Part shown: piece after piece, positions 1-64,000 of the stretch | Numbering within the stretch: position 1 is the stretch's first letter | How the letters are laid out: each line of letters begins with the position of its first letter | Source: Vulcanimicrobiota bacterium | GTDB lineage: Bacteria > Vulcanimicrobiota > Vulcanimicrobiia > Vulcanimicrobiales > Vulcanimicrobiaceae | Direction of reading: 5' to 3' | NCBI GenBank assembly: GCA_963723515.1 | Contig: CAVRQT010000003.1 | Span: 896,001 to 960,000, forward strand | DNA: 64,000 nucleotides | Notes under the pieces: generated by a model | The model's input: the letters and a program-made list of their open reading frames with translations, nothing else | Database searches by the model: none | Told to the model about the DNA's origin: nothing | Program-made: the position numbers and the translations under genes

Positions 1-760
1 GTCCGCCTTCTCGATCGTAAACGGGCGATCTGTCCGCTCTTTCACGTATGCGATCGTCTTTTCGTCAGCGTGAAAGATGCCGTTCTTTGCACCGCACTCG
101 ATCGCCATATTGGCCATCGTGATACGGCCTGTGATCGAAAGTTCGTCGACCGTTGTCCCGTGATACTCGATGGCGCGATAGGTTGCGCCGTCGATGCCAA
201 GCGTGCCGACGGTCTTGAGCATGATATCTTTGGCGTAAACCATCGTCCCGGGGCGTGCCGCTATAGACGAGCTTGATCGATGCCGGCACCTTGAGCCAAA
301 CTTCGCCAAGCGCGAACGCGGCTGCGACATCGGTAGATCCCATTCCCGTGGCGAAGGCGCCGAACGCTCCGTACGTGCAGGTATGTGAATCACCGCCAAC
401 GATCAGCTCGCCAGGCGCAACGAGACCCTCTTCAGGCAATACGACGTGTTCGATTCCACCGCGACCCACGTCGAAGAAATTTTCGATCTGCTGTTCGGCG
501 GCGAATTCTTTCATCAACTGCGCGAGTTTCGCGGATTGCGCGTTATTTGCCGGAACGAAGTGATCTTCAACGAGCGCAATCTTCGAGTGGTCGAAGACTC
601 TTGTCGCGCCCTTGAGGTTTCGGAATGCAGCAATTGCGACCGCGGCCGAGAGTTCGTTCGCCAAGACGAGATCGACTTTGGCGTTGATGATTTCGCCAGG
701 GGAGACTCGATCAAGGCCCGCGTGGCGCGCGAGAATTTTTTCGGTGAGCGTCATGCCCAT
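1..760 (-). CDS. leuC: 3-isopropylmalate dehydratase/homoaconitase large subunit, short type-2 (LeuC/HacA) family; runs off the left edge, frameshift near 245
   Basis: MGMTLTEKIL start, DH..P, GIEH and GGDSHTCTYGA motifs. After a frame change it continues VYAKDIML...MANMAIECGAKNGIF to the window edge. Confidence 0.85.
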
Positions 761-900
761 GGAGCGAAGATCCTTTCGTTCGGAGGTTCCGGCTCTACCG
801 TTTTACCCGCCGGCTCGCATGCCTCTCGGGCACGCTATGGAACCAATGACCGATGTGGCTATCCGTTTGTTTGCAGGCCCGCTTGCTCCGAGATTGACCG

Positions 901-2023
901 GTGAACCTCAGCATCGACTACCGCACTGAGGCGGCCGCGCTTGATGCCGAAATCCTGGCTACGATCGCCGAGGTGGCAAGAGGCCGACGTTTCAAGGACT
1001 GATGACCCCTTTTGTTCGCTTGCTTTGCGAATTTTTGCGCACCAGCTGCGCTATAATGCGCCGTATGCACGATTCTGCGCATCGCTAGGAGTGACGCCGG
1101 AAACATTGCCGGCTGGGTGGCAAGAGATTCCGGCCGTGCCGGTCAGCGCATTCAAAGATGCGACTCTTGCAACCTTTCCTCCGCAGAACGCCGATTTGCA
1201 GTTTGAGACGAGCGGTACGACCGTGGGGCGAACGGGGCCAGCATTTGATGGAAAACGCCGCGCTCTATCGTGCGTCACTCTTAGCCGGATTCGATCGCGC
1301 GATTCTTTCACAGGGTTCGGATTTACGCTATCTCAACATGTTGCCACGCTGGCGCGATAAACCGCAGTCATCGCTTTCGTACATGATGGAAGTCGTTACG
1401 CGAGAGCGCGGTGACGGCCGCGATGGCTGGTATGTCGATGACCAGGTTCCTGCGGTCGACGCGTTTATCAAAGATGTGCGATGCGCGATCGGCGGAAGCG
1501 GCCGCCGTTTGTATCACCGGCACCGCATTCATGCTGGTGATTCTTCTCGATGAGTTGCAGGCGCGAAAGGAGCGCTTTGAGCTGCCGCCTCGATCCCGCA
1601 TCATAGAGACCGGCGGCTTCAAAGGCCGCGCGAAGAGAAATCGAGCGCAGCGAATTTTACCGTCTTCTCGCAGATCGCTTCGGCATCGAAATCCAAGCCA
1701 TTATTGCGGAATACGGCATGACCGAGTTGACGAGCCAGTATTATGACTCGATCGAAAGCCGTCGGGACGCCGAACGCGTAAAAGTCTCGCCTCCATGGTT
1801 ACGCTGGCGTATCGTTGATCCACGCGGTCGCGATGTCACCGCTGGAGCGAAAGGAACGCTCGTCCACGTTGACCTCGCAAATCGCAGCTCCGCAATCGCG
1901 ATCGCGACCGACGACGTAGCGTACCAGAGCGGTGGCGGTTTTGTGATGTGCGGCCGCTCGAGCGACGCCGAGTTGCGCGGGTGCTCGCTGGACGCCGAGG
2001 AGTTATGGTCGAGCGTCCGCTGA
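901..2023 (+). CDS. LuxE-like acyl-protein synthetase (several frameshifts)
   Basis: Fragments across frames: EIPAVPVSAFK, FETSGTT, IETGGFKGR, EYGMTELTSQYY, VDLANRSS and C-terminal RGCS (acylated Cys). GTG start at 901 is inferred. Confidence 0.8.
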
Positions 2024-3238
2024 TCCGCGGCGCGCTGCGCCAGCTTCCCGCGACTGCGATTATCGAAGCGCTCGCTGCAAGCGCCCAAACGTGGGCCGAT
2101 CCGAGCTATCCGCCCCGCCGGCAATGCGCTCGGGCGATCGAAGCGAGAACCGGGTACTCGGCACCGGTCGTGCGATTTGCGCTCGATCAACTCTTTGCAT
2201 CGATCACCCGCCATTCATTAACGGCGACGATCTGCGCCGAAATTGGGAGCATCGATGCGCTCGATCGATTTGTCGCGCGCGACGGCCGCCCGGATGGCTT
2301 TGCAAAGGCCGTCGGCGAGGTATGCGTCATCGCGAGCCGGACGACGGTCGGCGTCGCGCTCCTGCCCGCACTCTATGCGCTCTGCGCAAAATGCGACGTC
2401 ACCGTCAAAGATCGTGAAGACAATCTTATCGCCGCATTCTTCCGCACATTGGAAGAGCATGATAAGTCGTTCGGGCATGCGGCGCACGCCGAAGCCTTCA
2501 GCTCGCATGACGTGCAGCCGGATTTTCTCCGCCGATTTTCGTGCGTCGTTGCTTTCGGCAACGATGACACGCTGGCTCACCTTCGCAATGCCTGCAATGC
2601 CGATGCACGCTTTGTCGGTTTTGGCTCGAGAGCCAGCGCGGGTTATATCTCGTCGGATGCGGCGCGATCTGGAACGCTGGATCAGCTGCTCGAGAACGCG
2701 GCGCTCGATGCGGTGCTCTACGAAACGGAAGGCTGCATGTCGCTGCACATGCTCCTTGTCGAAGGTGCTGACAACGCTAAGAAGTGTCGCGCAGCGCTTT
2801 GCGGCGGCCCTGAAAAACGCCGGTGAACTGTTCCCGCGCGGTGCGAAGGACGCTTTTGGTGAAGCGCGCTTCTTAGCCGCCCGCAACGCAGCTGCGTTTC
2901 GCGCATCGCTGGGTCAAGGCGCGGTTTTTGCGGGCGATGATTACGTCGTCATTTTGGATCCGCCGGCCGAACAGCCTCCGCCCTTCGCACCGCGATGCAT
3001 TCCCGTGATTGCGGTGGATGAACCGGGCGACGCGTTGCGCCGTTTCACGGACCACGGCATCGCACTCGAAGCGTTTGCGCTCTCCGACGAGCGGCCCGAT
3101 ATCGTGCAGATGGCACTCGAATCAGGTGCGGTTCGTCTCACGCGCTTCGGCGAGCTGCAAAAACCTTCACCGGCCGGCAATCATGGTGGCCGAGGCAGAA
3201 TCACAGATTTTATTCGCTGGATCGACCGCGAATTATGA
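2005..3238 (+). CDS. LuxC-like acyl-CoA/acyl-protein reductase (frameshift near 2790)
   Basis: VVAFGNDDT nucleotide-binding segment, LDAVLYETEGCMS catalytic Cys region, C-terminal RLTRFGELQ.P...HGGR. Joins ORFs 1948..2826 and 2243..3238. Confidence 0.75.
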
Positions 3239-4515
3239 GCCCTGCATCTCCGGGACTGAAGTCGCAGCGGCTTGCAGCGCTGCTCGAGCGATACGGGTCT
3301 CGCGGCGCCCATGTCGCCACGCATTCGCCGATTTTCTGGGAGTCAGCGGAGGATGCGCGCATCATCGACGTTGATGGCAATGCCTACCTCGATCTGTGCG
3401 CGGCGTTCGGCGTCGCCGCGCTTGGGCATTCGAATCCGAACGTTGCAAGGGCTATCGGCGATCAGGCTGCTCGGCTGATGCACGCGATGGGCGATCTCTA
3501 TCCGGCCGGCCTGCTCGGGCAGTTGCTCGAAAAATTGGCTGAGATTTCGCCGGGCGACCTTTCAAAGAGCTTGCTCTGTTCGACAGGCACCGAAGCGGTG
3601 GAAGCGGCGCTCAAAACCGCGCTCCTATATAATGGAAGGCCTGGGATCATCGCCTTCAACGGCGCCTACCACGGCCTCTCGCTGGGCGCGCTCGAGGTTT
3701 GCGGGCTGCCCTTCTTTCGCAAGCCGTTCGAGCCGGCGTTAACGCATCGCGGCATCTTCTTCGATTATCCGCGCGCAGGTGGTCAATCAGCGGTGGATCG
3801 CACGATGACCGCGATTCGAGAGAAATTGCGGGACGATCGCGCGGTTGGCGCGCTGATCGTCGAGCCGATCCAAGGCCGCGGCGGCATCGTTCTGCCGCCG
3901 GACGGCTTCTTGCGGGCCCTGAGAGCGCTCTGCGACGAAGAGGGCGTCGTCCTGATCTTCGATGAGATCTACACCGGCTTGGGACGGACCGGCGCGTTCT
4001 TCGCCGCCCAACACGAGCAAGTCGTTCCCGATATCATGTGCGTCGGAAAAGCGCTCGGCAATGGATTTCCAATTTCAGCGGCAATTGCAAAGCCGCAGAT
4101 CATGGATGCATGGCCGGCGGCAGGCAGCGAAGCGCTGCACACTTCCACATTTCTCGGAAACCCGATGGGATGCGCGGCCGCTTTAGCAACAATTGATCAA
4201 CTCCAACGTCGTCGGCTTCCCGAACGGGCGCGCGAACTTGGCGAACGCGTCCAACACCGGCTCGAAACGCTACGCGGTAAGGATAGCGTTGTTGACGTTC
4301 GCGGGCGCGGACTCTTTTGGGGCGTGGAGATGCGCGATGTCCAGACCGCGCAAGCAATCGTCCAAGACGCTTTACGGCACAAGTTGATGGCCTTCGCCGA
4401 AGGCGCGGTCATCGCGATCATGCCGCCTTTAACGATTTCCGAGGAACGGCTCGATCAGGGGCTCGACATCTTAACGTCCGTGATCGCGGATTACGCCGTG
4501 ACGGGCACGCGATAG
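3235..4515 (+). CDS. Class III PLP-dependent aminotransferase (GabT/ArgD/LysJ-like)
   Basis: GTEAVEAA, AYHG, VEPIQGRGG, FDEIYTGLGRTG, VGKALGNG, HTSTFLGNP. ATGA overlap with luxC. Confidence 0.9.
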   Translation: MSPASPGLKSQRLAALLERYGSRGAHVATHSPIFWESAEDARIIDVDGNAYLDLCAAFGVAALGHSNPNVARAIGDQAARLMHAMGDLYPAGLLGQLLEKLAEISPGDLSKSLLCSTGTEAVEAALKTALLYNGRPGIIAFNGAYHGLSLGALEVCGLPFFRKPFEPALTHRGIFFDYPRAGGQSAVDRTMTAIREKLRDDRAVGALIVEPIQGRGGIVLPPDGFLRALRALCDEEGVVLIFDEIYTGLGRTGAFFAAQHEQVVPDIMCVGKALGNGFPISAAIAKPQIMDAWPAAGSEALHTSTFLGNPMGCAAALATIDQLQRRRLPERARELGERVQHRLETLRGKDSVVDVRGRGLFWGVEMRDVQTAQAIVQDALRHKLMAFAEGAVIAIMPPLTISEERLDQGLDILTSVIADYAVTGTR

Positions 4516-5539
4516 TGCTTTACAAAGTTGGCGTCGCCGGTGCCGGCTTCGGCGAGAAGGCGCACATCGCGGCGTACCAAGCGCATCCGGCGTTCGAAGT
4601 GGTCGCCGTTGCCTCGCCGCACTCGGCTCCACGCGTTGCGCGCGAACGGAACCTCAAGCACGCGTTCAAGAGCGTCGCTGAAATGCTCGAGCACGCCGAG
4701 CTCGACGTCGTCTCGATCGCCTCTCCTCCGTTTGCGCACCATGAAGATGTTCTCGCCGCGCTCGCCGCAAAAAAGCATGTCATTTGCGAGAAACCGTTCA
4801 CGCTGAGCGTCGCGCAAGCTGAAGAACTGACGAGCGCCGCAAGAAAAGCGGGAACGGCTTGCGGCATCATGCATGAGTTTCGGTGGGTGCCGCAGCGCCT
4901 TGCGATGCGTGAACTGATCGCGAACCGCCATCTGAGCCCGCTGCGTGAACTCGAAGTGACGCAGTTGAGCAGCAATCTGCGCGCCTCGGGCGACCGCAAG
5001 CGAAGTTGGTGGTTTCAGAAATCAAAAGGCGGCGGCCTCGCCGGTGCATTGCTATCCCATTTGATCGAACGGCGAATTGGCTCGTTGGGCAGCATCCTGT
5101 CCGCAGCACCGGCTATTTGAGGACCGCCAACGCTCGCCGGCACGATGCCGAGGGCCAGTTCACGAGTACCGTCGATGATGGGGCGTTCGCGATAATCGAC
5201 TATGGCGAAGGCTTGATCGGACGATTAACTGCAGACGGCACGTGCGCCGTTGACTCGTTTACGCTTGCCGCTCACGCGGAGAATCGAACCGTCGTCGCGA
5301 GCGGCCCCGGCATGGTCGAGAATCGCCTCTTCGCGGTCGACGCCGATGAAACGTCGGAGCTGGAGTGCACTCCAATGAAATACGCGCGCTTCGAATCGGT
5401 GCATCCAAACGTTCCACTCATTATGGAGCTGCTCGACGAGCTCGTCAAAGAGATTGAGAGCGGCAACAGCGCGCTGCCGACATTCGAGGATGGGCTTCAT
5501 ACGCAGCGCGTCCTCGAGTCGATCGGTTATCGCGCATAA
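4515..5539 (+). CDS. Gfo/Idh/MocA family oxidoreductase (frameshift near 5070)
   Basis: VGVAGAGFG, HVICEKPF, GGGLAGALLSHLID, PTFEDG. GTG start overlaps the upstream stop. Confidence 0.85.
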
Positions 5540-6774
5540 AATGTTGTCCAGAGCAGGCCCAGCGCTGCAACCGTAGCGCGCGATTGGATCAGTTCGCGCG
5601 AACCGCGCAGCAGCAGGCGCTGCGTCCGAACATCATCACCGCTCGCGATGCCAAGCCACACAAGACCAACCGGTTTCTCCGGCGTGCCGCCTTGCGGCCC
5701 GGCGATGCCCGTCGTTGCGATGCCGACATCCGCGCGCAAACGCAGGCGAACGCCGCGCGCCATTGCGCGGGCAACTTCAGCGCTGACCGCCCCAAATTCA
5801 GTCAACAACGACTCCGGCACATCTAATGCCTCCGCTTTGACCGCATCGGCGTAGGAAACAATACCGCCCAAGAACATCTGTGATGCGTTGGGGACACTTG
5901 TAACGCGCGCCGCGATGCGCCCGCCCGTGCACGATTCTGCAGCCGCTAGCGTCCGACGATCCGCGATGAAGCGCTTGACGAGAACTCCTTCGAGCGTCTC
6001 ATCATCCGTGCCGAAAATGTGACCGCCGAGACGTGTAACAATCGTCTGTTCGAGTGGCGCAATCGACCTTTGTGCACCGGAATCATCCGCCGCTTTCGCC
6101 GTGAGTTTGACGTCGCATCGAAAGTCGTGCGCCAGCACCGCGATCTTTGGATTCTCTTGCGACGCGAAGAGATCGCCGATGCGATGATCGATTTCAGACT
6201 CCGCGATTCCAATCGTGTGCAGTACGCGCGTCGTTATGCGGCTATGCAACGCAAAACGGGTCCGCAGCCAGGGAACGAGATGCTCGTCGAGCATCGGCAT
6301 CATCTCGTGCGGCACGCCCGGCATTGCCGCGACGAACTTTCCTTCCTTTGAAAAGGCGATAAAGCCGGCAGCCGTCCCATTCGGATTTGCAAGCGTCGTG
6401 GATCCGCGCGGAAGCAGCGCCTGTTTGCGATTGTTCTCACGCATCACTCGGCCCGAGCCCGCGAACACTCGCTCGATCTGACGAAGCGCGTCGTCGTTGA
6501 GTTCCATGTCGAGCTCAAGGGCATCACAAATCGCTTCCTTTGTCAGATCGTCGGTCGTCGGACCGAGGCCGCCCGAGGTGATGACGCCGTCGGCCCGAGC
6601 GAGCGCGTCTTCGATCGCCTTGCGGATCCGCGCGCGATTGTCGCCCACGGCGTGCGTCGCATAGACGTCCACGCCGTTCGATGCGAGCGCTCGGGCGATA
6701 TAGCCGGTATTCGTGTCGGTTAGCTGACCTAAGAGCAGCTCCGTGCCGACGGCAATGATTTCACATTGCGGCAT
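5527..6774 (-). CDS. cinA: Competence/damage-inducible protein CinA (with NMN deamidase domain)
   Basis: AVGTELLLG, GGLGPTTDDLT, AESCTGG, TGIAGP.GG.PEKPVG. Confidence 0.92.
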   Translation of the reverse strand: MPQCEIIAVGTELLLGQLTDTNTGYIARALASNGVDVYATHAVGDNRARIRKAIEDALARADGVITSGGLGPTTDDLTKEAICDALELDMELNDDALRQIERVFAGSGRVMRENNRKQALLPRGSTTLANPNGTAAGFIAFSKEGKFVAAMPGVPHEMMPMLDEHLVPWLRTRFALHSRITTRVLHTIGIAESEIDHRIGDLFASQENPKIAVLAHDFRCDVKLTAKAADDSGAQRSIAPLEQTIVTRLGGHIFGTDDETLEGVLVKRFIADRRTLAAAESCTGGRIAARVTSVPNASQMFLGGIVSYADAVKAEALDVPESLLTEFGAVSAEVARAMARGVRLRLRADVGIATTGIAGPQGGTPEKPVGLVWLGIASGDDVRTQRLLLRGSRELIQSRATVAALGLLWTTFYAR

Positions 6775-6791
6775 CGTGATGCGCCGAAGCG

Positions 6792-7391
6792 CTATTCGAC
6801 GATGTGCGGCCGCTGCGCGCGTTGCTCGTCGTCAAACCATGCGGGATAATGCAAAACGACATCTGCACCAAAACCTCGTGCTGCAGCGATCATCGCCTCT
6901 CGTCGCTTCGCAGATGATTGCGGATACCGTTGGCGATTGCGCTTTTTCAGCGTGGCCTGACACGAAATGAATCGCGCAAAGGTCTCGTCGAGTGCCTTTT
7001 GGATACCGTTGCGTAGCAGTTTTCCGACTCGCGGCGCCAATCCGGCCGTTGAGATCGCAACTCGAACCGGGCCCGCTTGCGCGATCGCCGCCATCGATAC
7101 GAAACCGTGCGCGGGCTGATCGATACAGCACAGCAAGAATCGTTCTTTATCGGCCAACGCACGCAAACGCGCGGAGAGTACGTCGTCTTGCGGCGTAGAG
7201 ATCACAAAGAATGCGCCGGCAAGGCGCCCATCCTCGGCAGCCGCGCCGTCGCGGATGCGCTCGACGTCGGCGCCCGATTCGCGTAAGGCCGCCTCTTTTC
7301 GATCGGCTTCGCTATCGTCGCCGATCACAACGCATCGCCGGCCTTCGAGATTCAAGCTGACCGGAAACGGCACCCGATTACCGTTCTCCAA
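6792..7391 (-). CDS. Precorrin-2 dehydrogenase/ferrochelatase-like protein (CysG N-terminal/SirC family), degenerate NAD motif
   Basis: FPVSLNLEGRRCVVIG, IDQP, VAISTAGLAP. Confidence 0.7.
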   Translation of the reverse strand: MENGNRVPFPVSLNLEGRRCVVIGDDSEADRKEAALRESGADVERIRDGAAAEDGRLAGAFFVISTPQDDVLSARLRALADKERFLLCCIDQPAHGFVSMAAIAQAGPVRVAISTAGLAPRVGKLLRNGIQKALDETFARFISCQATLKKRNRQRYPQSSAKRREAMIAAARGFGADVVLHYPAWFDDEQRAQRPHIVE

Positions 7392-8243
7392 CTAAAAATC
7401 CACTGGTCGGAGGTAAAATTCGTTGATGGCGGTGTTCGAGAGCATCGCCGTCGTCGGAAGATGGCGCTTCCAATGTGTTCCTTCGACGCGCTCGCGCACG
7501 AGCTTGATTTCATCCGCGGCAAATCCGCGTTCGCGCAATTGTGCGTCGCCGTAGCCCAGCAGCATTTGGGAAAGAATCGCGTCGGCGCGTGAGTAGGTGA
7601 TTCCCAAATCGCCCTCGTCGGTCTGATTCGCCTCGAGATCCGCACTGGGCGCCTTATCGATCAGCGGCTCCGGCACACCTAAGTAGCGCGCGAGCTCCCA
7701 AACCTGCGTCTTGAAAAGATCGCCTAGTGGATTGAGTGGCGGCGAATCGTCCGCGTGCCACGTGAAATACCCGAGAAGCCGCTCGGTTTTGTTTCCCGTT
7801 CCAACCGGCAGCGCGCGCAATTTCGATGATTGGTCGAAGAGGATCAGCATGCGCATGCGCGCCATCACGTTGCCGCGTCGCCGGCCATCCGCCTCGGGTT
7901 CGAATTGCAAGTAGCCGTCGACCGCAGCGCTGATATCAACCGTCCGGCATTTCAACCCTAAGGCATCGATGACCAGCTGCGCGTCCGTCAGGCTTTGAGG
8001 ACTCGAAGTGCGATACGGCATCCGGATCGCATAGACGTTACGCGACCCCAGAGCGCGCGCGCAAAGATATGCCGTGACCGCTGAATCAACACCTCCGCTA
8101 AGCCCGATGACCGCGCGATCGATGCCGCGCCGCTCGATCAATTCATCTTGCAGAAACGCTTCAAGCCAGCTGGCCGCGACGGGCGCGTTGATCGTCGGCC
8201 CAAGCTCTTGAATCCGCGCGTGCGCTTCAATGACTGGCAGCAT
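7392..8243 (-). CDS. nadE: NAD+ synthetase, synthetase subunit
   Basis: GLSGGVDSA, NVMARMRM, GTGNKTE, PSADL..QTDE. Start placed at MLPVIEA. Confidence 0.92.
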   Translation of the reverse strand: MLPVIEAHARIQELGPTINAPVAASWLEAFLQDELIERRGIDRAVIGLSGGVDSAVTAYLCARALGSRNVYAIRMPYRTSSPQSLTDAQLVIDALGLKCRTVDISAAVDGYLQFEPEADGRRRGNVMARMRMLILFDQSSKLRALPVGTGNKTERLLGYFTWHADDSPPLNPLGDLFKTQVWELARYLGVPEPLIDKAPSADLEANQTDEGDLGITYSRADAILSQMLLGYGDAQLRERGFAADEIKLVRERVEGTHWKRHLPTTAMLSNTAINEFYLRPVDF

Positions 8244-9159
8244 CGATCGCTCGCCGCGGAAGCGGCAATTCCTCATCAAGCAGCAAGTCCGGTAAGGCCG
8301 AGGAGAGATCTCCCAGCAACGGCAAACCGGCGCGCGCGATGTCCACTTCGTCGAGATCGACTTTCGCGCGCAAGATGCACGGCCCAAGCGGAGGCGCCTG
8401 CACGACAACCTTTCCGCGCGGGTCGATGACGCACGATGAACCGGTCATACCTTTGCCGCCTTCAAAACCTGTCAAACCGGCGTAGAAAATGAAGACGCCG
8501 TGTTCGCTCGCGGCATTACTCAATAGAGAGCGCCAAACCGTCAGACTCTCCAATTCATTGTTTTCATGGGCCTCGACGCCGCGACCGGGCGCCGCGCTTG
8601 GAACGATCAAACAGCGCGCCCCTTTGATGGCAGCGATCGTCGGCATGATGCTGTGCCAAATGTCTTCGCAGATCAGCAACGCCATCGGACCGAAACGTGT
8701 TTGGAAAACGCCGAGGCGCCGCCCACGCGAGAGAAACCGTTCTTCATCGAAGACGCCGTACGTCGGCAAGAACATCTTTCGATGCACGTGCAAGATGTGA
8801 TGCCTTTGCGCATCGACCTGCGTGTAGAGGGCGCTGTTGTAATACGTCCCCGAATCATTCTCATAGAATCCGGCGGCAATGTCGACCGCGGCTTTCGAAC
8901 CGGCCTTCTTCCATGCATCGGCCAAATCGCCGGCGACCGCATCAGCGCTGCGGGCCAGATCGAAAACCGCACCTTCGAGAAAGTAACCGGAAAGCGCCGC
9001 CTCCGGCAGCACGATCAAATCGGGCGCGTCGGCGGCGAGCTGCCTGAACACTTCTCGAACATCCGCGAGATTTCGTTCGTAGTCGCCCTTGTGGGGTTTG
9101 AGCTGAACGATGGCCACATCGCACTGCCGCGATGCGCCGGGCACGCGATCAGCCGGCAC
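8227..9159 (-). CDS. Nitrilase-family amidohydrolase, probable glutaminase subunit of NAD synthetase
   Basis: E-K-C triad (LPEAAL; HRKMFLPTYGVFDEERF; LICEDIW). Overlaps nadE. Confidence 0.85.
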   Translation of the reverse strand: MPADRVPGASRQCDVAIVQLKPHKGDYERNLADVREVFRQLAADAPDLIVLPEAALSGYFLEGAVFDLARSADAVAGDLADAWKKAGSKAAVDIAAGFYENDSGTYYNSALYTQVDAQRHHILHVHRKMFLPTYGVFDEERFLSRGRRLGVFQTRFGPMALLICEDIWHSIMPTIAAIKGARCLIVPSAAPGRGVEAHENNELESLTVWRSLLSNAASEHGVFIFYAGLTGFEGGKGMTGSSCVIDPRGKVVVQAPPLGPCILRAKVDLDEVDIARAGLPLLGDLSSALPDLLLDEELPLPRRAIDAASH

Positions 9160-10573
9160 TTTGCGCGCGCAGCGGATTCTCTTCGACCTGAACTGCCGTC
9201 ATTTTTTCGGCAATCTCTTCGGCTGGATAGAGCCAAATCTCGGCCATCGTCGGATGCAGGTGCGGAATTTTCATGAACTCAAAGACCGTTGCCGAGTAGT
9301 TCATCGCTACGATCATTTCATGGATGAGATCGGAGCCATGCGGACCGAGAACGGAGGCGCCGAGTATGCGGCCGCTGTCCGCCGCGGCGAGCATCTTGAC
9401 GAACCCTTTGGTCTTATTGATACAAATCGCCTTACCGTGTTCGGCGAAATCGTATACTCCCTTGATATACGAGACGCCCGTCGATTGCAGATCCCGCTCG
9501 GTATCGCCGACGACGGCGACTTGCGGATCGCTAAAGACCGTGTGCGTTTTCACGAGATGGTAGTTCGCGGGCTCGGCCGCATTGAGAACAGCATTGCGCG
9601 CGGCAAGTTCGCCCTGATAGATCGCGACGTGGACGAGCAAAAACCGACCCGTCGCATCACCGACTCCGAAGATGTGCGGGTTCGACGTTCGTAACGACTG
9701 GTCGACTTCCACACCGGTCTTCGGATGGGCGCGTACTCCCGCAACGTTCAATTCGAGGCCGGCGATATCTGGGACGCGTCCGAGTGCATAGAAGATCTCC
9801 GCGGCCTCGATCTCTTCGCCGCCCCCATGATGCACGACGTGTGCCACTTTCTTGCCATCTCGCGAAGAGACGCGTTCGATTAAAGTCTCTGTGCGTACGT
9901 CGATTCCCTCATCGCGAAAGTAGTCAGTCAAAGCGTAGCCAACATCATGATCTTCACTCGAAAGCAAGTGCGGGCTGCGCAAGATGATCGTTGTCTTGAC
10001 ACCGAGCCGCGCGAAGAACTGCCCTAATTCGGTACCGACGTATCCGCCGCCCAAGACGAGGATCGATTCGGGCAATCGATGCAGCTCGAGCGCCATGTCA
10101 CTGTCGATGTAGCCCGTTTCTTGCAGTCCCGGCAGAACAGCCGGCGTCACCACGCTGCCTGTCGCGATGATGAATTTCTGCGCCTCGAGCGTCGCATGGT
10201 CTCCAACTTGAAGCTTCGTCGGCGAAACGAACCGGGCGCGACCCTCGTACAGCGGAAATTCGCGGATCCCATCGATGCGATATTGCGCGAAGCCGGCGAT
10301 AATGTCGCGCTTGCGACGCATGATGTGCGGAAAGTCGATCTCGATCGAACCAACGTCGATGCCAAGTTCGGAAGCGTCGCGCACATCTTGCATGGTATCG
10401 CTGCTGGCGATCAGCGTCTTCGAGGGCATGCAGCCACGCAAGATGCAAAGACCGCCGAGGGGTCCGTGATCGACGAGCGCGACATCCGCACCCAATGCGC
10501 GCGCGGTTCGCGCCGCCGCGAATCCGCCCGATCCGGCGCCGACGATAACGATGTCATGTCGCGCATCAATCAT
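9149..10573 (-). CDS. Dihydrolipoamide dehydrogenase-like flavoprotein disulfide reductase
   Basis: GAGSGG, GGLCILRGCMPSK redox disulfide, GGGYVGTE, HPTMAE. Confidence 0.85.
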   Translation of the reverse strand: MIDARHDIVIVGAGSGGFAAARTARALGADVALVDHGPLGGLCILRGCMPSKTLIASSDTMQDVRDASELGIDVGSIEIDFPHIMRRKRDIIAGFAQYRIDGIREFPLYEGRARFVSPTKLQVGDHATLEAQKFIIATGSVVTPAVLPGLQETGYIDSDMALELHRLPESILVLGGGYVGTELGQFFARLGVKTTIILRSPHLLSSEDHDVGYALTDYFRDEGIDVRTETLIERVSSRDGKKVAHVVHHGGGEEIEAAEIFYALGRVPDIAGLELNVAGVRAHPKTGVEVDQSLRTSNPHIFGVGDATGRFLLVHVAIYQGELAARNAVLNAAEPANYHLVKTHTVFSDPQVAVVGDTERDLQSTGVSYIKGVYDFAEHGKAICINKTKGFVKMLAAADSGRILGASVLGPHGSDLIHEMIVAMNYSATVFEFMKIPHLHPTMAEIWLYPAEEIAEKMTAVQVEENPLRAQSAG

Positions 10574-10634
10574 TCTTCTTACGTTTGCTGGCTACAAGGG
10601 AGCGAGGGGTTTTCCTTTTAACTTTGCTTCTCTC

Positions 10635-12158
10635 GTGTCAGCGCAAGCCGAACAGCCCCGGCGCGATATTTTTCGGTTCTTCGGTACCGAAGCAACCTCG
10701 TCGGCCGGACTAACATCGCTCGTTGTCGTCATCTTGGCCGGTGCAACGATCGGGTTTTTCGGCTGGTATTACGCCGTTCTGCCGTTGCACCACGAACTGC
10801 TCTCCCAGTTCGCTTTGCCGCTCGCCGTCCTCGCCGGCGCAGCAATTGCGATTGCGCTCTGGCAATCGTACGCAATATATTTTTCACGACGAGCCGGCAT
10901 TAAGCTGGAGCGCTCGTTGCAGTACGACGCAATCTCATGGCTCTGCTGGCTCCTATTGTGGCTTTCATTCATCTTACCGCTGCAGCTCACACACAGCGGT
11001 CGAATGATCGCGCTCAGCGGCGCGCTTCTTTGCGCTTGCGAAACTTGCGGTCGCCGTCCGGTTCAATCAGACGGTTCGAGAAGTGCTGACGGACTTCGCC
11101 ATCACGCGGTTTGCCATCGTCGTCATCGCCGAACTTGCAGCGGTCATCATCGGCCAGCGGGCCGGAACGCATGTGGCGGAATCCCGGCATCTGCTGCTTG
11201 CTGTATGGGGACGCTGGGACGCAGTGCACTACATCGATATCGCTACCCAGGGCTATCACGGCACGAATATGGCGTTCTTCCCGCTCTTTCCGCTGCTCAT
11301 CGCGATCGTCGGCTTCTTCACCGGCAATCACCTCATCGCCGGGCTGCTCATTTCCAACGCGGCATTTTTCTTCGCGCTGCTGTACCTCTACAAACTTGTC
11401 GAGCACGAATTCGATCGAACCGTCGCGCGACGTGCGATCTTTTACATCTCTATTTTTCCGACCGCCATCTTCTTCTCGGCCGTATATACCGAGTCGCTAT
11501 TCCTTGCGCTCACCGTTGCATCGTTCTACTACATTCGCGAACGAAAATGGCTTCTCGCGGGCATAATCGGCATGCTCGCCGCCTTGACGCGCGCGGAAGG
11601 CCTACTCCTCGTCATTCCTTACCTCATGGAATGGTTCAACGCGCAGCAGCCCAGCGCGCCGCCTGAGTGGAAGAGGATCGCCGGCCTGGCGCTGATTCCG
11701 TTTGGCCTCTTCCTGTATATGGCGTGGCTGTGGGTGCTCAACGGCGATCCGCTCTATTTTTCGCACGTCCAGATTCATTGGAACCGCCACTTTGCGCCAC
11801 CGTGGGTGAGCGTCACGCATGCGCTTTACGTCATCGCGCACGCAAAGACGGGTCAAGTCGTCGCGAACCAAATTCTCGAGATCACGTTCACGGCGTTGAT
11901 GATCACCGTCTTGATCGCAGGGTGGAAGCAGTTGCGCCTCTCGGCGGCGGTTTACATGGCGCTTTCAATCCTAATTCCGATGTGCACGTCAAGCCTGATG
12001 AGCATGCCGCGGTTTGCGCTCGTCCTCTTCCCGATGTTCACCATTCTGGCGTTATGGGGACGCCGTCCGGCAATCAACAACCTGATCGTTGCGCTTTCGT
12101 TGCCGCTGCTGGGACTCTTCACGGTCTTATTTGCTGACTGGTATTGGGTTGCATATAA
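10635..12158 (+). CDS. GT-C fold membrane glycosyltransferase, PIG-V/mannosyltransferase-like (frameshift near 11030; 3' end uncertain)
   Basis: RWDAVHYIDIA..GY, AFFPLFP, VYTESLFL, SMPRF, multiple TM segments. Natural-looking end DWYWVA near 12153. Confidence 0.75.
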
Positions 12159-12191
12159 CACTCGCTCCGTCGGGTCACGCAACGCCGCGGC

Positions 12192-12578
12192 GTGCGGCAA
12201 TTCGTCAAGTTCGGAGTCGTCGGCGCATCCGGCTTTGTCGTCAATCTCATCGTTTTCACGTTGTTGCAGCGCCTGGTTCCCAACCATGCCGATCCGGTGC
12301 CCTACAGCATCATCTACTCGATTGCATTTCTGGCCGGCGGCGCTTCAAATTACTATTTGAACCGCATCTGGACGTTCCGGTCGGAAGGTCACGCGCTCGT
12401 TGAAGGCGCGCAATTCTTGACCGTCTCAGCGCTCGCACTTGTGGTTGGTTTGATCGTCTCCGCGCTCGTTGCGCCGTATCTCGGCCATGGCCACCGCACA
12501 TGGCTCTTAGCGACGGTCGCCGGCATCTTCGTCAACTTCTTTCTGAACAAGTATTGGACGTTCAAGAACGTCTCCTAG
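12192..12578 (+). CDS. GtrA family polyprenol-phosphate-sugar flippase
   Basis: QFVKFGVVG, NYYLNRIWTF, NFFLNKYWTF, 4 TM. Confidence 0.85.
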   Translation: MRQFVKFGVVGASGFVVNLIVFTLLQRLVPNHADPVPYSIIYSIAFLAGGASNYYLNRIWTFRSEGHALVEGAQFLTVSALALVVGLIVSALVAPYLGHGHRTWLLATVAGIFVNFFLNKYWTFKNVS

Positions 12579-12595
12579 TCCTGCGCGGCACCAAC

Positions 12596-14152
12596 GTGCC
12601 CTGGGATACAGTTGTTTGGATGCTCCCGCTTGCGGCGATTCTCTTGCTTGCGCTGATCTTACGGCTGCACGGCCTCCATAATCCGATCTTGGACCATCCG
12701 GGCTGGCGACAAGGCGATGAATCGGCGATCGCGCGCAATTTCGCAACCTTGCAATTCAACCCGCTCTATCCGCAAGTCGATTACGATGGCCCGCCGCCAA
12801 ATTATGTCGAGCTTGAATTGCAAATCGTTCCATTCTTGATGGCGACGCTCTATAAGCTCTTCGGAGTCCATGAAGTCTTTGGCCGATTGATCTCGATCCT
12901 CTGCGGGTTAGGAACGGTCGCGGTGATCGCGTATTTCGGGCGCTGGCTTTTTTCAAGTGCCATCGCGGGTCTGACGGCGGCGCTGCTCTTTGCGATCATG
13001 CCCGGAAGCATCTACTACGGCCGCACAATCACGCCGGAAGGGATCATGCTGCTGGCGCTAACCGCCGGACTCTTTGTCGCGACGCGCTATCTTATTGAAG
13101 ATGAAGCGCTCTCGTGGCGCGGCGCGATTTGGTCCGCCGCGTTGCTAGCGCTGGCATATCTGGCAAAGCCCGTTGCGATCGTTGCGATTTTCCCGTTAGC
13201 TGCGATTGCGATCCGGCGCGCCGTGGAAGCGCGGACGATCCGGTGGCTTCCGCTGGCGCTGCTCTTCATTGCGCCGCTAATCATCTTCTCCGCCTACGAC
13301 GGCTTTGAGTCTGGACATGCGGAGTGGCATTGGGCGAGCGGCATCACATCGCTTCACGTCGTGCCTTCATTAACGAAAGCCCTGACACACTGGGGTTTGT
13401 TCGTGGACAAATGGCATCGTTTCAACGACGTTCTCGGAATGCTCGCGCGCACGATGTTAGGGCCCGCGTGTAGCGCCCTGTTGATCTTGGGATTTCTCTT
13501 TGGCATGCGTCCGCGCTCACCAGAGCTGCTTTGGGGATGGCTGATCGCCGCAATTGTGTATACATATGTCGTCGTGACCGTCGAGCGAGTCGATTACTAT
13601 CTCTACCTCTGGCTGCCGCTTGGCGCTCTTGCGGGCGCAAGTTTCATCACGCGGCTCGTTATGGCAATCGCGCGAACACCGTCGCGTGCGCTCCAATATG
13701 GCGCGCTCGCCTTTGGCACACTTGCGCTTGTCGGCGTCACCTATCAAAACCGGCAAGAGATTCGACCGTACTACCGATTCAGCAAGGCGGTGTACCGGAA
13801 TGCGACTGCGCTCAACCGCACCTTAGATCCTAACGCGCTCATCGTCATGGGGCATTACGATCCGTCGGTCTTGTATTATATCAATCGCAAGGGCTGGGAA
13901 GAGGACCCGTACCTTTGGACGCCGTTCGATCAGCAGAGTGCGATTCGTAAAGGTGCACGCTACTTTATCGCCATCGAGCGCAACCGCTTCGAAAAGAACG
14001 TTGAGCTCTACAATTGGATGCAGCGCTTTCCGGTCATCAACGCACAAGCGAAGTGGCCGGTGTATGTGACCGACTACTCCAAGGTGCTCCCGGGTGCGGA
14101 AGCGCGCTGGCGCGCATTTCGGCGGGCGGAAAAAGCCGGCGAACTCAAGTAG
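12596..14152 (+). CDS. ArnT/PMT-like GT-C glycosyltransferase
   Basis: WRQGDE acidic loop, multi-TM body, LAKP, soluble C-terminal domain. Confidence 0.75.
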   Translation: MPWDTVVWMLPLAAILLLALILRLHGLHNPILDHPGWRQGDESAIARNFATLQFNPLYPQVDYDGPPPNYVELELQIVPFLMATLYKLFGVHEVFGRLISILCGLGTVAVIAYFGRWLFSSAIAGLTAALLFAIMPGSIYYGRTITPEGIMLLALTAGLFVATRYLIEDEALSWRGAIWSAALLALAYLAKPVAIVAIFPLAAIAIRRAVEARTIRWLPLALLFIAPLIIFSAYDGFESGHAEWHWASGITSLHVVPSLTKALTHWGLFVDKWHRFNDVLGMLARTMLGPACSALLILGFLFGMRPRSPELLWGWLIAAIVYTYVVVTVERVDYYLYLWLPLGALAGASFITRLVMAIARTPSRALQYGALAFGTLALVGVTYQNRQEIRPYYRFSKAVYRNATALNRTLDPNALIVMGHYDPSVLYYINRKGWEEDPYLWTPFDQQSAIRKGARYFIAIERNRFEKNVELYNWMQRFPVINAQAKWPVYVTDYSKVLPGAEARWRAFRRAEKAGELK

Positions 14153-14217
14153 CGCTTGAATGTTTTCGGCGGCTCCTAAAATTTAGGGCGAGGGGAGCGA
14201 TCGCGGCAAGAGCAGCC

Positions 14218-14622
14218 CTAGTGGTGCGCAGGCACCATCCACACCGTTCCGCCGGCCCACTGAACCCGCACAGGCATGCAGACCGACGTTTTCGCTCCGG
14301 CGTAAACCACATCGTTGTAAAGTGGCAACGTGTGATTGATCGTCGCATGAGGTGCAAAAGACCCAACGTCGGTTGTCCGGCGAAGGTAATTGTGTTCTGC
14401 ATTCCGATAGCCAACCGCAAACGTGACGCTCTCTGCGGTGCGCGATCCAAGATTTGTATAGGTGATCTGTGTCCCGCCGGCCATGCGGCTGAACGGCTTA
14501 GGCTTGCCAACCGAACAGCTTTTGACATGAATTGGGGCTTGTGCGGCCGCAACTGCGACCGGCAGGCTAGCCACCACGGCGACCGCAGCGCACACAACCG
14601 TCAACCGGCTAAAAATATACAT
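14218..14622 (-). CDS. Secreted hypothetical protein
   Basis: AGGAG before ATG, signal peptide, beta-rich body with two Cys. Confidence 0.65.
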   Translation of the reverse strand: MYIFSRLTVVCAAVAVVASLPVAVAAAQAPIHVKSCSVGKPKPFSRMAGGTQITYTNLGSRTAESVTFAVGYRNAEHNYLRRTTDVGSFAPHATINHTLPLYNDVVYAGAKTSVCMPVRVQWAGGTVWMVPAHH

Positions 14623-14701
14623 AGCGACTCCTAAAAAAAAGAAAGACGTCGTCAGCTTTCCGGCGCTTGTTAACAACTCCTGGGCGAAAGCGAGGAACCG
14701 T

Positions 14702-15364
14702 TCAAGGCAACGGCAATAGTGACATCGGGCGAGCCGTTCCCGGTTCTTCAGCCGCAGCGGCGCCCGGCACGCCTTGCTCGAGCACCTGGCGATAGGCGAT
14801 CAAACGGTTCGTATTGCGCGCGACTTCGAGATTGAGTTCGTACGATTGCCGGATCGCACTCGTCAATTCCGTGACGTTAAAATTGTAGTTGAACTTGTTC
14901 AAGCTCGCGATGATCTTCTGGTTCATGAGCTTGAGCGCCAGGTAGGAGTGCGTAATTTGGGATCCCGTCTCTTTGAAGGTCGGATAGTTCGAGACGATGA
15001 TCTCCCGCTTGATCTTCGCCGCTTCGACCTCCGAGCGCAGCTCTTGGAGCCGAACGTTCTGCGGATCGTACTTTGCGGCGCCTGAGAGCGTAACGAGCGC
15101 GTCGTCGAGCCGGCCCGCTTTGAACTGATCGTCTGCGATGTCGGCCGCGACGAGCGAAAAGCCGGTTCGTGCGCGCTGATCGCTTGGATCGATCTTGAGC
15201 GCGAGCCGATACGCCAGCTGGGCCTCCGAAAGACTGCCTTGCTGCAACGCCGCATCGCCCTGATGTACGCGAGTGTCGACGATCCATTGCTCGATCGGCC
15301 CCGCGCAACCGCTCAACGTGACCGAAACAAATAGCGCAAGCGCCACTTTCTTGACGTTCATCAT
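14702..15364 (-). CDS. TPR-containing lipoprotein
   Basis: Lipobox LSGC, TPR-like helices (YRLALKIDP; AAKYDPQN). Confidence 0.7.
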   Translation of the reverse strand: MMNVKKVALALFVSVTLSGCAGPIEQWIVDTRVHQGDAALQQGSLSEAQLAYRLALKIDPSDQRARTGFSLVAADIADDQFKAGRLDDALVTLSGAAKYDPQNVRLQELRSEVEAAKIKREIIVSNYPTFKETGSQITHSYLALKLMNQKIIASLNKFNYNFNVTELTSAIRQSYELNLEVARNTNRLIAYRQVLEQGVPGAAAAEEPGTARPMSLLPLP

Positions 15365-15371
15365 CTGTTAA

Positions 15372-16340
15372 CTACCTGCTGTGGTTGACTAGGTGCGCCA
15401 CGAAGGCGATTACTTCCGCCGCCGGCACGAGAATCAGTTGGCAGAGAATCCAGCCAATGATGGCCGTCAGCGCGAGGTAGAAGACCATCGCCTTGACGTC
15501 GCGCTGCGGCCGCTCTCCTTTGACCGCTTCATCAACGATGATCGACGACGTTGGATCGACGAAGAGCGTAAACGCAATCGTTCCGATCCCGTTGATGATG
15601 CCGGAGATTCCGATCGCGGTGCGAGCCACGTTGACGTCAATCACGCTCGCATAATACGCGGCCACGACGCCGATTGCATAGATGCCGGTGACGACGACAT
15701 TGAAGATCAGCAGGCGCTTGGGAACCTCGCGCGCCGAGAAACTCAGCAGCTCGCTGAGAGCGGGCCAGCGCAGATGGCGCAGCAGATCGACAATGACGCG
15801 TGGGTCGAAAAGACGTACCAGCGAATGCGGCACCGACTTCGTGCGTTCGAACGATCGGACACCGCGCACGTAGAGCTCGGTAAACATCGGCAGCATCAGG
15901 CTCCCCAAGATCGTGCCGACGAGACCGGCCAGCACGATCGCGCGCAGTTGCCAATCAAACGTATGGCGGATTTGCGCGATGGGCGCGCTTGCGCCAGCGG
16001 CATTCGTATGGAGCGTGATGACGCGAATCGCATTTCCCGCGCGGTCCGATAACGGTCCCAGCATCAGCGTATAGACGAGCGTTGCGAGACGGCTCGCGGT
16101 GACGAACAAATTGAAGAGCGCGATCGAGGTCGCGATTCTTCCCGTGCGTACTCCGGCAAGCCGCGCCGCATACGCTCCGATTTGGATCGCTTGCACGACG
16201 ACGTTGATCGCCAGCGCGACGCCGAGTTGCCAAGTCCAGAACGGGATCAGAGGAGATTCCGAATGAGCCGGCGTGTCTGCGCGTCGCGACGATTTTTCGC
16301 CACTTCTAGGAACGAGGACGGACGCAATGCCAGAGCGCAT
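15372..16340 (-). CDS. amj: Lipid II flippase Amj family (DUF2837); start uncertain because the ATG lies inside a repeat element
   Basis: AYAARLAGVRTGRIATSIALFN...SR, SGIINGIGTI.FTLFVDP. Confidence 0.75.
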   Translation of the reverse strand: MRSGIASVLVPRSGEKSSRRADTPAHSESPLIPFWTWQLGVALAINVVVQAIQIGAYAARLAGVRTGRIATSIALFNLFVTASRLATLVYTLMLGPLSDRAGNAIRVITLHTNAAGASAPIAQIRHTFDWQLRAIVLAGLVGTILGSLMLPMFTELYVRGVRSFERTKSVPHSLVRLFDPRVIVDLLRHLRWPALSELLSFSAREVPKRLLIFNVVVTGIYAIGVVAAYYASVIDVNVARTAIGISGIINGIGTIAFTLFVDPTSSIIVDEAVKGERPQRDVKAMVFYLALTAIIGWILCQLILVPAAEVIAFVAHLVNHSR

Positions 16341-16417
16341 TGTGGCCGCCGCAGTAACGACGAAGTGGCGGAAAAGCGCGCGGCGATCGGGCGCGTACGG
16401 TTCGTTCGGAAGCTCCT
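16251..16417 (+). repeat. Long stem-loop repeat element, copy 1 (MITE/structured-RNA-like)
   Basis: Arms TTCCGAATGAGCCG/CGGTTCGTTCGGAA. Core CGATTTTT..TTC.AGG..CGAGGA.GG..GCAA.G..C.TTGTG..AAC..GAA..AAAAGCG is shared with 28069 and 35115. Confidence 0.8.
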
Positions 16418-16418
16418 A

Positions 16419-17675
16419 CTATGCGGCGCTGCGATTAAAGTCCAGCTGCGCTTCGTCGACCGGCCCGAGTACGCATAAGCCCAATTGGTCTTCGCGCAGC
16501 AGTTCGTTCGCCAGCATCTGAATCTCATCGGAACTGACGGCTTCGATACGGCTCTCGATTTCTTCGGTGGTCAGGTTGCGGCCGAGTGAGAACTCACTGC
16601 GTCCAAGGCGGATCATTCGGCTCGAAGTGCTCTCGAGCGAAAGCGTAAGGTTACCCTTGATGTGTTCTTTTGCGAGGCGAAGCTCATCTTCGCCGACCTT
16701 CTTGTCGCGTAATTTTGCGAGTTGATCGCGCACGACGCTGATGCATTCGCGCACGTTGCCGGGCGAGGTTCCTGCATAGACGGCAAAAAGCCCGGCGCCG
16801 CGATAAGCCGCCTGAAACGAGTAAACGGTGTATACTAAACCGCGCTTTTCACGGATCTCCTGAAAGAGCCGGCTCGACATGCCACCACCTAGAATTGTAT
16901 CCATAACGGAAAGCGCGTACCGGCGCTCGTCTCGGACCGAAAGGCCGCGCGTTCCGAGAACAAGGTGTGCTTGCTCGCTATCCTTCGTCCGAAAGAGCGT
17001 CGAGGGCGTCGTCGTCGGATCTTCAGGCTCGGGCAAGTCGCATTGCCCTTTGAATTCGACAAACGCGGAGCCGAAGAGTTCGACAATTTCCGCGTGTTTG
17101 ACATGGCCGGCGGCGGCGACGACGACCGAGTTGGGAGCGTAGCGCCGGCGCATGTGTTCCTTCAGATTGTCGCGCGTCAGCGACGTCACCGTGTCGGCAA
17201 AACCGATCGTCGGCGCGCCGAGGCTCGAATCGCTCCACATCGTCTGGATGAAGAGATCGTGGATCAGCTCATCGGGCGAGTCGTCGTACATCTTGATCTC
17301 TTCCAAGATGACGCGCTGCTCTTTTTGCAGTTCGGTTGCGTCGAAGGTCGAATGCAAGAACATATCGGTCAGCACGTCGACCGCTAGGGGAACGTGGTGG
17401 TCGATCACCTTCGCGTAATAGCACGTTGTCTCTTTATCGGTGAAGGCGTTCAGATTGCCGCCGACGCCGTCCATTTCTTCGGCGATCACGCGAGCGCTGC
17501 GACGCTTCGTGCCTTTGAAGAGCATATGCTCGACGAGGTGCGAGATGCCGCGCTCCTGTGCGCTTTCAACGGCCGAACCAACATCCGCCCAGATGCCGAT
17601 TGCTGCGGAGCGAACGTGCGGCATCGTCTCCGTTATAATGCGGACGCCGTTCTCCAGAGTCGTTTTACGGTACAT
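16419..17675 (-). CDS. M16 family zinc peptidase (pitrilysin/processing protease)
   Basis: HLVEH (HxxEH), LNAFT, GGGMSSRLFQEIREKRGLVY. Confidence 0.92.
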   Translation of the reverse strand: MYRKTTLENGVRIITETMPHVRSAAIGIWADVGSAVESAQERGISHLVEHMLFKGTKRRSARVIAEEMDGVGGNLNAFTDKETTCYYAKVIDHHVPLAVDVLTDMFLHSTFDATELQKEQRVILEEIKMYDDSPDELIHDLFIQTMWSDSSLGAPTIGFADTVTSLTRDNLKEHMRRRYAPNSVVVAAAGHVKHAEIVELFGSAFVEFKGQCDLPEPEDPTTTPSTLFRTKDSEQAHLVLGTRGLSVRDERRYALSVMDTILGGGMSSRLFQEIREKRGLVYTVYSFQAAYRGAGLFAVYAGTSPGNVRECISVVRDQLAKLRDKKVGEDELRLAKEHIKGNLTLSLESTSSRMIRLGRSEFSLGRNLTTEEIESRIEAVSSDEIQMLANELLREDQLGLCVLGPVDEAQLDFNRSAA

Positions 17676-17686
17676 CGAGGTTGACT

Positions 17687-18238
17687 TCAGATTGGCGGAA
17701 CCGCAGAATGCCCCTTTGATTGGTCGCGCAAGGCATCGCGCGCCCAACTTGCATCCCAATACATCGCGCTGCTCGCCGGCGGGCGGTCTTCCCGACGCAC
17801 CGTCACTGAAAAGACGGTTCGTTCGGTCGGCTGCGCAAGGTCACCAGAAACGACTGCGCCTTTGCCGACGCTCAGCGGTACGACGCACCACAGATCGACT
17901 TCCTCAACGGGCGCAGCATCGAACGCTTGCGTGACGATCGCGGACACTTCGTTCAAGAAGAGCGCTCGCGTGAGGGGTCGATGGAACTTCACGCCGGAGA
18001 GCACGATGCCGGCAATTTGATGTGATCCGGAGCCATCGACGTAAATTCGCAGGATTTGCGCCTCCCAGCGCCGCTCGAAGAGTCGCTCACCGATTCGCAC
18101 CGCAGTGTCTTTTCTCGTACCGAATGCCCGCGCGTGCGCGTTGACGACATTGAGTGCCGGCGTCTGCGCTGATGCGCTTTGCATGGCGACGCCTAGCGAC
18201 AACGCGAGAAGAACGAGCGCACTAATACGTCTGGGCAA
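17687..18238 (-). CDS. Secreted hypothetical protein
   Basis: Signal peptide ending ASA, overlaps the proS stop. Confidence 0.6.
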   Translation of the reverse strand: MPRRISALVLLALSLGVAMQSASAQTPALNVVNAHARAFGTRKDTAVRIGERLFERRWEAQILRIYVDGSGSHQIAGIVLSGVKFHRPLTRALFLNEVSAIVTQAFDAAPVEEVDLWCVVPLSVGKGAVVSGDLAQPTERTVFSVTVRREDRPPASSAMYWDASWARDALRDQSKGHSAVPPI

Positions 18239-19685
18239 AATACGCTTGAACGGTCGCCGGCTCGCCGCATGCGACGCACGTTGCAGCGGGTTCGCGCAGT
18301 TCTCGTAACACTCGCGTCGTTGCGCTTGTGCGCGCTTTTACGCCGGCTTCGCATTCCGGCCGGTTGCAAAACGGAATGTCCACCATTCCGGCGCGCGACT
18401 CGCACAACTTGAAAAACTCGTCGCGATCGCTTACGACATAGGTGTGCGCGTCGAGAAAGGCTTTGGCTTGCGCATGCAGCGAGCGCTGAACGTCGAGGAG
18501 CATTTCACGAAGCCGCGGCGCAAGCTCCGAACGCGAGACGGAGACCTTCGCGCCGGCTTCTCCCTTTGTCTTATCGCGACGCACGAGCGTAACGCTCTGC
18601 GCCTGAACGTCGCGCGGACCAATTTCGAGCCGCACCGGTACGCCCCGCATCTCCCATTCACTGTACTTCCAGCCTGGCGTGTAATCACGGTCATCGAGCC
18701 GTATCCGAAAATCGGCGCGCAGTTCACGCGCAACTTCGCGCGCCTGGGCGAGCACTTCTGTATCGCTTCCTTTGATGATCGGCACGATAACGGTTTCGAT
18801 CGGCGCTAGCTGAGGCGGCACGCGCAGCCCGCGGTCATCTCCGTGCACCATGATCATACCGCCGAGCATCCGCCACGACATGCCCCACGATGTCGTATAA
18901 ACGTGCTTGACGGATTGATCCACATCCGCGAACTTGATGTCGTACGCCTTCGAAAAATTTTGCCCCAAATCGTGTGAGGTGGCCGACTGCAACGCTTTCC
19001 CGTCCGGCATCAACGCTTCGATCGCGAACGTTTCAACCGCCCCCGGGAAACGCTCGGATGCGCTCTTTCGCCCGGCATAGACGGGCACGCCGACGACATC
19101 TTCCGCAACTTCGCGATAGACCTCAAGCATTCGCAGCGTTTCTTCGCGTGCTTCAGCAGCGGTGGCGTGCGCCGTGTGCCCTTCTTGCCAGAGGAACTCC
19201 ATCGTGCGCAGGAACGGGCGCGTGGCCTTCTCCCAGCGCACCACATTTGCCCATTGGTTGATCAACACCGGAAGGTCGCGGTGCGATTGAATCCACTTCG
19301 CGTACATCACGCCGATGATCACTTCCGATGTCGGGCGGATCGCCAGCCGCTCGGTGAGTTTCTCTTGGCCGCCTTGCGTCACCCAAGCCACTTCCGGCGC
19401 AAAACCTTCAACGTGCTCTGCTTCTTTAACGAGCAGATGCTCCGGAATCAGCAGTGGAAAGTATGCATTTTCATGGCCCGTCGCTTTAAAGCGTTGATCG
19501 AGCGCTTTCTGCAAATTTTCCCAAATGCCGAATCCGTATGGCCGAAGAACGACGCAGCCGCGCACGGGCGAATACGAAACGAGCTCGGCTTTGAGCGTCA
19601 CTGCCGTGTACCAAGCCGACAGATCCGCCGCTTTCGGCGGAATTTCGGTAACGAGCGGCTCGAGTTGCTCTAAGCTCTCGGACAT
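18222..19685 (-). CDS. proS: Proline--tRNA ligase (archaeal/eukaryotic type)
   Basis: HVEGFAPEVAWVT, IRPTSE, FLRTMEFLWQEGHTAH, C-terminal YFAQTY. Confidence 0.96.
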   Translation of the reverse strand: MSESLEQLEPLVTEIPPKAADLSAWYTAVTLKAELVSYSPVRGCVVLRPYGFGIWENLQKALDQRFKATGHENAYFPLLIPEHLLVKEAEHVEGFAPEVAWVTQGGQEKLTERLAIRPTSEVIIGVMYAKWIQSHRDLPVLINQWANVVRWEKATRPFLRTMEFLWQEGHTAHATAAEAREETLRMLEVYREVAEDVVGVPVYAGRKSASERFPGAVETFAIEALMPDGKALQSATSHDLGQNFSKAYDIKFADVDQSVKHVYTTSWGMSWRMLGGMIMVHGDDRGLRVPPQLAPIETVIVPIIKGSDTEVLAQAREVARELRADFRIRLDDRDYTPGWKYSEWEMRGVPVRLEIGPRDVQAQSVTLVRRDKTKGEAGAKVSVSRSELAPRLREMLLDVQRSLHAQAKAFLDAHTYVVSDRDEFFKLCESRAGMVDIPFCNRPECEAGVKARTSATTRVLRELREPAATCVACGEPATVQAYFAQTY

Positions 19686-19754
19686 GACCGCCGTCCATTA
19701 GCCCGCTCGCGCTGATGGGCCTGCCGCTGTGCTATGTTGAACGGAGATCGCAGT

Positions 19755-20351
19755 ATGCCGAAGTTGACTCGTATCTACACGCGTACCGGCGACGAAGGCA
19801 CGACGGGATTAATCGGCGGTGGTCGCGTGAAAAAAAACGACTTGCGCATCGCCGCGTATGGAACGGTCGACGAATGCTCGAGCGCAATCGGGCTTGCACG
19901 AACGGCGCTGCGCGAAACGCGCACGACCGATTCGCGCGCCGGTCGATTGGATCGATGGCTCGCATGGACGCAAGACGCGCTTTTCAATCTTGGTTCGGAT
20001 CTCGCTACGCCCGTTGAAAAACGCTGGGAAGGCATGCCGCTTACAAGCGCCGGCGATGTCAAAGCGCTCGAGCGTGCGATCGATGAAGCACAAAATGATC
20101 TGCCGCCGCTCGACAACTTTATCCATCCCGGCGGCAGTTATGCCGGCGCGTTCTTGCATCTTGCACGGACGATTTGCCGGCGCGCAGAGCGCATTCTCGT
20201 TACGCTTTCCGAGAAAGATACGATTGCGCCGGAAGTGATGCAATACGTGAACCGTCTCTCCGATGCGCTCTTTGTCTGGGCGCGCTGGGTCAATACGGTG
20301 CTCGGCGAACCGGAATATCTCTGGAATCCAGAGACGAAGCCGCCGGAGTAA
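19755..20351 (+). CDS. Cob(I)alamin adenosyltransferase, PduO type
   Basis: IYTRTGDEGTT, YGTVDE, ARTICRRAER, NRLSDALF. Confidence 0.92.
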   Translation: MPKLTRIYTRTGDEGTTGLIGGGRVKKNDLRIAAYGTVDECSSAIGLARTALRETRTTDSRAGRLDRWLAWTQDALFNLGSDLATPVEKRWEGMPLTSAGDVKALERAIDEAQNDLPPLDNFIHPGGSYAGAFLHLARTICRRAERILVTLSEKDTIAPEVMQYVNRLSDALFVWARWVNTVLGEPEYLWNPETKPPE

Positions 20352-20394
20352 AAGCCGGTAGGGCGGCTATGATGCTTCTGCGAACGCACGCCTG

Positions 20395-21885
20395 ATGTCG
20401 CTCGCGTCACGATTATTTTCGACGACGCAGATCGAGGAGTTGCGCGCGCTCGGCGCGCGCACAATCCTCAAGCGCGCGCTGACCGGCAAAGATCTCATCG
20501 CGATCGGTCTAGGCGCAATGATCGGCGGCGGAATCTTCACGACAATTGGGCCGGGCATCGCCAAAGCCGGTCCCGCGGTTATGGTCGCGTACGTGCTCGC
20601 CGGCGCTGCGTCGTTTTTCGCGGCGCTCTGCTACGCGGAGCTCGGTTCGATGGTGCCGATTGCCGGGAGCGCTTACACCTACGCGTACGCGACGCTCGGC
20701 CAAATCATCGCGTGGATTATCGGTTGGGACTTGATCCTGGAGTACGGGATCAGCGCCGCCCCGGTTGCCCAACAGTGGTCCGCGTACTTCCAAGACGCGT
20801 TGCTGAATCTCTTTGGTTGGAGCATGCCGGCGTGGGGCGCATCCGCCAAATACGTCTACAGCGGAGCGTGGTGGCACATGGACTTGGCGCACTCGCAATA
20901 TGACATCTTAGGAGCGCTTTTCGTGCTGCTGCTTTCCGCGCTGCTTGCGATCGGCGTCCGCGAAACGGCTACTTCTAACAACACGTTCGTCGTTGTCAAA
21001 GTCGGCGCGCTGATCGTGTTCATCATCGCCGGCCTCTTCTTGTTTCACGCGAGCAATCTGCGGCCGTTCGCACCGCTGGGGTGGGTCGCCGGAGGACCCG
21101 GAGGACTAGGGATCATCCCGGCAGCAGCGCTCGTGTTTTTTTCGTACATCGGTTTTGACACGGCAACGACCGCCGCCGAGGAATGCAAGAACCCGCAAGT
21201 CGACATTCCGGTTGGTGTTCTTGGGTCGCTGCTGATCGGCACGGTGCTCTACTGCTCGGTTGCGATTGTGCTTCTCGGTGTCGTTCCGTGGACGCACGTC
21301 GATCAAAAAGCGGCGCTTGCCGTCGCCCTTCGCCCGCTGCACAGCGCCGTTCTTGAATGGATCATCATCGCGGGCGCCCTCGCTGGAACTACCAGCGTCG
21401 CGTTGACTTCGTTATTCGGCCAGAGTCGAATCTTTTACGTGATGGCACGCGACAAGATGCTGCCGCCCTTTGTGGCTCGGATTCATCCGAAATTCCGCAC
21501 GCCCGCGCGCATGACGATGATCACCGGCTTCGTCGTTGCGTTGCTGACTGTGATCGTGCCGCTCGATTGGCTCTTAGAGCTCGTCAATATCGGAACGTTC
21601 AGCGCCTTCATCATCGTCTGTGCCGGTGTAGTGTTCTTGCGCTACCGGCGCCCTGACTTGCCGCGAAAATTCCGCTCGCCGTTTGTGCCGCTGTTTCCGA
21701 TCCTCGGCATCGTGCTCTCGCTGTACTTAGCGACACAGGGCCTCGGAAAATTCACGTGGTACCGCTTCGTCGGCTGGCTGATCGTGGGCTTGATCGTCTA
21801 TCTGGCTTACGGTTTTCGAAAATCCGATCCGGCAAAGATCAATATTCTCGAACCGGAGCCCGAAGCGCTCACAATCGAAGCGTAA
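20395..21885 (+). CDS. APC family amino acid permease
   Basis: GAMIGGGIF, CYAEL..P.AGSAY, FFSYIGFD. Confidence 0.92.
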   Translation: MSLASRLFSTTQIEELRALGARTILKRALTGKDLIAIGLGAMIGGGIFTTIGPGIAKAGPAVMVAYVLAGAASFFAALCYAELGSMVPIAGSAYTYAYATLGQIIAWIIGWDLILEYGISAAPVAQQWSAYFQDALLNLFGWSMPAWGASAKYVYSGAWWHMDLAHSQYDILGALFVLLLSALLAIGVRETATSNNTFVVVKVGALIVFIIAGLFLFHASNLRPFAPLGWVAGGPGGLGIIPAAALVFFSYIGFDTATTAAEECKNPQVDIPVGVLGSLLIGTVLYCSVAIVLLGVVPWTHVDQKAALAVALRPLHSAVLEWIIIAGALAGTTSVALTSLFGQSRIFYVMARDKMLPPFVARIHPKFRTPARMTMITGFVVALLTVIVPLDWLLELVNIGTFSAFIIVCAGVVFLRYRRPDLPRKFRSPFVPLFPILGIVLSLYLATQGLGKFTWYRFVGWLIVGLIVYLAYGFRKSDPAKINILEPEPEALTIEA

Positions 21886-21888
21886 GCG

Positions 21889-22236
21889 TCAGCGCGAGAT
21901 TTTATCGCGCAGTTGCGCTGCGAAGGTCGCAGCATCCTGATCCGGCTCTAGCTGCACGATGATCTCTTTGTATGTTTCGTCGCGCGTCGTTATGGCGAGA
22001 CAGTTTTCTCCATTCGAGTAATCGAGAAACGCCCAACCGCCGTGGCCGAAGAACGTGCCGGCCATCTTAAAGCCCGGGGCGCTCGTGCCCATCAGCTTGC
22101 GCCAAGCGTCGCGCCAACCGCTGCGGTCTTCGATTGAGGCATCAACCACGTGCGAATACGGTACGTGAAGCGACCCATGCAGCGCGAAGAATTTTTCAAA
22201 CGGCGTCAATTCGATCGTCAGGCTCGTCCGAGTCAA
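21889..22236 (-). CDS. Hypothetical protein (true start may be the ATG at 22252 with an indel)
   Basis: 115-aa ORF in operon orientation, GTSAPG..AGTF segment. Confidence 0.55.
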   Translation of the reverse strand: MTRTSLTIELTPFEKFFALHGSLHVPYSHVVDASIEDRSGWRDAWRKLMGTSAPGFKMAGTFFGHGGWAFLDYSNGENCLAITTRDETYKEIIVQLEPDQDAATFAAQLRDKISR

Positions 22237-22309
22237 GGATAATTCTGGCCATGACGAGTGCTACTGAAGAACCGCCTGCGAGTTACAACGAACGCCTAGC
22301 GCGTGGAAG

Positions 22310-22786
22310 CTACGGGCTTTGTTCGGTGTCTGGTTGTGCGCCGGCTTCGATGACGCCCGGCGTATCGACGTCGATGCGCGCCGTGCGCCGGTCATAGCGC
22401 GTCTTGACGCCGAATGCGAGCGCGATTGACCGCAGCCCGACCATGACACGTCCGCGCACGCGAAATGGAGCGTGCCGGAGCGTCATGCGCGCGCCGTCGA
22501 GAGTCGCCTTTGTCGAGCCGACCCGAAACTCTAAGGTTTGAGCACCGCGCACGATCTCGATCGTGTTTTCCTTTGGTTCGAATCGCGTGTCAGCGCCGAG
22601 CGCCTCTGCGATCGCGCGCAACGGGACGAAGACGTCTTGGTCTTGCGTAACAGGCGGAACATCGGTCACGATTTTCTGACCGTCAACATGGACTTCAAGC
22701 GGACGCGAAAATGCCAATCCCGCCGAAACCGCTAAGGCGATGACGCCTGTGAGCGCAAGCGTTCTCAACCGTTCACGCATCGCCAT
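22310..22786 (-). CDS. Copper amine oxidase N-terminal (stalk) domain protein
   Basis: Signal peptide, VFVPLRAIAEALGA repeated as VMVGLRSIALAFG. Confidence 0.8.
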   Translation of the reverse strand: MAMRERLRTLALTGVIALAVSAGLAFSRPLEVHVDGQKIVTDVPPVTQDQDVFVPLRAIAEALGADTRFEPKENTIEIVRGAQTLEFRVGSTKATLDGARMTLRHAPFRVRGRVMVGLRSIALAFGVKTRYDRRTARIDVDTPGVIEAGAQPDTEQSP

Positions 22787-22791
22787 CGACT

Positions 22792-23931
22792 TCAGGTGTG
22801 CACGATCTCGTGGGCATAGTCCGGATACTGTTCCTCGATCACTTTTTCGATTTCCACCCGCAAAGCGCCGAGCAACCGGTCTTCAGGAAACGTGCCGACA
22901 AGCTCGCCCTTGCGGTAGATTGCGCCCTTCCCTTTGCCACCGGCCACGCCGACGTCCGCCATCTTTGATTCGCCCGGACCATTTACTACACAGCCCATCA
23001 CAGCGACCTTAACGGGTGCTGAATATTCCTTCGCAATCGCTTCGACGCTGCGGCCTAATTCGAGAACGTCAATATCCGCTCGTCCGCACGACGGACAGGC
23101 CGTTATCTCGAAGCCCTTTTCTCGCAAGCCGAGCGCTTTGAGAATCCCCCAACAGACCGGTACTTCTTCAACCGGATCGGCCGCAAGCGAACAGCGCAGC
23201 GTATCGCCGATACCTTCGAAAAGCAGCATTCCTAGGCCGAGCGCCGATTTGATCGTGCCGTCGCGTATCATGCCGGCTTCGGTAATTCCGAGATGAAAGG
23301 CATAAGGCGTTTTGCGGTCTACAAGCCGCTTATCCATCAAACGGTAAGCGAAGACCGTTGTCGGAACGTCGTGCGCTTTCAGCGAGATGACGATATCCGT
23401 GTGACCGAGATCTTCCAGAATTTGCACGTGCCGCATCGCCGATTCGACCATCGCCTCCGCGGTGTGTCCCATCGCTTTTTCCAAGTCAGGCGCGAGCGAG
23501 CCCATGTTGACACCGATGCGGATTGGCGTGCCACGCTGCTTTGCTAGCTCGACCACTTCTTTCGTCTTATTGTAGTCGCGAATGTTTCCCGGATTCAGGC
23601 GCAATTTCGCGACGCCCGCTTCAATCGCGGCTAGCGCCATGCGGTGATCGAAGTGAATGTCGGCCACGATCGGAACCGGTGAACGCTTGACGATGTGCGG
23701 CAAGCCGGCGGCATCTCTGGGATCCTGGACGGTGCAACGAACGACTTCGCAGCCTTCCATCGCGAGCGCATACACTTGGGTCAACGTCGCATCATAATCT
23801 GCCGTATCGGTCGTCGTCATCGACTGTACGACGATCGGATGATCGCCGCCAATCCAGACGCCTTTGGCGTCCGATTCGTCAACTTTATTCTTGAGAAACA
23901 CCGGCTTGCTGGGCCGGCGCAGCCGTATCAT
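22792..23931 (-). CDS. ispG: 4-hydroxy-3-methylbut-2-en-1-yl diphosphate synthase
   Basis: VQSMTTTDT, ADIHFD, RLNPGNI, CPSCGR, MGCVVNGPGE. Confidence 0.96.
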   Translation of the reverse strand: MIRLRRPSKPVFLKNKVDESDAKGVWIGGDHPIVVQSMTTTDTADYDATLTQVYALAMEGCEVVRCTVQDPRDAAGLPHIVKRSPVPIVADIHFDHRMALAAIEAGVAKLRLNPGNIRDYNKTKEVVELAKQRGTPIRIGVNMGSLAPDLEKAMGHTAEAMVESAMRHVQILEDLGHTDIVISLKAHDVPTTVFAYRLMDKRLVDRKTPYAFHLGITEAGMIRDGTIKSALGLGMLLFEGIGDTLRCSLAADPVEEVPVCWGILKALGLREKGFEITACPSCGRADIDVLELGRSVEAIAKEYSAPVKVAVMGCVVNGPGESKMADVGVAGGKGKGAIYRKGELVGTFPEDRLLGALRVEIEKVIEEQYPDYAHEIVHT

Positions 23932-23932
23932 T

Positions 23933-25075
23933 CTAGAAAACCGCCTTGCCTTGCACGATCTTTGCGATGTCGTGATATGCGACAAATAGCATTAGCATCA
24001 TCAGCATCGCGAAACCTGCGACGTGCACGAGCGCTTCCTTCTCCGGATCAACGGGCTTGCCGCGTAGCGTCTCGGCGAGAATGAAGGCCGCGCGGCCGCC
24101 GTCCAGCGCCGGAAGCGGCAGCAAGTTCAGTATGCCGAGCGAGAGCGAAATCATCGCCGCCAAATCGATGTATGGCGCCCACCCGAAATCTTGAATCGTT
24201 GCGGCGGCGCGGCCCATGCCGATGACGCCGGTCAAGCTTCCCGCATATCGCGCGGGATGCATGACAATCATGGCCAGTCGCTGCACGCTCTGCTGCACCA
24301 TGTCAACCATCGACGATCCGGCGTAAACGATTGCAACGCCGAACGGAACGCGCTCGTAGCGCGGAATGGGCTGAAATCCGATACAGCCTTGATGCGGCGG
24401 GTTCGGCGGCGGACACAGCGCTGCCACGAGGGTCTTTTCGAATGTAACCCCATTGCGTTCAAAGGTAATCCGTAGTCGCTTACCTTCCGAGCGGTGGATC
24501 ACGTTGACGAGTTCGTCACCATTTCGAACGGCCTGTCCGTTTAGCGCCAAAATGCGATCGCCGACTTGCACGCCGGCTTTTTGCGCCGGCATGCCGTCCA
24601 TCAACGGACCGACGATGGGCTGCTCTTGACGGCTCGCGACGCCGAATGCAAAAGCCGCCACGAAGAGCAACGCGAAGGTCAAAATGAAATTCGCGAGCGG
24701 CCCGGCCAAGACGATACCTAAGCGCGTCATTGCGGACTTGCTCTGAAAATTCTCGGGATCGTGCTCGCGAATCCCGGCGGCGCGAGCGTGCCGCTGCTGC
24801 TCCGCTTCAGTCGATTTTCCATCCTCGCCTTGCATCGCACAGTAACCGCCGAGCGGCAGCAAGTTGAGCGCATACGTGGTGCGCGATCGTGGGCTCGTCC
24901 ATTTCAAGAGCTTGGGCCCGAAGCCGACCGCAAATTCATTGACCCGAACGCCGCTGCGCCGCGCCATGAGAAAATGGCCGAACTCGTGCAGCACGACGAG
25001 CACCGATAACATGATCAAGAACGTGACGATCTTCTCGACCTGCGTCAGATCGACAAGCAGTGTGGCGAGCATCAA
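23933..25075 (-). CDS. rseP: RIP metalloprotease RseP (M50) with PDZ domain
   Basis: HEFGH, AGPLAN, NLLPLPALDGG. Confidence 0.92.
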   Translation of the reverse strand: MMLATLLVDLTQVEKIVTFLIMLSVLVVLHEFGHFLMARRSGVRVNEFAVGFGPKLLKWTSPRSRTTYALNLLPLGGYCAMQGEDGKSTEAEQQRHARAAGIREHDPENFQSKSAMTRLGIVLAGPLANFILTFALLFVAAFAFGVASRQEQPIVGPLMDGMPAQKAGVQVGDRILALNGQAVRNGDELVNVIHRSEGKRLRITFERNGVTFEKTLVAALCPPPNPPHQGCIGFQPIPRYERVPFGVAIVYAGSSMVDMVQQSVQRLAMIVMHPARYAGSLTGVIGMGRAAATIQDFGWAPYIDLAAMISLSLGILNLLPLPALDGGRAAFILAETLRGKPVDPEKEALVHVAGFAMLMMLMLFVAYHDIAKIVQGKAVF

Positions 25076-26265
25076 ACCCCTATCCGTTCACGATGTTCTT
25101 GTACCGCCGAACGCGCCGCCTCTCGCGCCGAGCCGTCTGCCGCCCGGACGCTTTCGCCCGATACCGCAGCGGAAGGCACCGCATCCAGCGCCCTCTCTAT
25201 AACCTCGGGGATCGCGCAAAAGCCGATCTCCCCCTTAACAAACGCCGCGACGGCGATTTCGTTCGCCGCCGAGAGGATGGCCGGCGCTGTGCCGCCGAGC
25301 GCCGCCGCACGGTAAGCGAGCGTAATGCATGGGAAGCGCACGGGATCGGGCGGCTCAAAATCGTAGACGAGGTGCGTCTGATCGGAGCGATCGCCGAGCG
25401 TCGTAAGCGAGCCCGCGAATTCCGAGGCGCCGCGCAAGCGCTCCGGATAGCTGAGGGCATAGCCGATCGGCAGGCGCATATCCGGCGCCGCGACTTGCAT
25501 CTTTACGCTTCCATCGGTGAAGACCACCGCACCGTGAGCAATGCTTTGCGGGTGGACGACGATCTCAACGCGCTCCGCCGGAATGCCGAAGAGTTGCGCC
25601 GCTTCGATCACTTCGAGGCCTTTGTTCATGAGCGTCGCCGAATCGATCGTATTTTTCACGCCCATCTGCCAGGTTGGGTGTGCCAGCGCTTCTTCAAGCG
25701 TGACGGATCGCAATTCGACTGCGCTCCTCCGCCAAAACGGGCCGCCGGACGCCGTCAAGATGATGCGCTGAACCGCATCGCGATCCTCGCCTACGAGGCA
25801 TTGAAAGATGGCGCTGTGTTCGCTGTCGACCGGGATCACTTGCGCGCCGCCTTTACGCGCAGTGCGCATCAGCAGCTCGCCCGCCGCAACGATGAGTTCT
25901 TTGTTGGCAATCGCCAGATCGATTCCGCGCTCCGCAGCGGCAAAGACGGCGTCAAACGCCGCAAAACCGTCGGTCGCTGCCAAAATCATGTCCGCGCCGC
26001 TTTCGAGCGCCACGCTCGACAAGCCGGCGCAGCCTGAAACGATGCGCGGCCCATTGGGAAGCGCGGCACGCAAGCTTTCCAAACTCTCTTCGCCAATCGA
26101 AACGATCGCCGGAGAAAAACGGCTTGCCTGCGCTGCAAGTTTGTCGGCGCTGCGTGACGCTGCTAATCCGACAACCCGGAATCGCTCGGCATGCGCACCG
26201 ATGACATCCAGGGCTTGCGTACCGATTGAGCCGGTCGATCCAAGAATCGCGATCTTCTTAACCAT
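25072..26265 (-). CDS. dxr: 1-deoxy-D-xylulose-5-phosphate reductoisomerase
   Basis: LGSTGSIG, ANKE, PVDSEHSAIFQ, HPTWQMG.K.TIDSATLMNKGLE. Confidence 0.96.
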   Translation of the reverse strand: MVKKIAILGSTGSIGTQALDVIGAHAERFRVVGLAASRSADKLAAQASRFSPAIVSIGEESLESLRAALPNGPRIVSGCAGLSSVALESGADMILAATDGFAAFDAVFAAAERGIDLAIANKELIVAAGELLMRTARKGGAQVIPVDSEHSAIFQCLVGEDRDAVQRIILTASGGPFWRRSAVELRSVTLEEALAHPTWQMGVKNTIDSATLMNKGLEVIEAAQLFGIPAERVEIVVHPQSIAHGAVVFTDGSVKMQVAAPDMRLPIGYALSYPERLRGASEFAGSLTTLGDRSDQTHLVYDFEPPDPVRFPCITLAYRAAALGGTAPAILSAANEIAVAAFVKGEIGFCAIPEVIERALDAVPSAAVSGESVRAADGSAREAARSAVQEHRERIGV

Positions 26266-26267
26266 CG

Positions 26268-26294
26268 CTGTCACCCTGAGCTATTGCCGAAGGG
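26268..26294 (+). repeat. Solitary REP-like unit
   Basis: CTGTCACCCTGAGCTATTGCCGAAGGG matches the family consensus CTGTCACCCTGAGCTTGTCGAAGGG. Confidence 0.7.
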
Positions 26295-26301
26295 TTCTTC
26301 A

Positions 26302-27192
26302 TTATTGAACGCTCAGGACGCCGGCTAAATGCAGCGATCCAAAGAATGCCATGCCGCCGAAAAGATAGGAATCAAACCGATCTAAGACGCCGCCATGACC
26401 GCCGATCACCGTGCCGGTATCTTTCACGCCTGCGTCGCGCTTCAGGGCCGACTCAACGAGATCGCCGGCCTGCGCCGCAATGCAGGTCAGCGCACCGATC
26501 AACGTGCTTTGCCACCAAACGAGGTGCAATGGACCATAGAAGCTGGCACAGTAGCCGACGGCCGTAACGACGATCAGTGCGCCCAGCGCGCCTTCAACCG
26601 TTTTCTGTGGTGAAACGGCCATGAGCGGCGTACGGCCGGCGACGCCACCGACCAGCATCGCCATGATGTCGGTCAGCGCGATCAGAACGATGACGAAAAT
26701 CGTGTACATGACGCCGATACCCGGCAGCATGCGGATAAAAATGAAATACGTGAGCAGCTTACCGATGTAGAGCACGGCTAAGAGCGTATAAGCGGTGCGC
26801 GCAAAGTAGCCTTTTTGTTCGCCGTACATGCCCAGCCAAAACGAAGCGATGATGACCGCGGCGAGCAAAACGCCTTCCCACTTATGCAGCAAGTCGAATG
26901 TCGCCAGGACGACGTACGCCGTCACGGCGACCGCGGCAACGGGCAGTTCGAGCCCTTGGCCTTTACGCTCGCAAAGCTGTGCGAGCTCCCAAAGCGCGAT
27001 CCATCCGATGATCAGGACGAGCGCGTAAAACGCATAGTTGTAAAAGACCGCGCCGATACCCAGCGCGGCCAGCCCCACACCGACGGCGATCCGCCGGTTT
27101 AAGCTCCCCCAAACCGCCGTTGACGCTTTTGAAACTCGATAAGTGCTCGTCGAAAGTGTTCCTTCGTAAAATCCGGCCAATAGACGTCGCAC
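26302..27192 (-). CDS. cdsA: Phosphatidate cytidylyltransferase (start uncertain)
   Basis: SPQKTVEG, GDLVESALKRDAGVKD, GHGGVLDRFDS. Confidence 0.92.
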   Translation of the reverse strand: MRRLLAGFYEGTLSTSTYRVSKASTAVWGSLNRRIAVGVGLAALGIGAVFYNYAFYALVLIIGWIALWELAQLCERKGQGLELPVAAVAVTAYVVLATFDLLHKWEGVLLAAVIIASFWLGMYGEQKGYFARTAYTLLAVLYIGKLLTYFIFIRMLPGIGVMYTIFVIVLIALTDIMAMLVGGVAGRTPLMAVSPQKTVEGALGALIVVTAVGYCASFYGPLHLVWWQSTLIGALTCIAAQAGDLVESALKRDAGVKDTGTVIGGHGGVLDRFDSYLFGGMAFFGSLHLAGVLSVQ

Positions 27193-27845
27193 ATATACAA
27201 TTCCGTATAGGCAACTTGGTAGAGCAGAAAGTTCGAGAGCCGCTGTTCGCCTCCCGGGCGAATCAAGATATCGGGGTCCGGAAGCTGCGATGTGTAGAGG
27301 TACGACGCGATCGATTCCTCATCGATCGAATGCGGATCGAGCCGGCCCTGCGCCGCATCGGTTGCCATGGCGGCAATCGCATCGCGCAACTCGGCACGAG
27401 CGCTGTAATTGACCGCGAGATTGAGCAATACGCCGTGATTCGAAGCCGTCTCTGCGACGAGCCGCTCGAGCGCCGCAACCGAAGAACGGGGCAGCGCGCG
27501 GTAACGGCCCAAAAGGTTGACGCGAACGTCGTTGCGCTTCAGCTCCGCAAGCTCGCTCTGCGCGAAGTAGACGCAGAGGTCGAGCAGCAGCGAAATTTCT
27601 TTTGAATCGCGGCGCCAGTTTTCTGTCGAGAAGCCGTAGACCGTCAGAATGCGGACGCCGAAATCGCGCGCCGCGTGCGTCGCTTCCCGAAGCGCGATGA
27701 TGCCGCGGCGATGGCCTTCGATCGCCGGCAAATGACGCTCCCGCGCCCAGCGACGATTGCCGTCCATGATGATCGCGACGTGGCGCGGTGCGTGCGCCGA
27801 GTCGAGCTGCGTGGTCGGAAGTGCCTTAACGCTCGATTCGTTCAT
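27099..27845 (-). CDS. uppS: Undecaprenyl diphosphate synthase
   Basis: HVAIIMDGNRRWA, FSTENWRR, RLSNFLLYQ.AY. Confidence 0.95.
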   Translation of the reverse strand: MNESSVKALPTTQLDSAHAPRHVAIIMDGNRRWARERHLPAIEGHRRGIIALREATHAARDFGVRILTVYGFSTENWRRDSKEISLLLDLCVYFAQSELAELKRNDVRVNLLGRYRALPRSSVAALERLVAETASNHGVLLNLAVNYSARAELRDAIAAMATDAAQGRLDPHSIDEESIASYLYTSQLPDPDILIRPGGEQRLSNFLLYQVAYTELYMCDVYWPDFTKEHFRRALIEFQKRQRRFGGA

Positions 27846-28074
27846 ACCAATCGTATCCGGCCACGACCTCAAGCTCAGATTCTTGCTTGCGGGGGCGTAT
27901 CCGCAGCGCCCGCAACTTTCCGCATCCAAAGGCGGGAACGACCGGACGCAAGATCGTCAAGGTGATCGGCTTACCCTCGCTTTGCAAAAGACGCCGCGCT
28001 TGCACCTCAGGCATCAAGATCAGGTCCGCATGATGAGCTGGCCGCGGTGCGGCGTGCCGTGGGTCTGCTGCCAT
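27826..28074 (-). CDS. Small hypothetical protein upstream of uppS
   Basis: 82-aa ORF in the operon, overlaps the uppS start. Confidence 0.55.
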   Translation of the reverse strand: MAADPRHAAPRPAHHADLILMPEVQARRLLQSEGKPITLTILRPVVPAFGCGKLRALRIRPRKQESELEVVAGYDWYERIER

Positions 28075-28185
28075 TATCCGCCTGCGATTTTTTCGTGATT
28101 CGAGGCGCGAGGAAGGAGCAACGCCGTTCCGTTGTGACTGAGGAGCAACGCTGAAGCACGGGAAAAGCGTAGGTGGAGAATGGCA
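28069..28185 (+). repeat. Long stem-loop repeat element, copy 2
   Basis: Arms TGCCATT.TCCGCCTGCG / CGTAGGTGGA.AATGGCA, shared core. Confidence 0.75.
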
Positions 28186-28207
28186 ACGTGATTCACGGTG
28201 CGCCGCA

Positions 28208-28765
28208 CTACACTTCCAAAATTTCTTTTTCTTTGCTGGCGCCCAGCGTGTCGATCTCTTTGACGTACTTGTCCGTTAATTTTTGCAATTGGTCTTGGAA
28301 GCGCTTGTTGTCGTCTTCCGTAATCTCGTGCGTCTTCAATTGGGCGCGAATGTCGTCGTGGTAATGATGGCGGATGTTGCGGATAGCAACTCGGCCGTCT
28401 TCCGCTTTCTTGCGAACGACTTTCACGAGCTCTTTGCGGCGATCTTCGGTGAGCGGCGGGACGCTCAAGCGGATCGTGCTGCCGTCGACATTAGGCGTCA
28501 GTCCCAAGTCGCTCTTCTCGATCGCTTTTCGTATGTCGCCCACGGTGTTCCGGTCGAAGGCGGTGATCGCAAGGGATCGAGGATCGGGCACGCTGACGCT
28601 GGCCACTTGTTTGAGGGGCAACGATGATCCGTATGCTTCGACGTGAAGCCGGTCGAGCAACGCCGGCGTGGCACGGCCCGTGCGAACCGATGCGAACTCC
28701 GCGCGCGTCGCTTCGATCGCCTTTTGCATCTTGGATTCCGCTTCTTTGAAGAGTTGCTCGGTCAT
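28208..28765 (-). CDS. frr: Ribosome recycling factor
   Basis: [25 protein letters not shown]. Confidence 0.96.
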
Positions 28766-29562
28766 CGCGTTTGGCCTGCGGCCGGTACGACTGCATCGGG
28801 CACCTCACTCGCGGCCACACTGCGCATCCTTTGCGAAGCGGCGACTTTCCCGACGAAGGTGCCGATCTGTTCGCCCCACACGACGCGCCGAATGTTGCCG
28901 ACAACGGACATATCGAAGACGATCATCGGCAAATTGTTGTCCATGCAAAGCGTTAACGCCGTACTGTCCATCACCTCGAGCCCGCGCTGCAACACTTCCA
29001 AGTAATCGAGCTGCTCGAAGCGATCCGCACTCGGATGCTTCTTTGGATCGGCGGAGTAAATGCCGTCCACCTTTGTCGCCTTGAGAATCGCTTGCGCGTT
29101 GACTTCTACCGCGCGTAATGCTGCTGTAGTATCCGTCGTAAAGTACGGGTTGCCCGTTCCGGCCGCAAAGATCACGACGCGGCCCTTTTCGAGATGCCGG
29201 ATTGCACGGCGCCGGATATACGGTTCGGCAATTTCGTGCATCGCAATTGCGGTTTGCACGCGCGACGGCGCGCCCATGCGCTCGAGCGCATCTTGGAGCG
29301 CCAGTGCGTTGATGACGGTCGCCAACATTCCCATGTAGTCCGCAGTGGCGCGATCCATCCCATGGGCCTCGTGCAACTTCCCGCGCCAAATGTTGCCGCC
29401 GCCGACGACGACCGCCACGGAGACGCCGTCGTGGGCGACTTCGGCAATCTGCCGCGCCATGCTCTGCGTCGTCTCAACGTCAACGCCGGTTTCCGTGCCG
29501 GAGAAGGCTTCTCCGGAAATCTTCAGCAGAACCCGAGCGTACTTGGGCGCCGTGCTCTTTAT
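28762..29562 (-). CDS. pyrH: UMP kinase (probable ATA start)
   Basis: [39 protein letters not shown]. Confidence 0.95.
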
Positions 29563-30167
29563 TGCGAATCTCCTAACGCAAAGCGCGCGAAGCGCCGTAT
29601 GACGATGCGTTCGCCGAGGATGCCGACAGCACTCGCGATCAATTCGCCGACCGTCAACGTGTCGTCTTTGACGAAGGGCTGATCGACCAGGCACGTTTCC
29701 TCGTACCAGCGACGCAACTTGCCCTCTACGATGCGTTGCGCGATCTCTGCAGATTTTTCTGCCGGCACATCCTCTGCGAATTCATCACGTTTGGCGGTAA
29801 GGACATCGGCCGGAACACTTTCGCGGTCGATGTAAAGCGGTGACATGGCGGCGACATGCATCGAAATATCACGCGCTAAGGCCACGAATTTCTCGCTGCG
29901 CGCGACAAAGTCGGTCTCGCTGTTCAGCTCAACCAGCACGCCAATTTTTCCGCCGGGATGAATGTAGGAGGCGATCAGGCCTTCATCTGCGGTACGCTCG
30001 GCCTTCTTTGCCGCCTGCGCTTGACCACGCTCGAGGAGCAATTTTTGTGCGTGTTCCGTATCGCCGTTCGCTTCAATCAGCGCATTGCGGCAATCCATCA
30101 TCGGCGCTTGCACCTTATCACGCAGCGCTTTGATCTCGCTCGGACTCGGTTGGTAGGTCGTCGTCAT
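29559..30167 (-). CDS. tsf: Elongation factor Ts (short form)
   Basis: [18 protein letters not shown], 202 aa. Confidence 0.95.
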
Positions 30168-30946
30168 GAACCGGCGGCCGCCTCCTCCACAGCGGGGACC
30201 GATTCGGCGTAGGCGCTGTAGTCGATCGTTTCACCGTCGCCCTCGATGTCGAGCGAACTCTCGGTTTCGGTCTTGCCCTCGATGATCGCATCCGCAATCT
30301 TGCTGACCATCAATTTGACGGCCCGAATCGCATCATCATTGCCGGGGATCAAATAATCGATTTCATCGGGATCGCAATTCGTGTCGACGACCGCAATAAT
30401 CGGAATCTTCAATTTGCGAGCCTCGAGCACCGCGATGCGCTCTTTCTTCGGATCCACAATGAAGACCGCATCCGGCAAGCGATGCATCTCTTTGATGCCG
30501 CCCAAGAAGCGCTCCAGCCGGCTCAACTCATCCTGCAGCTTGCTGACTTCCTTCTTGGGAAGCATCTCGAAGCGGCCTTGTTGCTTCATCTCCTCAAGCT
30601 CGCGCAATCGCGAAATTCGCTTTTGGATCGTCGAAAAGTTCGTGAGGGTACCGCCGAGCCAGCGCTGGTTCACGTAAAAGGTGCCGGCGCGCTCCGCTTC
30701 GTCTTTAATAACGTCTTGGGCTTGCTTCTTCGTACCAACGAAGAGAATGATCTTATTTTCGCGCGCCATCTGACGCAAAATGTCGTAGACCTGGCGCAGG
30801 CGCGCCACAGTTTGCGAGAGATCGATGATGTAGATGCCGTTGCGCTCTTGGAAGATGTAGGGCTTCATCTTCGGATTCCAGCGGCGCGTCTGGTGTCCGA
30901 AGTGCACGCCCGCCTCAAGCAGCGCCTTCATTGAAATGACCGACAT
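30164..30946 (-). CDS. rpsB: 30S ribosomal protein S2
   Basis: [37 protein letters not shown]. Confidence 0.98.
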
Positions 30947-31063
30947 GGCGGTAAGTTTCTCCTAACTGGTCCCAGGCGGTCGGCCCTCCTGGCGCCGCCT
31001 ACGTGGAACCATCGCCACCCTTCATCCTGAGGGGTGAAGTCCAAACTGGGGCCGAGTATAGCA
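30947..31063 (-). promoter_or_regulatory. rpsB promoter (extended -10) and structured 5' leader
   Basis: TGcTATACT on the minus strand at about 31063-31055, then hairpins (CACCC..GGGTG; TGGTTCC..AGGCGG..CCGCCT.GGACCA) and AGGAG. Confidence 0.55.
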
Positions 31064-31131
31064 CGCGTCCGAAACGAGCGTCCAGCGTAAAGGCCGCAGG
31101 ACCGGGTCGCGGAACTGGAAACGGGATTCTC

Positions 31132-32136
31132 ATGCGCTGTTTAGTGACGGGCGGCTTAGGATTCATCGGATCGAACTTCATTCGGCTGCTTTTGCACGAG
31201 CGGCCGGACGCGCGCGTGATTAATCTGGACGCGCTAACCTACGCAGGCAACCCCGAGAACCTGCGCGATGTCGAAGCCGACCCGCGATACCGGCTCGTCA
31301 AGGGAGATATCGCCGACGCTGCCACCGTGCGCGAGTCCCTTGCCGATGGTGCCGATGCAATCGTCAACTTCGCGGCCGAAACGCATGTCGATCGCTCGAT
31401 CTTGGAGCCCGAGGTCTTTCTGAAGACAGATATCCTCGGCACGCATGTGCTCTTGGAAGCCGTGCGCGAGAAAAAGATTCCGCGCTACGTTCAAGTGTCG
31501 ACGGATGAAGTTTACGGCGACGTACCGAGCGGACTCTCAACCGAAGAGTCGCCCTTACGGCCGCGCAGTCCGTATAGCGCCAGCAAGGCGGGCGCGGATC
31601 TTCAGGTGCTTGCGTACTGGCATACCTATCAAACGCCGGTGATGATCACTCGCGGCTCCAACACCTACGGGCCATATCAGTATCCCGAGAAATTGATCCC
31701 GCTCTTCATCACCAATCTCTTCGAAGATCGACCGGTGCCGGTGTACGGCGATGGCAAACAGATACGCGACTGGGTGCATGTCGAGGATCACGCGCGTGGC
31801 ATTCTTCATATTCTCGAGAACGGCGAAGCGGGAAACGTGTACAACATCGCCGGCGAAAATCTGCGCACGAATCTTGAGATTACCGAGCGGTTGATCTCGC
31901 ACTGCGGGCGATCGCCGAACACGCATATCACTCATGTGCTCGACCGCGAAGGACACGACCGGCGTTATGCGCTCGATACCGGCAAAGCGCGCTCCTTGGG
32001 GTGGCAGCCCCGCATCGATTTTGAGAGCGGTCTAGGCGCAACCGTGGAATGGTATCGCGCCAACGAGCAGTGGTGGCGCCCAATTCGCTCGGGCACATTT
32101 ACCGAATACTACCGGCGTCAATATGCACACCGCTAA
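31132..32136 (+). CDS. rfbB: dTDP-glucose 4,6-dehydratase
   Basis: VTGGLGFIGSNF, AAETHVDRSI, STDEVYG, YSASK, YQYPEKLIP. Confidence 0.95.
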   Translation: MRCLVTGGLGFIGSNFIRLLLHERPDARVINLDALTYAGNPENLRDVEADPRYRLVKGDIADAATVRESLADGADAIVNFAAETHVDRSILEPEVFLKTDILGTHVLLEAVREKKIPRYVQVSTDEVYGDVPSGLSTEESPLRPRSPYSASKAGADLQVLAYWHTYQTPVMITRGSNTYGPYQYPEKLIPLFITNLFEDRPVPVYGDGKQIRDWVHVEDHARGILHILENGEAGNVYNIAGENLRTNLEITERLISHCGRSPNTHITHVLDREGHDRRYALDTGKARSLGWQPRIDFESGLGATVEWYRANEQWWRPIRSGTFTEYYRRQYAHR

Positions 32137-32884
32137 CCCGCCGAAGGGCGTCATACTCGCGGGCGGATTGGGTTCGCGTTTGCGGCCTCTCACAAAGGTG
32201 ACGAACAAGCATTTGCTGCCGGTCTACGATAAGCCGATGATCTACTATCCGCTCGAGACGTTGCGCAGAGCCGGCCTCGACGACATCATGATCGTGACGG
32301 GCGGAAACTCGGCGGGCGAATTTTTGCGCCTGTTGGGGAACGGCAGAGAATTTGGCCTCAGGGACATCTACTACACGTACCAAGAGGGTGAGGGCGGCAT
32401 CGCTGATGCGCTCAAGCTCTGCGAACATTTCGCCGAAGGCAGCCGCGTGGTCGTCATTCTGGGCGACAACATCCTCGAGGAAGATATCTCGCCGTACGTC
32501 GAGCGATTCTGCCTTCAAGAGAGCGGCGCGCGCCTTCTATTAAAGGAAGTTCCGGATCCCGAGCGCTTCGGCGTGCCGGAGCTGAACGGCGAGCGCATTC
32601 TGCGCATCGAAGAGAAGCCGGTCGAACCAAAGAGCCGCTACGCCGTAACCGGCATCTACATGTACGACGAAAACGTTTTCGACATCGCCCATAACTTGCG
32701 GCCTTCAGCGCGCGGCGAACTCGAAATTACCGACGTCAACAACGAGTACATCCGCCGCGGCAATCTGTGTTACGACGTTCTCTCAGGATGGTGGACGGAT
32801 GCGGGTCAATTTGAGAGCCTGTATCTCGCCTCGAACCTTGTGGCGAAACAGCGCCGCAAGAACCGGGTCAAGACGAAGGTTTAG
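32123..32884 (+). CDS. Glucose-1-phosphate thymidylyltransferase, short RmlA/SpsI type
   Basis: LAGGLGSRL.PLT...NKHLLPVYDKPM, LGDN, PSARGELEITD. Confidence 0.9.
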   Translation: MHTANPPKGVILAGGLGSRLRPLTKVTNKHLLPVYDKPMIYYPLETLRRAGLDDIMIVTGGNSAGEFLRLLGNGREFGLRDIYYTYQEGEGGIADALKLCEHFAEGSRVVVILGDNILEEDISPYVERFCLQESGARLLLKEVPDPERFGVPELNGERILRIEEKPVEPKSRYAVTGIYMYDENVFDIAHNLRPSARGELEITDVNNEYIRRGNLCYDVLSGWWTDAGQFESLYLASNLVAKQRRKNRVKTKV

Positions 32885-33044
32885 ACGGCGGTTCGGGCAC
32901 CGCGCGCTCAACACGCCGAATCTGCACGCTCTCGGGCGCATCGATGCCGAGCTTGACCTGGCCGCCACCGATCTCCAGGACAACGATGCGCACCGCATCG
33001 CCGATCGTCAATTCCTGACCCACGCTTCGCGTCACCACGTACAT
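32868..33044 (-). CDS. csrA: Carbon storage regulator CsrA-like RNA-binding protein, 58 aa (not in the ORF track)
   Basis: Hand translation MYVVTRSVGQELTIGDAVRIVVLEIGGGQVKLGIDAPESVQIRRVE... aligns without gaps to CsrA, including R6, G9, IGD, QV, AP and R44. GAGG 7 nt upstream. Confidence 0.85.
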   Translation of the reverse strand: MYVVTRSVGQELTIGDAVRIVVLEIGGGQVKLGIDAPESVQIRRVERAVPEPPSKPSS

Positions 33045-33161
33045 TGAAGAACCTCGCCTTGGAGCGCCATCCTAGACCGGATGGTGAAACCTCTGCGGCA
33101 GCGCCCCGGTATCTCCGTCAGAGTGAAAATTTGCGGACTCTCGCGTTAGGAGAAATTTCTC

Positions 33162-33698
33162 GTGGATTGTTATTTTCACAGTCACGTTCCCTCGGTTGCC
33201 CGCTGCTCGGATTGCCTTAAGCCGATCTGCGCGACATGCCATGCCGGCGACGGGATGTGCCCGAGCTGCCGTCTGGCGACGAAAATCGACAGCGCGAACG
33301 CCTCACGTCAAGAGCTTGGCGGAAGCGTTCCTCAGCGACAGAAGCCTGCGCGCGTCGCGACGATCGGAGATTCGGTTGAATCGCGCGCCCTCGTCGCGCT
33401 GGGTTACCCGTTGCCGCCGCTTGCCGTCCTCGCGCTCTTCGATCGCAAACAATCCCCCTATCTGCGGCGCCAGGTCTACCAGTCGCTTGGGTTCACGGGG
33501 GGAATGGCGCTCTTCGGCCTCGTTCTCTCGTGGATGCTCGCCATACCGTTCCTCAACATTAGCGCGATGTTGATCTTGGCGGTGCTTTTTCCGGTTTGGC
33601 TGGTTGCCAGCGTCGTTTATGGGATCAAGACCTACAACGGCGACGATGTACGCATTCCAATCGTCAGTGATTGGATCGAGGAACGTCTGCCGGCGTAG
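33162..33698 (+). CDS. B-box-like zinc finger plus DUF4870-like membrane domain protein
   Basis: C-x2-H..CxxC..CxxC..CxxC N-terminus, 3 TM, YNG.DVRIPIV end. AGGAG RBS. Confidence 0.65.
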   Translation: MDCYFHSHVPSVARCSDCLKPICATCHAGDGMCPSCRLATKIDSANASRQELGGSVPQRQKPARVATIGDSVESRALVALGYPLPPLAVLALFDRKQSPYLRRQVYQSLGFTGGMALFGLVLSWMLAIPFLNISAMLILAVLFPVWLVASVVYGIKTYNGDDVRIPIVSDWIEERLPA

Positions 33699-35100
33699 CA
33701 TTCACGAACTCACTGTAACGCGCTAAGTAGCGCCGGGCGGCGGTATCGTGATCCAAGACCGGCGGCGGATAACCGTTTCGGCCGAAGAGCGGCAGCGCCG
33801 GCTGCCTCTCCTTATTCGGGGCCGGCACCGCATGCGCGAGCTCCGCGATCCACTTTTTCGCATACGCTCCCTCGGGATCGAACCGGCGCGCGCCCTTGAC
33901 CGGATTGTAAATCCGGGGGTATGCGGCTAAGTCGGCGCCGACGCCGGCGATCCACTGCCAATTGCCGGCTGCCAGCGCCGGTTCGTCTTCGATCAAGAAG
34001 CGATCCCATTCGGCAAGTCCGACGCGCCAATCAACTTCCAGATCGAAGCACAGAAACGACGCCGCGATCGAGCGCGCGTGCGGATGCATCCATCCCGTGG
34101 CGTGTAATTGCCGAATGCCGGCGTCAACAAGCGTAAAGCCGGTCATGCCTTGCTTCCATGCCTCGAGATGCTCGTGCGCGGCCAGAAACGGAAAGCGGCG
34201 CATCTTCGCCTGGAGCGATTCACTCTGCGCGTCGGGCTGATACCACGCGAGCTGCAAGAAGAAATCGCGTTGCGCTAAGGATCGAAGGAAGCGGCGCAGC
34301 GACGCCTTCTCTTCAGCAAGCAAGAACGGATCATCGGCGCGACGCTTCGTTTCACGCACGACGGTTCGTGCCGCGATCGTCCCAAAGCAAAGGTGCGCGG
34401 CCAAATGCGAGGTGCGGTCGTCGGCCGGCACGTTGACCGCGACATCGTACTGCACGGCATCCTGCCGCAAGAACGTTGTCAGCCGCCGCATTGCCCCACT
34501 AGGCGTCGCGTCACCGCCGATCGGCTGCGCGTTGAATTCGCTTTCCGAGGGCAGCGGTTCGCTGACGACGCTTGGCTTTGCGAAACGCCGGAAGAGCGGC
34601 GCTTCGTGCGAGACGACGTCAATCGCACGCCAGGCATCGATATAAGGCGCAAGGGCGCGGTAGCCTTCGCCTGCTCCAAGTTTTGCGGCCGCCGTTTCTC
34701 CCGGCGGAACGGCAGGCGCATCATGAACGATCGGCGTCGCAAGGCCGCGTTCCTCAAGCGCGGCACGCAATTCGGCCTCTTCTTTCATAGCGGCGGCATC
34801 GTATGAGGCGCTCCAAAGCGCCGCGTTCGGTTTCAGCTCCTCGACGAGCTGCAACATCGTCGCGCCGAGCGGACCACGCCGTACGATCAGTGCCGATCCT
34901 TCTTCCCGTAACGCTGCATCGAGCGCCGCCACAGCGTGAACAAAAAAGGCCGCCCGGCGAGGGGACGTCGCAATGCGCGAACGCAAGAGCGGATCGACGA
35001 TCAACACGGGTACGATTGCCCCGTGTCGCGCCGCCTCGGCTAAACCGGCATGATCTTCGAGACGCAAGTCGCGCCCGAACCGGAAGAGGACGGAACGCAA
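33664..35100 (-). CDS. Cryptochrome/photolyase family protein, divergent
   Basis: RDLRLEDH, GMTGFTLVDAGIRQL..TGWMH, DWR, WQW, RIYNP, FDPEG. Confidence 0.85.
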   Translation of the reverse strand: MRSVLFRFGRDLRLEDHAGLAEAARHGAIVPVLIVDPLLRSRIATSPRRAAFFVHAVAALDAALREEGSALIVRRGPLGATMLQLVEELKPNAALWSASYDAAAMKEEAELRAALEERGLATPIVHDAPAVPPGETAAAKLGAGEGYRALAPYIDAWRAIDVVSHEAPLFRRFAKPSVVSEPLPSESEFNAQPIGGDATPSGAMRRLTTFLRQDAVQYDVAVNVPADDRTSHLAAHLCFGTIAARTVVRETKRRADDPFLLAEEKASLRRFLRSLAQRDFFLQLAWYQPDAQSESLQAKMRRFPFLAAHEHLEAWKQGMTGFTLVDAGIRQLHATGWMHPHARSIAASFLCFDLEVDWRVGLAEWDRFLIEDEPALAAGNWQWIAGVGADLAAYPRIYNPVKGARRFDPEGAYAKKWIAELAHAVPAPNKERQPALPLFGRNGYPPPVLDHDTAARRYLARYSEFVNATPADVPRSNH

Positions 35101-35114
35101 TGCCTGGTTCTAGG

Positions 35115-35278
35115 GAAACCTCTGATTCAGTCTTCGTGGTTCAGCCTCGTGGCGATTTTTTGCCGAGTTCGAGGCCCGAGGACGGGCGCAATGCAGCACC
35201 ATTGTGGCCGCCGCAGGAACACTGAACTCGGCAAAAAGCGACCGAGGACGGGCCGCGTGAGACTGGATCAGAGGTTTC
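35115..35278 (+). repeat. Long stem-loop repeat element, copy 3 (MITE-like, 19-bp terminal inverted repeats)
   Basis: GAAACCTCTGATTCAGTCT / AGACTGGATCAGAGGTTTC, inner TTTTTGCCGAGTTC / GAACTCGGCAAAAA, shared core. Confidence 0.8.
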
Positions 35279-35281
35279 TAA

Positions 35282-36311
35282 CTACTGTTGTGTGGCCGCG
35301 CGGAACGTAAAAGCGTCCCGATAGATCCCCGGCACAGGTTTGCCGTTGATCATCTTCGGCCGATAGTGGATCTTCATTGCCGCCTTGCATACGGCGTCAT
35401 CCAGCACCGGCCATCCCGAAGCTTTCGTGATAATGCATTTGGTCGGCGCACCGGTTTCATCGATCACCACTTCGAACGCCGACGTGCCCTCGGCGCCTTC
35501 AAGCATCGCAATCTGCGCCGGCTGAGGATTAATCGCTGTTTCGCCGCCATCCGGGGCGGCGTCGCGAATCGTATAGCTCGGCGCGATCGTAATCGGCTCG
35601 GACTTCGTGGCGCCGAACGATGCCGTTTCGCCGCCATAGTGCACGGCGCCGCGCCGCCACACCGGGATCTGTGACTGGATCGTATCGCTGCTATCGCTGC
35701 CCTTGACACTCGACCCACGACCGACATCACTCGCCGTCGACTGTTCGAGCGCTACTTCTGTTTCATGACGCTGCGACTTTTGCACGTGAATCGGCACACT
35801 CGTTTTCGCTGGGGCGGTGTTGGCAGCGGGGACCCGCGGCAGTTGTACGATGTTGTGCACGACGACCATGCGGGGCGCGGGTGTGGGCGATTTCTCATCG
35901 CGCACCGAGCGCCGCTCGAAAACGATCTTGTTGCTTTCCAAATTGACGACGATCGGATCGGCGAGGTCGGCCGATTTGCGCTAAGCCGGAACCGACGACA
36001 AAGTGCCCGATCAGCGATACGAGCAAACACGCTGCGAGAATACCGAGCCCATACCGCGCGAACCGTTTCGTGCGCGAATTCGCACGCGCCAAGACCGGGC
36101 TGCTAATGTCCGGCTCCCACACTTCGCCGTCTTTGGCTTCGCTGATAACGCCATGCAGGCGGCCTAGCTCATGCTCGCCGCCGTACGTAATCAGGCAGGC
36201 TTGGCAATGCGCAATGTGCTGCCGGTACTCGATGCGCTCTTCATCAGTTGCTTCCCCTAAGATGATCGCGCCGGCGAGGACCTCAGTGCGGTCGTGCCGT
36301 CGTTCTTTCAC
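35282..36311 (-). CDS. Zinc-binding anti-sigma factor fused to a TonB C-terminal domain (frameshift near 35968)
   Basis: HIAHCQAC (HxxxCxxC), one TM, Pro-rich linker, EG....VVIDETG....I.KASG.PVLD.A...YRP...NGKPV. GTGA overlap with the sigma gene. Confidence 0.7.
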
Positions 36312-36838
36312 GTTCTTGTTGAGCGCTCCGTCATCACCATGCGAAGGGTGCGCATTGCGCGGCAAACTCGCTGCCGCACGGCATCGGCGGTCGTGCCTAA
36401 AATCGTCGCTGCTTCATGTGAGGAGTAGCCAGCGTAGCTGGTCAGCATGATCGCCGCGGCCTGTTCGTGAGGCAACCGGTGCATCGCCGTCTGCAGATCG
36501 AGCGATGCGGCGCTGCGCTCGTCGATACGCAAGCCACGAACTTCCCAATCCCGGTCGAGCGGCGTAAAGCGAACGATCTTCTTTCTCCTCAAGTACGAAA
36601 TCGCGTTGTTTGTCGCAGTCTTATAGAGCCAGCCCGGCGTCAGCGGCCGATCGGGCTCGTTCTGCAGCGTGCGATACGCTGCAAAGAACACGTCCTGTGC
36701 TATGTCGAGGGCAACATCGGCATCACCGACCATCCGACGAACGTAGCGCGCTAATTTCGTCTGATGCTCGCGCACGAGCGCTTCGATGCGCACATGAGCG
36801 ACGGGCGCCTCGGCGGTGGTAAGGTAGACCTGTTCCAT
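36308..36838 (-). CDS. ECF RNA polymerase sigma factor
   Basis: Region 2 DIAQDVF..WLYKTATN, region 4 LP..Q....YSSHEAATILG...AVRQRVCRA. Confidence 0.9.
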   Translation of the reverse strand: MEQVYLTTAEAPVAHVRIEALVREHQTKLARYVRRMVGDADVALDIAQDVFFAAYRTLQNEPDRPLTPGWLYKTATNNAISYLRRKKIVRFTPLDRDWEVRGLRIDERSAASLDLQTAMHRLPHEQAAAIMLTSYAGYSSHEAATILGTTADAVRQRVCRAMRTLRMVMTERSTRT

Positions 36839-36892
36839 GGGCTGGGGCCCCCCTAGTCTCTAGGTAACGTGAGACTTCTTGAGCCTGTGACC

Positions 36893-37906
36893 CTACCCCC
36901 GATTTCGGAGAACGCCCGCATGCGGGCTGCCGGCGTTCCCAGCTGCAGGTGGTGCCGTTCTGGCTTGATCGTCATCGCCGACTGCAGCAGGCGCATCAGC
37001 TCCGTTCGTGACGCTCCCGCGCGAAGCGGCGTGCGCAAATCGAGGTGCTGCTCGCCGAAGAGGCACATTCGAAGCCGGCCATCGGCCGTCAGACGAACGC
37101 GATTGCACCGCTCGCAGTAGTCGTGCGAGAGGGGACTGATGACGCCGACCGCCCCGCGAGCGCCTGGAAACGAGAAGTAGCGCGCGGGGCCGTTCCCGGT
37201 GGCCCGCCAACAGGCGCAAGGTCGCCGATGGCGGCGATTCGGATCGAGTATTTCGTCGGTCGAGACGTACGTCTTCGCCTGCAGCGCCGCGTTTTCGTGA
37301 ACCGGCATCACTTCGATGAAGCGGACGAAGATCGGGCGGTCGATCGTCAGCCGCGCGAAGTCTTCGATTTCATCATCGTTCTGATCGCGCATCACGACGC
37401 AGTTGATCTTGACTGGATGCAAGCCGGCGTCGATCGCGCTGTCGATGCCGCGCATCACTTTTTCAAGACCTGTGCGTCGCGCGATTGCAAAAAAGCGATC
37501 TTCCTGCAGTGTATCGAGCGAGATGTTGACGCGTCGCAATCCGGCGCGAACCAAATCGCCGATCTGCTCGGATAAGAGTAGCGCGTTTGTTGAAAGCGCG
37601 ATGTCTTCGATGCCCAGCGCCGCTATCTGCTCGACCAACGATGCGAGATCGCGCCGAATTAGCGGCTCGCCACCGGTGAGACGAACGCTTCGCACCCCGG
37701 CATCCGCGGCCGCCGCGACGATTGCGGTAATCTCTTCATACGAGAGAATATCGCTTTTCGGAAGCCACGGCAGACCGGCTTCAGGCATGCAGTAGATGCA
37801 ACGCAGGTTGCACTTGTCGGTGACGGAGATGCGCAAATACGTGATCGGGCGGCTGAATTGGTCGGTGCAGCTGCGCGGTCGTCAGATCGATCGTTTCAAG
37901 CGCCAC
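36893..37906 (-). CDS. moaA: GTP 3',8-cyclase MoaA (several indels)
   Basis: DQFSRPITYLRISVTDKCNLRCIYCMP, TGGEPL, CERCNRVRLTADG, terminal IGG. Confidence 0.92.
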
Positions 37907-37930
37907 GCTTTTGAGGTTTCGATAGCGCCA

Positions 37931-38242
37931 ACTCTGTCACCCTGAGCCGTACTCTGTCAGCCTGAGCTTTACTCTGTCACACTGAGCTTGTCGAAGGGCG
38001 CACGTGCAATCGTGTCAGTCGAGCTGCTCTCATGCTCCAGAGTGCATCGTTACAGGCAAACAAAAGTCCCAGCTGCTACGCTGGGACCTCCTCATTAGCG
38101 ACGATTACCGTTGCGCTTCGACCCTTCGACACTTCGACGAGCTCAGTGCAGGCTGTTGCTCAGGGCGAGCTGAGCTCAGCGTGACAGGGAAAATCTATTG
38201 CCTAAAGATGCTGTCTGGCCCTTCGACAAGCTCAGGGTGACA
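37931..38242. repeat. REP-like cluster: three tandem 20-bp units, a nested inverted copy and one full inverted copy
   Basis: ACTCTGTCA(C/G)(C/A)CTGAGC x3 ending TTGTCGAAGGG, nested copies at 38115-38187, CCCTTCGACAAGCTCAGGGTGACAG at 38219. Confidence 0.85.
38058..38087 (-). terminator. Putative intrinsic terminator between the queG operon and moaA
   Basis: GTCCCAGC-gtagca-GCTGGGAC followed by TTTTGTTT on the minus strand. Confidence 0.6.
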
Positions 38243-38256
38243 GGCGCGATTATTAC

Positions 38257-38880
38257 CTAAAAAGTGAGTCTGGTCAACTCGGGTGGGTTCAGTTTGTAAT
38301 TTGAAAACGACGACGTCAGGTCAGCGGTGTAGTTCGGAACCTCGACATGGCCGCTCTGTGCCTTGGGGACGAAATTGCCGTCGACGACCATGAACTGCTG
38401 ATTGAGGCGCGCATAGCCACCGTCGTTGTACTGCCACACCATTTGGTCCACGGTTGCATCCTTGTCGTCGACTTTCGCCGTGATGTGATCGATGCGACCA
38501 CGAATGCGCGGGACAAGCTTGAACGTCGTCTGCTTTCCGTCGTCACCCTCATTGGTGATGTAGTAAACATCGCCCCAACGCGAGGGACTCTCAACGTGCG
38601 GATAGACCTTCTCAAACTGCTTCGCGATGACCGGCACCGTGCGGAACGAGATCTTATCTTTGGACGGCTCCTTGTGGTAGTACGTGCCGTCTAAGCTCGG
38701 ATTTAGATATGGAAACGTATGCAGCGCGATGTCAACGTGCACCGACGCCTCGAACGTCTTGAGATGCGGGTTCAGCGACGCCATACGCTCCAGCATATCC
38801 GCGCTTCCCGGGCTCGGCGTCGGCAGCGCGGCCAACGCCAAGAGGGCCAAAGCGGCGCCAAAAATTCGAAGCTGTTTCAT
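38257..38880 (-). CDS. Secreted hypothetical protein, possibly LolA/lipoprotein-sorting-like fold
   Basis: Signal peptide, beta-rich, FKLVP and FSNYKLN segments. Confidence 0.6.
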   Translation of the reverse strand: MKQLRIFGAALALLALAALPTPSPGSADMLERMASLNPHLKTFEASVHVDIALHTFPYLNPSLDGTYYHKEPSKDKISFRTVPVIAKQFEKVYPHVESPSRWGDVYYITNEGDDGKQTTFKLVPRIRGRIDHITAKVDDKDATVDQMVWQYNDGGYARLNQQFMVVDGNFVPKAQSGHVEVPNYTADLTSSFSNYKLNPPELTRLTF

Positions 38881-38881
38881 T

Positions 38882-40066
38882 TCACTTGCATAACGCGCGT
38901 TCTTGCGAGAAGGGTTCCAGCGCGCTTACGATCTCCTCTCTCACGGTTTCTGTTCTTTCCCCGCTTAGTTGCTTTTGTAGCACAGCGATTGCTTGCGGTG
39001 AGCCGATTCTACCGAGGGCCCACGCGGCGTGCCCGCGGACCATCGGATGGGGATCGCCCTCAGCAGCCTCAGCCAGCGCCGGAACGGTCGAGCGGTCGAG
39101 CGTGTTGCCGAGCGCAACCGCTGCATTGCGACGCAGCACCGCGGCGCCACGCCAGCCGATCGCCGTCGGAGCAAACACACGCCGAAATTCGCTGCTGCGC
39201 AAGCGCAGTAATCGTACCAACAATGGTGCCGCGGCGTCCTGAGAAACGGCTGAATTGTCGGGGCTCGAACTGAAGCCGGCTTTCTGCGTCGGCGGACAGA
39301 TCTGCTGACAGAGGTCGCATCCCCAAACCCACGTGCCGATCAATGGCCGCAACGTCCGTGGGATTCCGTCCGTACGTTGCGTGAGGTCGGAGATGCAACG
39401 AGTCGCGTCGATCGTGTAGTCGCCGCGCAACGCTCCGGTTGGACAGATGTCGACACAACGGCAGCACGAACCGCAATTCTTCTGCAATGCCGGATCCGCG
39501 TCAAACGCAACGCTCGTCACGATCTCGCCGAGGAAAACAAACGAACCATGCGTTGGGTCGATCAGATTGGTATGTTTGCCGATCCATCCCAATCCCGCGC
39601 GCGCCGCAAATGCCCGTTCTGCCAAAGGCGCCGTATCACAGACGATTCGAGTCGTTCCTTTTCCCGCGCTTTCCTCGATCACTTCAGAAACAGCTTTGAG
39701 AATCGCTTTCATGCGACGGTGATAATCGCTCGACCATGCGTAGTTCGAGACGCGCCCGCTCAGCGGCGGGCGTTGGGACGGCGGGGTTGCATAGGGCATC
39801 CCGATGCAGATGACGCTGCGCGCATTGCTAAGCAAAGTACGAGGCGACGTTGCTGCATGCGCGTAGCCCTCGTCGTACCGCCACGTCGCTAAGTCGCCGC
39901 GCGCAAACGAGCTACGCATGCGCCCGTCCGTTTGTGCATCGGGCCGCGCGCTTGTGAAGCGAACGGACAGCGCACCAAGCTCTCGCGCGCAGGCGATAAC
40001 CTTAAAGCGTAGCGAGTTGTCCCTGATCGACGAGAGGGAAGGCTTCGTCGATGCGGCGGATGTCAT
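38882..40066 (-). CDS. queG: tRNA epoxyqueuosine reductase
   Basis: YAW..DYH, DTAPLAER, GWIGKH, CGSC..C..ICPT, WGCDLCQ.ICP, HEAT repeat. Confidence 0.92.
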   Translation of the reverse strand: MTSAASTKPSLSSIRDNSLRFKVIACARELGALSVRFTSARPDAQTDGRMRSSFARGDLATWRYDEGYAHAATSPRTLLSNARSVICIGMPYATPPSQRPPLSGRVSNYAWSSDYHRRMKAILKAVSEVIEESAGKGTTRIVCDTAPLAERAFAARAGLGWIGKHTNLIDPTHGSFVFLGEIVTSVAFDADPALQKNCGSCCRCVDICPTGALRGDYTIDATRCISDLTQRTDGIPRTLRPLIGTWVWGCDLCQQICPPTQKAGFSSSPDNSAVSQDAAAPLLVRLLRLRSSEFRRVFAPTAIGWRGAAVLRRNAAVALGNTLDRSTVPALAEAAEGDPHPMVRGHAAWALGRIGSPQAIAVLQKQLSGERTETVREEIVSALEPFSQERALCK

Positions 40067-40841
40067 CAGTCTTCAGTTCCCAACCTCCGGCTCCGGCATT
40101 CTCTTCGACGTGAGCAATTTGCGCCGCTTTAGGAATCGCGAAAACGGCGACGTCACGCGTCAGAAAGTTCAAGATGACCTGATGGACCGTCTTGCCATGC
40201 TCGCGAGCGATTCGTTCTAAGACCTGCGAGCGTGTGGCCGACAGGCCGCGGCCAAAGGGCGTGTATGCGACGACGGCGACATCGTGCGCCTTGCAATAGG
40301 GGATGAGCCGCGCCTCGATGCCGCGCTCGCGCAGATGGTAAAGCACTTGATTGCAAGCCAGCGGTACGCGCCGCAGCGCGCGCCGCGCCTCATCGAGCTC
40401 TTCAACATCGAAGTTGCTTACGCCGATGAACCGCGCTTTGCCGTCGTCCACCAACTGCTCGAGCGCGCTCATCGTTTCGGAAATCGGAATCGAGCCTGGC
40501 CAATGCAAGAGATAGAGGTCTAAGTAATCGGTGCGCAGCCGGCGCAACGAACGATCGCAAGCCGCAATTGTCCTCTTAAATGAAGCGTTGGACGGCAGCA
40601 CTTTGGTCGTTAAGAACACCGACGAACGGTCTAGGTCTGAAATCGCATCCCCAACGATCTCCTCAACTCGGCCTGAACCGTACATCTCCGCTGTGTCGAT
40701 GTGATTCATTCCCAGCTCGATGCCGCGACGAAGCGCCGCCTTCGCTTCACGCAGTCGCGCGCCGCGTTGCGGAAATTCCCAGGTGCCTTGTCCGATCCGC
40801 GGCAAAGCGATCGTCGTTGTCCCGAAGCGGCGTCTCTCCAT
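40002..40841 (-). CDS. Aldo/keto reductase
   Basis: IGQGTW, IDTAEMYG, DLYLLHWP, IGVSNF, IPKA. Confidence 0.92.
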   Translation of the reverse strand: MERRRFGTTTIALPRIGQGTWEFPQRGARLREAKAALRRGIELGMNHIDTAEMYGSGRVEEIVGDAISDLDRSSVFLTTKVLPSNASFKRTIAACDRSLRRLRTDYLDLYLLHWPGSIPISETMSALEQLVDDGKARFIGVSNFDVEELDEARRALRRVPLACNQVLYHLRERGIEARLIPYCKAHDVAVVAYTPFGRGLSATRSQVLERIAREHGKTVHQVILNFLTRDVAVFAIPKAAQIAHVEENAGAGGWELKTDDIRRIDEAFPLVDQGQLATL

Positions 40842-41353
40842 TACAGCGCTTCGTCTTTGGTTGAAAGGATCGGGTGGCGGCCATCGAGCGGCCACGCGAT
40901 TGCGACCTCCGGATCGCGCCAGCTCAGTCCCGCCTCGGAGCGCGGATTGTAGGGCGCACTCTGTTTATACACCACGATCGCCTCATCGCTCAGCGTTAAG
41001 AACCCGTGCGCAAAGCCCGGCGGGATAAAAACCTGCCGGTGATTCAGTGCGCTGAGCTCAACCCCGGTCCACCGCTTGAACGTTGCGGACTGCGGCCGAA
41101 CGTCAACCACGACGTCGAAGATGCGCCCGCGTACGACGTAAACCAGCTTTGCCATTCGGAGATCGTAATGCATTCCGCGCAAAACGTCTTTGCGCGAATA
41201 CGAAACGTTGTCTTGGATGAACGTCTCGTTGATGCCGAGGGCCACGTATTTCTCTTTTGAGAATGCTTCCTGAAAGTAGCCTCGTGGATCCTCAAAGACC
41301 TCGGGCTCAATGAGCTTGACTTCAGGAAAATCGGTCGAGAGCAGCTTCAGCAT
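40841..41353 (-). CDS. rfbC: dTDP-4-dehydrorhamnose 3,5-epimerase
   Basis: DPRGYF, QDN.S.S, LRGMHY, IPPGFAHGF. Confidence 0.93.
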   Translation of the reverse strand: MLKLLSTDFPEVKLIEPEVFEDPRGYFQEAFSKEKYVALGINETFIQDNVSYSRKDVLRGMHYDLRMAKLVYVVRGRIFDVVVDVRPQSATFKRWTGVELSALNHRQVFIPPGFAHGFLTLSDEAIVVYKQSAPYNPRSEAGLSWRDPEVAIAWPLDGRHPILSTKDEAL

Positions 41354-41371
41354 TCTACTGCGCGGTATCGC

Positions 41372-42490
41372 TCAAAATATTGCCAATTGCGCGTTGTGCG
41401 CCGCGTAGGCAAGCAGACCGCCGCGCAGATGCAGCAGACGGCGAAAGCCGGCGTCTTGCAGACGGCGGATTGCCCACTGAGATTGCTGGCCCAAGCGGCA
41501 TGCGACGACATAGGTCTGCGCCGTATCCAATTCATGCATGCGCGCCAGCAGCTGGGACGACGGGATGTGCAATGAGCCCTCAACGGTTCCCAGCACGGCC
41601 TCATGCGGTTCGCGAACGTCAAGCAATGTTGCCGCCGCAAGCGCTTCCTCTAAGCACTCGGGTTCAATCTCGGGAACGCCTGAATGCGGCGGCTCTTCGA
41701 GTTGAACGTCGCGAACCTCAGTGATGGAGCGCCGCGGGCCACAGATTGCACACGCGAGATCCCGCGTAAAGCGAACTTCGCGCGTTACGCCGCGCAACGC
41801 TTCGATTAAGAGCAACCGGCCCGAAAGCGGCTCGCCGATACGCAAGATCGCTTTCAGCGCTTCATTCCCTTGAAAGGCCCCCGCGATTCCGGCTAAGACG
41901 CCGAGGACGCCGCCCTCTGCACACGTCGGCACCGTCTCGAGCGGCGGCGGCAACGGAAAGAGACAACGGTAACAAGGACCACCATCAAGGTTGAAGACGG
42001 TCACCTGCGCATCGAAGCGGAAGAGGGATCCGTAAACGTCCGGCTTTCCCTCCAACACGCAGGCATCGTTGATGTGATAGCGTGACAGAAATCGATCCGT
42101 GCAATCCAGAACGACGTCGTAAGGCCGCACGAGATCGCGCGCATTGCTCGCATCGAGCCGGATCGGGTATGCGTCAACTGCGACCTGCGGGTTCATCGCC
42201 ATCAAGCGCTCTGCGGCAACTGCGACTTTCGGACGGCCGATGTCCGCGGTCGAGAAAAGCGTCTGCCGTTGCAGGTTCGTTTCATCCACAACGTCGTCGT
42301 CGACGATGCCGATGCGGCCAACTCCCGCGGCAGCCAGATACGAGAGCACGGGTGCGCCAAGACCACCGGCTCCAACGCACAATGCTCGCGCAGCGAGGAG
42401 CCGCTGCTGGCCTTCGAGCCCGACCTCCGGCATCAGCAGATGGCGGCTATACCGCCGATGCGTCAACGCGGGTGCAGCTCGTTCAACCAT
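41372..42490 (-). CDS. moeB: Molybdopterin-synthase adenylyltransferase with rhodanese domain (MoeB/MoeZ)
   Basis: RYSRHL, GAGGLG, NLQRQ, CYRC, TCAEGGVLG, CAIC, C-terminal DVRE..CRLG. Confidence 0.9.
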   Translation of the reverse strand: MVERAAPALTHRRYSRHLLMPEVGLEGQQRLLAARALCVGAGGLGAPVLSYLAAAGVGRIGIVDDDVVDETNLQRQTLFSTADIGRPKVAVAAERLMAMNPQVAVDAYPIRLDASNARDLVRPYDVVLDCTDRFLSRYHINDACVLEGKPDVYGSLFRFDAQVTVFNLDGGPCYRCLFPLPPPLETVPTCAEGGVLGVLAGIAGAFQGNEALKAILRIGEPLSGRLLLIEALRGVTREVRFTRDLACAICGPRRSITEVRDVQLEEPPHSGVPEIEPECLEEALAAATLLDVREPHEAVLGTVEGSLHIPSSQLLARMHELDTAQTYVVACRLGQQSQWAIRRLQDAGFRRLLHLRGGLLAYAAHNAQLAIF

Positions 42491-43179
42491 TGTAAAACCG
42501 GCGCCCGCGATGCATCGGCCGCGGTCGTATGATCGCTTTGGACTGTGACAAATGTCTTCGGTTCCGGCGCACGAGTGAATAATTCGCGAACGCTGGCCTG
42601 ACTCACCATCATGTCGCGGTCGGCGGCCACGTAGAGCACGGGGCGGCCAGCTAACATCGGAAGTTCTCGCTCGAACGCCGCATCGAGTGCTGCGCTAAGC
42701 GCCGGTAAGGTCAAGCCGTCCACGTACGAATCCCGAAAATCTGTTGCGCCTAAGGAGCGCAGCGCAGCCAGCGCCGACGGGCGGCCGTAACCGGTCGCAA
42801 TAGAGATCGCTCCGCTGATCTCTGTATCGCGCGCCGCAGTGCGCAATGCCGTCATCGCACCCATGCTATGTCCGATCGTGTAAATCGCACCATCCGTTTC
42901 TTCTCGCGCGCGTGCCACGACCGATTGCATGCTTGCGACCAGATCTTCGTCCGAGTTCAAACGGCCGCCGCTAGCGCCCAGTTTATGTCCCGGAAAATCG
43001 AGACTATAGATGCGAAAGCCGTGGCCGGCCAAAAAACCGCACAGAAAATCCAAATTGTGTTTCGAGCTCGAATAGCCATGGCCGGCGACGAGCGCAACAT
43101 TGCGCGGACGTCGCGCCTCGTACACCAATACGGCGAGATTCGCGGCGCCCGAGGGAACGCGGAGCAGCTCAACCTTCAG
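42463..43179 (-). CDS. Alpha/beta hydrolase (start CTG 43179 or TTG 43128)
   Basis: HGYSSS, LDFPGH, GHSMG nucleophile elbow, SDH. Confidence 0.85.
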   Translation of the reverse strand: MKVELLRVPSGAANLAVLVYEARRPRNVALVAGHGYSSSKHNLDFLCGFLAGHGFRIYSLDFPGHKLGASGGRLNSDEDLVASMQSVVARAREETDGAIYTIGHSMGAMTALRTAARDTEISGAISIATGYGRPSALAALRSLGATDFRDSYVDGLTLPALSAALDAAFERELPMLAGRPVLYVAADRDMMVSQASVRELFTRAPEPKTFVTVQSDHTTAADASRAPVLQWLNELHPR

Positions 43180-43608
43180 GAGGTTGCCCCGCTTGCAACC
43201 GTATCGATCCAGTGCGCCGATCCATCAGCGTACCGCTCCTGCTTCCAAATTGCCGCTCGCCGTTTCAATTGCTCGATCGCATAAGCGCAGGCTTCAAATG
43301 CATCTGCGCGATGTTGGCATGCCACGGCGATGGCAACGCTCGCTTTGCCGGCCGGCACCCTTCCAAGACGGTGCTGCATTGCTACGGCACACGGTCCCCA
43401 CCGCGCCCGAACTTCATCGGCAATGCGCTGCATCTCGCAAAGAGCGAGCTCCTCATAAGCTTCATAGTTGAGCTCTTGTACTCGCCGGCCGGCGCCCGGC
43501 GTCCTCGCGAACGACGCCTTCAAAGAGCACGACGCCGCCGAAACGTTCGTCCCGCACTGCAGCGTTCACGGCACTGCTGTCGATCGCTGTCCGCGTCAGC
43601 TCGATCAT
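43176..43608 (-). CDS. moaE: Molybdopterin synthase catalytic subunit (frameshift near 43490)
   Basis: GGVVLFEGVVR, then LNYEAY, HRLG, HRADAF, IWKQE. TGATG overlap with moaD. Confidence 0.88.
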
Positions 43609-43853
43609 CAGCCGCCGCTGCTTGGCGGCAAGACAGCCAGTTCGTCGCCGTCGCTCAACTTAGCGTTTGGATCGACGATTTCGCCATTGCGGGCAAAGCG
43701 CAATGCACCGCGCAACGACGAAAGCTGCGCGACGTCTTTGGCGACCGAATCCCAAACCGACTGGACCGTCGCGTCTTGTGCCACATCCAAGGGTTTCGGA
43801 TCGCCGTTGAGCAGCTCGCGAACTCGCGCAAAGGTCCTCAAGCGAACCTTCAT
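43608..43853 (-). CDS. moaD: Molybdopterin synthase sulfur carrier
   Basis: FARVRE, DGDELAVLPPSSGG C-terminal Gly-Gly. Confidence 0.92.
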   Translation of the reverse strand: MKVRLRTFARVRELLNGDPKPLDVAQDATVQSVWDSVAKDVAQLSSLRGALRFARNGEIVDPNAKLSDGDELAVLPPSSGG

Positions 43854-44692
43854 GCCGTTCTCTGCTGCGTCCGCGCGCCACGGCGAAGCGCAAATCGCTC
43901 GATCGCGGTCGCGACACCATCTTCGTCGTGGTTTTCGGTCACATAGCGCACCGACTCACGGACTTCGCGCGCTGCGTTACCCATTGCGACTCCTACTGCG
44001 GCCCAACGTAGCATCGGCAGATCGTTACGGGAATCACCGATAGCCATGACACGCTCGCGCGGAATCTGAAAATCTGCGCAAAGCCGGGCGAGCGCTTCGC
44101 GCTTTCCCGCTTCGTGACTCGTGATCGCAACCTCAGGAAAAGAGCCTGTGCTGAGCAAGGTCGAAGCATCCCACTGTTCGTGACGGAAGTTTAACGGCCA
44201 ATCGCCGAACCGCCGCACGACTTCATCAACCGAAGGCTCTCCGAAGAATCGAATCAGCGTAGGCGCAACATGGAGCACATCAGAGAATGTCTTGACGCTC
44301 TGCCAACTTGAACCAACAACATCGTTGCGAAGCATCCGATCGCCCTCGAGCCAATAGAACGCCTCTTCGATGTAAACCGCGAGTGAGAGCTCATGGTGTT
44401 CGCCATACTCGACGATCGGTTTCGCATATTGCAGCGGCACCGGAATATGTCCGAGCGTGCGATTCGCTGTGAAATCCTTCGTGAGCGCGCCATGGCAGCA
44501 GATAATCGGGAGATTCAAGCCGAGGTCTTGCGAAAGACGAATCGGCGTGGCAACGCCGCGACCCGTTACCAGGACGATCCGAATTCCGGCGTTCAGCGCC
44601 GCACGGATCGCTTGACGGTTGCGTATGCTGATTTCGCCGCTCGAATCGAGCAGCGTCCCGTCGAGGTCGAGCGCGATCAAATCTATCGTCAA
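43850..44692 (-). CDS. Cof-type HAD-IIB hydrolase carrying an 8-aa repeat-derived insertion
   Basis: DLDGTLL, VTGR, K, AIGDSRNDLPML, AMGNA. Confidence 0.9.
   Translation of the reverse strand: MTIDLIALDLDGTLLDSSGEISIRNRQAIRAALNAGIRIVLVTGRGVATPIRLSQDLGLNLPIICCHGALTKDFTANRTLGHIPVPLQYAKPIVEYGEHHELSLAVYIEEAFYWLEGDRMLRNDVVGSSWQSVKTFSDVLHVAPTLIRFFGEPSVDEVVRRFGDWPLNFRHEQWDASTLLSTGSFPEVAITSHEAGKREALARLCADFQIPRERVMAIGDSRNDLPMLRWAAVGVAMGNAAREVRESVRYVTENHDEDGVATAIERFALRRGARTQQRTA
44144..44167 (-). repeat. 24-nt REP-derived mini-element, in frame within the HAD gene
   Basis: GCTTCGACCTTGCTCAGCACAGGC encodes ASTLLSTG, same pattern as 38131 and 51069. Confidence 0.75.
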
Positions 44693-44755
44693 AATACAAT
44701 CTACAGGTCAGCTGCAAGTCGTGGGCGCAACATTTAGCAAGGGTCAGGCGTTGTC

Positions 44756-45169
44756 ATGCATATGAGATTCCTCCGAGCAACGCGCCGCGGCGCGTTCATC
44801 GGCCTGGTGTGGCTCGGCGCGCTCGCGCCCGCTGCGGCACAGCCGCAGAGCCACTGCACGCGCGAAACGCTGAACGTGACCGGCACACGGGTAACGGTCA
44901 GCTACTGCGTCCTCTCAGCCGCGAGGAGTCCCGATGGCCGCGAAACGATCGCCAACGTTCAAGAAACCTACAGCTCGGCGCGCGGTTCCTTCGGCCAAAC
45001 CGCGCCGCTCTCGTTCTTGACTGGTGACGACCCGTCGCGTGTCATCGAAGACGTCTCGCTGGCACGTTTAGGAATGACCGGGACGCTTCATCTAACGCTC
45101 ATCATGCGTGCGCAACGAGTGGTCGTTGAAGCCGCTATCCTAACCCCGGGCGCCATCGTCGTCAAATAG
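44756..45169 (+). CDS. Secreted hypothetical protein (possible Tat signal)
   Basis: TRRGAF plus hydrophobic stretch and AAA. Confidence 0.6.
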   Translation: MHMRFLRATRRGAFIGLVWLGALAPAAAQPQSHCTRETLNVTGTRVTVSYCVLSAARSPDGRETIANVQETYSSARGSFGQTAPLSFLTGDDPSRVIEDVSLARLGMTGTLHLTLIMRAQRVVVEAAILTPGAIVVK

Positions 45170-45302
45170 CGAACCAAACGCGCCACTTCAAGCCGGCGCT
45201 TGCAACTTCTGCCGCGGAGTGGGTATTGTAGAGCATGATGCGGCGGCGATACATCGCCTTTAACTCGTCGAAAATCCCCGAAGGCTGTCGATAGCGATAA
45301 CG

Positions 45303-46736
45303 ATGGGCTGTACGGCGTTTCAACCGAATCTCACGGCTCGAGAGCAAGCGCGTTTCCTTTACGAAACGATTCCCCCCGGTCTCTTCAAAGTCGAAGGCGA
45401 CGAACAGAAAGTACCGTGGCGCGTAGCTCCCGAGCCGTTCGCATTGTCACCCGCGACCTACGAAACGATCCTTCGGATCGGTGACGATCTGCTCGCGTTC
45501 TACAAAGCGCTCAATGCGCTCTACATCCGCAGTTCGCGCGGCACCGCCCCACCCTTCATCGCGGAGTATCTCGATCAGGGCAAACCCGAGCACATCGTCC
45601 GGCTCTCACGACAAAATCGCTTCAAAGCTGAATTGCCGGCGGTCATTCGGCCGGACTTGATTCTGACGGACGACGGCATGATTGCATCGGAGCTCGACAA
45701 CGTTCCGGGCGGGATGGGATTCGTTGGAGCGATGGCCGAGGCGTATTGCAAGCTCGGAATGGAAAGCGTCGGCGGATCGTACGGCGTCCCTGGGCGTTTC
45801 GCAGATATGATGAAGGCGTTGACCGGCAATGCGGCGCCTACCGTCGCCGTGGTCGTTTCCGAAGAATCGCGCGATTACCGTCCTGAGATGGGATGGCTTT
45901 GCGAAACGCTTCGGCGCGAAGAAATTCTCGAAGCGTACCTTTGCGCGCCGCAGGACGTCGTCTTCACCGAAGAGGCGCTCTTCATTCGGCTGCCGGAAGG
46001 CCGCGAGCAGAAGATCGATGCGCTCTATCGCAATTTCGAACTCTTCGATCTGCTTAACATCCCAAAACAAGAACTGATGTTATATGCGGCGCGCCATCAG
46101 CGCGTCCGCATGACCCCGCCGCCAAAAGCGCAACTTGAAGAGAAGCTGGCCTTCGCGCTGCTGCACCACCCGGCGCTGGCGAATCTTTGGAAGGCGGAAT
46201 TGGGAGCGCAGGTGCTGCAGCGGCTCAAGACGCTCTTTCCGCAGACGTGGGTCATCGATCCACGACCGCTTCCGCCGCAAGCCGTCATCGCAAATTTGAG
46301 CGTCATGGGCGAAGCGGTCAACGACTGGATGCAGTTGTTGAAGGCAGGGAAGAGCGACCGTGATTTTGTCGTCAAACCATCAGGTTTTTCGGAGCTTGCC
46401 TGGGGATCGCGGGGAGTACGCGTCGCCAACGACCTCACAAAAGACGAGTGGGCCGCAACCTTACACGAAGCGCTCGATCGGTACAACAAGACACCGCGGA
46501 TTCTGCAGCGCTTTCATAAGGGCAAACGCATCCGACAGGAGTACTTCGATCCGCAAACTGACGAACTTCGAACGTTCGACGGCCGTGTGCGGCTCTGTCC
46601 GTATTATTTTATCGTCAACGACCGCGTCGAGCTTGGGGCCATTCTTGCAACCGTCGCGCCAGCCGACAAACGGTTGATCCACGGCATGACCGACGCCGTC
46701 ATGGCGTCGTGTATCTTATCGGATTCGGGAAACTAG
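45303..46736 (+). CDS. Circularly permuted ATP-grasp-like hypothetical protein
   Basis: IRPDL...SELDNVPGG, VVKPSG...WGSRGV, ILQRF, RVRLCPY. Confidence 0.6.
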   Translation: MGCTAFQPNLTAREQARFLYETIPPGLFKVEGDEQKVPWRVAPEPFALSPATYETILRIGDDLLAFYKALNALYIRSSRGTAPPFIAEYLDQGKPEHIVRLSRQNRFKAELPAVIRPDLILTDDGMIASELDNVPGGMGFVGAMAEAYCKLGMESVGGSYGVPGRFADMMKALTGNAAPTVAVVVSEESRDYRPEMGWLCETLRREEILEAYLCAPQDVVFTEEALFIRLPEGREQKIDALYRNFELFDLLNIPKQELMLYAARHQRVRMTPPPKAQLEEKLAFALLHHPALANLWKAELGAQVLQRLKTLFPQTWVIDPRPLPPQAVIANLSVMGEAVNDWMQLLKAGKSDRDFVVKPSGFSELAWGSRGVRVANDLTKDEWAATLHEALDRYNKTPRILQRFHKGKRIRQEYFDPQTDELRTFDGRVRLCPYYFIVNDRVELGAILATVAPADKRLIHGMTDAVMASCILSDSGN

Positions 46737-46747
46737 CGCCTTAAGTC

Positions 46748-47398
46748 TTACCGTCTTCGGATAATCCGCAGGTTTTCGCCCGGGATGTCAACTTCGTCCA
46801 CAACGAACGTCGTTGGATCGTACCACTCCACGAACGGCACTTCGCCTTGGCAGGAGAGACTGACGTCCCCGGCCGGAACACCCGATGGCCGCTGCGAGAC
46901 GACGTCGCGCAACACGCTGACGAACGCACGCGAGCCGAGCCCAGGCACCAGCGCGGTCGCATCGGCGTCCTTCCACGCTTTCATCTGCGCCGGCAACATC
47001 AAGAAGCCCGACATTGTCGCGTTATCGAGGATGATGAAACTCTTACTGCTGCCGCCCATTTGAATCGTCCGCTGATCTGAACCAGCCGTTATCGTTGCAG
47101 AACGGCCGTCGAATGAAACGCTCGCCTGCATCGAGTCGTCTTGCTGCCGGTACGATGACGTGTAGCCCACGGGAACTAATGACGGATCCAACAGCATCGT
47201 AGAATTCGTTTTCGTGTCGGTCCCTTGCAGATGCGACGTGCTCGATTCCACGAGCTTCGTCCCGGGAGGCGCGGCGGTCACGGTGACGCTTGTGCTGCCG
47301 ACGGATTTGCGATCGATCAATGCTTCGTAACGATAAGTGCCCACCGGCGGCGCAACCGCCGCGCTGTCAATTGCCAGCGTAAGGATCAGCGGAAGCAT
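46748..47398 (-). CDS. Secreted hypothetical protein
   Basis: Short signal peptide, beta-rich 216-aa ORF. Confidence 0.6.
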   Translation of the reverse strand: MLPLILTLAIDSAAVAPPVGTYRYEALIDRKSVGSTSVTVTAAPPGTKLVESSTSHLQGTDTKTNSTMLLDPSLVPVGYTSSYRQQDDSMQASVSFDGRSATITAGSDQRTIQMGGSSKSFIILDNATMSGFLMLPAQMKAWKDADATALVPGLGSRAFVSVLRDVVSQRPSGVPAGDVSLSCQGEVPFVEWYDPTTFVVDEVDIPGENLRIIRRR

Positions 47399-47402
47399 TT
47401 GA

Positions 47403-48551
47403 TCACGCCGTCGCTGCGACGGCCGGAACGAGGCCGCTCATCACCACCAACAGTTCGTCGATTTCATCCTCGGTATTGTATCCGTGCGGCGACACGCGGA
47501 TGCCGTTCGTGCGGTACGTCGTGATGATGTTCTCATTCTGCAGCGCGCGACCCAATTCGATCGGATCGCGCTGCGGCATGTTAAACGTCACGATGCCTGA
47601 CGACGTTTCGGGCCCGCGATAGCTCGCGATTTCCGCGCCGAGGCGCTGCAAGCCCTCGCACAGCCGGTCCGTAAGATGCAGCACATGCTTTGCAATTCGA
47701 TCTTTGGGCTCGGCTAAAACCTGAATGGACTTAGCCATTGAAAAAGCTCCAATGAAATTTGGCGTTCCTCCTTCGAATCGGGAAGCATCGTCCACCGGCG
47801 GTTGCTCGTAATTGAAAAAGTCCCAGAGATTGACTACGGAGCGCCATCCCGGCGCGGCCAACCGCAATTGATCGATCAGCTCTTTGCGCACGTAGAGAAA
47901 GCTGACGCCTTGTAGCGCCATCAGCCACTTCGCTCCGCCGGCATAGACTGCATCGACGCCGGTGCCTCGAACGTCGAGTGGAAAGGCTCCGAGCGACTGC
48001 ATCACGTCAACGCACAAAAGCGCGCCCACCTCATGTGCTGCTTCGGCCAGCGCGGCGAGATCGTGGCGGTAACCATCTGCGAAGCTCACCCAGCTTACGG
48101 CGACGACACGCGTGCGTTTCGAAAGGTGCGCTCGTAGAACATCGGGGGTTAGACGCTCCTTCGCCGTTTCGACGAACGTTACGTTGACGCCGAAATCACG
48201 ACATGCGAGCCACGGATAGGCATTTGACGGGAACTCGTTATCGCCGAGGATGATTTCATCACCGGCTCGCCACTGGATGCCGGCCGCGATCGCATTTGCA
48301 GCCTCAGCAGTATTGCGAAGAAAGGCAATCTCCGAGGCGCCGGCTCCGATGTAGCGCGCTACTTCCGCCCGGTATTCCGGCATTTGCAAATCGTATGGAT
48401 AGACCCCCACAATCCCCGCGTTTGCATGCTGCTCGATAAATTCGATGAGCGCATTGCGCGTCGGCACCGGCAGAATGCCGACGGCGGCATGGTTGAGGTA
48501 GTTGAAGTGTTCGGTTACCGGAAAGAGTTTTCGGTCGAGCGGCGTCTTCAA
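47403..48551 (-). CDS. Class V PLP enzyme (cysteine desulfurase/C-S lyase-like)
   Basis: YLNHAA, EFPSN, VD.MQSLG, AKWLM, RFEGGT, IRVSPHGYN. TTGA overlap with phoU. Confidence 0.85.
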   Translation of the reverse strand: MKTPLDRKLFPVTEHFNYLNHAAVGILPVPTRNALIEFIEQHANAGIVGVYPYDLQMPEYRAEVARYIGAGASEIAFLRNTAEAANAIAAGIQWRAGDEIILGDNEFPSNAYPWLACRDFGVNVTFVETAKERLTPDVLRAHLSKRTRVVAVSWVSFADGYRHDLAALAEAAHEVGALLCVDVMQSLGAFPLDVRGTGVDAVYAGGAKWLMALQGVSFLYVRKELIDQLRLAAPGWRSVVNLWDFFNYEQPPVDDASRFEGGTPNFIGAFSMAKSIQVLAEPKDRIAKHVLHLTDRLCEGLQRLGAEIASYRGPETSSGIVTFNMPQRDPIELGRALQNENIITTYRTNGIRVSPHGYNTEDEIDELLVVMSGLVPAVAATA

Positions 48552-49180
48552 GCGCCGATCATGACCTTCGTGTGCCAAGCGATGTTTTGGGCGCGATCGC
48601 CGACGCGTTCAAGCCCGGCGAGCACAAAGAGCATCCGCGTGCCCGCGCGCACGAGCGCCGGGTCGGCCTGCATCTCCGCTCGAAGGGCTTTGATGCCGCG
48701 CTTGTAGAGTTTGTCGACTTCATCGTCGCTTTCGATCACGCGCTCGGCCAGCGTATCATCCTCGTCGGTATAGGCGCGCATTGCATCCACAAGCATTGCA
48801 TGGGCAGTATCGGCGATGCGATCGACCTCGACGCTCGCCGGACGGAGCGGCACGTCGGAGAGCTTGATCGCATTCTTGGCGATCTCGACGGCGTAATCGC
48901 CGATCCGCTCGAGGTCGGTCGCGATCTGCAGCATCGAGGTGATCGCGCGCAACTCTCCCGCCACGGGCTGCTGCTTCCAAATCAACTCGATGCACGCCGC
49001 TTCGATCTTCCGGCGAAGGTCGTCAACGGCATCATCGCCGGCAACAACGCGCGCGCCGACGGATGCATCGCGGCGTTCCAACGCCTCAACCGCCGTCTGT
49101 ATCGCGTCGGAAACGAGCGCGCCGAGTCGAACGACATCGAGGCGCGTCGCTTCAAGAGCTGAATGGTAAGCCGTTCGCAT
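48548..49180 (-). CDS. phoU: Phosphate signalling protein PhoU
   Basis: QQPVAGELR, DLERIGDY, DDEVD, LERVGD.A.NI. Confidence 0.93.
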   Translation of the reverse strand: MRTAYHSALEATRLDVVRLGALVSDAIQTAVEALERRDASVGARVVAGDDAVDDLRRKIEAACIELIWKQQPVAGELRAITSMLQIATDLERIGDYAVEIAKNAIKLSDVPLRPASVEVDRIADTAHAMLVDAMRAYTDEDDTLAERVIESDDEVDKLYKRGIKALRAEMQADPALVRAGTRMLFVLAGLERVGDRAQNIAWHTKVMIGA

Positions 49181-49186
49181 GCGTTC

Positions 49187-49195
49187 AGTATAGCA
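49187..49195 (-). promoter_or_regulatory. Extended -10 box giving a probable leaderless phoU transcript
   Basis: TGcTATACT, then 6 nt, then ATG. No SD sequence. Confidence 0.55.
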
Positions 49196-49237
49196 CGCCG
49201 AAAGGGAGCAGCAAGCCAACGGCAGTAAGGCGTTTTC

Positions 49238-50095
49238 ATGACTGAGATTCGCAAAGTCGGTGTATGCGGCGCCGGTTTGATGGGCAACGGCATTGCACAG
49301 ACCTGCGCCGTCGGCGGGTTCGACGTCAAGTTGATGGAGATCGCCGACGGGCCGTTGCAAAAAGGCATGGCGAGCATCGCGAAATCGCTTGAGAAGTTGG
49401 TCGAGCGGCAGAAACTCTCAGCGAGCGACCGCGATGCCGCATACGCGCGCATCACGACGACGACCGCATTAAACGACCTTAAGGATTGCGATCTGGTCAT
49501 CGAAGCGATCGTCGAGAACGTCCACGCGAAGACGAAACTCTTCAAGCAACTGGACGATCTCTTAGCGCCCCAAGCCATCATCTGCTCCAATACCTCGAGC
49601 CTTTGCATCATCGAAATCGCCGCTGCCACGACGCGGCCGGACCGGGTGGCTGGGTTGCACTTCTTCAACCCCGTGCCGATTATGAAGCTCGTCGAAATCG
49701 TCAGGACAATTGCAACGAGCGAGCAGACAGTTGACACGCTTTACGAGTTTGCACGCCGGCTCAGAAAGGAGCCGGTTCTCGCCAAAGATACGCCCGGCTT
49801 CATCGTTAATCGCCTGCTGGTGCCGTACTTACTGTATGCGATTCGGGTTTATGAGGACGGGCTTGCGACTCGTGAAGACATCGACAAAGGCATGAAGCTC
49901 GGTTGCGGCTATCCTATGGGTCCGCTGGAGTTGCTCGATTTCGTGGGCCTCGATACGACGTACTATATCGCGCAAATTATGTTCGATGAGTTCAAAGATC
50001 CGATGATGGCGCCGCCGACGCTTCTCAAGCGCATGGTTCTTGCGGGTCAATACGGTCGAAAGTCCGGGAAAGGGTTCTATGACTACGGCGCCTAG
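49238..50095 (+). CDS. hbd: 3-hydroxybutyryl-CoA dehydrogenase
   Basis: GAGLMGNGIA, IEAIVE, SNTSS, LHFFNP, PMGPLEL.D.VGLD. Confidence 0.92.
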   Translation: MTEIRKVGVCGAGLMGNGIAQTCAVGGFDVKLMEIADGPLQKGMASIAKSLEKLVERQKLSASDRDAAYARITTTTALNDLKDCDLVIEAIVENVHAKTKLFKQLDDLLAPQAIICSNTSSLCIIEIAAATTRPDRVAGLHFFNPVPIMKLVEIVRTIATSEQTVDTLYEFARRLRKEPVLAKDTPGFIVNRLLVPYLLYAIRVYEDGLATREDIDKGMKLGCGYPMGPLELLDFVGLDTTYYIAQIMFDEFKDPMMAPPTLLKRMVLAGQYGRKSGKGFYDYGA

Positions 50096-50888
50096 CGTTA
50101 CGGCGTTTGAGACGATCCTGCTCGATCGAAGTAGCGAGCACGTCGCAACCGTTACCCTAAACCGGCCGAAGGTGCTCAACGCGTTGAATGCGCAGCTGCT
50201 TGCGGAATTGCGTGCAGCGTTAGAGCAACTCGATAGTGACGAGCAGATTCGCGCGATCGTTATGACCGGCAGCGGAGATCGCGCCTTCGCCGCGGGCGCG
50301 GATATCGGCGAGCTGAACGCCATCGAAGATGCGCTCGAGGGCGCGCGCAAAGCGAAGATCGGGCAAGAAGTGACGCTCTTCATCGAGCGCATGCGAACGC
50401 CGGTGATCATGGCAGTCAATGGATTTGCGCTCGGTGGCGGATGCGAACTCGCAATGGCCGGCGACATTCGTATCGCAAGCGAAAGCGCGAAGTTCGGCCA
50501 GCCGGAAGTCAATCTCGGATTGATTCCCGGCTACGGAGGAACGCAGCGCACCACGCGGTTAGTCGGCAAAGGCTATGCGAAATTTCTTTGCTTGAGCGGC
50601 GATACGATCGACGCCCAAACAGCGCTTCAGGTGGGGCTCGTTGAACGCGTCGTTCGCCATGAGGATCTGATGGTCGCGGCGCTCAAGCTAGCGGAAACAA
50701 TCGCCTCGAAAGCACCGCTTGCGATTCAGGCGTGCAAAGCCGCGATCAACGAAGGCGCAAACATGTCGCTTTCTGAGGCACTGTCATTAGAAGCGCTGAC
50801 CTTCGGCACGCTGGTGACGACGGAAGATTTTCGCGAAGGCACGCGCGCGTTTCTCGAAAAGCGCCCTGCCAATTGGAAAAGCAAGTAG
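50079..50888 (+). CDS. Enoyl-CoA hydratase (crotonase)
   Basis: LNRP..LNALN, FAAGADI, ALGGGCEL, GQPEVNLG. Confidence 0.92.
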   Translation: MTTAPSVTAFETILLDRSSEHVATVTLNRPKVLNALNAQLLAELRAALEQLDSDEQIRAIVMTGSGDRAFAAGADIGELNAIEDALEGARKAKIGQEVTLFIERMRTPVIMAVNGFALGGGCELAMAGDIRIASESAKFGQPEVNLGLIPGYGGTQRTTRLVGKGYAKFLCLSGDTIDAQTALQVGLVERVVRHEDLMVAALKLAETIASKAPLAIQACKAAINEGANMSLSEALSLEALTFGTLVTTEDFREGTRAFLEKRPANWKSK

Positions 50889-50936
50889 CCGGCCCACTGT
50901 ATCGCGGTGAAATAGGAACGCGGTCACGCCTCACGG

Positions 50937-51109
50937 CACGCTGATCTTGTTACTCTGTCACGCTGATCTTGTTACTCTGTCACGCTGAGCTCGTCGAAGC
51001 GCCGCAGAAGACGTGCGGGGCAAGATGCTTGCTTACCACGCCAGTCGCGATGACGGTTGCCCTTCGACCCTTCGACGCCGCTCAGGGCAGGCTGAGCTCA
51101 GGGTGACAG
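50937..51109. repeat. REP-like cluster between convergent genes: tandem 22-bp units plus a nested inverted copy
   Basis: CACGCTGATCTTGTTACTCTGT x2 then CACGCTGAGCTCGTCGAAGCG; CCCTTCGAC[CCTTCGACGCCGCTCAGGGCAGGC]TGAGCTCAGGGTGACAG. Confidence 0.85.
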
Positions 51110-51134
51110 GCTACAGAAGCCCAGACACACTGCT

Positions 51135-51683
51135 TTAGTTGCGCGTTAGTTGTGACTCTGCGTTGGCCATGTTCAAGCTGATCGCCGGATTCAAACCAGG
51201 CCACATTGCGCGAACGCGGCTGCGCGGATCGACGACGACCATGGTTGGAAGTCCGATGACGCCGAACCACGCCGCCGCTAATTGATCGCGGTCGAGCGCC
51301 ACGCTTTGCAATCCAAGCTCTTGCGCAAAGCGTGACGCGGCTTGCGGCGTTTCGCCGACATCGACGGGAACCACGTCGACTTCCGGATGCCCCCGCGCAA
51401 AGCGCTCAACGATGGGCAATGAAAGCCGGCACGGCTGGCACCACGACGCATAAAAATCCAAGAAGACCACGCGCCCGTGATGGTCCGCGAGTGCAAAGGA
51501 CTTACCATCAAGCGTCTTCAGAACGACCTGCGGCGCCGGTCGTGCGGCAGCCATCGGCATGGCGCGCGGCGCAACAAGCAACTTCCACACAACGAAAACA
51601 ATGACGAGCGCCGCGAGCATATCCCAAATGCGCGCAGTCTGTCGCCACCACGACCGTTTAGTTGGCGGAGAAGATTGCTGCAA
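51135..51683 (-). CDS. TlpA/ResA-like membrane-anchored thioredoxin
   Basis: TM anchor, FYASWCQPC, GLPT.VVVD. Confidence 0.85.
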   Translation of the reverse strand: MQQSSPPTKRSWWRQTARIWDMLAALVIVFVVWKLLVAPRAMPMAAARPAPQVVLKTLDGKSFALADHHGRVVFLDFYASWCQPCRLSLPIVERFARGHPEVDVVPVDVGETPQAASRFAQELGLQSVALDRDQLAAAWFGVIGLPTMVVVDPRSRVRAMWPGLNPAISLNMANAESQLTRN

Positions 51684-52890
51684 TTCCTTGTCCGCCACCG
51701 ATGCAGGCGGAAGCGATGCCATAGCCGCCGCCATTCCGGCGCAGATCGTGCAACGTCGTTAACGCTAAGCGCGCTCCAGACGCCCCAAGAGGATGTCCAA
51801 GCGAAATTGCGCCGCCGTGCGGATTTAAACGCATGCCTAACTTTCCCGATTCTTTCGCACGCTTGAGGATCGATGGCGACATCTCTTCCAAACACGCGAG
51901 CACTTGCGGAGCGAAGGCTTCATTGATCTCTATAACGTTTAACTCGTTTTGCGCAAGCCCAGCGCGCTGAAGCGCACGAGGAATCGCATACGCCGGACCG
52001 ATGCCCATAATGTCGGGATCGACGCCCACGACGCTGCCTGTCACAAGCGTGCCGAGCCATTCAATTCCATCGGCTTCGGCCTGCTTGCGCGTCGTCAGAA
52101 CGACGGCGGCCGCGCCATCGGTAATTCCACTCGCGTTGCCGGGGGTCACGACCCCGCCTTTCTTAAAGCGCGCCGGCAAGTTCGCCAAGCGCTCCATCGT
52201 CAGACCGGATCGCGGCCCTTCATCACGGTCCACAACCGTCTGCTTTCCTTTCGGTCCTGGAATCGTTAGCGGCTCGATCTCCTCGGCAAAGAAGCCGTCT
52301 TGCTGCGCCGCAACCGCATTCTCTTGGCTGCGCAACGCGAACTCATCGGACTCTTCTCGGGAAATGTGATAGCGCTCGGCAAGGTTTTCAGCGGTGATCG
52401 CCATCGGCAAGTTGTTGTATGAATCGGTCAGCGCTTCCCACAGCGAGTCTTCGAGCTTGCCGTCGCCGAGTGCAAGTCCCTTACGTGCGCCCCGAATCAC
52501 ATGCGGCGCTTGACTCATCGACTCGGCGCCGCCCGCAAGTGCGTACGTCGATTGTCGCAGCAAGAGCGAATTCGCTGCGGTCAGAATCGCTTGCAACCCG
52601 CTTCCGCACAGCCGATTCAGGGTCAGCGCAGGCGTTTCGATCGGGATGCCGCATCGCAGTCCGACGTGGCGCGCAAGGTAGATAGCGTCGGCGCTCGTCT
52701 GCATGACGTTTCCGAAAACGATGTCGTCGATTCGGTCCGCCGGAATCCGACTGCGCTCGATCGCTGCTTGAGCAGCGTGTGCCGCGAGATCCGTCGCGGT
52801 TAACTCCGACAGGACGCCGTTGAAATTGCCGAACGGCGTGCGCGCTCCAGCGACGACGACAACTTGATCTTGGCTGTGATTGTCCCTCAA
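51658..52890 (-). CDS. Acetyl-CoA C-acyltransferase (thiolase)
   Basis: NRLCGSG, EINEAFA, GHPLGASG, CIGGGQG. AAAGGAAG before TTG. Confidence 0.93.
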   Translation of the reverse strand: MRDNHSQDQVVVVAGARTPFGNFNGVLSELTATDLAAHAAQAAIERSRIPADRIDDIVFGNVMQTSADAIYLARHVGLRCGIPIETPALTLNRLCGSGLQAILTAANSLLLRQSTYALAGGAESMSQAPHVIRGARKGLALGDGKLEDSLWEALTDSYNNLPMAITAENLAERYHISREESDEFALRSQENAVAAQQDGFFAEEIEPLTIPGPKGKQTVVDRDEGPRSGLTMERLANLPARFKKGGVVTPGNASGITDGAAAVVLTTRKQAEADGIEWLGTLVTGSVVGVDPDIMGIGPAYAIPRALQRAGLAQNELNVIEINEAFAPQVLACLEEMSPSILKRAKESGKLGMRLNPHGGAISLGHPLGASGARLALTTLHDLRRNGGGYGIASACIGGGQGIAAIFSAN

Positions 52891-52948
52891 TGTCTTCCTT
52901 TCAATCAGCGGGGAGGCAACGAGCGGCGGGTTTCCGTATGAGGACCGC

Positions 52949-53896
52949 ATGCGGCCCGCGCGTCCTGCAGCGATCACTCTTGACGCTCGATCGCTTTCGC
53001 CTGCCACGAAGACGGCTCAGATTCTGGAGGCGTTCGACCGTCTAGGCGTTGGAACGTTCCTAGAAATCAACGAAGAGAGCGACCCACGCGCGCTCCGTAA
53101 TGAGATGACCCAAGTTCGGCCCGGAAGGTTTTCGTGGGACGCGCGGAACCTCGGCGCCGGCCGCTGGAGCGTACGGCTGGAGCGCATTGACGAGGCGGCG
53201 CAAGGCGAGCGGTTCTTAGAACATGTCCCGCCATTCGCCTCAGCAAAGGCATCGACGTTGCGCGAGCTCTCCGCTCAACTCAGCGAACGATCGTACAAGA
53301 CCGGCGAGACGATCTTCGACGAAGGGGAGCTGTGGCCGTATCTCGGCATCGTCAAGAGCGGCAAGATCATCTACACCCTGCTCTCGCCCGACGGAAAGAC
53401 GCACACGCTCGGCGAGCGACTGACGCACGACACGTTAAACGAGAGCGGCACGTTCGATGGCGGCGGCGCAACGACGCGCGCTGAAGCCCTCACCGATACG
53501 ACGATCGTCACGTTGCCGAGCGAAGCGGTTTTGCACGCTGCTCGAAACGATAGCGAGCTCGCACTGGGCTTTCTACAGGCCGCGTCCCAAGCGCGCCGCC
53601 GCTCGGTCGACACGATCGCCGACCTTGCGTTTGCGCACGTCTTGCAACGCGTGGCAAAGTTCTTGCTTGGCTACGCCCCCGCATCCGTCGGCATGGCGAA
53701 AGGCTTGCCGGGCGTCGAGAATCTTTCGCAAGCGCAGATTGCTGCTGCAGCCGGGACCGTCCGCGACATGGCAGCGCGCGCGCTTTTGCGTTTAAAGAAT
53801 GCCGGGGCCGTTGAACTCGATCGCGGTCGGGTTCAGGCTATCGATCGTGCTCGGCTCGAAGCCTTTGCGCACAACGTGCAAGCGCCGCCCGTGTAG
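52949..53896 (+). CDS. DUF2249-like domain fused to a Crp/Fnr family regulator
   Basis: N-terminal LDAR.L.P....I..AFD.L..G...DP..L...PGRFSW...W.V, cNMP-like barrel, RVAKFLL, HTH SQAQIAAAAGTVRD. Confidence 0.75.
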   Translation: MRPARPAAITLDARSLSPATKTAQILEAFDRLGVGTFLEINEESDPRALRNEMTQVRPGRFSWDARNLGAGRWSVRLERIDEAAQGERFLEHVPPFASAKASTLRELSAQLSERSYKTGETIFDEGELWPYLGIVKSGKIIYTLLSPDGKTHTLGERLTHDTLNESGTFDGGGATTRAEALTDTTIVTLPSEAVLHAARNDSELALGFLQAASQARRRSVDTIADLAFAHVLQRVAKFLLGYAPASVGMAKGLPGVENLSQAQIAAAAGTVRDMAARALLRLKNAGAVELDRGRVQAIDRARLEAFAHNVQAPPV

Positions 53897-54224
53897 CACG
53901 AGAGCCGACGTAGAGCACCGGCTCGGCGTTGAGGGCGGGGTGCACGTCGACGAGGCGATCCGCCCCTGGATTTGGATCATCAGCGAAGACGTGCACGATT
54001 CCCGGAAAGCGTGAGATGAACGTAAAGAACCCCTGTTCATCCGTATACGTCGATTGCGTGACTTGATTGTTCGCTTCCGCCGTCACGCGAACGCCGCAAA
54101 CGGGCTGATGCGTATTGGCCGCATACACGTACCCGTGCACGACACCGGTATTTGAATCGCCGAACACCGGCGCCGCCGAGCACAGCGTTGCGAGTGCCGT
54201 CAGCATGAGCGCGCGAGCTACCAT
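53838..54224 (-). CDS. Secreted carboxypeptidase-regulatory-like domain protein
   Basis: Signal peptide, G.VHG.V...PV.GV.V...TYTDEQGFF. Confidence 0.6.
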   Translation of the reverse strand: MVARALMLTALATLCSAAPVFGDSNTGVVHGYVYAANTHQPVCGVRVTAEANNQVTQSTYTDEQGFFTFISRFPGIVHVFADDPNPGADRLVDVHPALNAEPVLYVGSRATRAALARCAQRLRAEHDR

Positions 54225-54225
54225 C

Positions 54226-55260
54226 TCACTTTTCCTTTCCGACCATTGAAACGCTTCGGCCGCCTCTTTGGTGACGGGCGCTTGCCTCAACATTCAGCGC
54301 GCGCAATGCATCGTTAAATGTATGCACCGGGACGACTTTAATGCCGGCAACATGGGCAATTTCCGCGAAGTTCTCGCGCGGAACGAAGAACAGTTCGGCC
54401 TGCGCTCGCCGCGCCGCGATCAATTTCTGCGTTGCGCCTTCGATCGGTCCAACGGTTCCGTCGTAAGAAATCGTCCCCGTTCCCGCAATGCGATCGATCC
54501 CGAGCGGCGGTTGATCATGCAGCGTACGGTAGATCGCAAGCGCGAACATCAATCCGCCCGAGCTTCCGGAAACGTTGAAATGGCGGTACTGCACCGGAAT
54601 AGGCAGCTTCGGCGGATCGAATTCGGGCAGCAGCAAGATGCCGAGGCGCGTCTTGCCCTTCATCGCTATCGTGGCAAAGGCGCCGCCGTGAACGATTCGA
54701 TCCCGACGGTAGACGACGTGAACGACGGTTCCAGGTTTGCGTTTAAAGAGCAGGTTCATGATGTCGAATGTGCTGCGCACGAATTTTCCATCGATGGAAC
54801 GAATGACGTCGCCCGGCTCAAGAACACCGCGTGCGTGCGAGAGCGAGAGCACCTGGAAGACCACGACAAGCGATTTCGGCGTTGGAACGTGTAAATGGGC
54901 CGCGCGCTCCGCGACAAAGGCAGCAATCGCTTGACTTTCGTCCATCGCGCGCCGCATCCGCCCTTCGAATTGCGGTGCCGTTTCATCGCGCGAAATCACC
55001 TCATCACGGCGCAAGACGCGCGTTCCGGGCAGCAATCCCGCGAGCAGCATGACGGGCGTCGTTCTGGTTTGCAGCGTCACGTCGGTCAGATAAAAATGTT
55101 GCGGCGGCCAGGCGTGTCCCAGCACCGTCACGACCCCACGCAAATCGACGGCCGACCCAGGCATGATCAGCGCGTAGGGCGTCGGCACAAATGATAATGC
55201 GGCCGCCAAGAAGGCGGCCGCAGCATAAAACGCGACGCGACGGCGGGTCGGGAAGCGCAC
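54226..55260 (-). CDS. PDZ plus Lon-like S16 protease (YlbL/SepM family)
   Basis: PGSA.D, PDZ LEPGDVI..IDG, SGSSGGLMFAL, AGTGTI..DGTVGPIEG..QK. Confidence 0.85.
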   Translation of the reverse strand: MRFPTRRRVAFYAAAAFLAAALSFVPTPYALIMPGSAVDLRGVVTVLGHAWPPQHFYLTDVTLQTRTTPVMLLAGLLPGTRVLRRDEVISRDETAPQFEGRMRRAMDESQAIAAFVAERAAHLHVPTPKSLVVVFQVLSLSHARGVLEPGDVIRSIDGKFVRSTFDIMNLLFKRKPGTVVHVVYRRDRIVHGGAFATIAMKGKTRLGILLLPEFDPPKLPIPVQYRHFNVSGSSGGLMFALAIYRTLHDQPPLGIDRIAGTGTISYDGTVGPIEGATQKLIAARRAQAELFFVPRENFAEIAHVAGIKVVPVHTFNDALRALNVEASARHQRGGRSVSMVGKEK

Positions 55261-55261
55261 G

Positions 55262-55822
55262 CTATTTTTTGACGAGTTCGGCCGAATCCAACGTTGCAGT
55301 CTCTTCAGCCGCTTGCGAATCGAAAGCCGCACGCTTGCTCTTCGCCGCGGCTTCAGCAAGCGGTGAGGGTGCGGCTGCAGCAGGCCGCGAGGTGAGTGTT
55401 TCACGACCTTTACGCACGGAACCAAGTGCGTTTGCGAGGCGCGCTTCAAGTTCGGCTAACATGTGCCCGGCGTATTCGTCCGCGCCGGCACGAACCTTAT
55501 CCGCTCGCACTTCTGCTTCACGCAAAACCGTTTCGGCGGTGGCGCGCGCACGCTGCACGATCTCGTGTTGATCGAGAAGCTGCTCGTGCGTCGAACTTGC
55601 TTCGGTTACAATCGCTTGCGCCTTCTCATGCGCGGCGCGAATCATTCGGTCTTGCCCTTTGGCGATCGTCTTCGCCCGACCGACTTCCTCGGGCAGGCTC
55701 GAACGGATCTTCTCAACGAACTCGACGAGGCGTTCCTCGCTTAGAATGCGATAGCCGGCCGGCAGCCACGTACCTTCATGAACGTACGATTCGAGCTTAT
55801 CGAGAACGCGGTAGACGGACAT
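55262..55822 (-). CDS. Conserved coiled-coil protein (DivIVA/ATPase-subunit-like) downstream of coaD
   Basis: LDKLE, IRSSLPEEV..A, GADEYA, conserved rsmD-coaD synteny. Confidence 0.7.
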   Translation of the reverse strand: MSVYRVLDKLESYVHEGTWLPAGYRILSEERLVEFVEKIRSSLPEEVGRAKTIAKGQDRMIRAAHEKAQAIVTEASSTHEQLLDQHEIVQRARATAETVLREAEVRADKVRAGADEYAGHMLAELEARLANALGSVRKGRETLTSRPAAAAPSPLAEAAAKSKRAAFDSQAAEETATLDSAELVKK

Positions 55823-55835
55823 GAGCAACCTCCTG

Positions 55836-56351
55836 TTACGTTGAGCCGCGCAGCAGTGCGCGCTTCTTGGACATAAAGCGCATCACCGGTTCGGGGACAA
55901 GCGCCGCGGCGTCGCCTCCCAAAAAGAATACTTCCTTTACGATGCTGGAGCTGACGAATGAGTACTTTTGATCGGACATGAGGAACATCGTATCCACATC
56001 CGAGAGAGCGCGGTTCATCAGCGCTGTGGACATTTCACTCTCGAAGTCGGAGACGACGCGCAACCCTTTGATGATCACATCGGCTTTCTTCGCCTTGACG
56101 TAGTCGGCGAGCAGACCGCTGAATTCTTCGACCGTGACATTGGGAATGTGGGCGACGGATTCGGCGATCATCGCCTTGCGCTCTTCCAGATCGAACATCG
56201 GCTCTCGTTTTTGCGGGTTGAGCACGACGGCGACGGTCAATTCTGAGAAGATTCTTGCAGCGCGCACGATGACATCAAGATGGCCGTTGGTGGGGGGATC
56301 GAACGAGCCCGGATAGACGGCTCTCGGCGAACGCACCACACCATTCTTCAA
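55836..56351 (-). CDS. coaD: Pantetheine-phosphate adenylyltransferase
   Basis: YPGSFDPPTNGH, KGLR..SDFE, VSSSIVKE. Confidence 0.95.
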   Translation of the reverse strand: MKNGVVRSPRAVYPGSFDPPTNGHLDVIVRAARIFSELTVAVVLNPQKREPMFDLEERKAMIAESVAHIPNVTVEEFSGLLADYVKAKKADVIIKGLRVVSDFESEMSTALMNRALSDVDTMFLMSDQKYSFVSSSIVKEVFFLGGDAAALVPEPVMRFMSKKRALLRGST

Positions 56352-56357
56352 CGCGCG

Positions 56358-56920
56358 CTACCCTGGCACAACTTCGAAGAACGCGAGCGCCACATCGCCA
56401 TAGACTTCTTCGCGCGTGCAGCGGTACCCCGGTATTTCCGGCAGGATCATGCGCGCGCTGTGCTCGAGAATAATCAGCGCATTATTTGCGGGGATCTTGC
56501 GCTCGCGCAGCAGTTCAAACATCCGCAGCGGAACCTCGTTGGCGTATGGTGGATCGGCAAAGACGAGATCGAACGGTCCCTCTAAGCGATACAGCGCGCG
56601 ATCGACGGGTGCTGCAACAACGGTCACTTTGCGCGCGATGCCGAGCGTTTGAGCGCTTTCTTCGATCGCTTGCGCAGTTTCGCGATGTCCTTCAACGATC
56701 GTGACGGATTTTGCGCCGCGCGAAGCTGCCTCGAACCCGATTGCCCCCGTGCCGGCGTAGAGGTCGAGAAATCGCGAGCCTTCAAGTCGCGGCGCGAGAA
56801 TCGAAAAGAGCGCCTCTTTGACGCGTCCCGGCGTCGGGCGGATGTTCGGACCTTTCGGAGACGAAACTTTTCGGCTGCGCAACTCTCCCCCGGTAATTTT
56901 TATTTTGAACGGCGCTCCAC
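56358..56920 (-). CDS. rsmD: 16S rRNA (guanine966-N2)-methyltransferase (5' homopolymer indel likely)
   Basis: ITGG..R, RPT..RVKEALF, LDLYAGTG, EAASRGA, DPPY. Confidence 0.93.
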
Positions 56921-56932
56921 TTGGCGCCCCGA

Positions 56933-57022
56933 AGTAGTCCCAGTGTCACATTGAGCTTGTCGAAGTATGACAATGGCACTTACGTCACATTTCGACGAGC
57001 TCAATGTGACACTGGGACTACT
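56933..57022. repeat. Inverted REP-like doublet with 39-bp arms
   Basis: AGTAGTCCCAGTGTCACATTGAGCTTGTCGAAG... versus ...TTCGACGAGCTCAATGTGACACTGGGACTACT. Outer 24 bp are perfect. Confidence 0.85.
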
Positions 57023-57042
57023 CGTGTAAAGCGAGCATGCTG

Positions 57043-58777
57043 CTAAAAACTCACCGGTTCCATTGGTTCGCGCACCCGATCGACCCACGATGCATCGCCC
57101 AACCATTCGTAGCGGATTGTCGAGTAGGGAACCGTTCCATAAGAAAGCAGCTTGTTGTGAAAGGCACGCAGCGAAAAGTTCTTTCCTTCCCGATCCTTGA
57201 CGAGTCCCAGCAGCGTCTCAATCTCTGTCTTGCCGACGAGATAGTCGATCGCTTGTCCCGGGCCCATCGCAAAACGCGTGCCTTCACCGTATGCGGTGTC
57301 ATGGTCGATGCCGGCGTTGTGGCTGAAGTATTCGATTGCTTGCGGCAGTGACATCTCGCCCGTCGCGAGGCCCACATCAACACCGATGCGCGTTGCGCGA
57401 TGACGCATCAAGTGAATGACCGCGGCCCGGCCTGCGGGGTCGTGCTCGTAAAGACCAGCGCGCATCAGCATCTCTTCACCGTAAAACGCCCAGCCCTCCG
57501 CGAAGACGCCGTCGCCTTGTACATGCCGGATGTAGTCGGGATTGTGGTACGCAATCGAAAACTGCATGAAGTGCCCTGGGATGCCCTCGTGAGCGAGCAC
57601 CGGCAACACCGCCTCGCGCGCCTGCGTGGCGAAGAAGCTCGTATTCTTTGGGTCGTAATCCGGCACGAAATAGAAACCGGTCGGATCTTTATCGAAGACG
57701 CCCGGCGGATTCATGAAGCCGCCTGGGTTTGTCGCCGCCAACGCCTTGGGCAGTTCAACGATCCGAAACGTGCCAAGATAACGGGGGACGTCAACGAGCT
57801 GATGCGCAGTAATGAAGGCGCGCACTCGCGCCGTCTGATTCTCGTAATATCTCAGAAATGCGGCCTTATTGCGAAACGTCGGCTGATGAATGGCGCCCTT
57901 TTCATGACCGGCACGATTGACTTCCCACTGCTCGAGGGCGCGATCGCGGGTCAGTTCCAGCTCGCCGATGTTGCGTACTTGGTCGCTGGTATAAGGCAAG
58001 AGCAGTACGCGTCGCAGATACCAATCGTACTGATCTTTGCCGACCGCAAAACCGCCCTCGTGCCATTGCGCTAAATGCCCGTCAACCCACCGCTTGTAAT
58101 CGTGCAAGGCAGTAAGGGCGTCTGTTTGGGCGTTTTTCAGTTGCGGTCTTGAGGTTTGGTGAAGCGTTTTGCGCCATTGCATCCAGACTCGTCGTAAACA
58201 GCGCATCGCCCGAGGCGATATCTTCTGAAGCCACCTTACCAAATTCGCGTACGGCGTCGGTGAGATTGGCTTTGCCCTCGTCGAGAACGCGGCGGCAGTC
58301 GTGTAGACGCCCGATCGCATCGCGGACGCGCACATTGACGGGTGCAAACGGTTTCTTTATTAAGCTGAAGATGCCGTTGCTGCACTCACCTTCGTAGACG
58401 CTCGGATTGCGTTCGTTGGGTTTGAGAACCGTTTCCGTCCACCACGCACCTTCGATATTGGCACGCAACAGCAGATAGTTCACCTGATCGTGCGCACTCG
58501 CGCCGGCCGGTGGCACGAGACGCGCAAGCTCATCGCGGAAGTCATGCAAGCGCTGGAGGTAATTGAGACGAGCAGCAGGTGAGAAGTCTGCGAGCCTACT
58601 GTCGGCGGTGTGCAATCCGGCATCGGTTGAACCGGCCGGATCGACGCTGTATTCGTAGGTGACGAGGCGGTGCGCCAGGTTCTCTAAGACACTGCCGTAG
58701 TACGGTTGCGACTGCGCGCCGGCCGGCGATGCAAGCATGCCAATGAAAAGCAGGCTGAAAAGCAGTCGCTTGACCAT
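57043..58777 (-). CDS. DUF885 family secreted protein (frameshift near 58135)
   Basis: Signal peptide, HEGIPGHFMQ, FAEGWAFYGE, PGQAIDY..G, F.LRAFH. Confidence 0.85.
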
Positions 58778-58819
58778 CCGCGCGGCTTCTACGTGAGAGG
58801 TTTGAGCCCTGGAGAGACT

Positions 58820-59488
58820 TTACTGCGCGGGCGCGACTATTGGGGGAAGCTGACGCAAATCGGTGATCGCGGCCGTCGGCACCGGCAACTCTTGTGGATA
58901 ACTGCCGCCTTCGTCAACCCAAACAGCACGCAGTCCCGCCTTGATGCTGCCGGCAACGTCGGCGCTCGGATTATCGCCGACGTACCAGGTCGCATCGCGA
59001 GGCGTGCCGAGACGCTCCACGAGCGCTTGAAAGGCGCGAGCATCCGGCTTTTGCGCGCCGATGCGATCGCTGACCAGAACCGGACCCTCAAATCCCACGC
59101 ATTGCGCTTTGCGATCTTGCAGCGGACTCCAGCCATTGCTCAAGATCGCCACCGCAATTTCGGCCGCGCGCAGATCGTGCAACATGTCGCTGAGGCCTGG
59201 CAACGCGACGACGAAATCATCCACGCCTTCGAGCGCAAACTTCTTGAACCGGTCAACATAACGGTCGAAGTGGTCCTGGGCCCCGTGCGCGCGCGCGTAG
59301 CGTTCGATCGCCTCATCGATCGTGAACGCCCCGGAGCGTTGCTTCGCCAGAAGATTGTCGATGTGTTCGGTCTCTTGTGCCAGCGTCAATTCTTGTCGCG
59401 GAAAGACTTCCAGCAGATGCAAGAAGGCGACGCGTTCCAATTTGTTGTCGATCCCAAGCGTGTGGTCAAAATCAAACCCCACGCGCAA
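58820..59488 (-). CDS. HAD-superfamily hydrolase, subfamily IA
   Basis: FDFDHTL, LSNG, KPD, VGDNPSADV.G. Confidence 0.85.
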   Translation of the reverse strand: MRVGFDFDHTLGIDNKLERVAFLHLLEVFPRQELTLAQETEHIDNLLAKQRSGAFTIDEAIERYARAHGAQDHFDRYVDRFKKFALEGVDDFVVALPGLSDMLHDLRAAEIAVAILSNGWSPLQDRKAQCVGFEGPVLVSDRIGAQKPDARAFQALVERLGTPRDATWYVGDNPSADVAGSIKAGLRAVWVDEGGSYPQELPVPTAAITDLRQLPPIVAPAQ

Positions 59489-59506
59489 CGCGCTGCGGGC
59501 CGTTTT

Positions 59507-62168
59507 TCATTTTGCCGCCGGTCCTTGGATCACGCGCACGAAATCGTTCGGCCGAACCCACTTTGCCAGCGCGTCCCGCAACATCTGAGGCGTCATCTCG
59601 AGTTGACGCTGCGCATCGATGAGGTTCTGATCGAGCGGCAGACCAAGCCCAGCATAAGCGAGCATCAGGTCGGCCACGCCGTCATAACTTTCGGCGCGCA
59701 ACGGTTGCTGCGAGACCAGCATCGCCTTGCCGAAGAGGATGTCGTTTGGCGGCATCGGCGAGCGCTGCGCGGCCACGATATCCGCCATCGCCAGGCCTTG
59801 GGCCGCATTTACTTTGTTCGGATCCGATGCAAAGTTCAGATCGAAGGTGGAGCGCGTCTTATCTGCAGCAAGCGCTGCGCCGACGCCGTACACGTAGCCA
59901 TGGCGATCGCGCAGATCGTGAAAGAGAATCGAATTACCGCCCGGATCCGAGGACCGCCGTCGCCAGCCGCAACGGTGCCCAATCCGGATCGAGCCGCGTT
60001 AATCGCAATGTTTCCGACAGTTTGACCGAAGACTGCACGCGCCCGGTTGCGGGAACGGTAACGTCCGCCGGCTTGTTGTCCGGCACGGGTGGCGGCTCGA
60101 TGTTCGGCTTGGCTCCGCTCGCGTGCCATCCGCCGAAATATTTCTGCACTAAGGCCTGCGCTTGCATCGGCGTCGTATCGCCGATAACGACGATCGTCGT
60201 TAGATCCGGGCGATAGACCGTGGCGTAATATTGCTGCACATCGGCGAGCGTGACGGACTGTGCGCGTCTGCAGCCGTTGCAAACCGTCGTGCCGGATCGC
60301 CGACAGGATACAGCGCATTTGCCATTGCTACCTCGGCAAGATGCGCGGGAGAGTTTTCTTCGCCGCGTAGCGCATCGACGGTTTGCGTTTTCACCGTCGC
60401 GAAATCGCCTTGGGGGAAAGCCGGATGCAGCTCTTCATCTGCCAGCAGTTGCAGCCCACGATCGAAGCGATCGCTCAAGACCCGTAGCGAAAAACTCGTG
60501 CCCGCGTCCGCATCAGCGGCGATGTTATCGAGTTCCCTGCGGAACGCAAGCCGGCTATACGTCGTCGTACCGTAGGACAAGAGCGGATCGGTGATGTCGG
60601 CCAGCCCGTCCTTACCAGCGGGCGTTTGTATGCCGGGGTTGTTCTGGATTTCGCCGCGCACGACGACCGTCGGTGTGATGCGTTCCGGAATGACGATCAA
60701 ACGCAAGCCGTTCGCCAGCGTCGTGTCCGTCGGGTGGATCGTTTCCGCCGGTACGCGCAATTGCTTGAGCAACGAAAGCGCCCACGACGGCAGCGGATCG
60801 TGGTGCGTCACGGTGATTTTGTTGCTCTCCGGCGCTTCACGTGTCGCGGCGTTCGGGTTGATCTTGCCGAGGTTCTTCGGGACGGCATATACCGCGACGG
60901 AATGCGCGTCATCCACATACTTGCGTAACACGCGATTGACATCAGCGACCGTAACGCGCTTGAGAGCGCCGAGGAACTGATCGGGATCGGTGCGACCCTC
61001 AACGGCGACGGCCTGACTCCACTCAAAGGCAAGGCCCTCAATCGAGTTGCCTTTGAACTCGGCATCGGCTATGGCTCGCGTCTTAACGGCCTCAACTAAA
61101 TTTGCCGGCACACCATCGCTCTTATATTTTGCAAGCACCGCGCGCAGGTCAGCATCGGCTTGCGCGGCCGGTTTACTCACGGGCACAGCGCTGATCACAA
61201 ATGCTGTTGAAGCATGCGGAAAATCGCGAGAGTCTATTCCCGTATAGAGCGCTTTGCCGCTAATCACGAGACCATAGAGCTCGCTGCGCTGGTTGTTAAG
61301 AACCGATTGCAAGATCTGCGATGCTGCATAGTCCGGATCGCGAAAGCCAGGGAAGCGATATCCGATCAAGACAACTGACACCGGCTGATCGCTGTCCTCG
61401 TGGTAAACGGCGCGCTTCATGGGACGCAGCACGACGGGCTTCCGCGCCGGCAGCTGGCGCCGCTGGAATTGCGCCAAAGTATTTCTTCACTTCCGCAATC
61501 GCGGTGCTGCCGTCAATATCACCGGTAATGACCAAGACCGCATTGTTCGGGTGGTACCAGGCATCATAGAACGCGCGCAGCTGCGGTGCATTGATCTTCC
61601 GCGTGAACCCCGCAACCGATCCAAGAACGTCATTTGCGTACGGCGTGCCGGCAAGCAACGCCACTGTGGCCCTGCGAAACGCACGATAAACCGCGATGCT
61701 GTTGTCCTGTGTCACTTCATTGAGGATGGCGCCGCGTTCGATATTCCACGACCTTTGGCTCAATGTGAGAGCCCGAGCGCGTGATGCCTCGAGGCGCAAT
61801 GCGATGTCAAGATATTGCGACGGCATAGAAAAGAAGAATTGCGTAACTTCATTTTGCGTATCGGCATCGTTGTTGCCGCCGGTGATCGCGGAGATGTCTG
61901 AGAGCTGCGATTCGCTGATCGTCTTGCTGCCGCGGAACATCATGTGCTCGGTCGCATGCGCCAAGCCGTCGATCGGCTGATCGTCGCCGCCGGCTTTGTA
62001 GTTCATGATCGTCGTGACGACCGGCGCCAGTGCGTCGCGAACGACGATCACTCTAAGCCCGTTCGGCAGGGTTGCTCGCGTGACGGGTAACGAATCCGCC
62101 CTCGCAACACTCGCTCCGAGCGCGAGGATTGCGATAAATGCAATCGTCATTACTCTTATGGTGCTCAT
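59507..62168 (-). CDS. Secreted two-module M16 zinc protease (PqqL-like; frameshifts near 61450, 60255, 59945)
   Basis: Signal peptide, LPNGL, HATEHMMFRG, WYHPNNA, second L.NGL module, LFHDLRDRHGYVYG. Confidence 0.85.
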
Positions 62169-62213
62169 TGGTTGCGGCGATTTCTCATCATCGTGACGCG
62201 GCGCCTTTTCTTC

Positions 62214-64000
62214 TTACGATGACGCGAGCATCGCGCGCGATGTCGGCTGCTCCTGAAGCAACCCCGCTAGGCCGCGATGTTCAGCATCTTCAAGGGCCGG
62301 ATCGCGTTTCACGATCTCTTCCGCACACCGCTTTGCCCGGCGATAAATATCGATGTCGCGCACGAGATCGGCAACCTTGAAGTTGACCAAGCCGGATTGC
62401 GCGGTACCCGCAAATTGGCCCGGTCCGCGCTGGCGCAGATCTTCTTCTGCGATCTCAAAGCCATCGGAAGACTGCGTCAGAAAGCTGAGCCGTTCAACTT
62501 CACCGGCTTCGTCAGGCGCGATCAGCAGGCAATACGACTTCGCCGCGCCGCGTCCGACGCGGCCGCGAAGCTGATGAAGTTGCGCTAGACCGTACCGATG
62601 TGCATCCAGCACCACCATGACGGTCGCATTTTGAACGTCGACGCCGACTTCGACGACCGTCGTTGAAACGAGCACGTCGACGTCGCCACTTACAAAGCGG
62701 CCCATCACCTCATCTTTTTCGCGCGGCGTTAGGCGCCCATGGAGTAAACCGACACGCAACTCGGAGAACTCGTGCTTTTTCAGCCGCTCGTATTCCGCCG
62801 TGACGCTGGTCGTGCCGGTCTCCGACTCTTCAATCGCCGGGGCAACGACATACGCTTGCGCGCCGCGTTGCACGTTGAGCCGCACAAACTCATATGCCTT
62901 CGATAGCCGGCTACGGCGCAAAGTAAACGTTTCAATCGGCGTACGTCCTGGGGGAAGCTCATCGAGCACCGACAAGTCGAGATCGGCGTAGACCGACTGT
63001 GCCAGGGTGCGCGGAATCGGCGTCGCGGTCATGTGCAACGTGTGGGGCCATAGCCCTTTGGCGCGCAGCTTCGCTCGCTGCTCGACGCCGAAGCGGTGCT
63101 GCTCGTCGATAATGACAAGACCGAGTTGCGCAAAATCAACCCCTTCGGTTAAGAGCGCGTGCGTTCCAATGGCCAGCCGCGCTTCAGCACTCGCTAATTT
63201 GCGTTTCGCCTCCTCGCGCGCACGGCCGGTCTGACTGCCGAAGATCGCTTCTACGGTGATGCCCAACGGCAAAAGTAGCGGCGCCAGCTTTCCGGCATGT
63301 TGTGCCGCCAAGATTTCCGTGGGCGCCATCAGGGCGGATTGCACGCCGTTGCGCGCGGCCATCAAAATCGCGGCCGCAGCCACGAGCGTCTTACCACTCC
63401 CCACATCACCTTGCAGCAGCCGATTCATCGGGGCATCCCGCGCCCATGTCGCGCCAGATTTCCTCGATGGCGCGTCGTTGCGCGGCGGTCAGCGCGAACG
63501 GTAGATGGCTTTCAAACTCGGACAACAGATCGGCGGGTTGTTTGAGCGCGGGTGCGCGTTCGGCCGTTTCGCGCTCGACGCGCTTAATTTGCGCTGCTAA
63601 TGCGAGCGCCAGAAATTCGGTAAAGATAAACCGCTCGCGCGCGAAATTCGCGGCTTCCGGTGTTTGGGGGCCGTGAATGTCCTGGTACGCTTTGGCGGCC
63701 GGCGGAAAATGAAACGCGCGGGCGAGCTTCTTCGGCAACGGATCGTCCGATAGAGCCACGAGCCGCTCGACGTTGCGGCTGATGACTTGTCGGATTTTGC
63801 GCGAGGTCAATCTCTTGCTGGCTGGGTACACCGGCACAATTTCGCCGCGATAACGCTCATCATCGTCGAGCGTGCGGTGCAGAGCGACGTTCATCCCCGT
63901 GACGCCGCGCATTTTGCTAACGCGGCCCCGTACGAAGATGCGCTGACCCTTGCGAAGCGCGCCGATTAAGTAGGCGCGCCCAAACCACGTCGCGACGAAT
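62214..64000 (-). CDS. recG: ATP-dependent DNA helicase RecG, 5' part outside the window (frameshift near 63440)
   Basis: RLLQGDVGSGKT, DEQHRFG, MTATPIPRTL, QLHQLRGRVGRG. Confidence 0.96.

Follow-up and report, generated by a model that had tools for sequence, protein, structure and literature searches.

A luxE-luxC-aminotransferase operon as a candidate QueC/QueF-independent route to preQ1 in the class Eremiobacteria

Introduction

Which acid is activated, and which amine is made, by an operon that couples a luxE-luxC pair to an aminotransferase gene? The question is raised by the start of the 64,000-nt stretch of DNA analysed here (hereafter the window), taken from genome G000. LuxE and LuxC convert a carboxylate into an aldehyde with ATP and NADPH. 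An earlier interpretation of this DNA, made from its letters alone (the sequence-only reading), had proposed fatty acids, dicarboxylates, glutamate or 2-aminoadipate as substrates and knew of no characterised pathway of such composition; none was found in the published literature that we searched. We give a probability of about 0.65 to another reading, in which the operon would bypass both QueC and QueF and avoid a nitrile intermediate: 7-carboxy-7-deazaguanine (CDG, made by QueE) would be converted through 7-formyl-7-deazaguanine into preQ1 (7-aminomethyl-7-deazaguanine), from which the tRNA base queuosine is formed. If true, an undescribed preQ1 route would be present across a whole class of soil bacteria.

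Gene content and conserved order

The features at this end of the window are the following.

1..760, minus strand: start of a LeuC/HacA-type aconitase-family large subunit gene; divergent neighbour outside the pathway, running off the window
905..2023, plus strand: LuxE-like acyl-protein synthetase (acid-activating); at least three frameshifts; Pfam LuxE
2005..3238, plus strand: LuxC-like acyl-thioester reductase; one frameshift between 2763 and 2810; Pfam LuxC
3235..4515, plus strand: class-III (PLP) aminotransferase, 426 aa; intact; Pfam Aminotran_3
4515..5539, plus strand: Gfo/Idh/MocA-family NAD(P) oxidoreductase; one frameshift at about 5069; Pfam GFO_IDH_MocA
5527..6774, minus strand: putative CinA-like gene (named from its translation alone); intact 415-aa single-frame ORF

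Pfam searches on the translated pieces confirmed the order luxE-luxC-aminotransferase (AT)-Gfo/Idh/MocA at 905..5539 on the plus strand. Both Lux profiles were matched, a check that the sequence-only reading had called for: LuxE with 28.4 bits, by the last piece alone (cut-off 24.9), and LuxC with 82.6 and 32.2 bits on two pieces (cut-off 21). Aminotran_3 and GFO_IDH_MocA scored 348.5 and 95.2 bits. luxE and luxC overlap by 19 nt (2005-2023), luxC and the AT gene by an ATGA (3235-3238), and the AT and Gfo genes by 1 nt (position 4515). The earlier description of four overlapping genes thus stands for the overlaps and the order, not for the reading frames, the AT gene being the only open one.

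The intact four-gene set has an identical order in 6/6 family relatives examined, and all 34 public loci in which LuxE and LuxC are followed by 5 kb or more of sequence also have AT and Gfo. Elsewhere the partners are fused (LuxC::AT, P0122; AT::LuxE, P0167). The linkage of AT to luxC and luxE, on which the sequence-only reading depended, is therefore conserved, and the clustering of the four genes is far beyond chance.

The Gfo/Idh/MocA gene is nevertheless a lineage-specific accessory, confined to one family of genomes and outside the conserved core: it is missing in one of four split-type genomes, and none lies beside the luxE-luxC-AT trio in the class-level relative G032. Its intact ortholog scores 102.6 bits with GFO_IDH_MocA and 55.9 bits for the C-terminal domain. 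The aldehyde- or imine-reducing role that the sequence-only reading gave it is not supported, and the enzyme has no place in the preQ1 scheme, which we count against that scheme.

With the relatives' proteins as tblastn queries the aconitase-type neighbour is recovered at 73-95% identity in three frames (G000:C3:895481-896781), with two frameshifts in the genome, and its ortholog matches Pfam Aconitase. The CinA-like gene is convergent, forms the 3' boundary of the operon and is 55-61% identical to the relatives' orthologs. Bac_luciferase and LuxD families were absent among 150 composition-filtered ORFs of 5540-64000 in a non-exhaustive Pfam scan.

The LuxE-like activator and the LuxC-like reductase

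The intact LuxE ortholog of G013 reaches 49.4 bits over nearly the entire Pfam profile, and the LuxE-like protein matches the LuxE chain 7xc6_E (E 1e-12). Its SGTT motif and catalytic Lys are retained, and so is R..RGCSL at the C-terminus; the window reads ...ELRGCSLDAEEL near the C-terminus, and the RGCSL cysteine is present in 30/30 orthologs. This segment corresponds to the TRxxKGCxLS motif of Photobacterium phosphoreum LuxE, with Cys364, as given in the available part of the source (PMC9157457). The intact LuxC ortholog covers the whole Pfam profile (121.7 bits), its own profile matches 7xc6_A (E 1.7e-44), and the EGC cysteine, found in the window within ...YETEGCMSLH..., aligns to the acylated cysteine. 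The two cysteines noticed beforehand, in RGCS and EGCMS, are thus confirmed, and together with the HMM matches they uphold the ATP- and NADPH-dependent acid-to-aldehyde logic.

The model of the LuxC + LuxE complex scored 0.80 (best control 0.01), a mark attained by 116/157 solved complexes and 2/215 mismatched pairs; the runs have at least 83% of contacts in common, with a partner pLDDT of at least 84. Because a like complex (7XC6) is already solved, the model is a likeness and not a proof. As a prediction from sequence, acid-to-aldehyde-to-amine chemistry is supported for the operon.

The family names would fit a fatty acid, converted through a fatty aldehyde into an alkylamine for a lipid or natural product, which was the lead of the sequence-only reading. 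There is a precedent in TabE and TabA, which give dodecylamine for tambjamine BE-18591 according to the available part of the preprint (bioRxiv 10.1101/2025.08.11.669332). We nevertheless hold a fatty amine to be highly improbable. LuxE and LuxC score 47.5 and 37.5 bits, far under their equivalog cut-offs of 550 and 750. The reductase is devoid of the first ~49 and last ~28 residues of P. phosphoreum LuxC, and the missing terminal segments include residues lining the exit of the 40-angstrom fatty-acyl cleft, a point that also favours the preQ1 route. Moreover, thioesterase, ACP and lipid genes are not linked to the operon in the window or in the examined relatives.

The aminotransferase subfamily

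The nearest solved structures of the AT are PatA (4uox, E 6.8e-76) and GabT. In 45/45 orthologs the PLP lysine is conserved, as are Asp239 and Thr297; in the same orthologs GabT Arg141 is replaced by Leu, Glu211 by Arg and Gln242 by Tyr, Phe or Trp, and position 398 is never Arg. Judged by these residues, Glu211 to Arg and the loss of Arg141 and Arg398, the AT is a distinct subfamily; of the 150 nearest clusters at 50% identity, 99 belong to it. In GabT, Arg141 holds omega-amino acids by their distal carboxylate, and the usual role of Arg398 is to hold the amino donor by its alpha-carboxylate. We infer that the pocket would suit a non-carboxylated heteroaromatic aldehyde more than an omega-amino acid; Leu at 141 with an aromatic residue at 242 would also accommodate an alkyl chain, a point in favour of the fatty amine. 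The loss of Arg398 leaves the loading of the amino group unexplained and is counted against the preQ1 route.

Another small polar acid could be the substrate: GABA giving putrescine, malonate giving beta-alanine, glutamate giving 5-aminolevulinate (aminomutase-like), or 2-aminoadipate giving lysine beside LeuCD/HacAB-like genes. Putrescine and GABA aminotransferases are indeed the nearest solved relatives, and LeuC/LeuD-type genes lie beside luxE in both family arrangements. In addition PanD was not found in 5/5 relatives, and two relatives have no PF02784 decarboxylase (LysA included). These substrates seem unlikely all the same. The arginine that binds the carboxylate of omega-amino acids is missing in all 45 orthologs, and the LeuCD adjacency is lost in G032, the class-level relative examined. 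PanD is missing phylum-wide, trio or not (found in 1/101). HemA occurs in G000 and in 49/49 further class genomes, so that the C5 aminolevulinate route is complete in all class genomes searched; spermidine synthase (5/5) and the OKR_DC_1 decarboxylase (5/5) cover polyamines.

Distribution of the trio and the gap in queuosine synthesis

At E<=1e-30 the LuxE-like gene is present in 149/149 genomes of the class Eremiobacteria (families f1, 131/131; f2, 3/3; f3, 15/15) and in 0/51 genomes from 15 other families, of other classes, of the phylum. It is single-copy in 148 of the class genomes and in two pieces in G006. Such a presence points to a housekeeping product, which also argues against the fatty amine.

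The que genes were surveyed in 81 genomes, 32 of the class and 49 others. QueC scores over its cut-off in 0/32 class genomes vs 22/49 others, QueF is found in 0/32 vs 8/49, and QueD in 32/32 vs 24/49. Outside the class queD is accompanied by queC in 22/24 genomes, and all 22 QueC-positive genomes are also QueD-positive. The 56 QueD-positive genomes divide into 32 with the trio, 22 with QueC and 2 with neither; none has both. Tgt is present in 30/30 class genomes besides G000, QueA in 31/31 (G000 included), and queE adjoins queD in 3/3 class genomes examined, again including G000. Thus the class has retained queD, queE, tgt and queA but lacks queC and queF, and the trio complements this gap. 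As related genomes are non-independent, the pattern amounts to one or few evolutionary events.

Against the preQ1 route we count a 406-aa QueC-like ORF in G011, a member of the class (83.5 bits, cut-off 150), and the scores of the class QueE proteins, which at 108-113 bits do not reach the QueE equivalog cut-offs. A further point against it is that Tgt occurs in 25 other-class genomes in which QueD, QueC and the trio are all missing, so that salvage of preQ1 or queuine is common in the phylum.

Linkage to queE

A QueE gene lies immediately 5' of distant members of the AT subfamily, on the same strand, in 30/80 metagenome loci, and upstream of AT in 29 of the 62 loci with enough upstream DNA. 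For 12/12 AT-adjacent QueE genes tested the best NCBIfam matches are QueE models (3 over cut-off), and one locus, L151, has the order QueE-AT-LuxE::LuxC fusion. A fatty amine would leave this adjacency, as well as the complementarity with queC, unexplained.

Some observations on context count against the preQ1 route. With narrow HMMs, neither queE nor luxE/luxC was found in 38/80 metagenome loci; Pfam on 42 ORFs from 11 of these gave only unrelated housekeeping neighbours. No que gene lies beside the trio in the window or its family, queD-queE being on another contig (G000:C2); in f3 genomes the trio-to-que distance is 15-25 kb. A preQ1 riboswitch was not found near the trio or queDE (11 loci and the window).

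The class-wide single-copy trio, the queC/queF gap, the AT behind queE and the absence of Arg141 together turn us away from the acids that had been suggested as substrates.

Frameshifts in the window

Five 1-nt frameshifts are spread across luxE, luxC and Gfo, AT alone being unbroken. In luxE the frame changes near 1236, 1491 and 1622-1635, each time by a single-base insertion (one of them inside a G4 run), and the gene is divided over four frames; luxC and Gfo are each divided over two. The first in-frame ATG of luxE is at 944 and its true 5' end is uncertain, further indels being possible at about 905-960.

The frameshifts could be genuine and the operon a true pseudogene cluster in a lineage losing queuosine synthesis. 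This would explain the absence of tgt, not found in the G000 assembly by HMM or tblastn, a result that, like the five frameshifts themselves, is also counted against the preQ1 route. The genome is small (2.1 Mb), and five frameshifts in 4.6 kb are ~3x the genome-average density. However, breaks occur genome-wide: alignment of 140 kb with the ORFs of a same-genus genome showed 46 frameshift-like events, also in genes at 85-95% identity and in the adjoining LeuC, and ileS looks split as well. In the same-genus genome luxE and leuC are unbroken. The LuxE pieces (905-1360, 1095-1553, 1387-1746 and 1607-2023) span residues 31-364 of its intact LuxE end to end; the pieces cover the orthologs fully, with only frame changes and ordinary divergence. 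queD, queE and queA are intact in G000, and a 10.3-kb congener contig carrying tgt is wholly unmatched here (0/27 ORFs), while 22/22 other sampled contigs were matched, so that the lack of tgt would be an assembly gap. Given the 46 events and the intact luxE of the congener, the five frameshifts are most likely assembly errors, and the organism probably has working operon genes. We regard a decayed cluster as quite improbable.

The proposed preQ1 route

The preQ1 route is built on family membership, catalytic residues, linkage, fusions, the queC/queF complementarity and the AT-queE adjacency, all of which are observed; from these we infer which acid is used, what donates the amino group and in which direction the pathway runs. 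The LuxE-like enzyme would adenylate CDG with ATP and pass the acyl group to its own C-terminal cysteine. The LuxC-like enzyme would then take up this group on its active-site cysteine, where reduction of the thioester by NAD(P)H would release 7-formyl-7-deazaguanine, a known stable compound according to the available part of the source (PMC13740343). The specialised class-III AT would then convert the aldehyde into the aminomethyl group of preQ1. Once Tgt had inserted preQ1 into tRNA, QueA and the enzymes that follow it would complete queuosine.

Comparison with known systems

The LuxC-LuxE pair of P. phosphoreum (PDB 7XC6) shares with the operon a two-protein design; both halves are matched by sequence, and a similar complex is predicted. 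In the available part of its description (PMC9157457), luminous LuxE adenylates its substrate, lacks the C-terminal subdomain of ANL enzymes and carries the acyl on a C-terminal cysteine, and LuxC is ALDH-like with an acylated cysteine. The operon proteins are very distant from this pair by the equivalog scores given above, and the reductase is ~70 residues shorter than P. phosphoreum LuxC, without the cleft-exit segment. In contrast to lux operons, luxA, luxB and luxD are missing here and the pair is coupled to an AT; the likely substrate would be a deazapurine acid, not myristate.

Uncharacterised LuxE-LuxC-SDR clusters on plasmids of Pantoea, Azospirillum, Priestia and Lactiplantibacillus belong to the same LuxE/LuxC subtype (31-39% identity); there too luxE precedes luxC, and the next gene is for an enzyme that processes the aldehyde. 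Their third gene encodes a short-chain dehydrogenase (acid to alcohol) instead of an AT, they are linked to ABC or SLC23 uptake transporters, and their reductases are full-length (~480 aa).

PigE and TamH are fused thioester-reductase/aminotransferase enzymes, and the PigE model was matched in our family-model search. The ALDH-like reductase TabE, which groups with LuxC, and the omega-transaminase TabA follow the same logic, thioester to aldehyde and then primary amine by a class-III transaminase, as presented in the part of the preprint at hand (bioRxiv 10.1101/2025.08.11.669332). TabE/TabA, PigE and TamH act on carrier-borne acyl-ACP or acyl-CoA with C12 chains in secondary metabolism, whereas the operon has a LuxE-type self-acylating activator in a housekeeping unit.

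E. coli PatA (4uox) and GabT (37% and 32% identity) have the fold and the PLP residues Lys268, Asp239 and Thr297 in common with the AT, and differ from it at positions 141, 211 and 398 as described.

In canonical preQ1 synthesis QueC converts CDG into the nitrile preQ0 with ATP, and QueF reduces preQ0 to preQ1 with NADPH. The enzyme families are unrelated to those of the operon; here an aldehyde is proposed as the intermediate in place of the nitrile, and a PLP-bound amino donor would supply the nitrogen in place of ammonia. The two have in common the proposed start and end compounds, the cofactor classes (ATP and NADPH) and the slot between QueE and Tgt.

The operon and its reading frames

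The 5' part of the window carries a LuxE-like gene, a LuxC-like gene and a class-III aminotransferase (AT) gene, together called the trio, followed by a gene for a Gfo/Idh/MocA oxidoreductase (Gfo):

~905-5539, + strand, four consecutive genes in the order luxE-luxC-AT-Gfo
3235-4515, + strand, AT, the sole intact reading frame among the four

The junctions overlap by 19 nt for luxE/luxC, by ATGA for luxC/AT and by 1 nt for AT/Gfo. With the translated window pieces, Pfam gave LuxE at 28.4 bits (last piece only; cut-off 24.9), LuxC at 82.6 and 32.2 bits, Aminotran_3 at 348.5 bits and GFO_IDH_MocA at 95.2 bits (N-terminal domain). The LuxE and LuxC assignments proposed by the sequence-only reading hold for intact orthologs, both of which exceed the Pfam cut-offs: the LuxE ortholog from genome G013 scores 49.4 bits against PF04443 (cut-off 24.9; profile positions 38-384 of 391), and the LuxC ortholog 121.7 bits against PF05893 (cut-off 21; profile positions 3-401). 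The two cysteines pointed out in that reading, in RGCSL at the C-terminus of LuxE and in EGCMS of LuxC, are both found in the translations. The intact Gfo ortholog matches Pfam at 102.6, 55.9 and 47.8 bits and has an N-terminal Rossmann domain and a C-terminal domain; it reaches no NCBIfam equivalog cut-off. In line with the lack of luxA, luxB and luxD noted there, no Pfam family of the luxA/luxB luciferase or of the luxD thioesterase that mark a bacterial lux operon occurs in the operon or in 150 composition-filtered ORFs of 5540-64000, a scan that is not exhaustive.

Relative to intact orthologs, luxE changes frame three times (~1236, 1491 and 1622-1635), luxC once (2763-2810) and Gfo once (~5069), and the 5' end of luxE may contain further indels. 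Thus the four overlapping genes first described stand as regards content, order and junctions; as reading frames luxE, luxC and Gfo are broken in the assembly. Such breaks might mean that the operon is a true pseudogene cluster in the organism, which we regard as very unlikely because they are found genome-wide. When ORFs from 174 kb of the same-genus genome G001 were compared with the source genome G000 (2.11 Mb, 4 contigs, 88% estimated completeness), 46 frameshift-like breaks appeared in 140 kb aligned, many of them in genes at 85-95% identity to G001; two of the 46 fall in the LeuC-type gene directly upstream of the operon. Broken genes in the window other than those of the operon are:

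1-760, within G000:C3:894973-896781, - strand, gene of the LeuC/HacA-type aconitase family, transcribed divergently from the operon, two frame breaks, 73-95% identity to orthologs
7395-9198, NAD synthase / CN_hydrolase halves, frame break
57046-58819, DUF885 gene, split by a frame break
59510-62213, M16 peptidase gene, split by a frame break
62217-63999, RecG gene, split by a frame break

The ileS gene of G000 is apparently split too. A uniform error across the window is ruled out by rpoB and rpoC, which are unbroken in G000, and by ORFs of at least 300 aa, which cover 62-73% of each G000 contig (the two main contigs have 62% and 66%); the errors are therefore patchy. The comparison with G001 is a better arbiter of the frameshift question than ORF coverage, and there luxE and leuC are each in a single frame. 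Against the pseudogene explanation also stand the pieces of the operon, which span their orthologs end to end with the frame changes as the only breaks, and the three shifts of luxE, which are all single-base insertions, one of them within a G4 run. This indirect evidence favours assembly errors. Given this frequency of single-base indels, the gene calls of G000, including those of the window, need correction before use. The Gfo ortholog of a single-contig relative (L015, G007:C1:2411000-2425000) is split over two frames at 8017-9028, so that indel errors also occur in other long-contig assemblies of the family.

Conservation of the gene cluster

The linkage of the aminotransferase to luxCE homologues, first noticed in the window, is conserved in other genomes. 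The order luxE-luxC-AT-Gfo is unbroken in 6/6 family relatives examined. A LuxE-profile search gave 80 public loci, with luxC adjacent in 55, not adjacent in 22 (each with 1.5 kb or more available downstream) and 3 too short; AT and Gfo were present in all 34 loci with luxC whose downstream sequence is 5 kb or longer. All four split-type genomes have luxC-AT ~190 kb away from luxE, with Gfo behind luxC-AT in 3/4. These two genome arrangements of the family differ by a ~190 kb rearrangement that splits luxE from luxC-AT-Gfo, and LeuC-LeuD are near luxE in both. In the class-level relative G032, luxE-luxC-AT is followed by an MFS_3 transporter, and Gfo is absent from the unit. As Gfo is lacking there and in one of the four split types, the conserved core is the trio.

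Across the three families of the class Eremiobacteria, a LuxE-like gene (E<=1e-30) is found in 131/131, 3/3 and 15/15 genomes, as a single copy in 148/149 (two pieces in the remaining genome, G006); at the same threshold it is found in 0/51 genomes from 15 other families of the phylum. The tallies include G036 and, in the genome survey, G020 and G022, and the conclusions are unchanged when all three are left out.

In seven loci (L017, L027, L030, L031, L035, L042 and L102) an insertion of ~1.3 kb separates luxE from luxC. The insert of L017 (G010; 9449-10720) has an opposite-strand ORF matching DUF1565 and interrupts an otherwise overlapping luxE/luxC pair. LuxE-like clusters of the ESM Atlas belong to several phyla.

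Candidate substrates

Acid-to-aldehyde-to-amine chemistry, as first proposed for the operon, is supported by the family assignments of its genes. The substrates put forward with it, leading to a fatty amine, diamine or omega-amino acid, are not. Missing-gene tests failed for PanD, HemA and polyamine genes. PanD is missing in 100/101 genomes irrespective of the trio, so that the PanD gap is uninformative with respect to beta-alanine. For 5-aminolevulinate (a HemA/HemL analogue), HemA is present in G000 and in 49/49 other class genomes. There is no putrescine gap either, as SpeE-family and OKR_DC_1 decarboxylase genes were found in 5/5 genomes (pyruvoyl ArgDC in 0/5). Lysine via 2-aminoadipate, suggested by the LeuCD-type neighbours, was set aside since their adjacency is confined to the family, inverted in 22/80 loci and absent in G032, the one class-level relative with flanks scanned. 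The idea of an iminosugar, from the pairing of an AT with an oxidoreductase, found no support: the match to a galactosyrin paper concerns a luxCDABE reporter only.

Distribution of queuosine genes

Queuosine, a modification of tRNA, is almost universal. To our knowledge, and in agreement with the literature searched, QueC and QueF are the only link between 7-carboxy-7-deazaguanine (CDG, the product of QueE) and preQ1 in its de novo pathway. We counted que genes in one 81-genome sample of the phylum, i.e. 32 genomes of the class and 49 of other classes.

Numbers of genomes with each queuosine protein in the 81-genome sample
Protein: class genomes; other-class genomes
QueC (over cut-off): 0/32; 22/49
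QueF: 0/32; 8/49
QueD: 32/32; 24/49
Tgt: 31/32 (missing only in G000); 48/49

QueA was found in 31/31 class genomes, G000 included, and a separate count gave Tgt in 30/31. The canonical pathway, with QueC and QueF beside QueD, QueE and Tgt, is thus not seen in any of the 32 class genomes. All 22 QueC-positive genomes are QueD-positive. The 56 QueD-positive genomes have either the trio (32), QueC (22) or neither (2, G075 and G085), and none has both; among them the trio is complementary to QueC/QueF, a pattern to which few independent events contribute. QueD is missing from 25 other-class genomes; these have neither QueC nor the trio and look like salvagers. In 3/3 class genomes examined, G000 among them, queE adjoins queD; QueD is over its cut-off (94.4 bits), and QueE models make up the top five matches of the adjoining QueE, each under its own cut-off.

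The only QueC-like match among the 32 class genomes is an ORF of G011 (L149, G011:C50:40500-45500; 1957-3175, - strand) of 406 aa, with 83.5 bits for a cut-off of 150. Its N-terminal domain is Cys-rich and fused to the QueC-like C-terminal half (SGGLDS, C-terminal Cys cluster).

The tgt gene was not found in the G000 assembly. In G001 it lies on a 10.3-kb contig (G001:C11; L126, L150), and 0/27 ORFs of this contig matched in G000; for other sampled contigs 22/22 matched. Since the whole contig is unmatched, a region is missing and not tgt alone, and we attribute the absence of tgt to an assembly gap. The same contig also holds a class-I aminoacyl-tRNA-synthetase-like ORF, likewise without a G000 counterpart.

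A proposed nitrile-free route to preQ1

We propose that the trio provides a nitrile-free route to preQ1 which takes the place of QueC and QueF throughout the class Eremiobacteria; on the gene and phyletic evidence we consider this probable (about 0.65). CDG would be converted to 7-formyl-7-deazaguanine by a LuxE-type ligase that acylates itself, together with a truncated LuxC-type reductase, and the class-III AT, with its relocated active-site Arg (Glu211 replaced by Arg, Arg398 lost), would convert the aldehyde to preQ1. In the Baltobacteraceae the Gfo/Idh/MocA enzyme would have been added to the operon as its fourth member, outside the proposed steps. The chemistry fits exactly: the C7 carboxylate of the deazaguanine would become an aldehyde and then an aminomethyl group. 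The intermediate aldehyde is already known: QueF variants release 7-formyl-7-deazaguanine (PMC13740343). A literature search of limited extent returned no published description of a CDG-aldehyde-preQ1 route.

The AT has its closest solved structures in the putrescine aminotransferase PatA and in GABA aminotransferases; its residues are given here in GabT numbering. It falls within class III (PF00202), and the PLP-side residues Lys268, Asp239 and Thr297 are kept in 45/45 orthologs. In the same 45 orthologs Arg141 is replaced by Leu, Glu211 by Arg and Gln242 by Tyr, Phe or Trp, and position 398 is Ser, Ala, Thr, Gln, His or Val. None therefore has the conserved class-III Arg398, which normally binds the alpha-carboxylate of the keto/amino acid co-substrate. 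This signature, Arg211 without Arg398, extends to 99 of the 150 nearest 50%-identity clusters, with the first canonical sequence at rank 58. Two proteins of the subfamily join the activities in one chain: P0122 is a LuxC::AT fusion of 818 aa (LuxC 119.1 bits) and P0167 an AT::LuxE fusion (LuxE 37 bits). The set of signature-bearing proteins P0122, P0167, P0170, P0125 and P0217 comprises, besides the LuxC::AT protein, AT::LuxE fusions of 860 and 826 aa, and two proteins of 774 aa whose C-terminal half (~370 aa) has no family assignment.

The trio is not linked to que genes in the window or in its family. We searched metagenome contigs with distant signature-bearing ATs, 32-42% identical to one another, and obtained 80 loci. 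A QueE-like ORF is found directly upstream of AT on the same strand in 30 of them or, under a strict gap rule, in 29 of the 62 loci having more than 700 nt upstream. QueE models were the best NCBIfam match for all 12 upstream ORFs tested, three of which score 305-307 bits (cut-off 300) and nine 250-261 bits. Among the 30 queE-AT loci, three also contain luxE/luxC, and in one of these (L151) QueE and AT are followed by a LuxE::LuxC fusion of 853 aa (LuxE 103.8 bits, LuxC 144.9 bits). The next gene is rsmA in 10/12 QueE-AT loci. QueE-AT-RsmA (rRNA adenine dimethylase) loci that show no luxE/luxC on the available DNA are L186, L189, L195, L198, L203, L210, L211, L214, L215 and L217. Narrow HMMs detected neither queE nor luxE/luxC in 38/80 loci; in 11 of these the 42 flanking ORFs are unrelated housekeeping genes. 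No preQ1 riboswitch reached the gathering threshold in 149 kb from 11 loci, and none was found at E<=1 in positions 1-7000 of the window.

Through this queE-linked subfamily the scheme may extend beyond the class. It seems fairly likely from gene neighbourhoods that Eremiobacteria and many other uncultured lineages make preQ1 by the steps proposed here, without the preQ0 nitrile, Gfo being the fourth component in Baltobacteraceae. The weak points of the preQ1 route are the absence of que linkage in the family, the riboswitch that was not found, tgt absent from the assembly, the few independent events behind the phyletic pattern, an amino-donor site that the scheme does not explain, and a Gfo enzyme without a place in it.

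If the route is correct, it would explain the many genomes with queD, queE and tgt but without queC and queF, and pathway predictions for large uncultured groups would be corrected. LuxE/LuxC-type carboxylate reductases would gain a new substrate class, and a large AT subfamily would be defined by its unusual active site. The trio would also be a carrier-free biocatalysis module turning an aromatic acid into a benzylic-type amine.

Comparison with known LuxE and LuxC systems

In cultivated bacteria LuxE and LuxC also occur with an SDR gene, in a LuxE-LuxC-SDR unit found in L103 (Pantoea dispersa plasmid), L104 (Azospirillum lipoferum 4B), L105 (10-kb plasmid of Lactiplantibacillus plantarum) and L106 (Priestia megaterium plasmid). 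The LuxE of these units is 31-39% identical to the Eremiobacterial LuxE. Either an ABC transporter or an SLC23 (nucleobase/ascorbate-type) permease is linked to the units, which in two records lie near purine genes (guaC, hpxD). The unit appears to be the trio's acid-to-alcohol counterpart and may act on a nucleobase-like acid.

With respect to the lux operon itself, the Eremiobacterial proteins are distant: they score 47.5 bits against the LuxE model NF052244 (cut-off 550) and 37.5 bits against the LuxC model NF052251 (cut-off 750), well below orthology in both cases. They nevertheless match the P. phosphoreum LuxC-LuxE complex as solved by cryo-EM (7XC6), at E 1e-12 for LuxE and, with the ortholog profile, at E 1.7e-44 for LuxC (7xc6_A), whose cysteine aligns with the acylated Cys (YDQQAC). 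The EGC cysteine of LuxC is invariant in 30/30 orthologs, as are Lys237 and the R348...RGCSL motif with Cys357 in LuxE (~367 aa). The LuxE-like orthologs thus have the short C-terminal motif with the acyl-accepting Cys and the catalytic Lys, and they lack an ANL C-terminal subdomain. A model of the LuxC-LuxE complex scored 0.80 versus 0.01 for the best control, with at least 83% of contacts common to the runs and a partner pLDDT of at least 84; this mark is reached by 116/157 solved complexes and 2/215 mismatched pairs. As a like complex is already solved, the modelled pairing shows likeness only.

The P. phosphoreum counterparts of the two proteins are described in PMC9157457. In LuxC, the 40-angstrom acyl cleft has I472, L478 and F483 at its exit; this segment (paper numbering, offset 11) lies beyond the end of the Eremiobacterial protein, which aligns with 7xc6_A residues 50-449 only and departs from the full-length architecture and its long acyl cleft. 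In LuxE, the motif TRxxKGCxLS with Cys364 (PMC9157457) has its correspondence in the Eremiobacterial R...RGCSL.

Follow-up and report, generated by a model that had tools for sequence, protein, structure and literature searches.

Related repeats in bacteria

Bacterial MITEs are shorter than 200 bp, carry terminal inverted repeats (TIRs), TA termini and target-site duplications (TSDs), and form long stem-loops. Most are without a known transposase, and experimental support for a transposase of bacterial MITE-like repeats is absent according to the review that describes them (PMC2229807). The Correia or NEMIS repeats of Neisseria are characterized there as intergenically dispersed elements of less than 200 bp which have no ORF, end in inverted repeats with a terminal TA, duplicate the target, are predicted to give long stem-loop transcripts and have no transposase identified in that account. 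They occur in a short form of 107 bp and in a 155-bp form with an internal insert of about 50 bp (PMC2229807). ERIC (IRU, RU-1), an imperfect palindrome about 127 bp long, ends in TA, has a TSD, is located in operon spacers and is co-transcribed, again with no known transposase in the review's account (PMC2229807). RUP of Streptococcus pneumoniae, a hairpin-forming MITE of about 107 bp with a TA target, shares terminal repeats with IS630-Spn1 and is the sole bacterial MITE for which that review gives a proposed transposase (PMC2229807). The REP/REPIN-RAYT and IS200/IS605 (IS608) systems comprise hairpin repeats thought to be mobile as single-stranded DNA, strand-specific and linked to the replication fork (PMC6006769, PMC3116915). 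The REP/REPIN tag is described as GTAG or CGTC (PMC3733652).

The elements described here constitute a new family of MITE-like foldback repeats, unusual in several respects. They are probably non-autonomous foldback mobile elements of about 160-170 nt, of the bacterial MITE kind to which Correia, ERIC and RUP belong, and moved in trans. The Correia repeats resemble them even in having two size classes, here about 167 and about 220 nt. Unlike Correia, the present element is a single helix throughout, its arms vary freely with compensatory changes whereas its tip is conserved in five phyla, nearly all mismatches are G-U on one of the two strands, and orientation follows replication in this genome; no sequence similarity to Correia is apparent, as judged from its description and not by sequence comparison. 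ERIC differs in sequence and hosts, being confined to enterobacteria and their relatives whereas the present tip spans phyla, and its orientation-dependent effect on mRNA has been shown by experiment. In contrast to RUP, the present element has no ends in common with any IS630-like element of the same genomes. In contrast to REP/REPIN and IS608, there is no tag and no adjoining Y1 gene, Y1 transposases turn up infrequently in the family that carries the element (6 of 101 genomes), and, compared with IS608, the folding strand is the opposite replication strand.

Three copies in the window

The window, a stretch of 64,000 nucleotides, contains three copies, called 16251, 28069 and 35115, at the positions where a preliminary description had placed them. 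The orthologous sites of all three are empty in G151, a genome of the same genus. The features are:

16250..16419, plus strand: element copy 16251, subtype A' (fold; covariance-model match of 156.3 bits; site empty in G151)
16304..16364, plus strand: conserved tip of copy 16251 in the subtype A form, TTCTAGGAACGAGGACGGACGCAATGC-loop-GCATTGTGGCCGCCGCAGTAACGACGAA (read from the sequence; conserved alignment columns)
28046..28209, plus strand: element copy 28069, subtype B (fold with flanks; model match at 28045-28212, 104.9 bits; site empty in G151)
28099..28155, plus strand: tip of copy 28069, which has the general form shared across phyla, with G-A steps in tandem, CGAGGAAGGA-GCAACGCC...CCGTTGT-GACTGAGGAG (read from the sequence; motif comparison)
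35113..35281, plus strand: element copy 35115, subtype A (fold; model match of 170.5 bits; site empty in G151)
35168..35226, plus strand: conserved tip of copy 35115 in the subtype A form (read from the sequence; alignment)
35238..35256, minus strand: local hairpin of 6 bp with a TTTTT run after it on the mRNA-sense strand, terminator-like, inside copy 35115 and in this copy only among the three

The hairpin of copy 16251 (16251-16417) folds at -105.2 kcal/mol (z -9.0) and that of copy 35115 (35115-35278) at -102.5 kcal/mol (z -10.7); in neither case was any of 200 shuffles as good. The same holds for positions 28069-28185 of the third copy (-55.3 kcal/mol, z -6.1, 0 of 200). This segment is the inner part of a full hairpin of about 162 nt, so that, of the lengths of 167, 117 and 164 nt first given, the second has been corrected. 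Folded with its flanks, copy 28069 reaches -96.6 kcal/mol on the sense strand versus -68.6 on the antisense strand and has 12 G-U pairs.

The shared core string is present in all three copies, as is the covariation of the stems, including the inner switch between CAATG/CATTG and CAACG/CGTTG. The outer arms had been called unrelated; those of 16251 and 35115 in fact align, and arms are homologous within subtypes. The reported bias for G-U pairs on the plus strand is borne out by 9, 12 and 9 such pairs in the three copies versus 2-3 on the minus strand.

Each copy adjoins a stop codon, as had been noticed. The flanking genes, all on the minus strand, encode M16 peptidase and amj (16251), frr and uppS (28069), and a TonB-like protein and photolyase (35115). 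The 3' end of copy 16251 overlaps the complement of the M16 peptidase TAG stop (16419-16421), the frr stop (complement of CTA, 28208-28210) lies at the 3' base of copy 28069, and the TonB-like gene has its TAG stop (complement, 35282-35284) 3 nt past copy 35115, which has a TA on each side (35111-35112 and 35279-35280). No promoter-like site was found at any of the three copies. An intrinsic terminator was rejected: none of the three long hairpins is directly followed by a T run, and the internal minus-strand site of copy 35115 is the only one of its kind.

Distribution and subtypes

The family has 14-15 copies in the 2.1-Mb genome. A search with nhmmer returned 13 full copies and one divergent copy, and the covariance model gave 14 sense matches of at least 79.5 bits and one of 47.9 bits. 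The copies are scattered over three contigs at distances of at least 7 kb and occupy spacers between housekeeping genes. They are 160-170 nt long and non-coding, with no ORF; the ATG of the tip belongs to no conserved reading frame, because the length of the loop varies by 0-3 nt and subtype B is without the ATG. An integron attC site was considered and rejected on its core sites and arrangement. The core sites at the base of the attC hairpin have the consensus RYYYAAC/GTTRRRY, and attC sites stand in tandem cassette arrays with an intI nearby; the bases of the present element, AGGAACC...GGTTCCT or GTGCGGCG...CGCCGCAC, are unlike that consensus, and the copies are dispersed at least 7 kb apart.

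In a sample of the phylum, the model matched 45 of 151 genomes: 43 of 71 in the element's own family and none of 78 across 19 other families. Copies per genome elsewhere range from 1 to more than 30. The family splits into subtypes, each with homologous outer arms, and G029 alone has three arm types. The copies of G029 are 95-100% identical and their similarity ends at about 170-186 nt; the repeated unit is the hairpin alone.

Fold and strand asymmetry

The scan of this genome and its relatives with the covariance model yielded more copies, and the covariation was upheld in 46 distinct ones. In this set 94.9% of cells pair versus 72.4% in shuffles, both sides change in 40 of 51 pairs, and the covariation score reaches 0.623, where shuffles give 0.18 and slid controls 0.10-0.14. 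The outer helix of 55-60 bp keeps its structure and not its sequence. In long DNA palindromes, template switching from arm to arm can also yield compensatory change without selection for a fold. G-U cells outnumber A-C cells 234 to 13, and do so in all 46 sequences, indicating that one particular strand folds. The sense strand is the more stable in 14 of 14 copies of this genome, 15 of 16 examples from other phyla and all 18 copies of G175. Selection on one folded strand, which the preliminary description had postulated, is strongly supported by the covariation, the excess of G-U over A-C and the better folding of the sense strand.

The conserved tip

In the tip, three tandem G-A steps are topped by a 7-bp hairpin: C-GA-N-GA-NN-GA, the hairpin, then GA-NN-GA-N-GA-G. 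It is kept in both sequence and structure across phyla. A search with the core pattern found 70 loci in five phyla, and the motif recurs in Eremiobacterota, Sphingomonadales, Elusimicrobia, Planctomycetota and Muribaculaceae; several Novosphingobium strains carry copies. The Watson-Crick steps between the invariant G-A steps covary (50 distinct sequences). An ornate variant of the tip has two extra covarying hairpins with conserved loops, and the element that bears it is about 220 nt long versus about 167 nt for the plain form. No described Rfam family matches the element: Rfam 15 gave no match in the window at the gathering score, and at E up to 10 it gave chance-level miRNA and snoRNA matches only (E 0.08-9) for 12 loci from four phyla.

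Insertion sites and orientation

All 16 insertion sites that were compared with congeneric genomes are empty there. They comprise the three window copies, absent from G151, seven of seven G151 copies, absent from this genome, and six of six G029 copies, absent from G222 and/or G224, where the flanks are 91-97% identical. Mobility is thereby demonstrated directly. Between the non-autonomous mobile element and the structured RNA that had been proposed at first, the MITE-like branch is the better supported, since every compared site is empty in congeners.

Young copies sit at TA, mostly within CTAG/YTAR and often as part of a stop codon. TA is found on both flanks in 17 of 19 G029 copies, and the junction of the empty site holds a TA in six of six G029 cases (CTAG four times, CTAA and TTAG once each). 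Among six clean young sites, two show a perfect duplication of CTAG or TA; the remaining four need a small extra change (1 nt different, 5 nt absent, 8 additional nt, or TG in place of TA). One site of the G151/G000 pair (L094) is a simple insertion that has neither a TA nor a duplication, and the older copies of this genome have a regular TA on one side only, the 3' flank of the sense strand. Several of the features by which MITEs are recognized (PMC2229807) were found: the elements are small, multi-copy, dispersed and non-coding, are polymorphic for presence and absence, and have inverted repeats with terminal TA, the TIRs being the whole arms. Target-site duplication, another of these features, is perfect at two of the six clean sites.

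The genome has 60% G+C, and TA occurs mostly at gene ends. Because every subtype begins with a purine, insertion into the TA of TAA or TAG rebuilds the stop codon. Together, these two properties explain why copies abut stop codons inside operons.

In this genome the folding strand is on the lagging strand in 14 of 15 copies, and the skew minimum coincides with dnaA. In G145, 10 of 11 copies fit the same rule, the replichores being inferred; a clean rule was not seen in G144, G033 and G175. The link between orientation and replication direction in this genome hints at an involvement of the replication fork. An antisense orientation to the host operons, the earlier observation, holds for the three window copies and not as a general rule: between co-directional genes of G144, G145 and G175, 10 copies are antisense and 9 sense.

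The putative moving enzyme and alternative explanations

The finding that the window holds no cognate enzyme stands at the Pfam level, as none of its 67 scanned ORFs matches a transposase, integrase or reverse transcriptase. By sequence comparison, no transposase could be linked to the family among the carrier-genome loci compared. No IS630-like, IS4/IS5-like or IS200-like locus of the same genomes shares ends with the element (6 DDE_3 loci, 8 DDE_Tnp_1 loci and 5 of the 10 Y1 loci were without end similarity), and assignment as a MITE of a named IS family (IS630, IS5/IS4, IS200/IS605) was not made, no shared ends having been found at these loci. The exception is a stretch of up to 35 nt in G029, where a match of 15-35 nt to the end of one subfamily lies beside a decayed IS200-type tnpA (L106). 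Membership in REP/REPIN-RAYT was rejected, in which the repeats flank a Y1 gene, as none of 10 Y1 loci has a copy of the element within 1.5 kb and neither GTAG nor CGTC tags the ends.

The terminal TA, its presence in every empty G029 site and the two perfect duplications would be accounted for by an ordinary MITE that moves by cut-and-paste and derives from a DDE transposon with TA or YTAR duplication (IS630/Tc1-mariner or IS5 type). Its enzyme would bind double-stranded terminal repeats; the hairpin would be a by-product of very long inverted repeats, compensation would arise by template switching or gene conversion, and the tip would be a hitch-hiking spacer. Candidate enzymes exist: three DDE_3 genes are intact in G224 and a partial copy is present in G029, both genomes have DDE_Tnp_1 genes, and the link of RUP to IS630-Spn1 and TA targets provides a precedent (PMC2229807). 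This explanation is nevertheless rather unlikely. Terminal repeats that differ strongly between subfamilies, combined with a tip conserved across five phyla, are the reverse of what an end-binding transposase predicts, and the DDE elements of the same genomes show no end similarity. G033, which is 98% complete and has at least 18 model matches, is without DDE_3, DDE_Tnp_1 and DDE_Tnp_1_2; the latter two have no matches in G000 and G151 either. Neither the 234 G-U versus 13 A-C cells nor a replication-linked orientation is predicted by a double-stranded mechanism. Still less probable is a REPIN/PATE-like repeat moved as single-stranded DNA at the replication fork by a Y1 HUH transposase (IS200/IS605 TnpA or RAYT), the "duplicated" CTAG then being a left-flank target plus a right-end cleavage site borne by the element. 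As such a mechanism expects, every copy examined here has one strand that folds better, and orientation tracks replication, IS608 and ISDra2 being described as targeting the lagging-strand template (PMC6006769). Y1_Tnp occurs in G029 and G033, the two genomes richest in matches, and also in G105, and the stretch beside the decayed tnpA points the same way. However, only 6 of 101 genomes of the family have Y1_Tnp, compared with 43 of 71 that have the element; Y1_Tnp was not found in G175, which has 18 copies, or in G000, an assembly only 88% complete. The 10 Y1 loci have no copy of the element within 1.5 kb, the intact IS200-like elements of G033 have ends unlike those of the hairpin element, and the tags are missing. 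The better-folding strand is the lagging-strand sequence, i.e. the leading-strand template, which is the opposite of the IS608 rule, and three genomes lack a clean orientation rule.

It is very improbable that the family is a dispersed structured RNA with a cellular role, acting as a small RNA or in cis within an mRNA and having a candidate protein-binding motif in its tandem G-A tip. Wobble positions that are nearly all G-U rather than A-C, the covarying steps between invariant G-A steps, the ornate variant and the conservation of the tip across phyla are all in its favor, and ERIC repeats are reported to alter mRNA stability depending on their orientation (PMC2229807). The checked sites are nevertheless dispensable in close relatives (16 of 16), copies fill spacers between housekeeping genes, gene orientation is inconsistent outside this genome, and neither a promoter-like site at the window copies nor an Rfam match was found. 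G-T is the mildest mismatch in single-stranded DNA, and G-U by itself therefore does not indicate RNA. 

For the MITE-like foldback element, the most probable of these explanations, the mechanism would involve an enzyme supplied in trans that recognizes one strand by its folded tip, in the form of single-stranded DNA or possibly of RNA, and may act at the base of the helix regardless of the sequence there. Recognition at the tip and action at the base would account for arms that drift with compensatory changes around a fixed tip.

Biological significance

The family inverts the usual picture of MITEs: the ends drift, the tip is fixed over phylum-scale distances, and pairing is kept on one strand only. 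More speculatively, and with a low probability, the tip may be a portable recognition module, consisting of the three tandem G-A steps, the 7-bp hairpin and conserved single-strand flanks, by which any long hairpin could leave one site and enter another as a folded single strand, in a process coupled to the replication fork, through the action of an unrecognized enzyme or a conserved host factor of several phyla. If so, the mobility system would be defined by a hairpin tip and not by ends, and the ornate tip variants would mark a structured nucleic acid with its own activity. Recognition of the tip is testable in cultivable carriers, since several Novosphingobium strains hold copies. Long hairpins at stop codons inside essential operons, here frr-uppS, are an annotation puzzle in uncultivated G+C-rich lineages; such hairpins can be neutral TA-site insertions that restore the stop codon.

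Structure of the window copies

The stretches beginning at 16251, 28069 and 35115 read as the preliminary description had it, with a shared core and compensatory changes in the stems. The + strand of each folds into a single long hairpin that no shuffled sequence equals:

Folding of the window copies against shuffled sequences
Copy 16251, + strand: -105.2 kcal/mol, z -9.0
Copy 28069, + strand: -55.3 kcal/mol, z -6.1
Copy 35115, + strand: -102.5 kcal/mol, z -10.7

Two details require correction. The copy at 28069, taken for a 117-nt element, is really the inner portion of a longer hairpin (about 162 nt, roughly 28046-28209). The outer arms were called unrelated; those of 16251 and 35115 can be aligned, and the subtypes of the family have homologous arms.

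The copies occupy spacers of housekeeping genes: between an M16 peptidase gene and amj, between frr and uppS, and between a TonB-like gene and a photolyase gene. The frr/uppS spacer, which holds copy 28069, belongs to the conserved row rpsB...pyrH-frr-uppS-cdsA-dxr-rseP-ispG (window 26302-30946). On the minus strand (window 16244-16340), the tip of copy 16251 (the tip being the motif at the hairpin apex) contains an ATG that shares the reading frame of amj and would lengthen its product by 32 residues. At the orthologous place G151, a relative of the same genus, has a TTG start where this genome reads CTG, and the insertion of copy 16251 may have changed how amj starts. A small peptide encoded in the tip (AGGA, 8 nt, ATG) is ruled out, because the loop length varies by 0-3 nt from copy to copy and subtype B has no ATG.

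The family in this genome

A motif scan of the genome (2.11 Mb, four contigs) gives 13 matches, two of them due to chance, and nhmmer finds 13 full copies and one divergent copy. The preliminary description had proposed a covariance-model scan and a search of Rfam. The model, made from 13 copies of this genome, gives 14 matches at 79.5-182 bits on the sense strand, which is the better-folding strand and carries the tip motif, together with one hairpin that has a different tip (47.9 bits) and one chance-level match. No Rfam family is found in the window at the gathering score, and 12 loci from four phyla match nothing there above chance level, even at E up to 10; a known RNA family is therefore rejected. 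A literature search by topic, not by motif sequence, found no such family described in Eremiobacterota or Sphingomonadales.

Subtypes in this genome
Subtype A: 6 copies, 35115 among them
Subtype A': 4 copies, 16251 among them
Subtype B: 3 copies, 28069 among them
Distant copy: one

Identity among the type A copies is 78-90%. Outside the window, on the minus strand of contig C2 (737607-737765), lies a hairpin of about 160 nt flanked on both sides by CTAG. Its strand asymmetry is the same (-122 vs -93 kcal/mol), its tip differs and lacks the three G-A steps, and it may represent a sister family with a common outer architecture.

Pairing is conserved on one strand

Fifty-two model matches were aligned to the model, of which 46 distinct sense rows were counted and one reverse-strand row was excluded. 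Standard pairs fill 94.9% of the pair cells, compared with 72.4% in shuffles, and both sides are altered in 40 of the 51 pairs. The covariation score is 0.623, against 0.18 for shuffles and 0.10-0.14 for slid partners; the alignment was fitted to the model and is hence biased towards structure, and the slid controls argue against an artefact. With the strand oriented by the asymmetric tip and independently of the helix, there are 234 G-U and 13 A-C wobble cells, and G-U exceeds A-C in all 46 sequences. The sense strand is the more stable in all 14 copies of this genome, with a margin of 9-33 kcal/mol, and the same strand is favoured in 15 of 16 examples taken from other phyla and in all 18 copies of G175, an alphaproteobacterial genome. 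Automated MFE mapping of the hairpin ends ran over into the flanks and was excluded from the counts.

Mobility and distribution

All three window copies are absent from the orthologous sites of G151, where the flanks are 71-83% identical and 30, 23 and 48 nt are found instead of 170-200 nt. G151 has its own copies elsewhere, and the seven of these that were tested correspond to empty sites in this genome. The unpublished genome G161 underlies none of the results. In G029, which belongs to another genus, the copies are 95-100% identical to one another; because the similarity between them stops at about 170-186 nt, the hairpin is the whole repeat. Six G029 insertions are missing from its relatives G222 and/or G224, in which the flanks are 91-97% identical.

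A match is present in 45 of 151 genomes sampled from the phylum. The organism's own family accounts for 43 of these, out of 71 genomes sampled, and a second family, represented by a single genome, for one; the 78 genomes of 19 other families have none. Genomes with a match have from 1 to at least 18, reverse-strand echoes included. An origin from phage is unsupported, the core pattern giving no match in viral contigs, and so is an origin from plasmids, one Sphingomonadales copy having no match in the plasmid collection. Genes enclosed by two inverted copies in G033 and G029 could suggest a composite element; these cases are two independent insertions instead, and the enclosed proteins are unrelated and belong to no Pfam family.

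The target site and stop codons

TA flanks the hairpin on both sides in 17 of the 19 G029 copies. The empty allele of each of the six clean G029-insertion sites carries a TA precisely at the point of insertion, within CTAG (four sites), CTAA (one) or TTAG (one). The target is perfectly duplicated at two of the six, the duplicated unit being CTAG, or TA with G...C as the element ends, and the remaining four require one more small difference. The more diverged pairs of this genome and G151 are less clear, L094 being a plain insertion without TA, and the copies of this genome have a regular TA 3' of the sense strand only. The view drawn from these distant pairs, that there is no target-site duplication, was revised by the clean junctions of the closer genomes.

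The first base of the element is a purine in all subtypes, so that entry into the TA of TAA or TAG restores the stop codon in either orientation. Copies of this genome do abut stop codons, as had been described, at a distance of 0-3 nt; in a genome of 60% G+C they do so because the stop codon is rebuilt on TA insertion. Copying of the outer helix from the neighbouring gene end is ruled out, since copies at different sites have common arms; the only overlap with the target that was seen is the 7-nt TAGGAGT, at one site.

By their sequence, two sites resemble traces of an element that once inserted at the same CTAG and was lost again. One, in G224 (L207, contig C71 near 18259), reads CTAG-CCGG-CTAG at an otherwise empty site; the other, in G029 (L176:16075-16120), reads CTAG-GCTC-CTAG immediately before a resident copy.

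Orientation follows replication in this genome

The sense strand lies on the genome strand of negative GC skew in 14 of 15 copies of this genome (two-sided binomial p about 0.001), including all 8 copies of contig 3 and all 5 of contig 2, and it switches at the skew turning points. The gene dnaA is at the skew minimum of contig 2, so the skew polarity is the usual one and the sense strand is the lagging-strand sequence. The sense strand of the element is itself G-rich, with a skew of +0.13. Leading-strand C-to-T pressure would put G-T on the positive-skew strand; the placement found is the opposite, and mutation bias is rejected as the cause of the G-U asymmetry.

The rival predictor is transcription. 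Between co-directional genes of this genome, called crudely as longest ORFs, 10 copies are antisense and one is sense. Three copies that adjoin the stops of lagging-strand genes are sense to the gene and still obey the skew rule, so replication predicts orientation better than transcription does in this genome. The antisense placement reported for the window stands there; it fails as a rule of the family, for a tally of copies between co-directional genes in G144, G145 and G175, with genes called in the same crude way, gives 10 antisense and 9 sense. In G145, 10 of 11 copies fit the skew rule, with replichores inferred post hoc from local skews (20 kb), which are noisy. A clean orientation rule was not seen in G144, G033 (positions only) or G175. 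Orientation biases relative to replication are described for IS families (PMC3971601), and IS608 and ISDra2 are described as targeting the lagging-strand template (PMC6006769); the folding strand in this genome is opposite to the IS608 rule.

The tip motif across phyla

An exact scan for the core pattern of the tip, with one genome per species, found 70 loci in the following groups:

Groups with the tip core pattern
Vulcanimicrobiota/Eremiobacterota (Baltobacteraceae)
Sphingomonadales (Novosphingobium, Sphingopyxis, Parasphingorhabdus)
Elusimicrobia
A Planctomycetota MAG
Muribaculaceae

The Planctomycetota genome has at least 30 model matches, an Elusimicrobia genome has 20 and the alphaproteobacterial genome 18, some reverse-strand echoes included; a complete Novosphingobium genome and a Muribaculaceae genome have one each.

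The general tip is C-GA-N-GA-NN-GA, a 7-bp hairpin, and GA-NN-GA-N-GA-G; the hairpin has a loop of 3-7 nt closed by an invariant G-U. This strand order makes three tandem G-A/A-G steps face each other. The Watson-Crick steps between them covary among 50 distinct sequences: the single pair is G-C in 30, A-U in 10, G-U in 6, U-A in one and no pair in 3, and the first pair of the 2-bp step is G-C in 32, A-U in 13 and G-U in 5. The arms are wholly different between phyla, and between subfamilies of one genome.

Variants of the tip are found. In this genome, subtype A retains the 5' tip strand and has the G-A steps of the 3' strand replaced. An ornate variant of about 220 nt in G222 and G224 (L226-L230) carries a 52-nt insert of two hairpins in the 5' tip strand, the stems of which covary between copies and the loop motifs of which, AUCCU and UCCGU-like, are conserved. 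At several Elusimicrobia loci the main copy directly adjoins another, divergent hairpin, which is inverted and has a tip rich in G-A (L013:480-576, L035:479-575, L016:539-640). Sphingomonadales copies (L059, L052, L021, L068) are shorter, about 95-130 nt; after them comes a small hairpin (GCCCGCCCC...GGGG) that is conserved there and missing from Eremiobacterota copies.

Search for the enzyme

The 67 ORFs scanned in the window have no transposase-like Pfam match, in agreement with the earlier statement that it holds no cognate enzyme. Candidate families were sought in this and other genomes:

Transposase families (Pfam); G000, this genome, is 88% complete, so that absences there are weak evidence
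Y1_Tnp: present in 6 of 101 genomes of the family, including G029, G033 and G105; not found in G000 or G175
DDE_3: present in G224 (three intact) and G029 (partial); not found in G033 or G222
DDE_Tnp_1: present in G029 and G224; not found in G000, G151 or G033
DDE_Tnp_1_2: not found in any of five genomes tested

No copy of the element lies within 1.5 kb of any of ten Y1 loci. The hairpin ends are not common to any Y1 or DDE element examined, save for one stretch in G029 (contig C14, L106:1489-1771) with a 15-nt exact match (about 35 nt loosely) to the end of one subfamily, beside a decayed IS200-type tnpA. This stretch, directly 3' of a TAG stop, matches the first nucleotides of the subfamily, and the tnpA, a 65-aa remnant, starts about 30 nt after it. 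At the single-copy loci a linked enzyme was not found, the neighbours in a Novosphingobium genome and a Muribaculaceae genome being housekeeping genes.

Nature of the family

The family fits the working definition of bacterial MITEs, described in terms of size, inverted repeats, TA termini, a long stem-loop and a transposase that is usually not known (PMC2229807). Together with the sites that are empty in relatives, this supports the reading as a non-autonomous mobile element, one of the two put forward in the preliminary description. The hairpin family echoes in both respects the Correia elements, of which a short form and another with a 50-bp insert are described (PMC2229807).

The family departs from the usual MITE picture in four ways. 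Conservation is reversed, the tip being fixed and the ends drifting; only one strand maintains its pairing; the tip spans phyla; and, in one genome at least, orientation goes with replication. All four departures would be covered most simply by mobilisation in trans through a folded single strand, in which the tip would serve as the recognition site.
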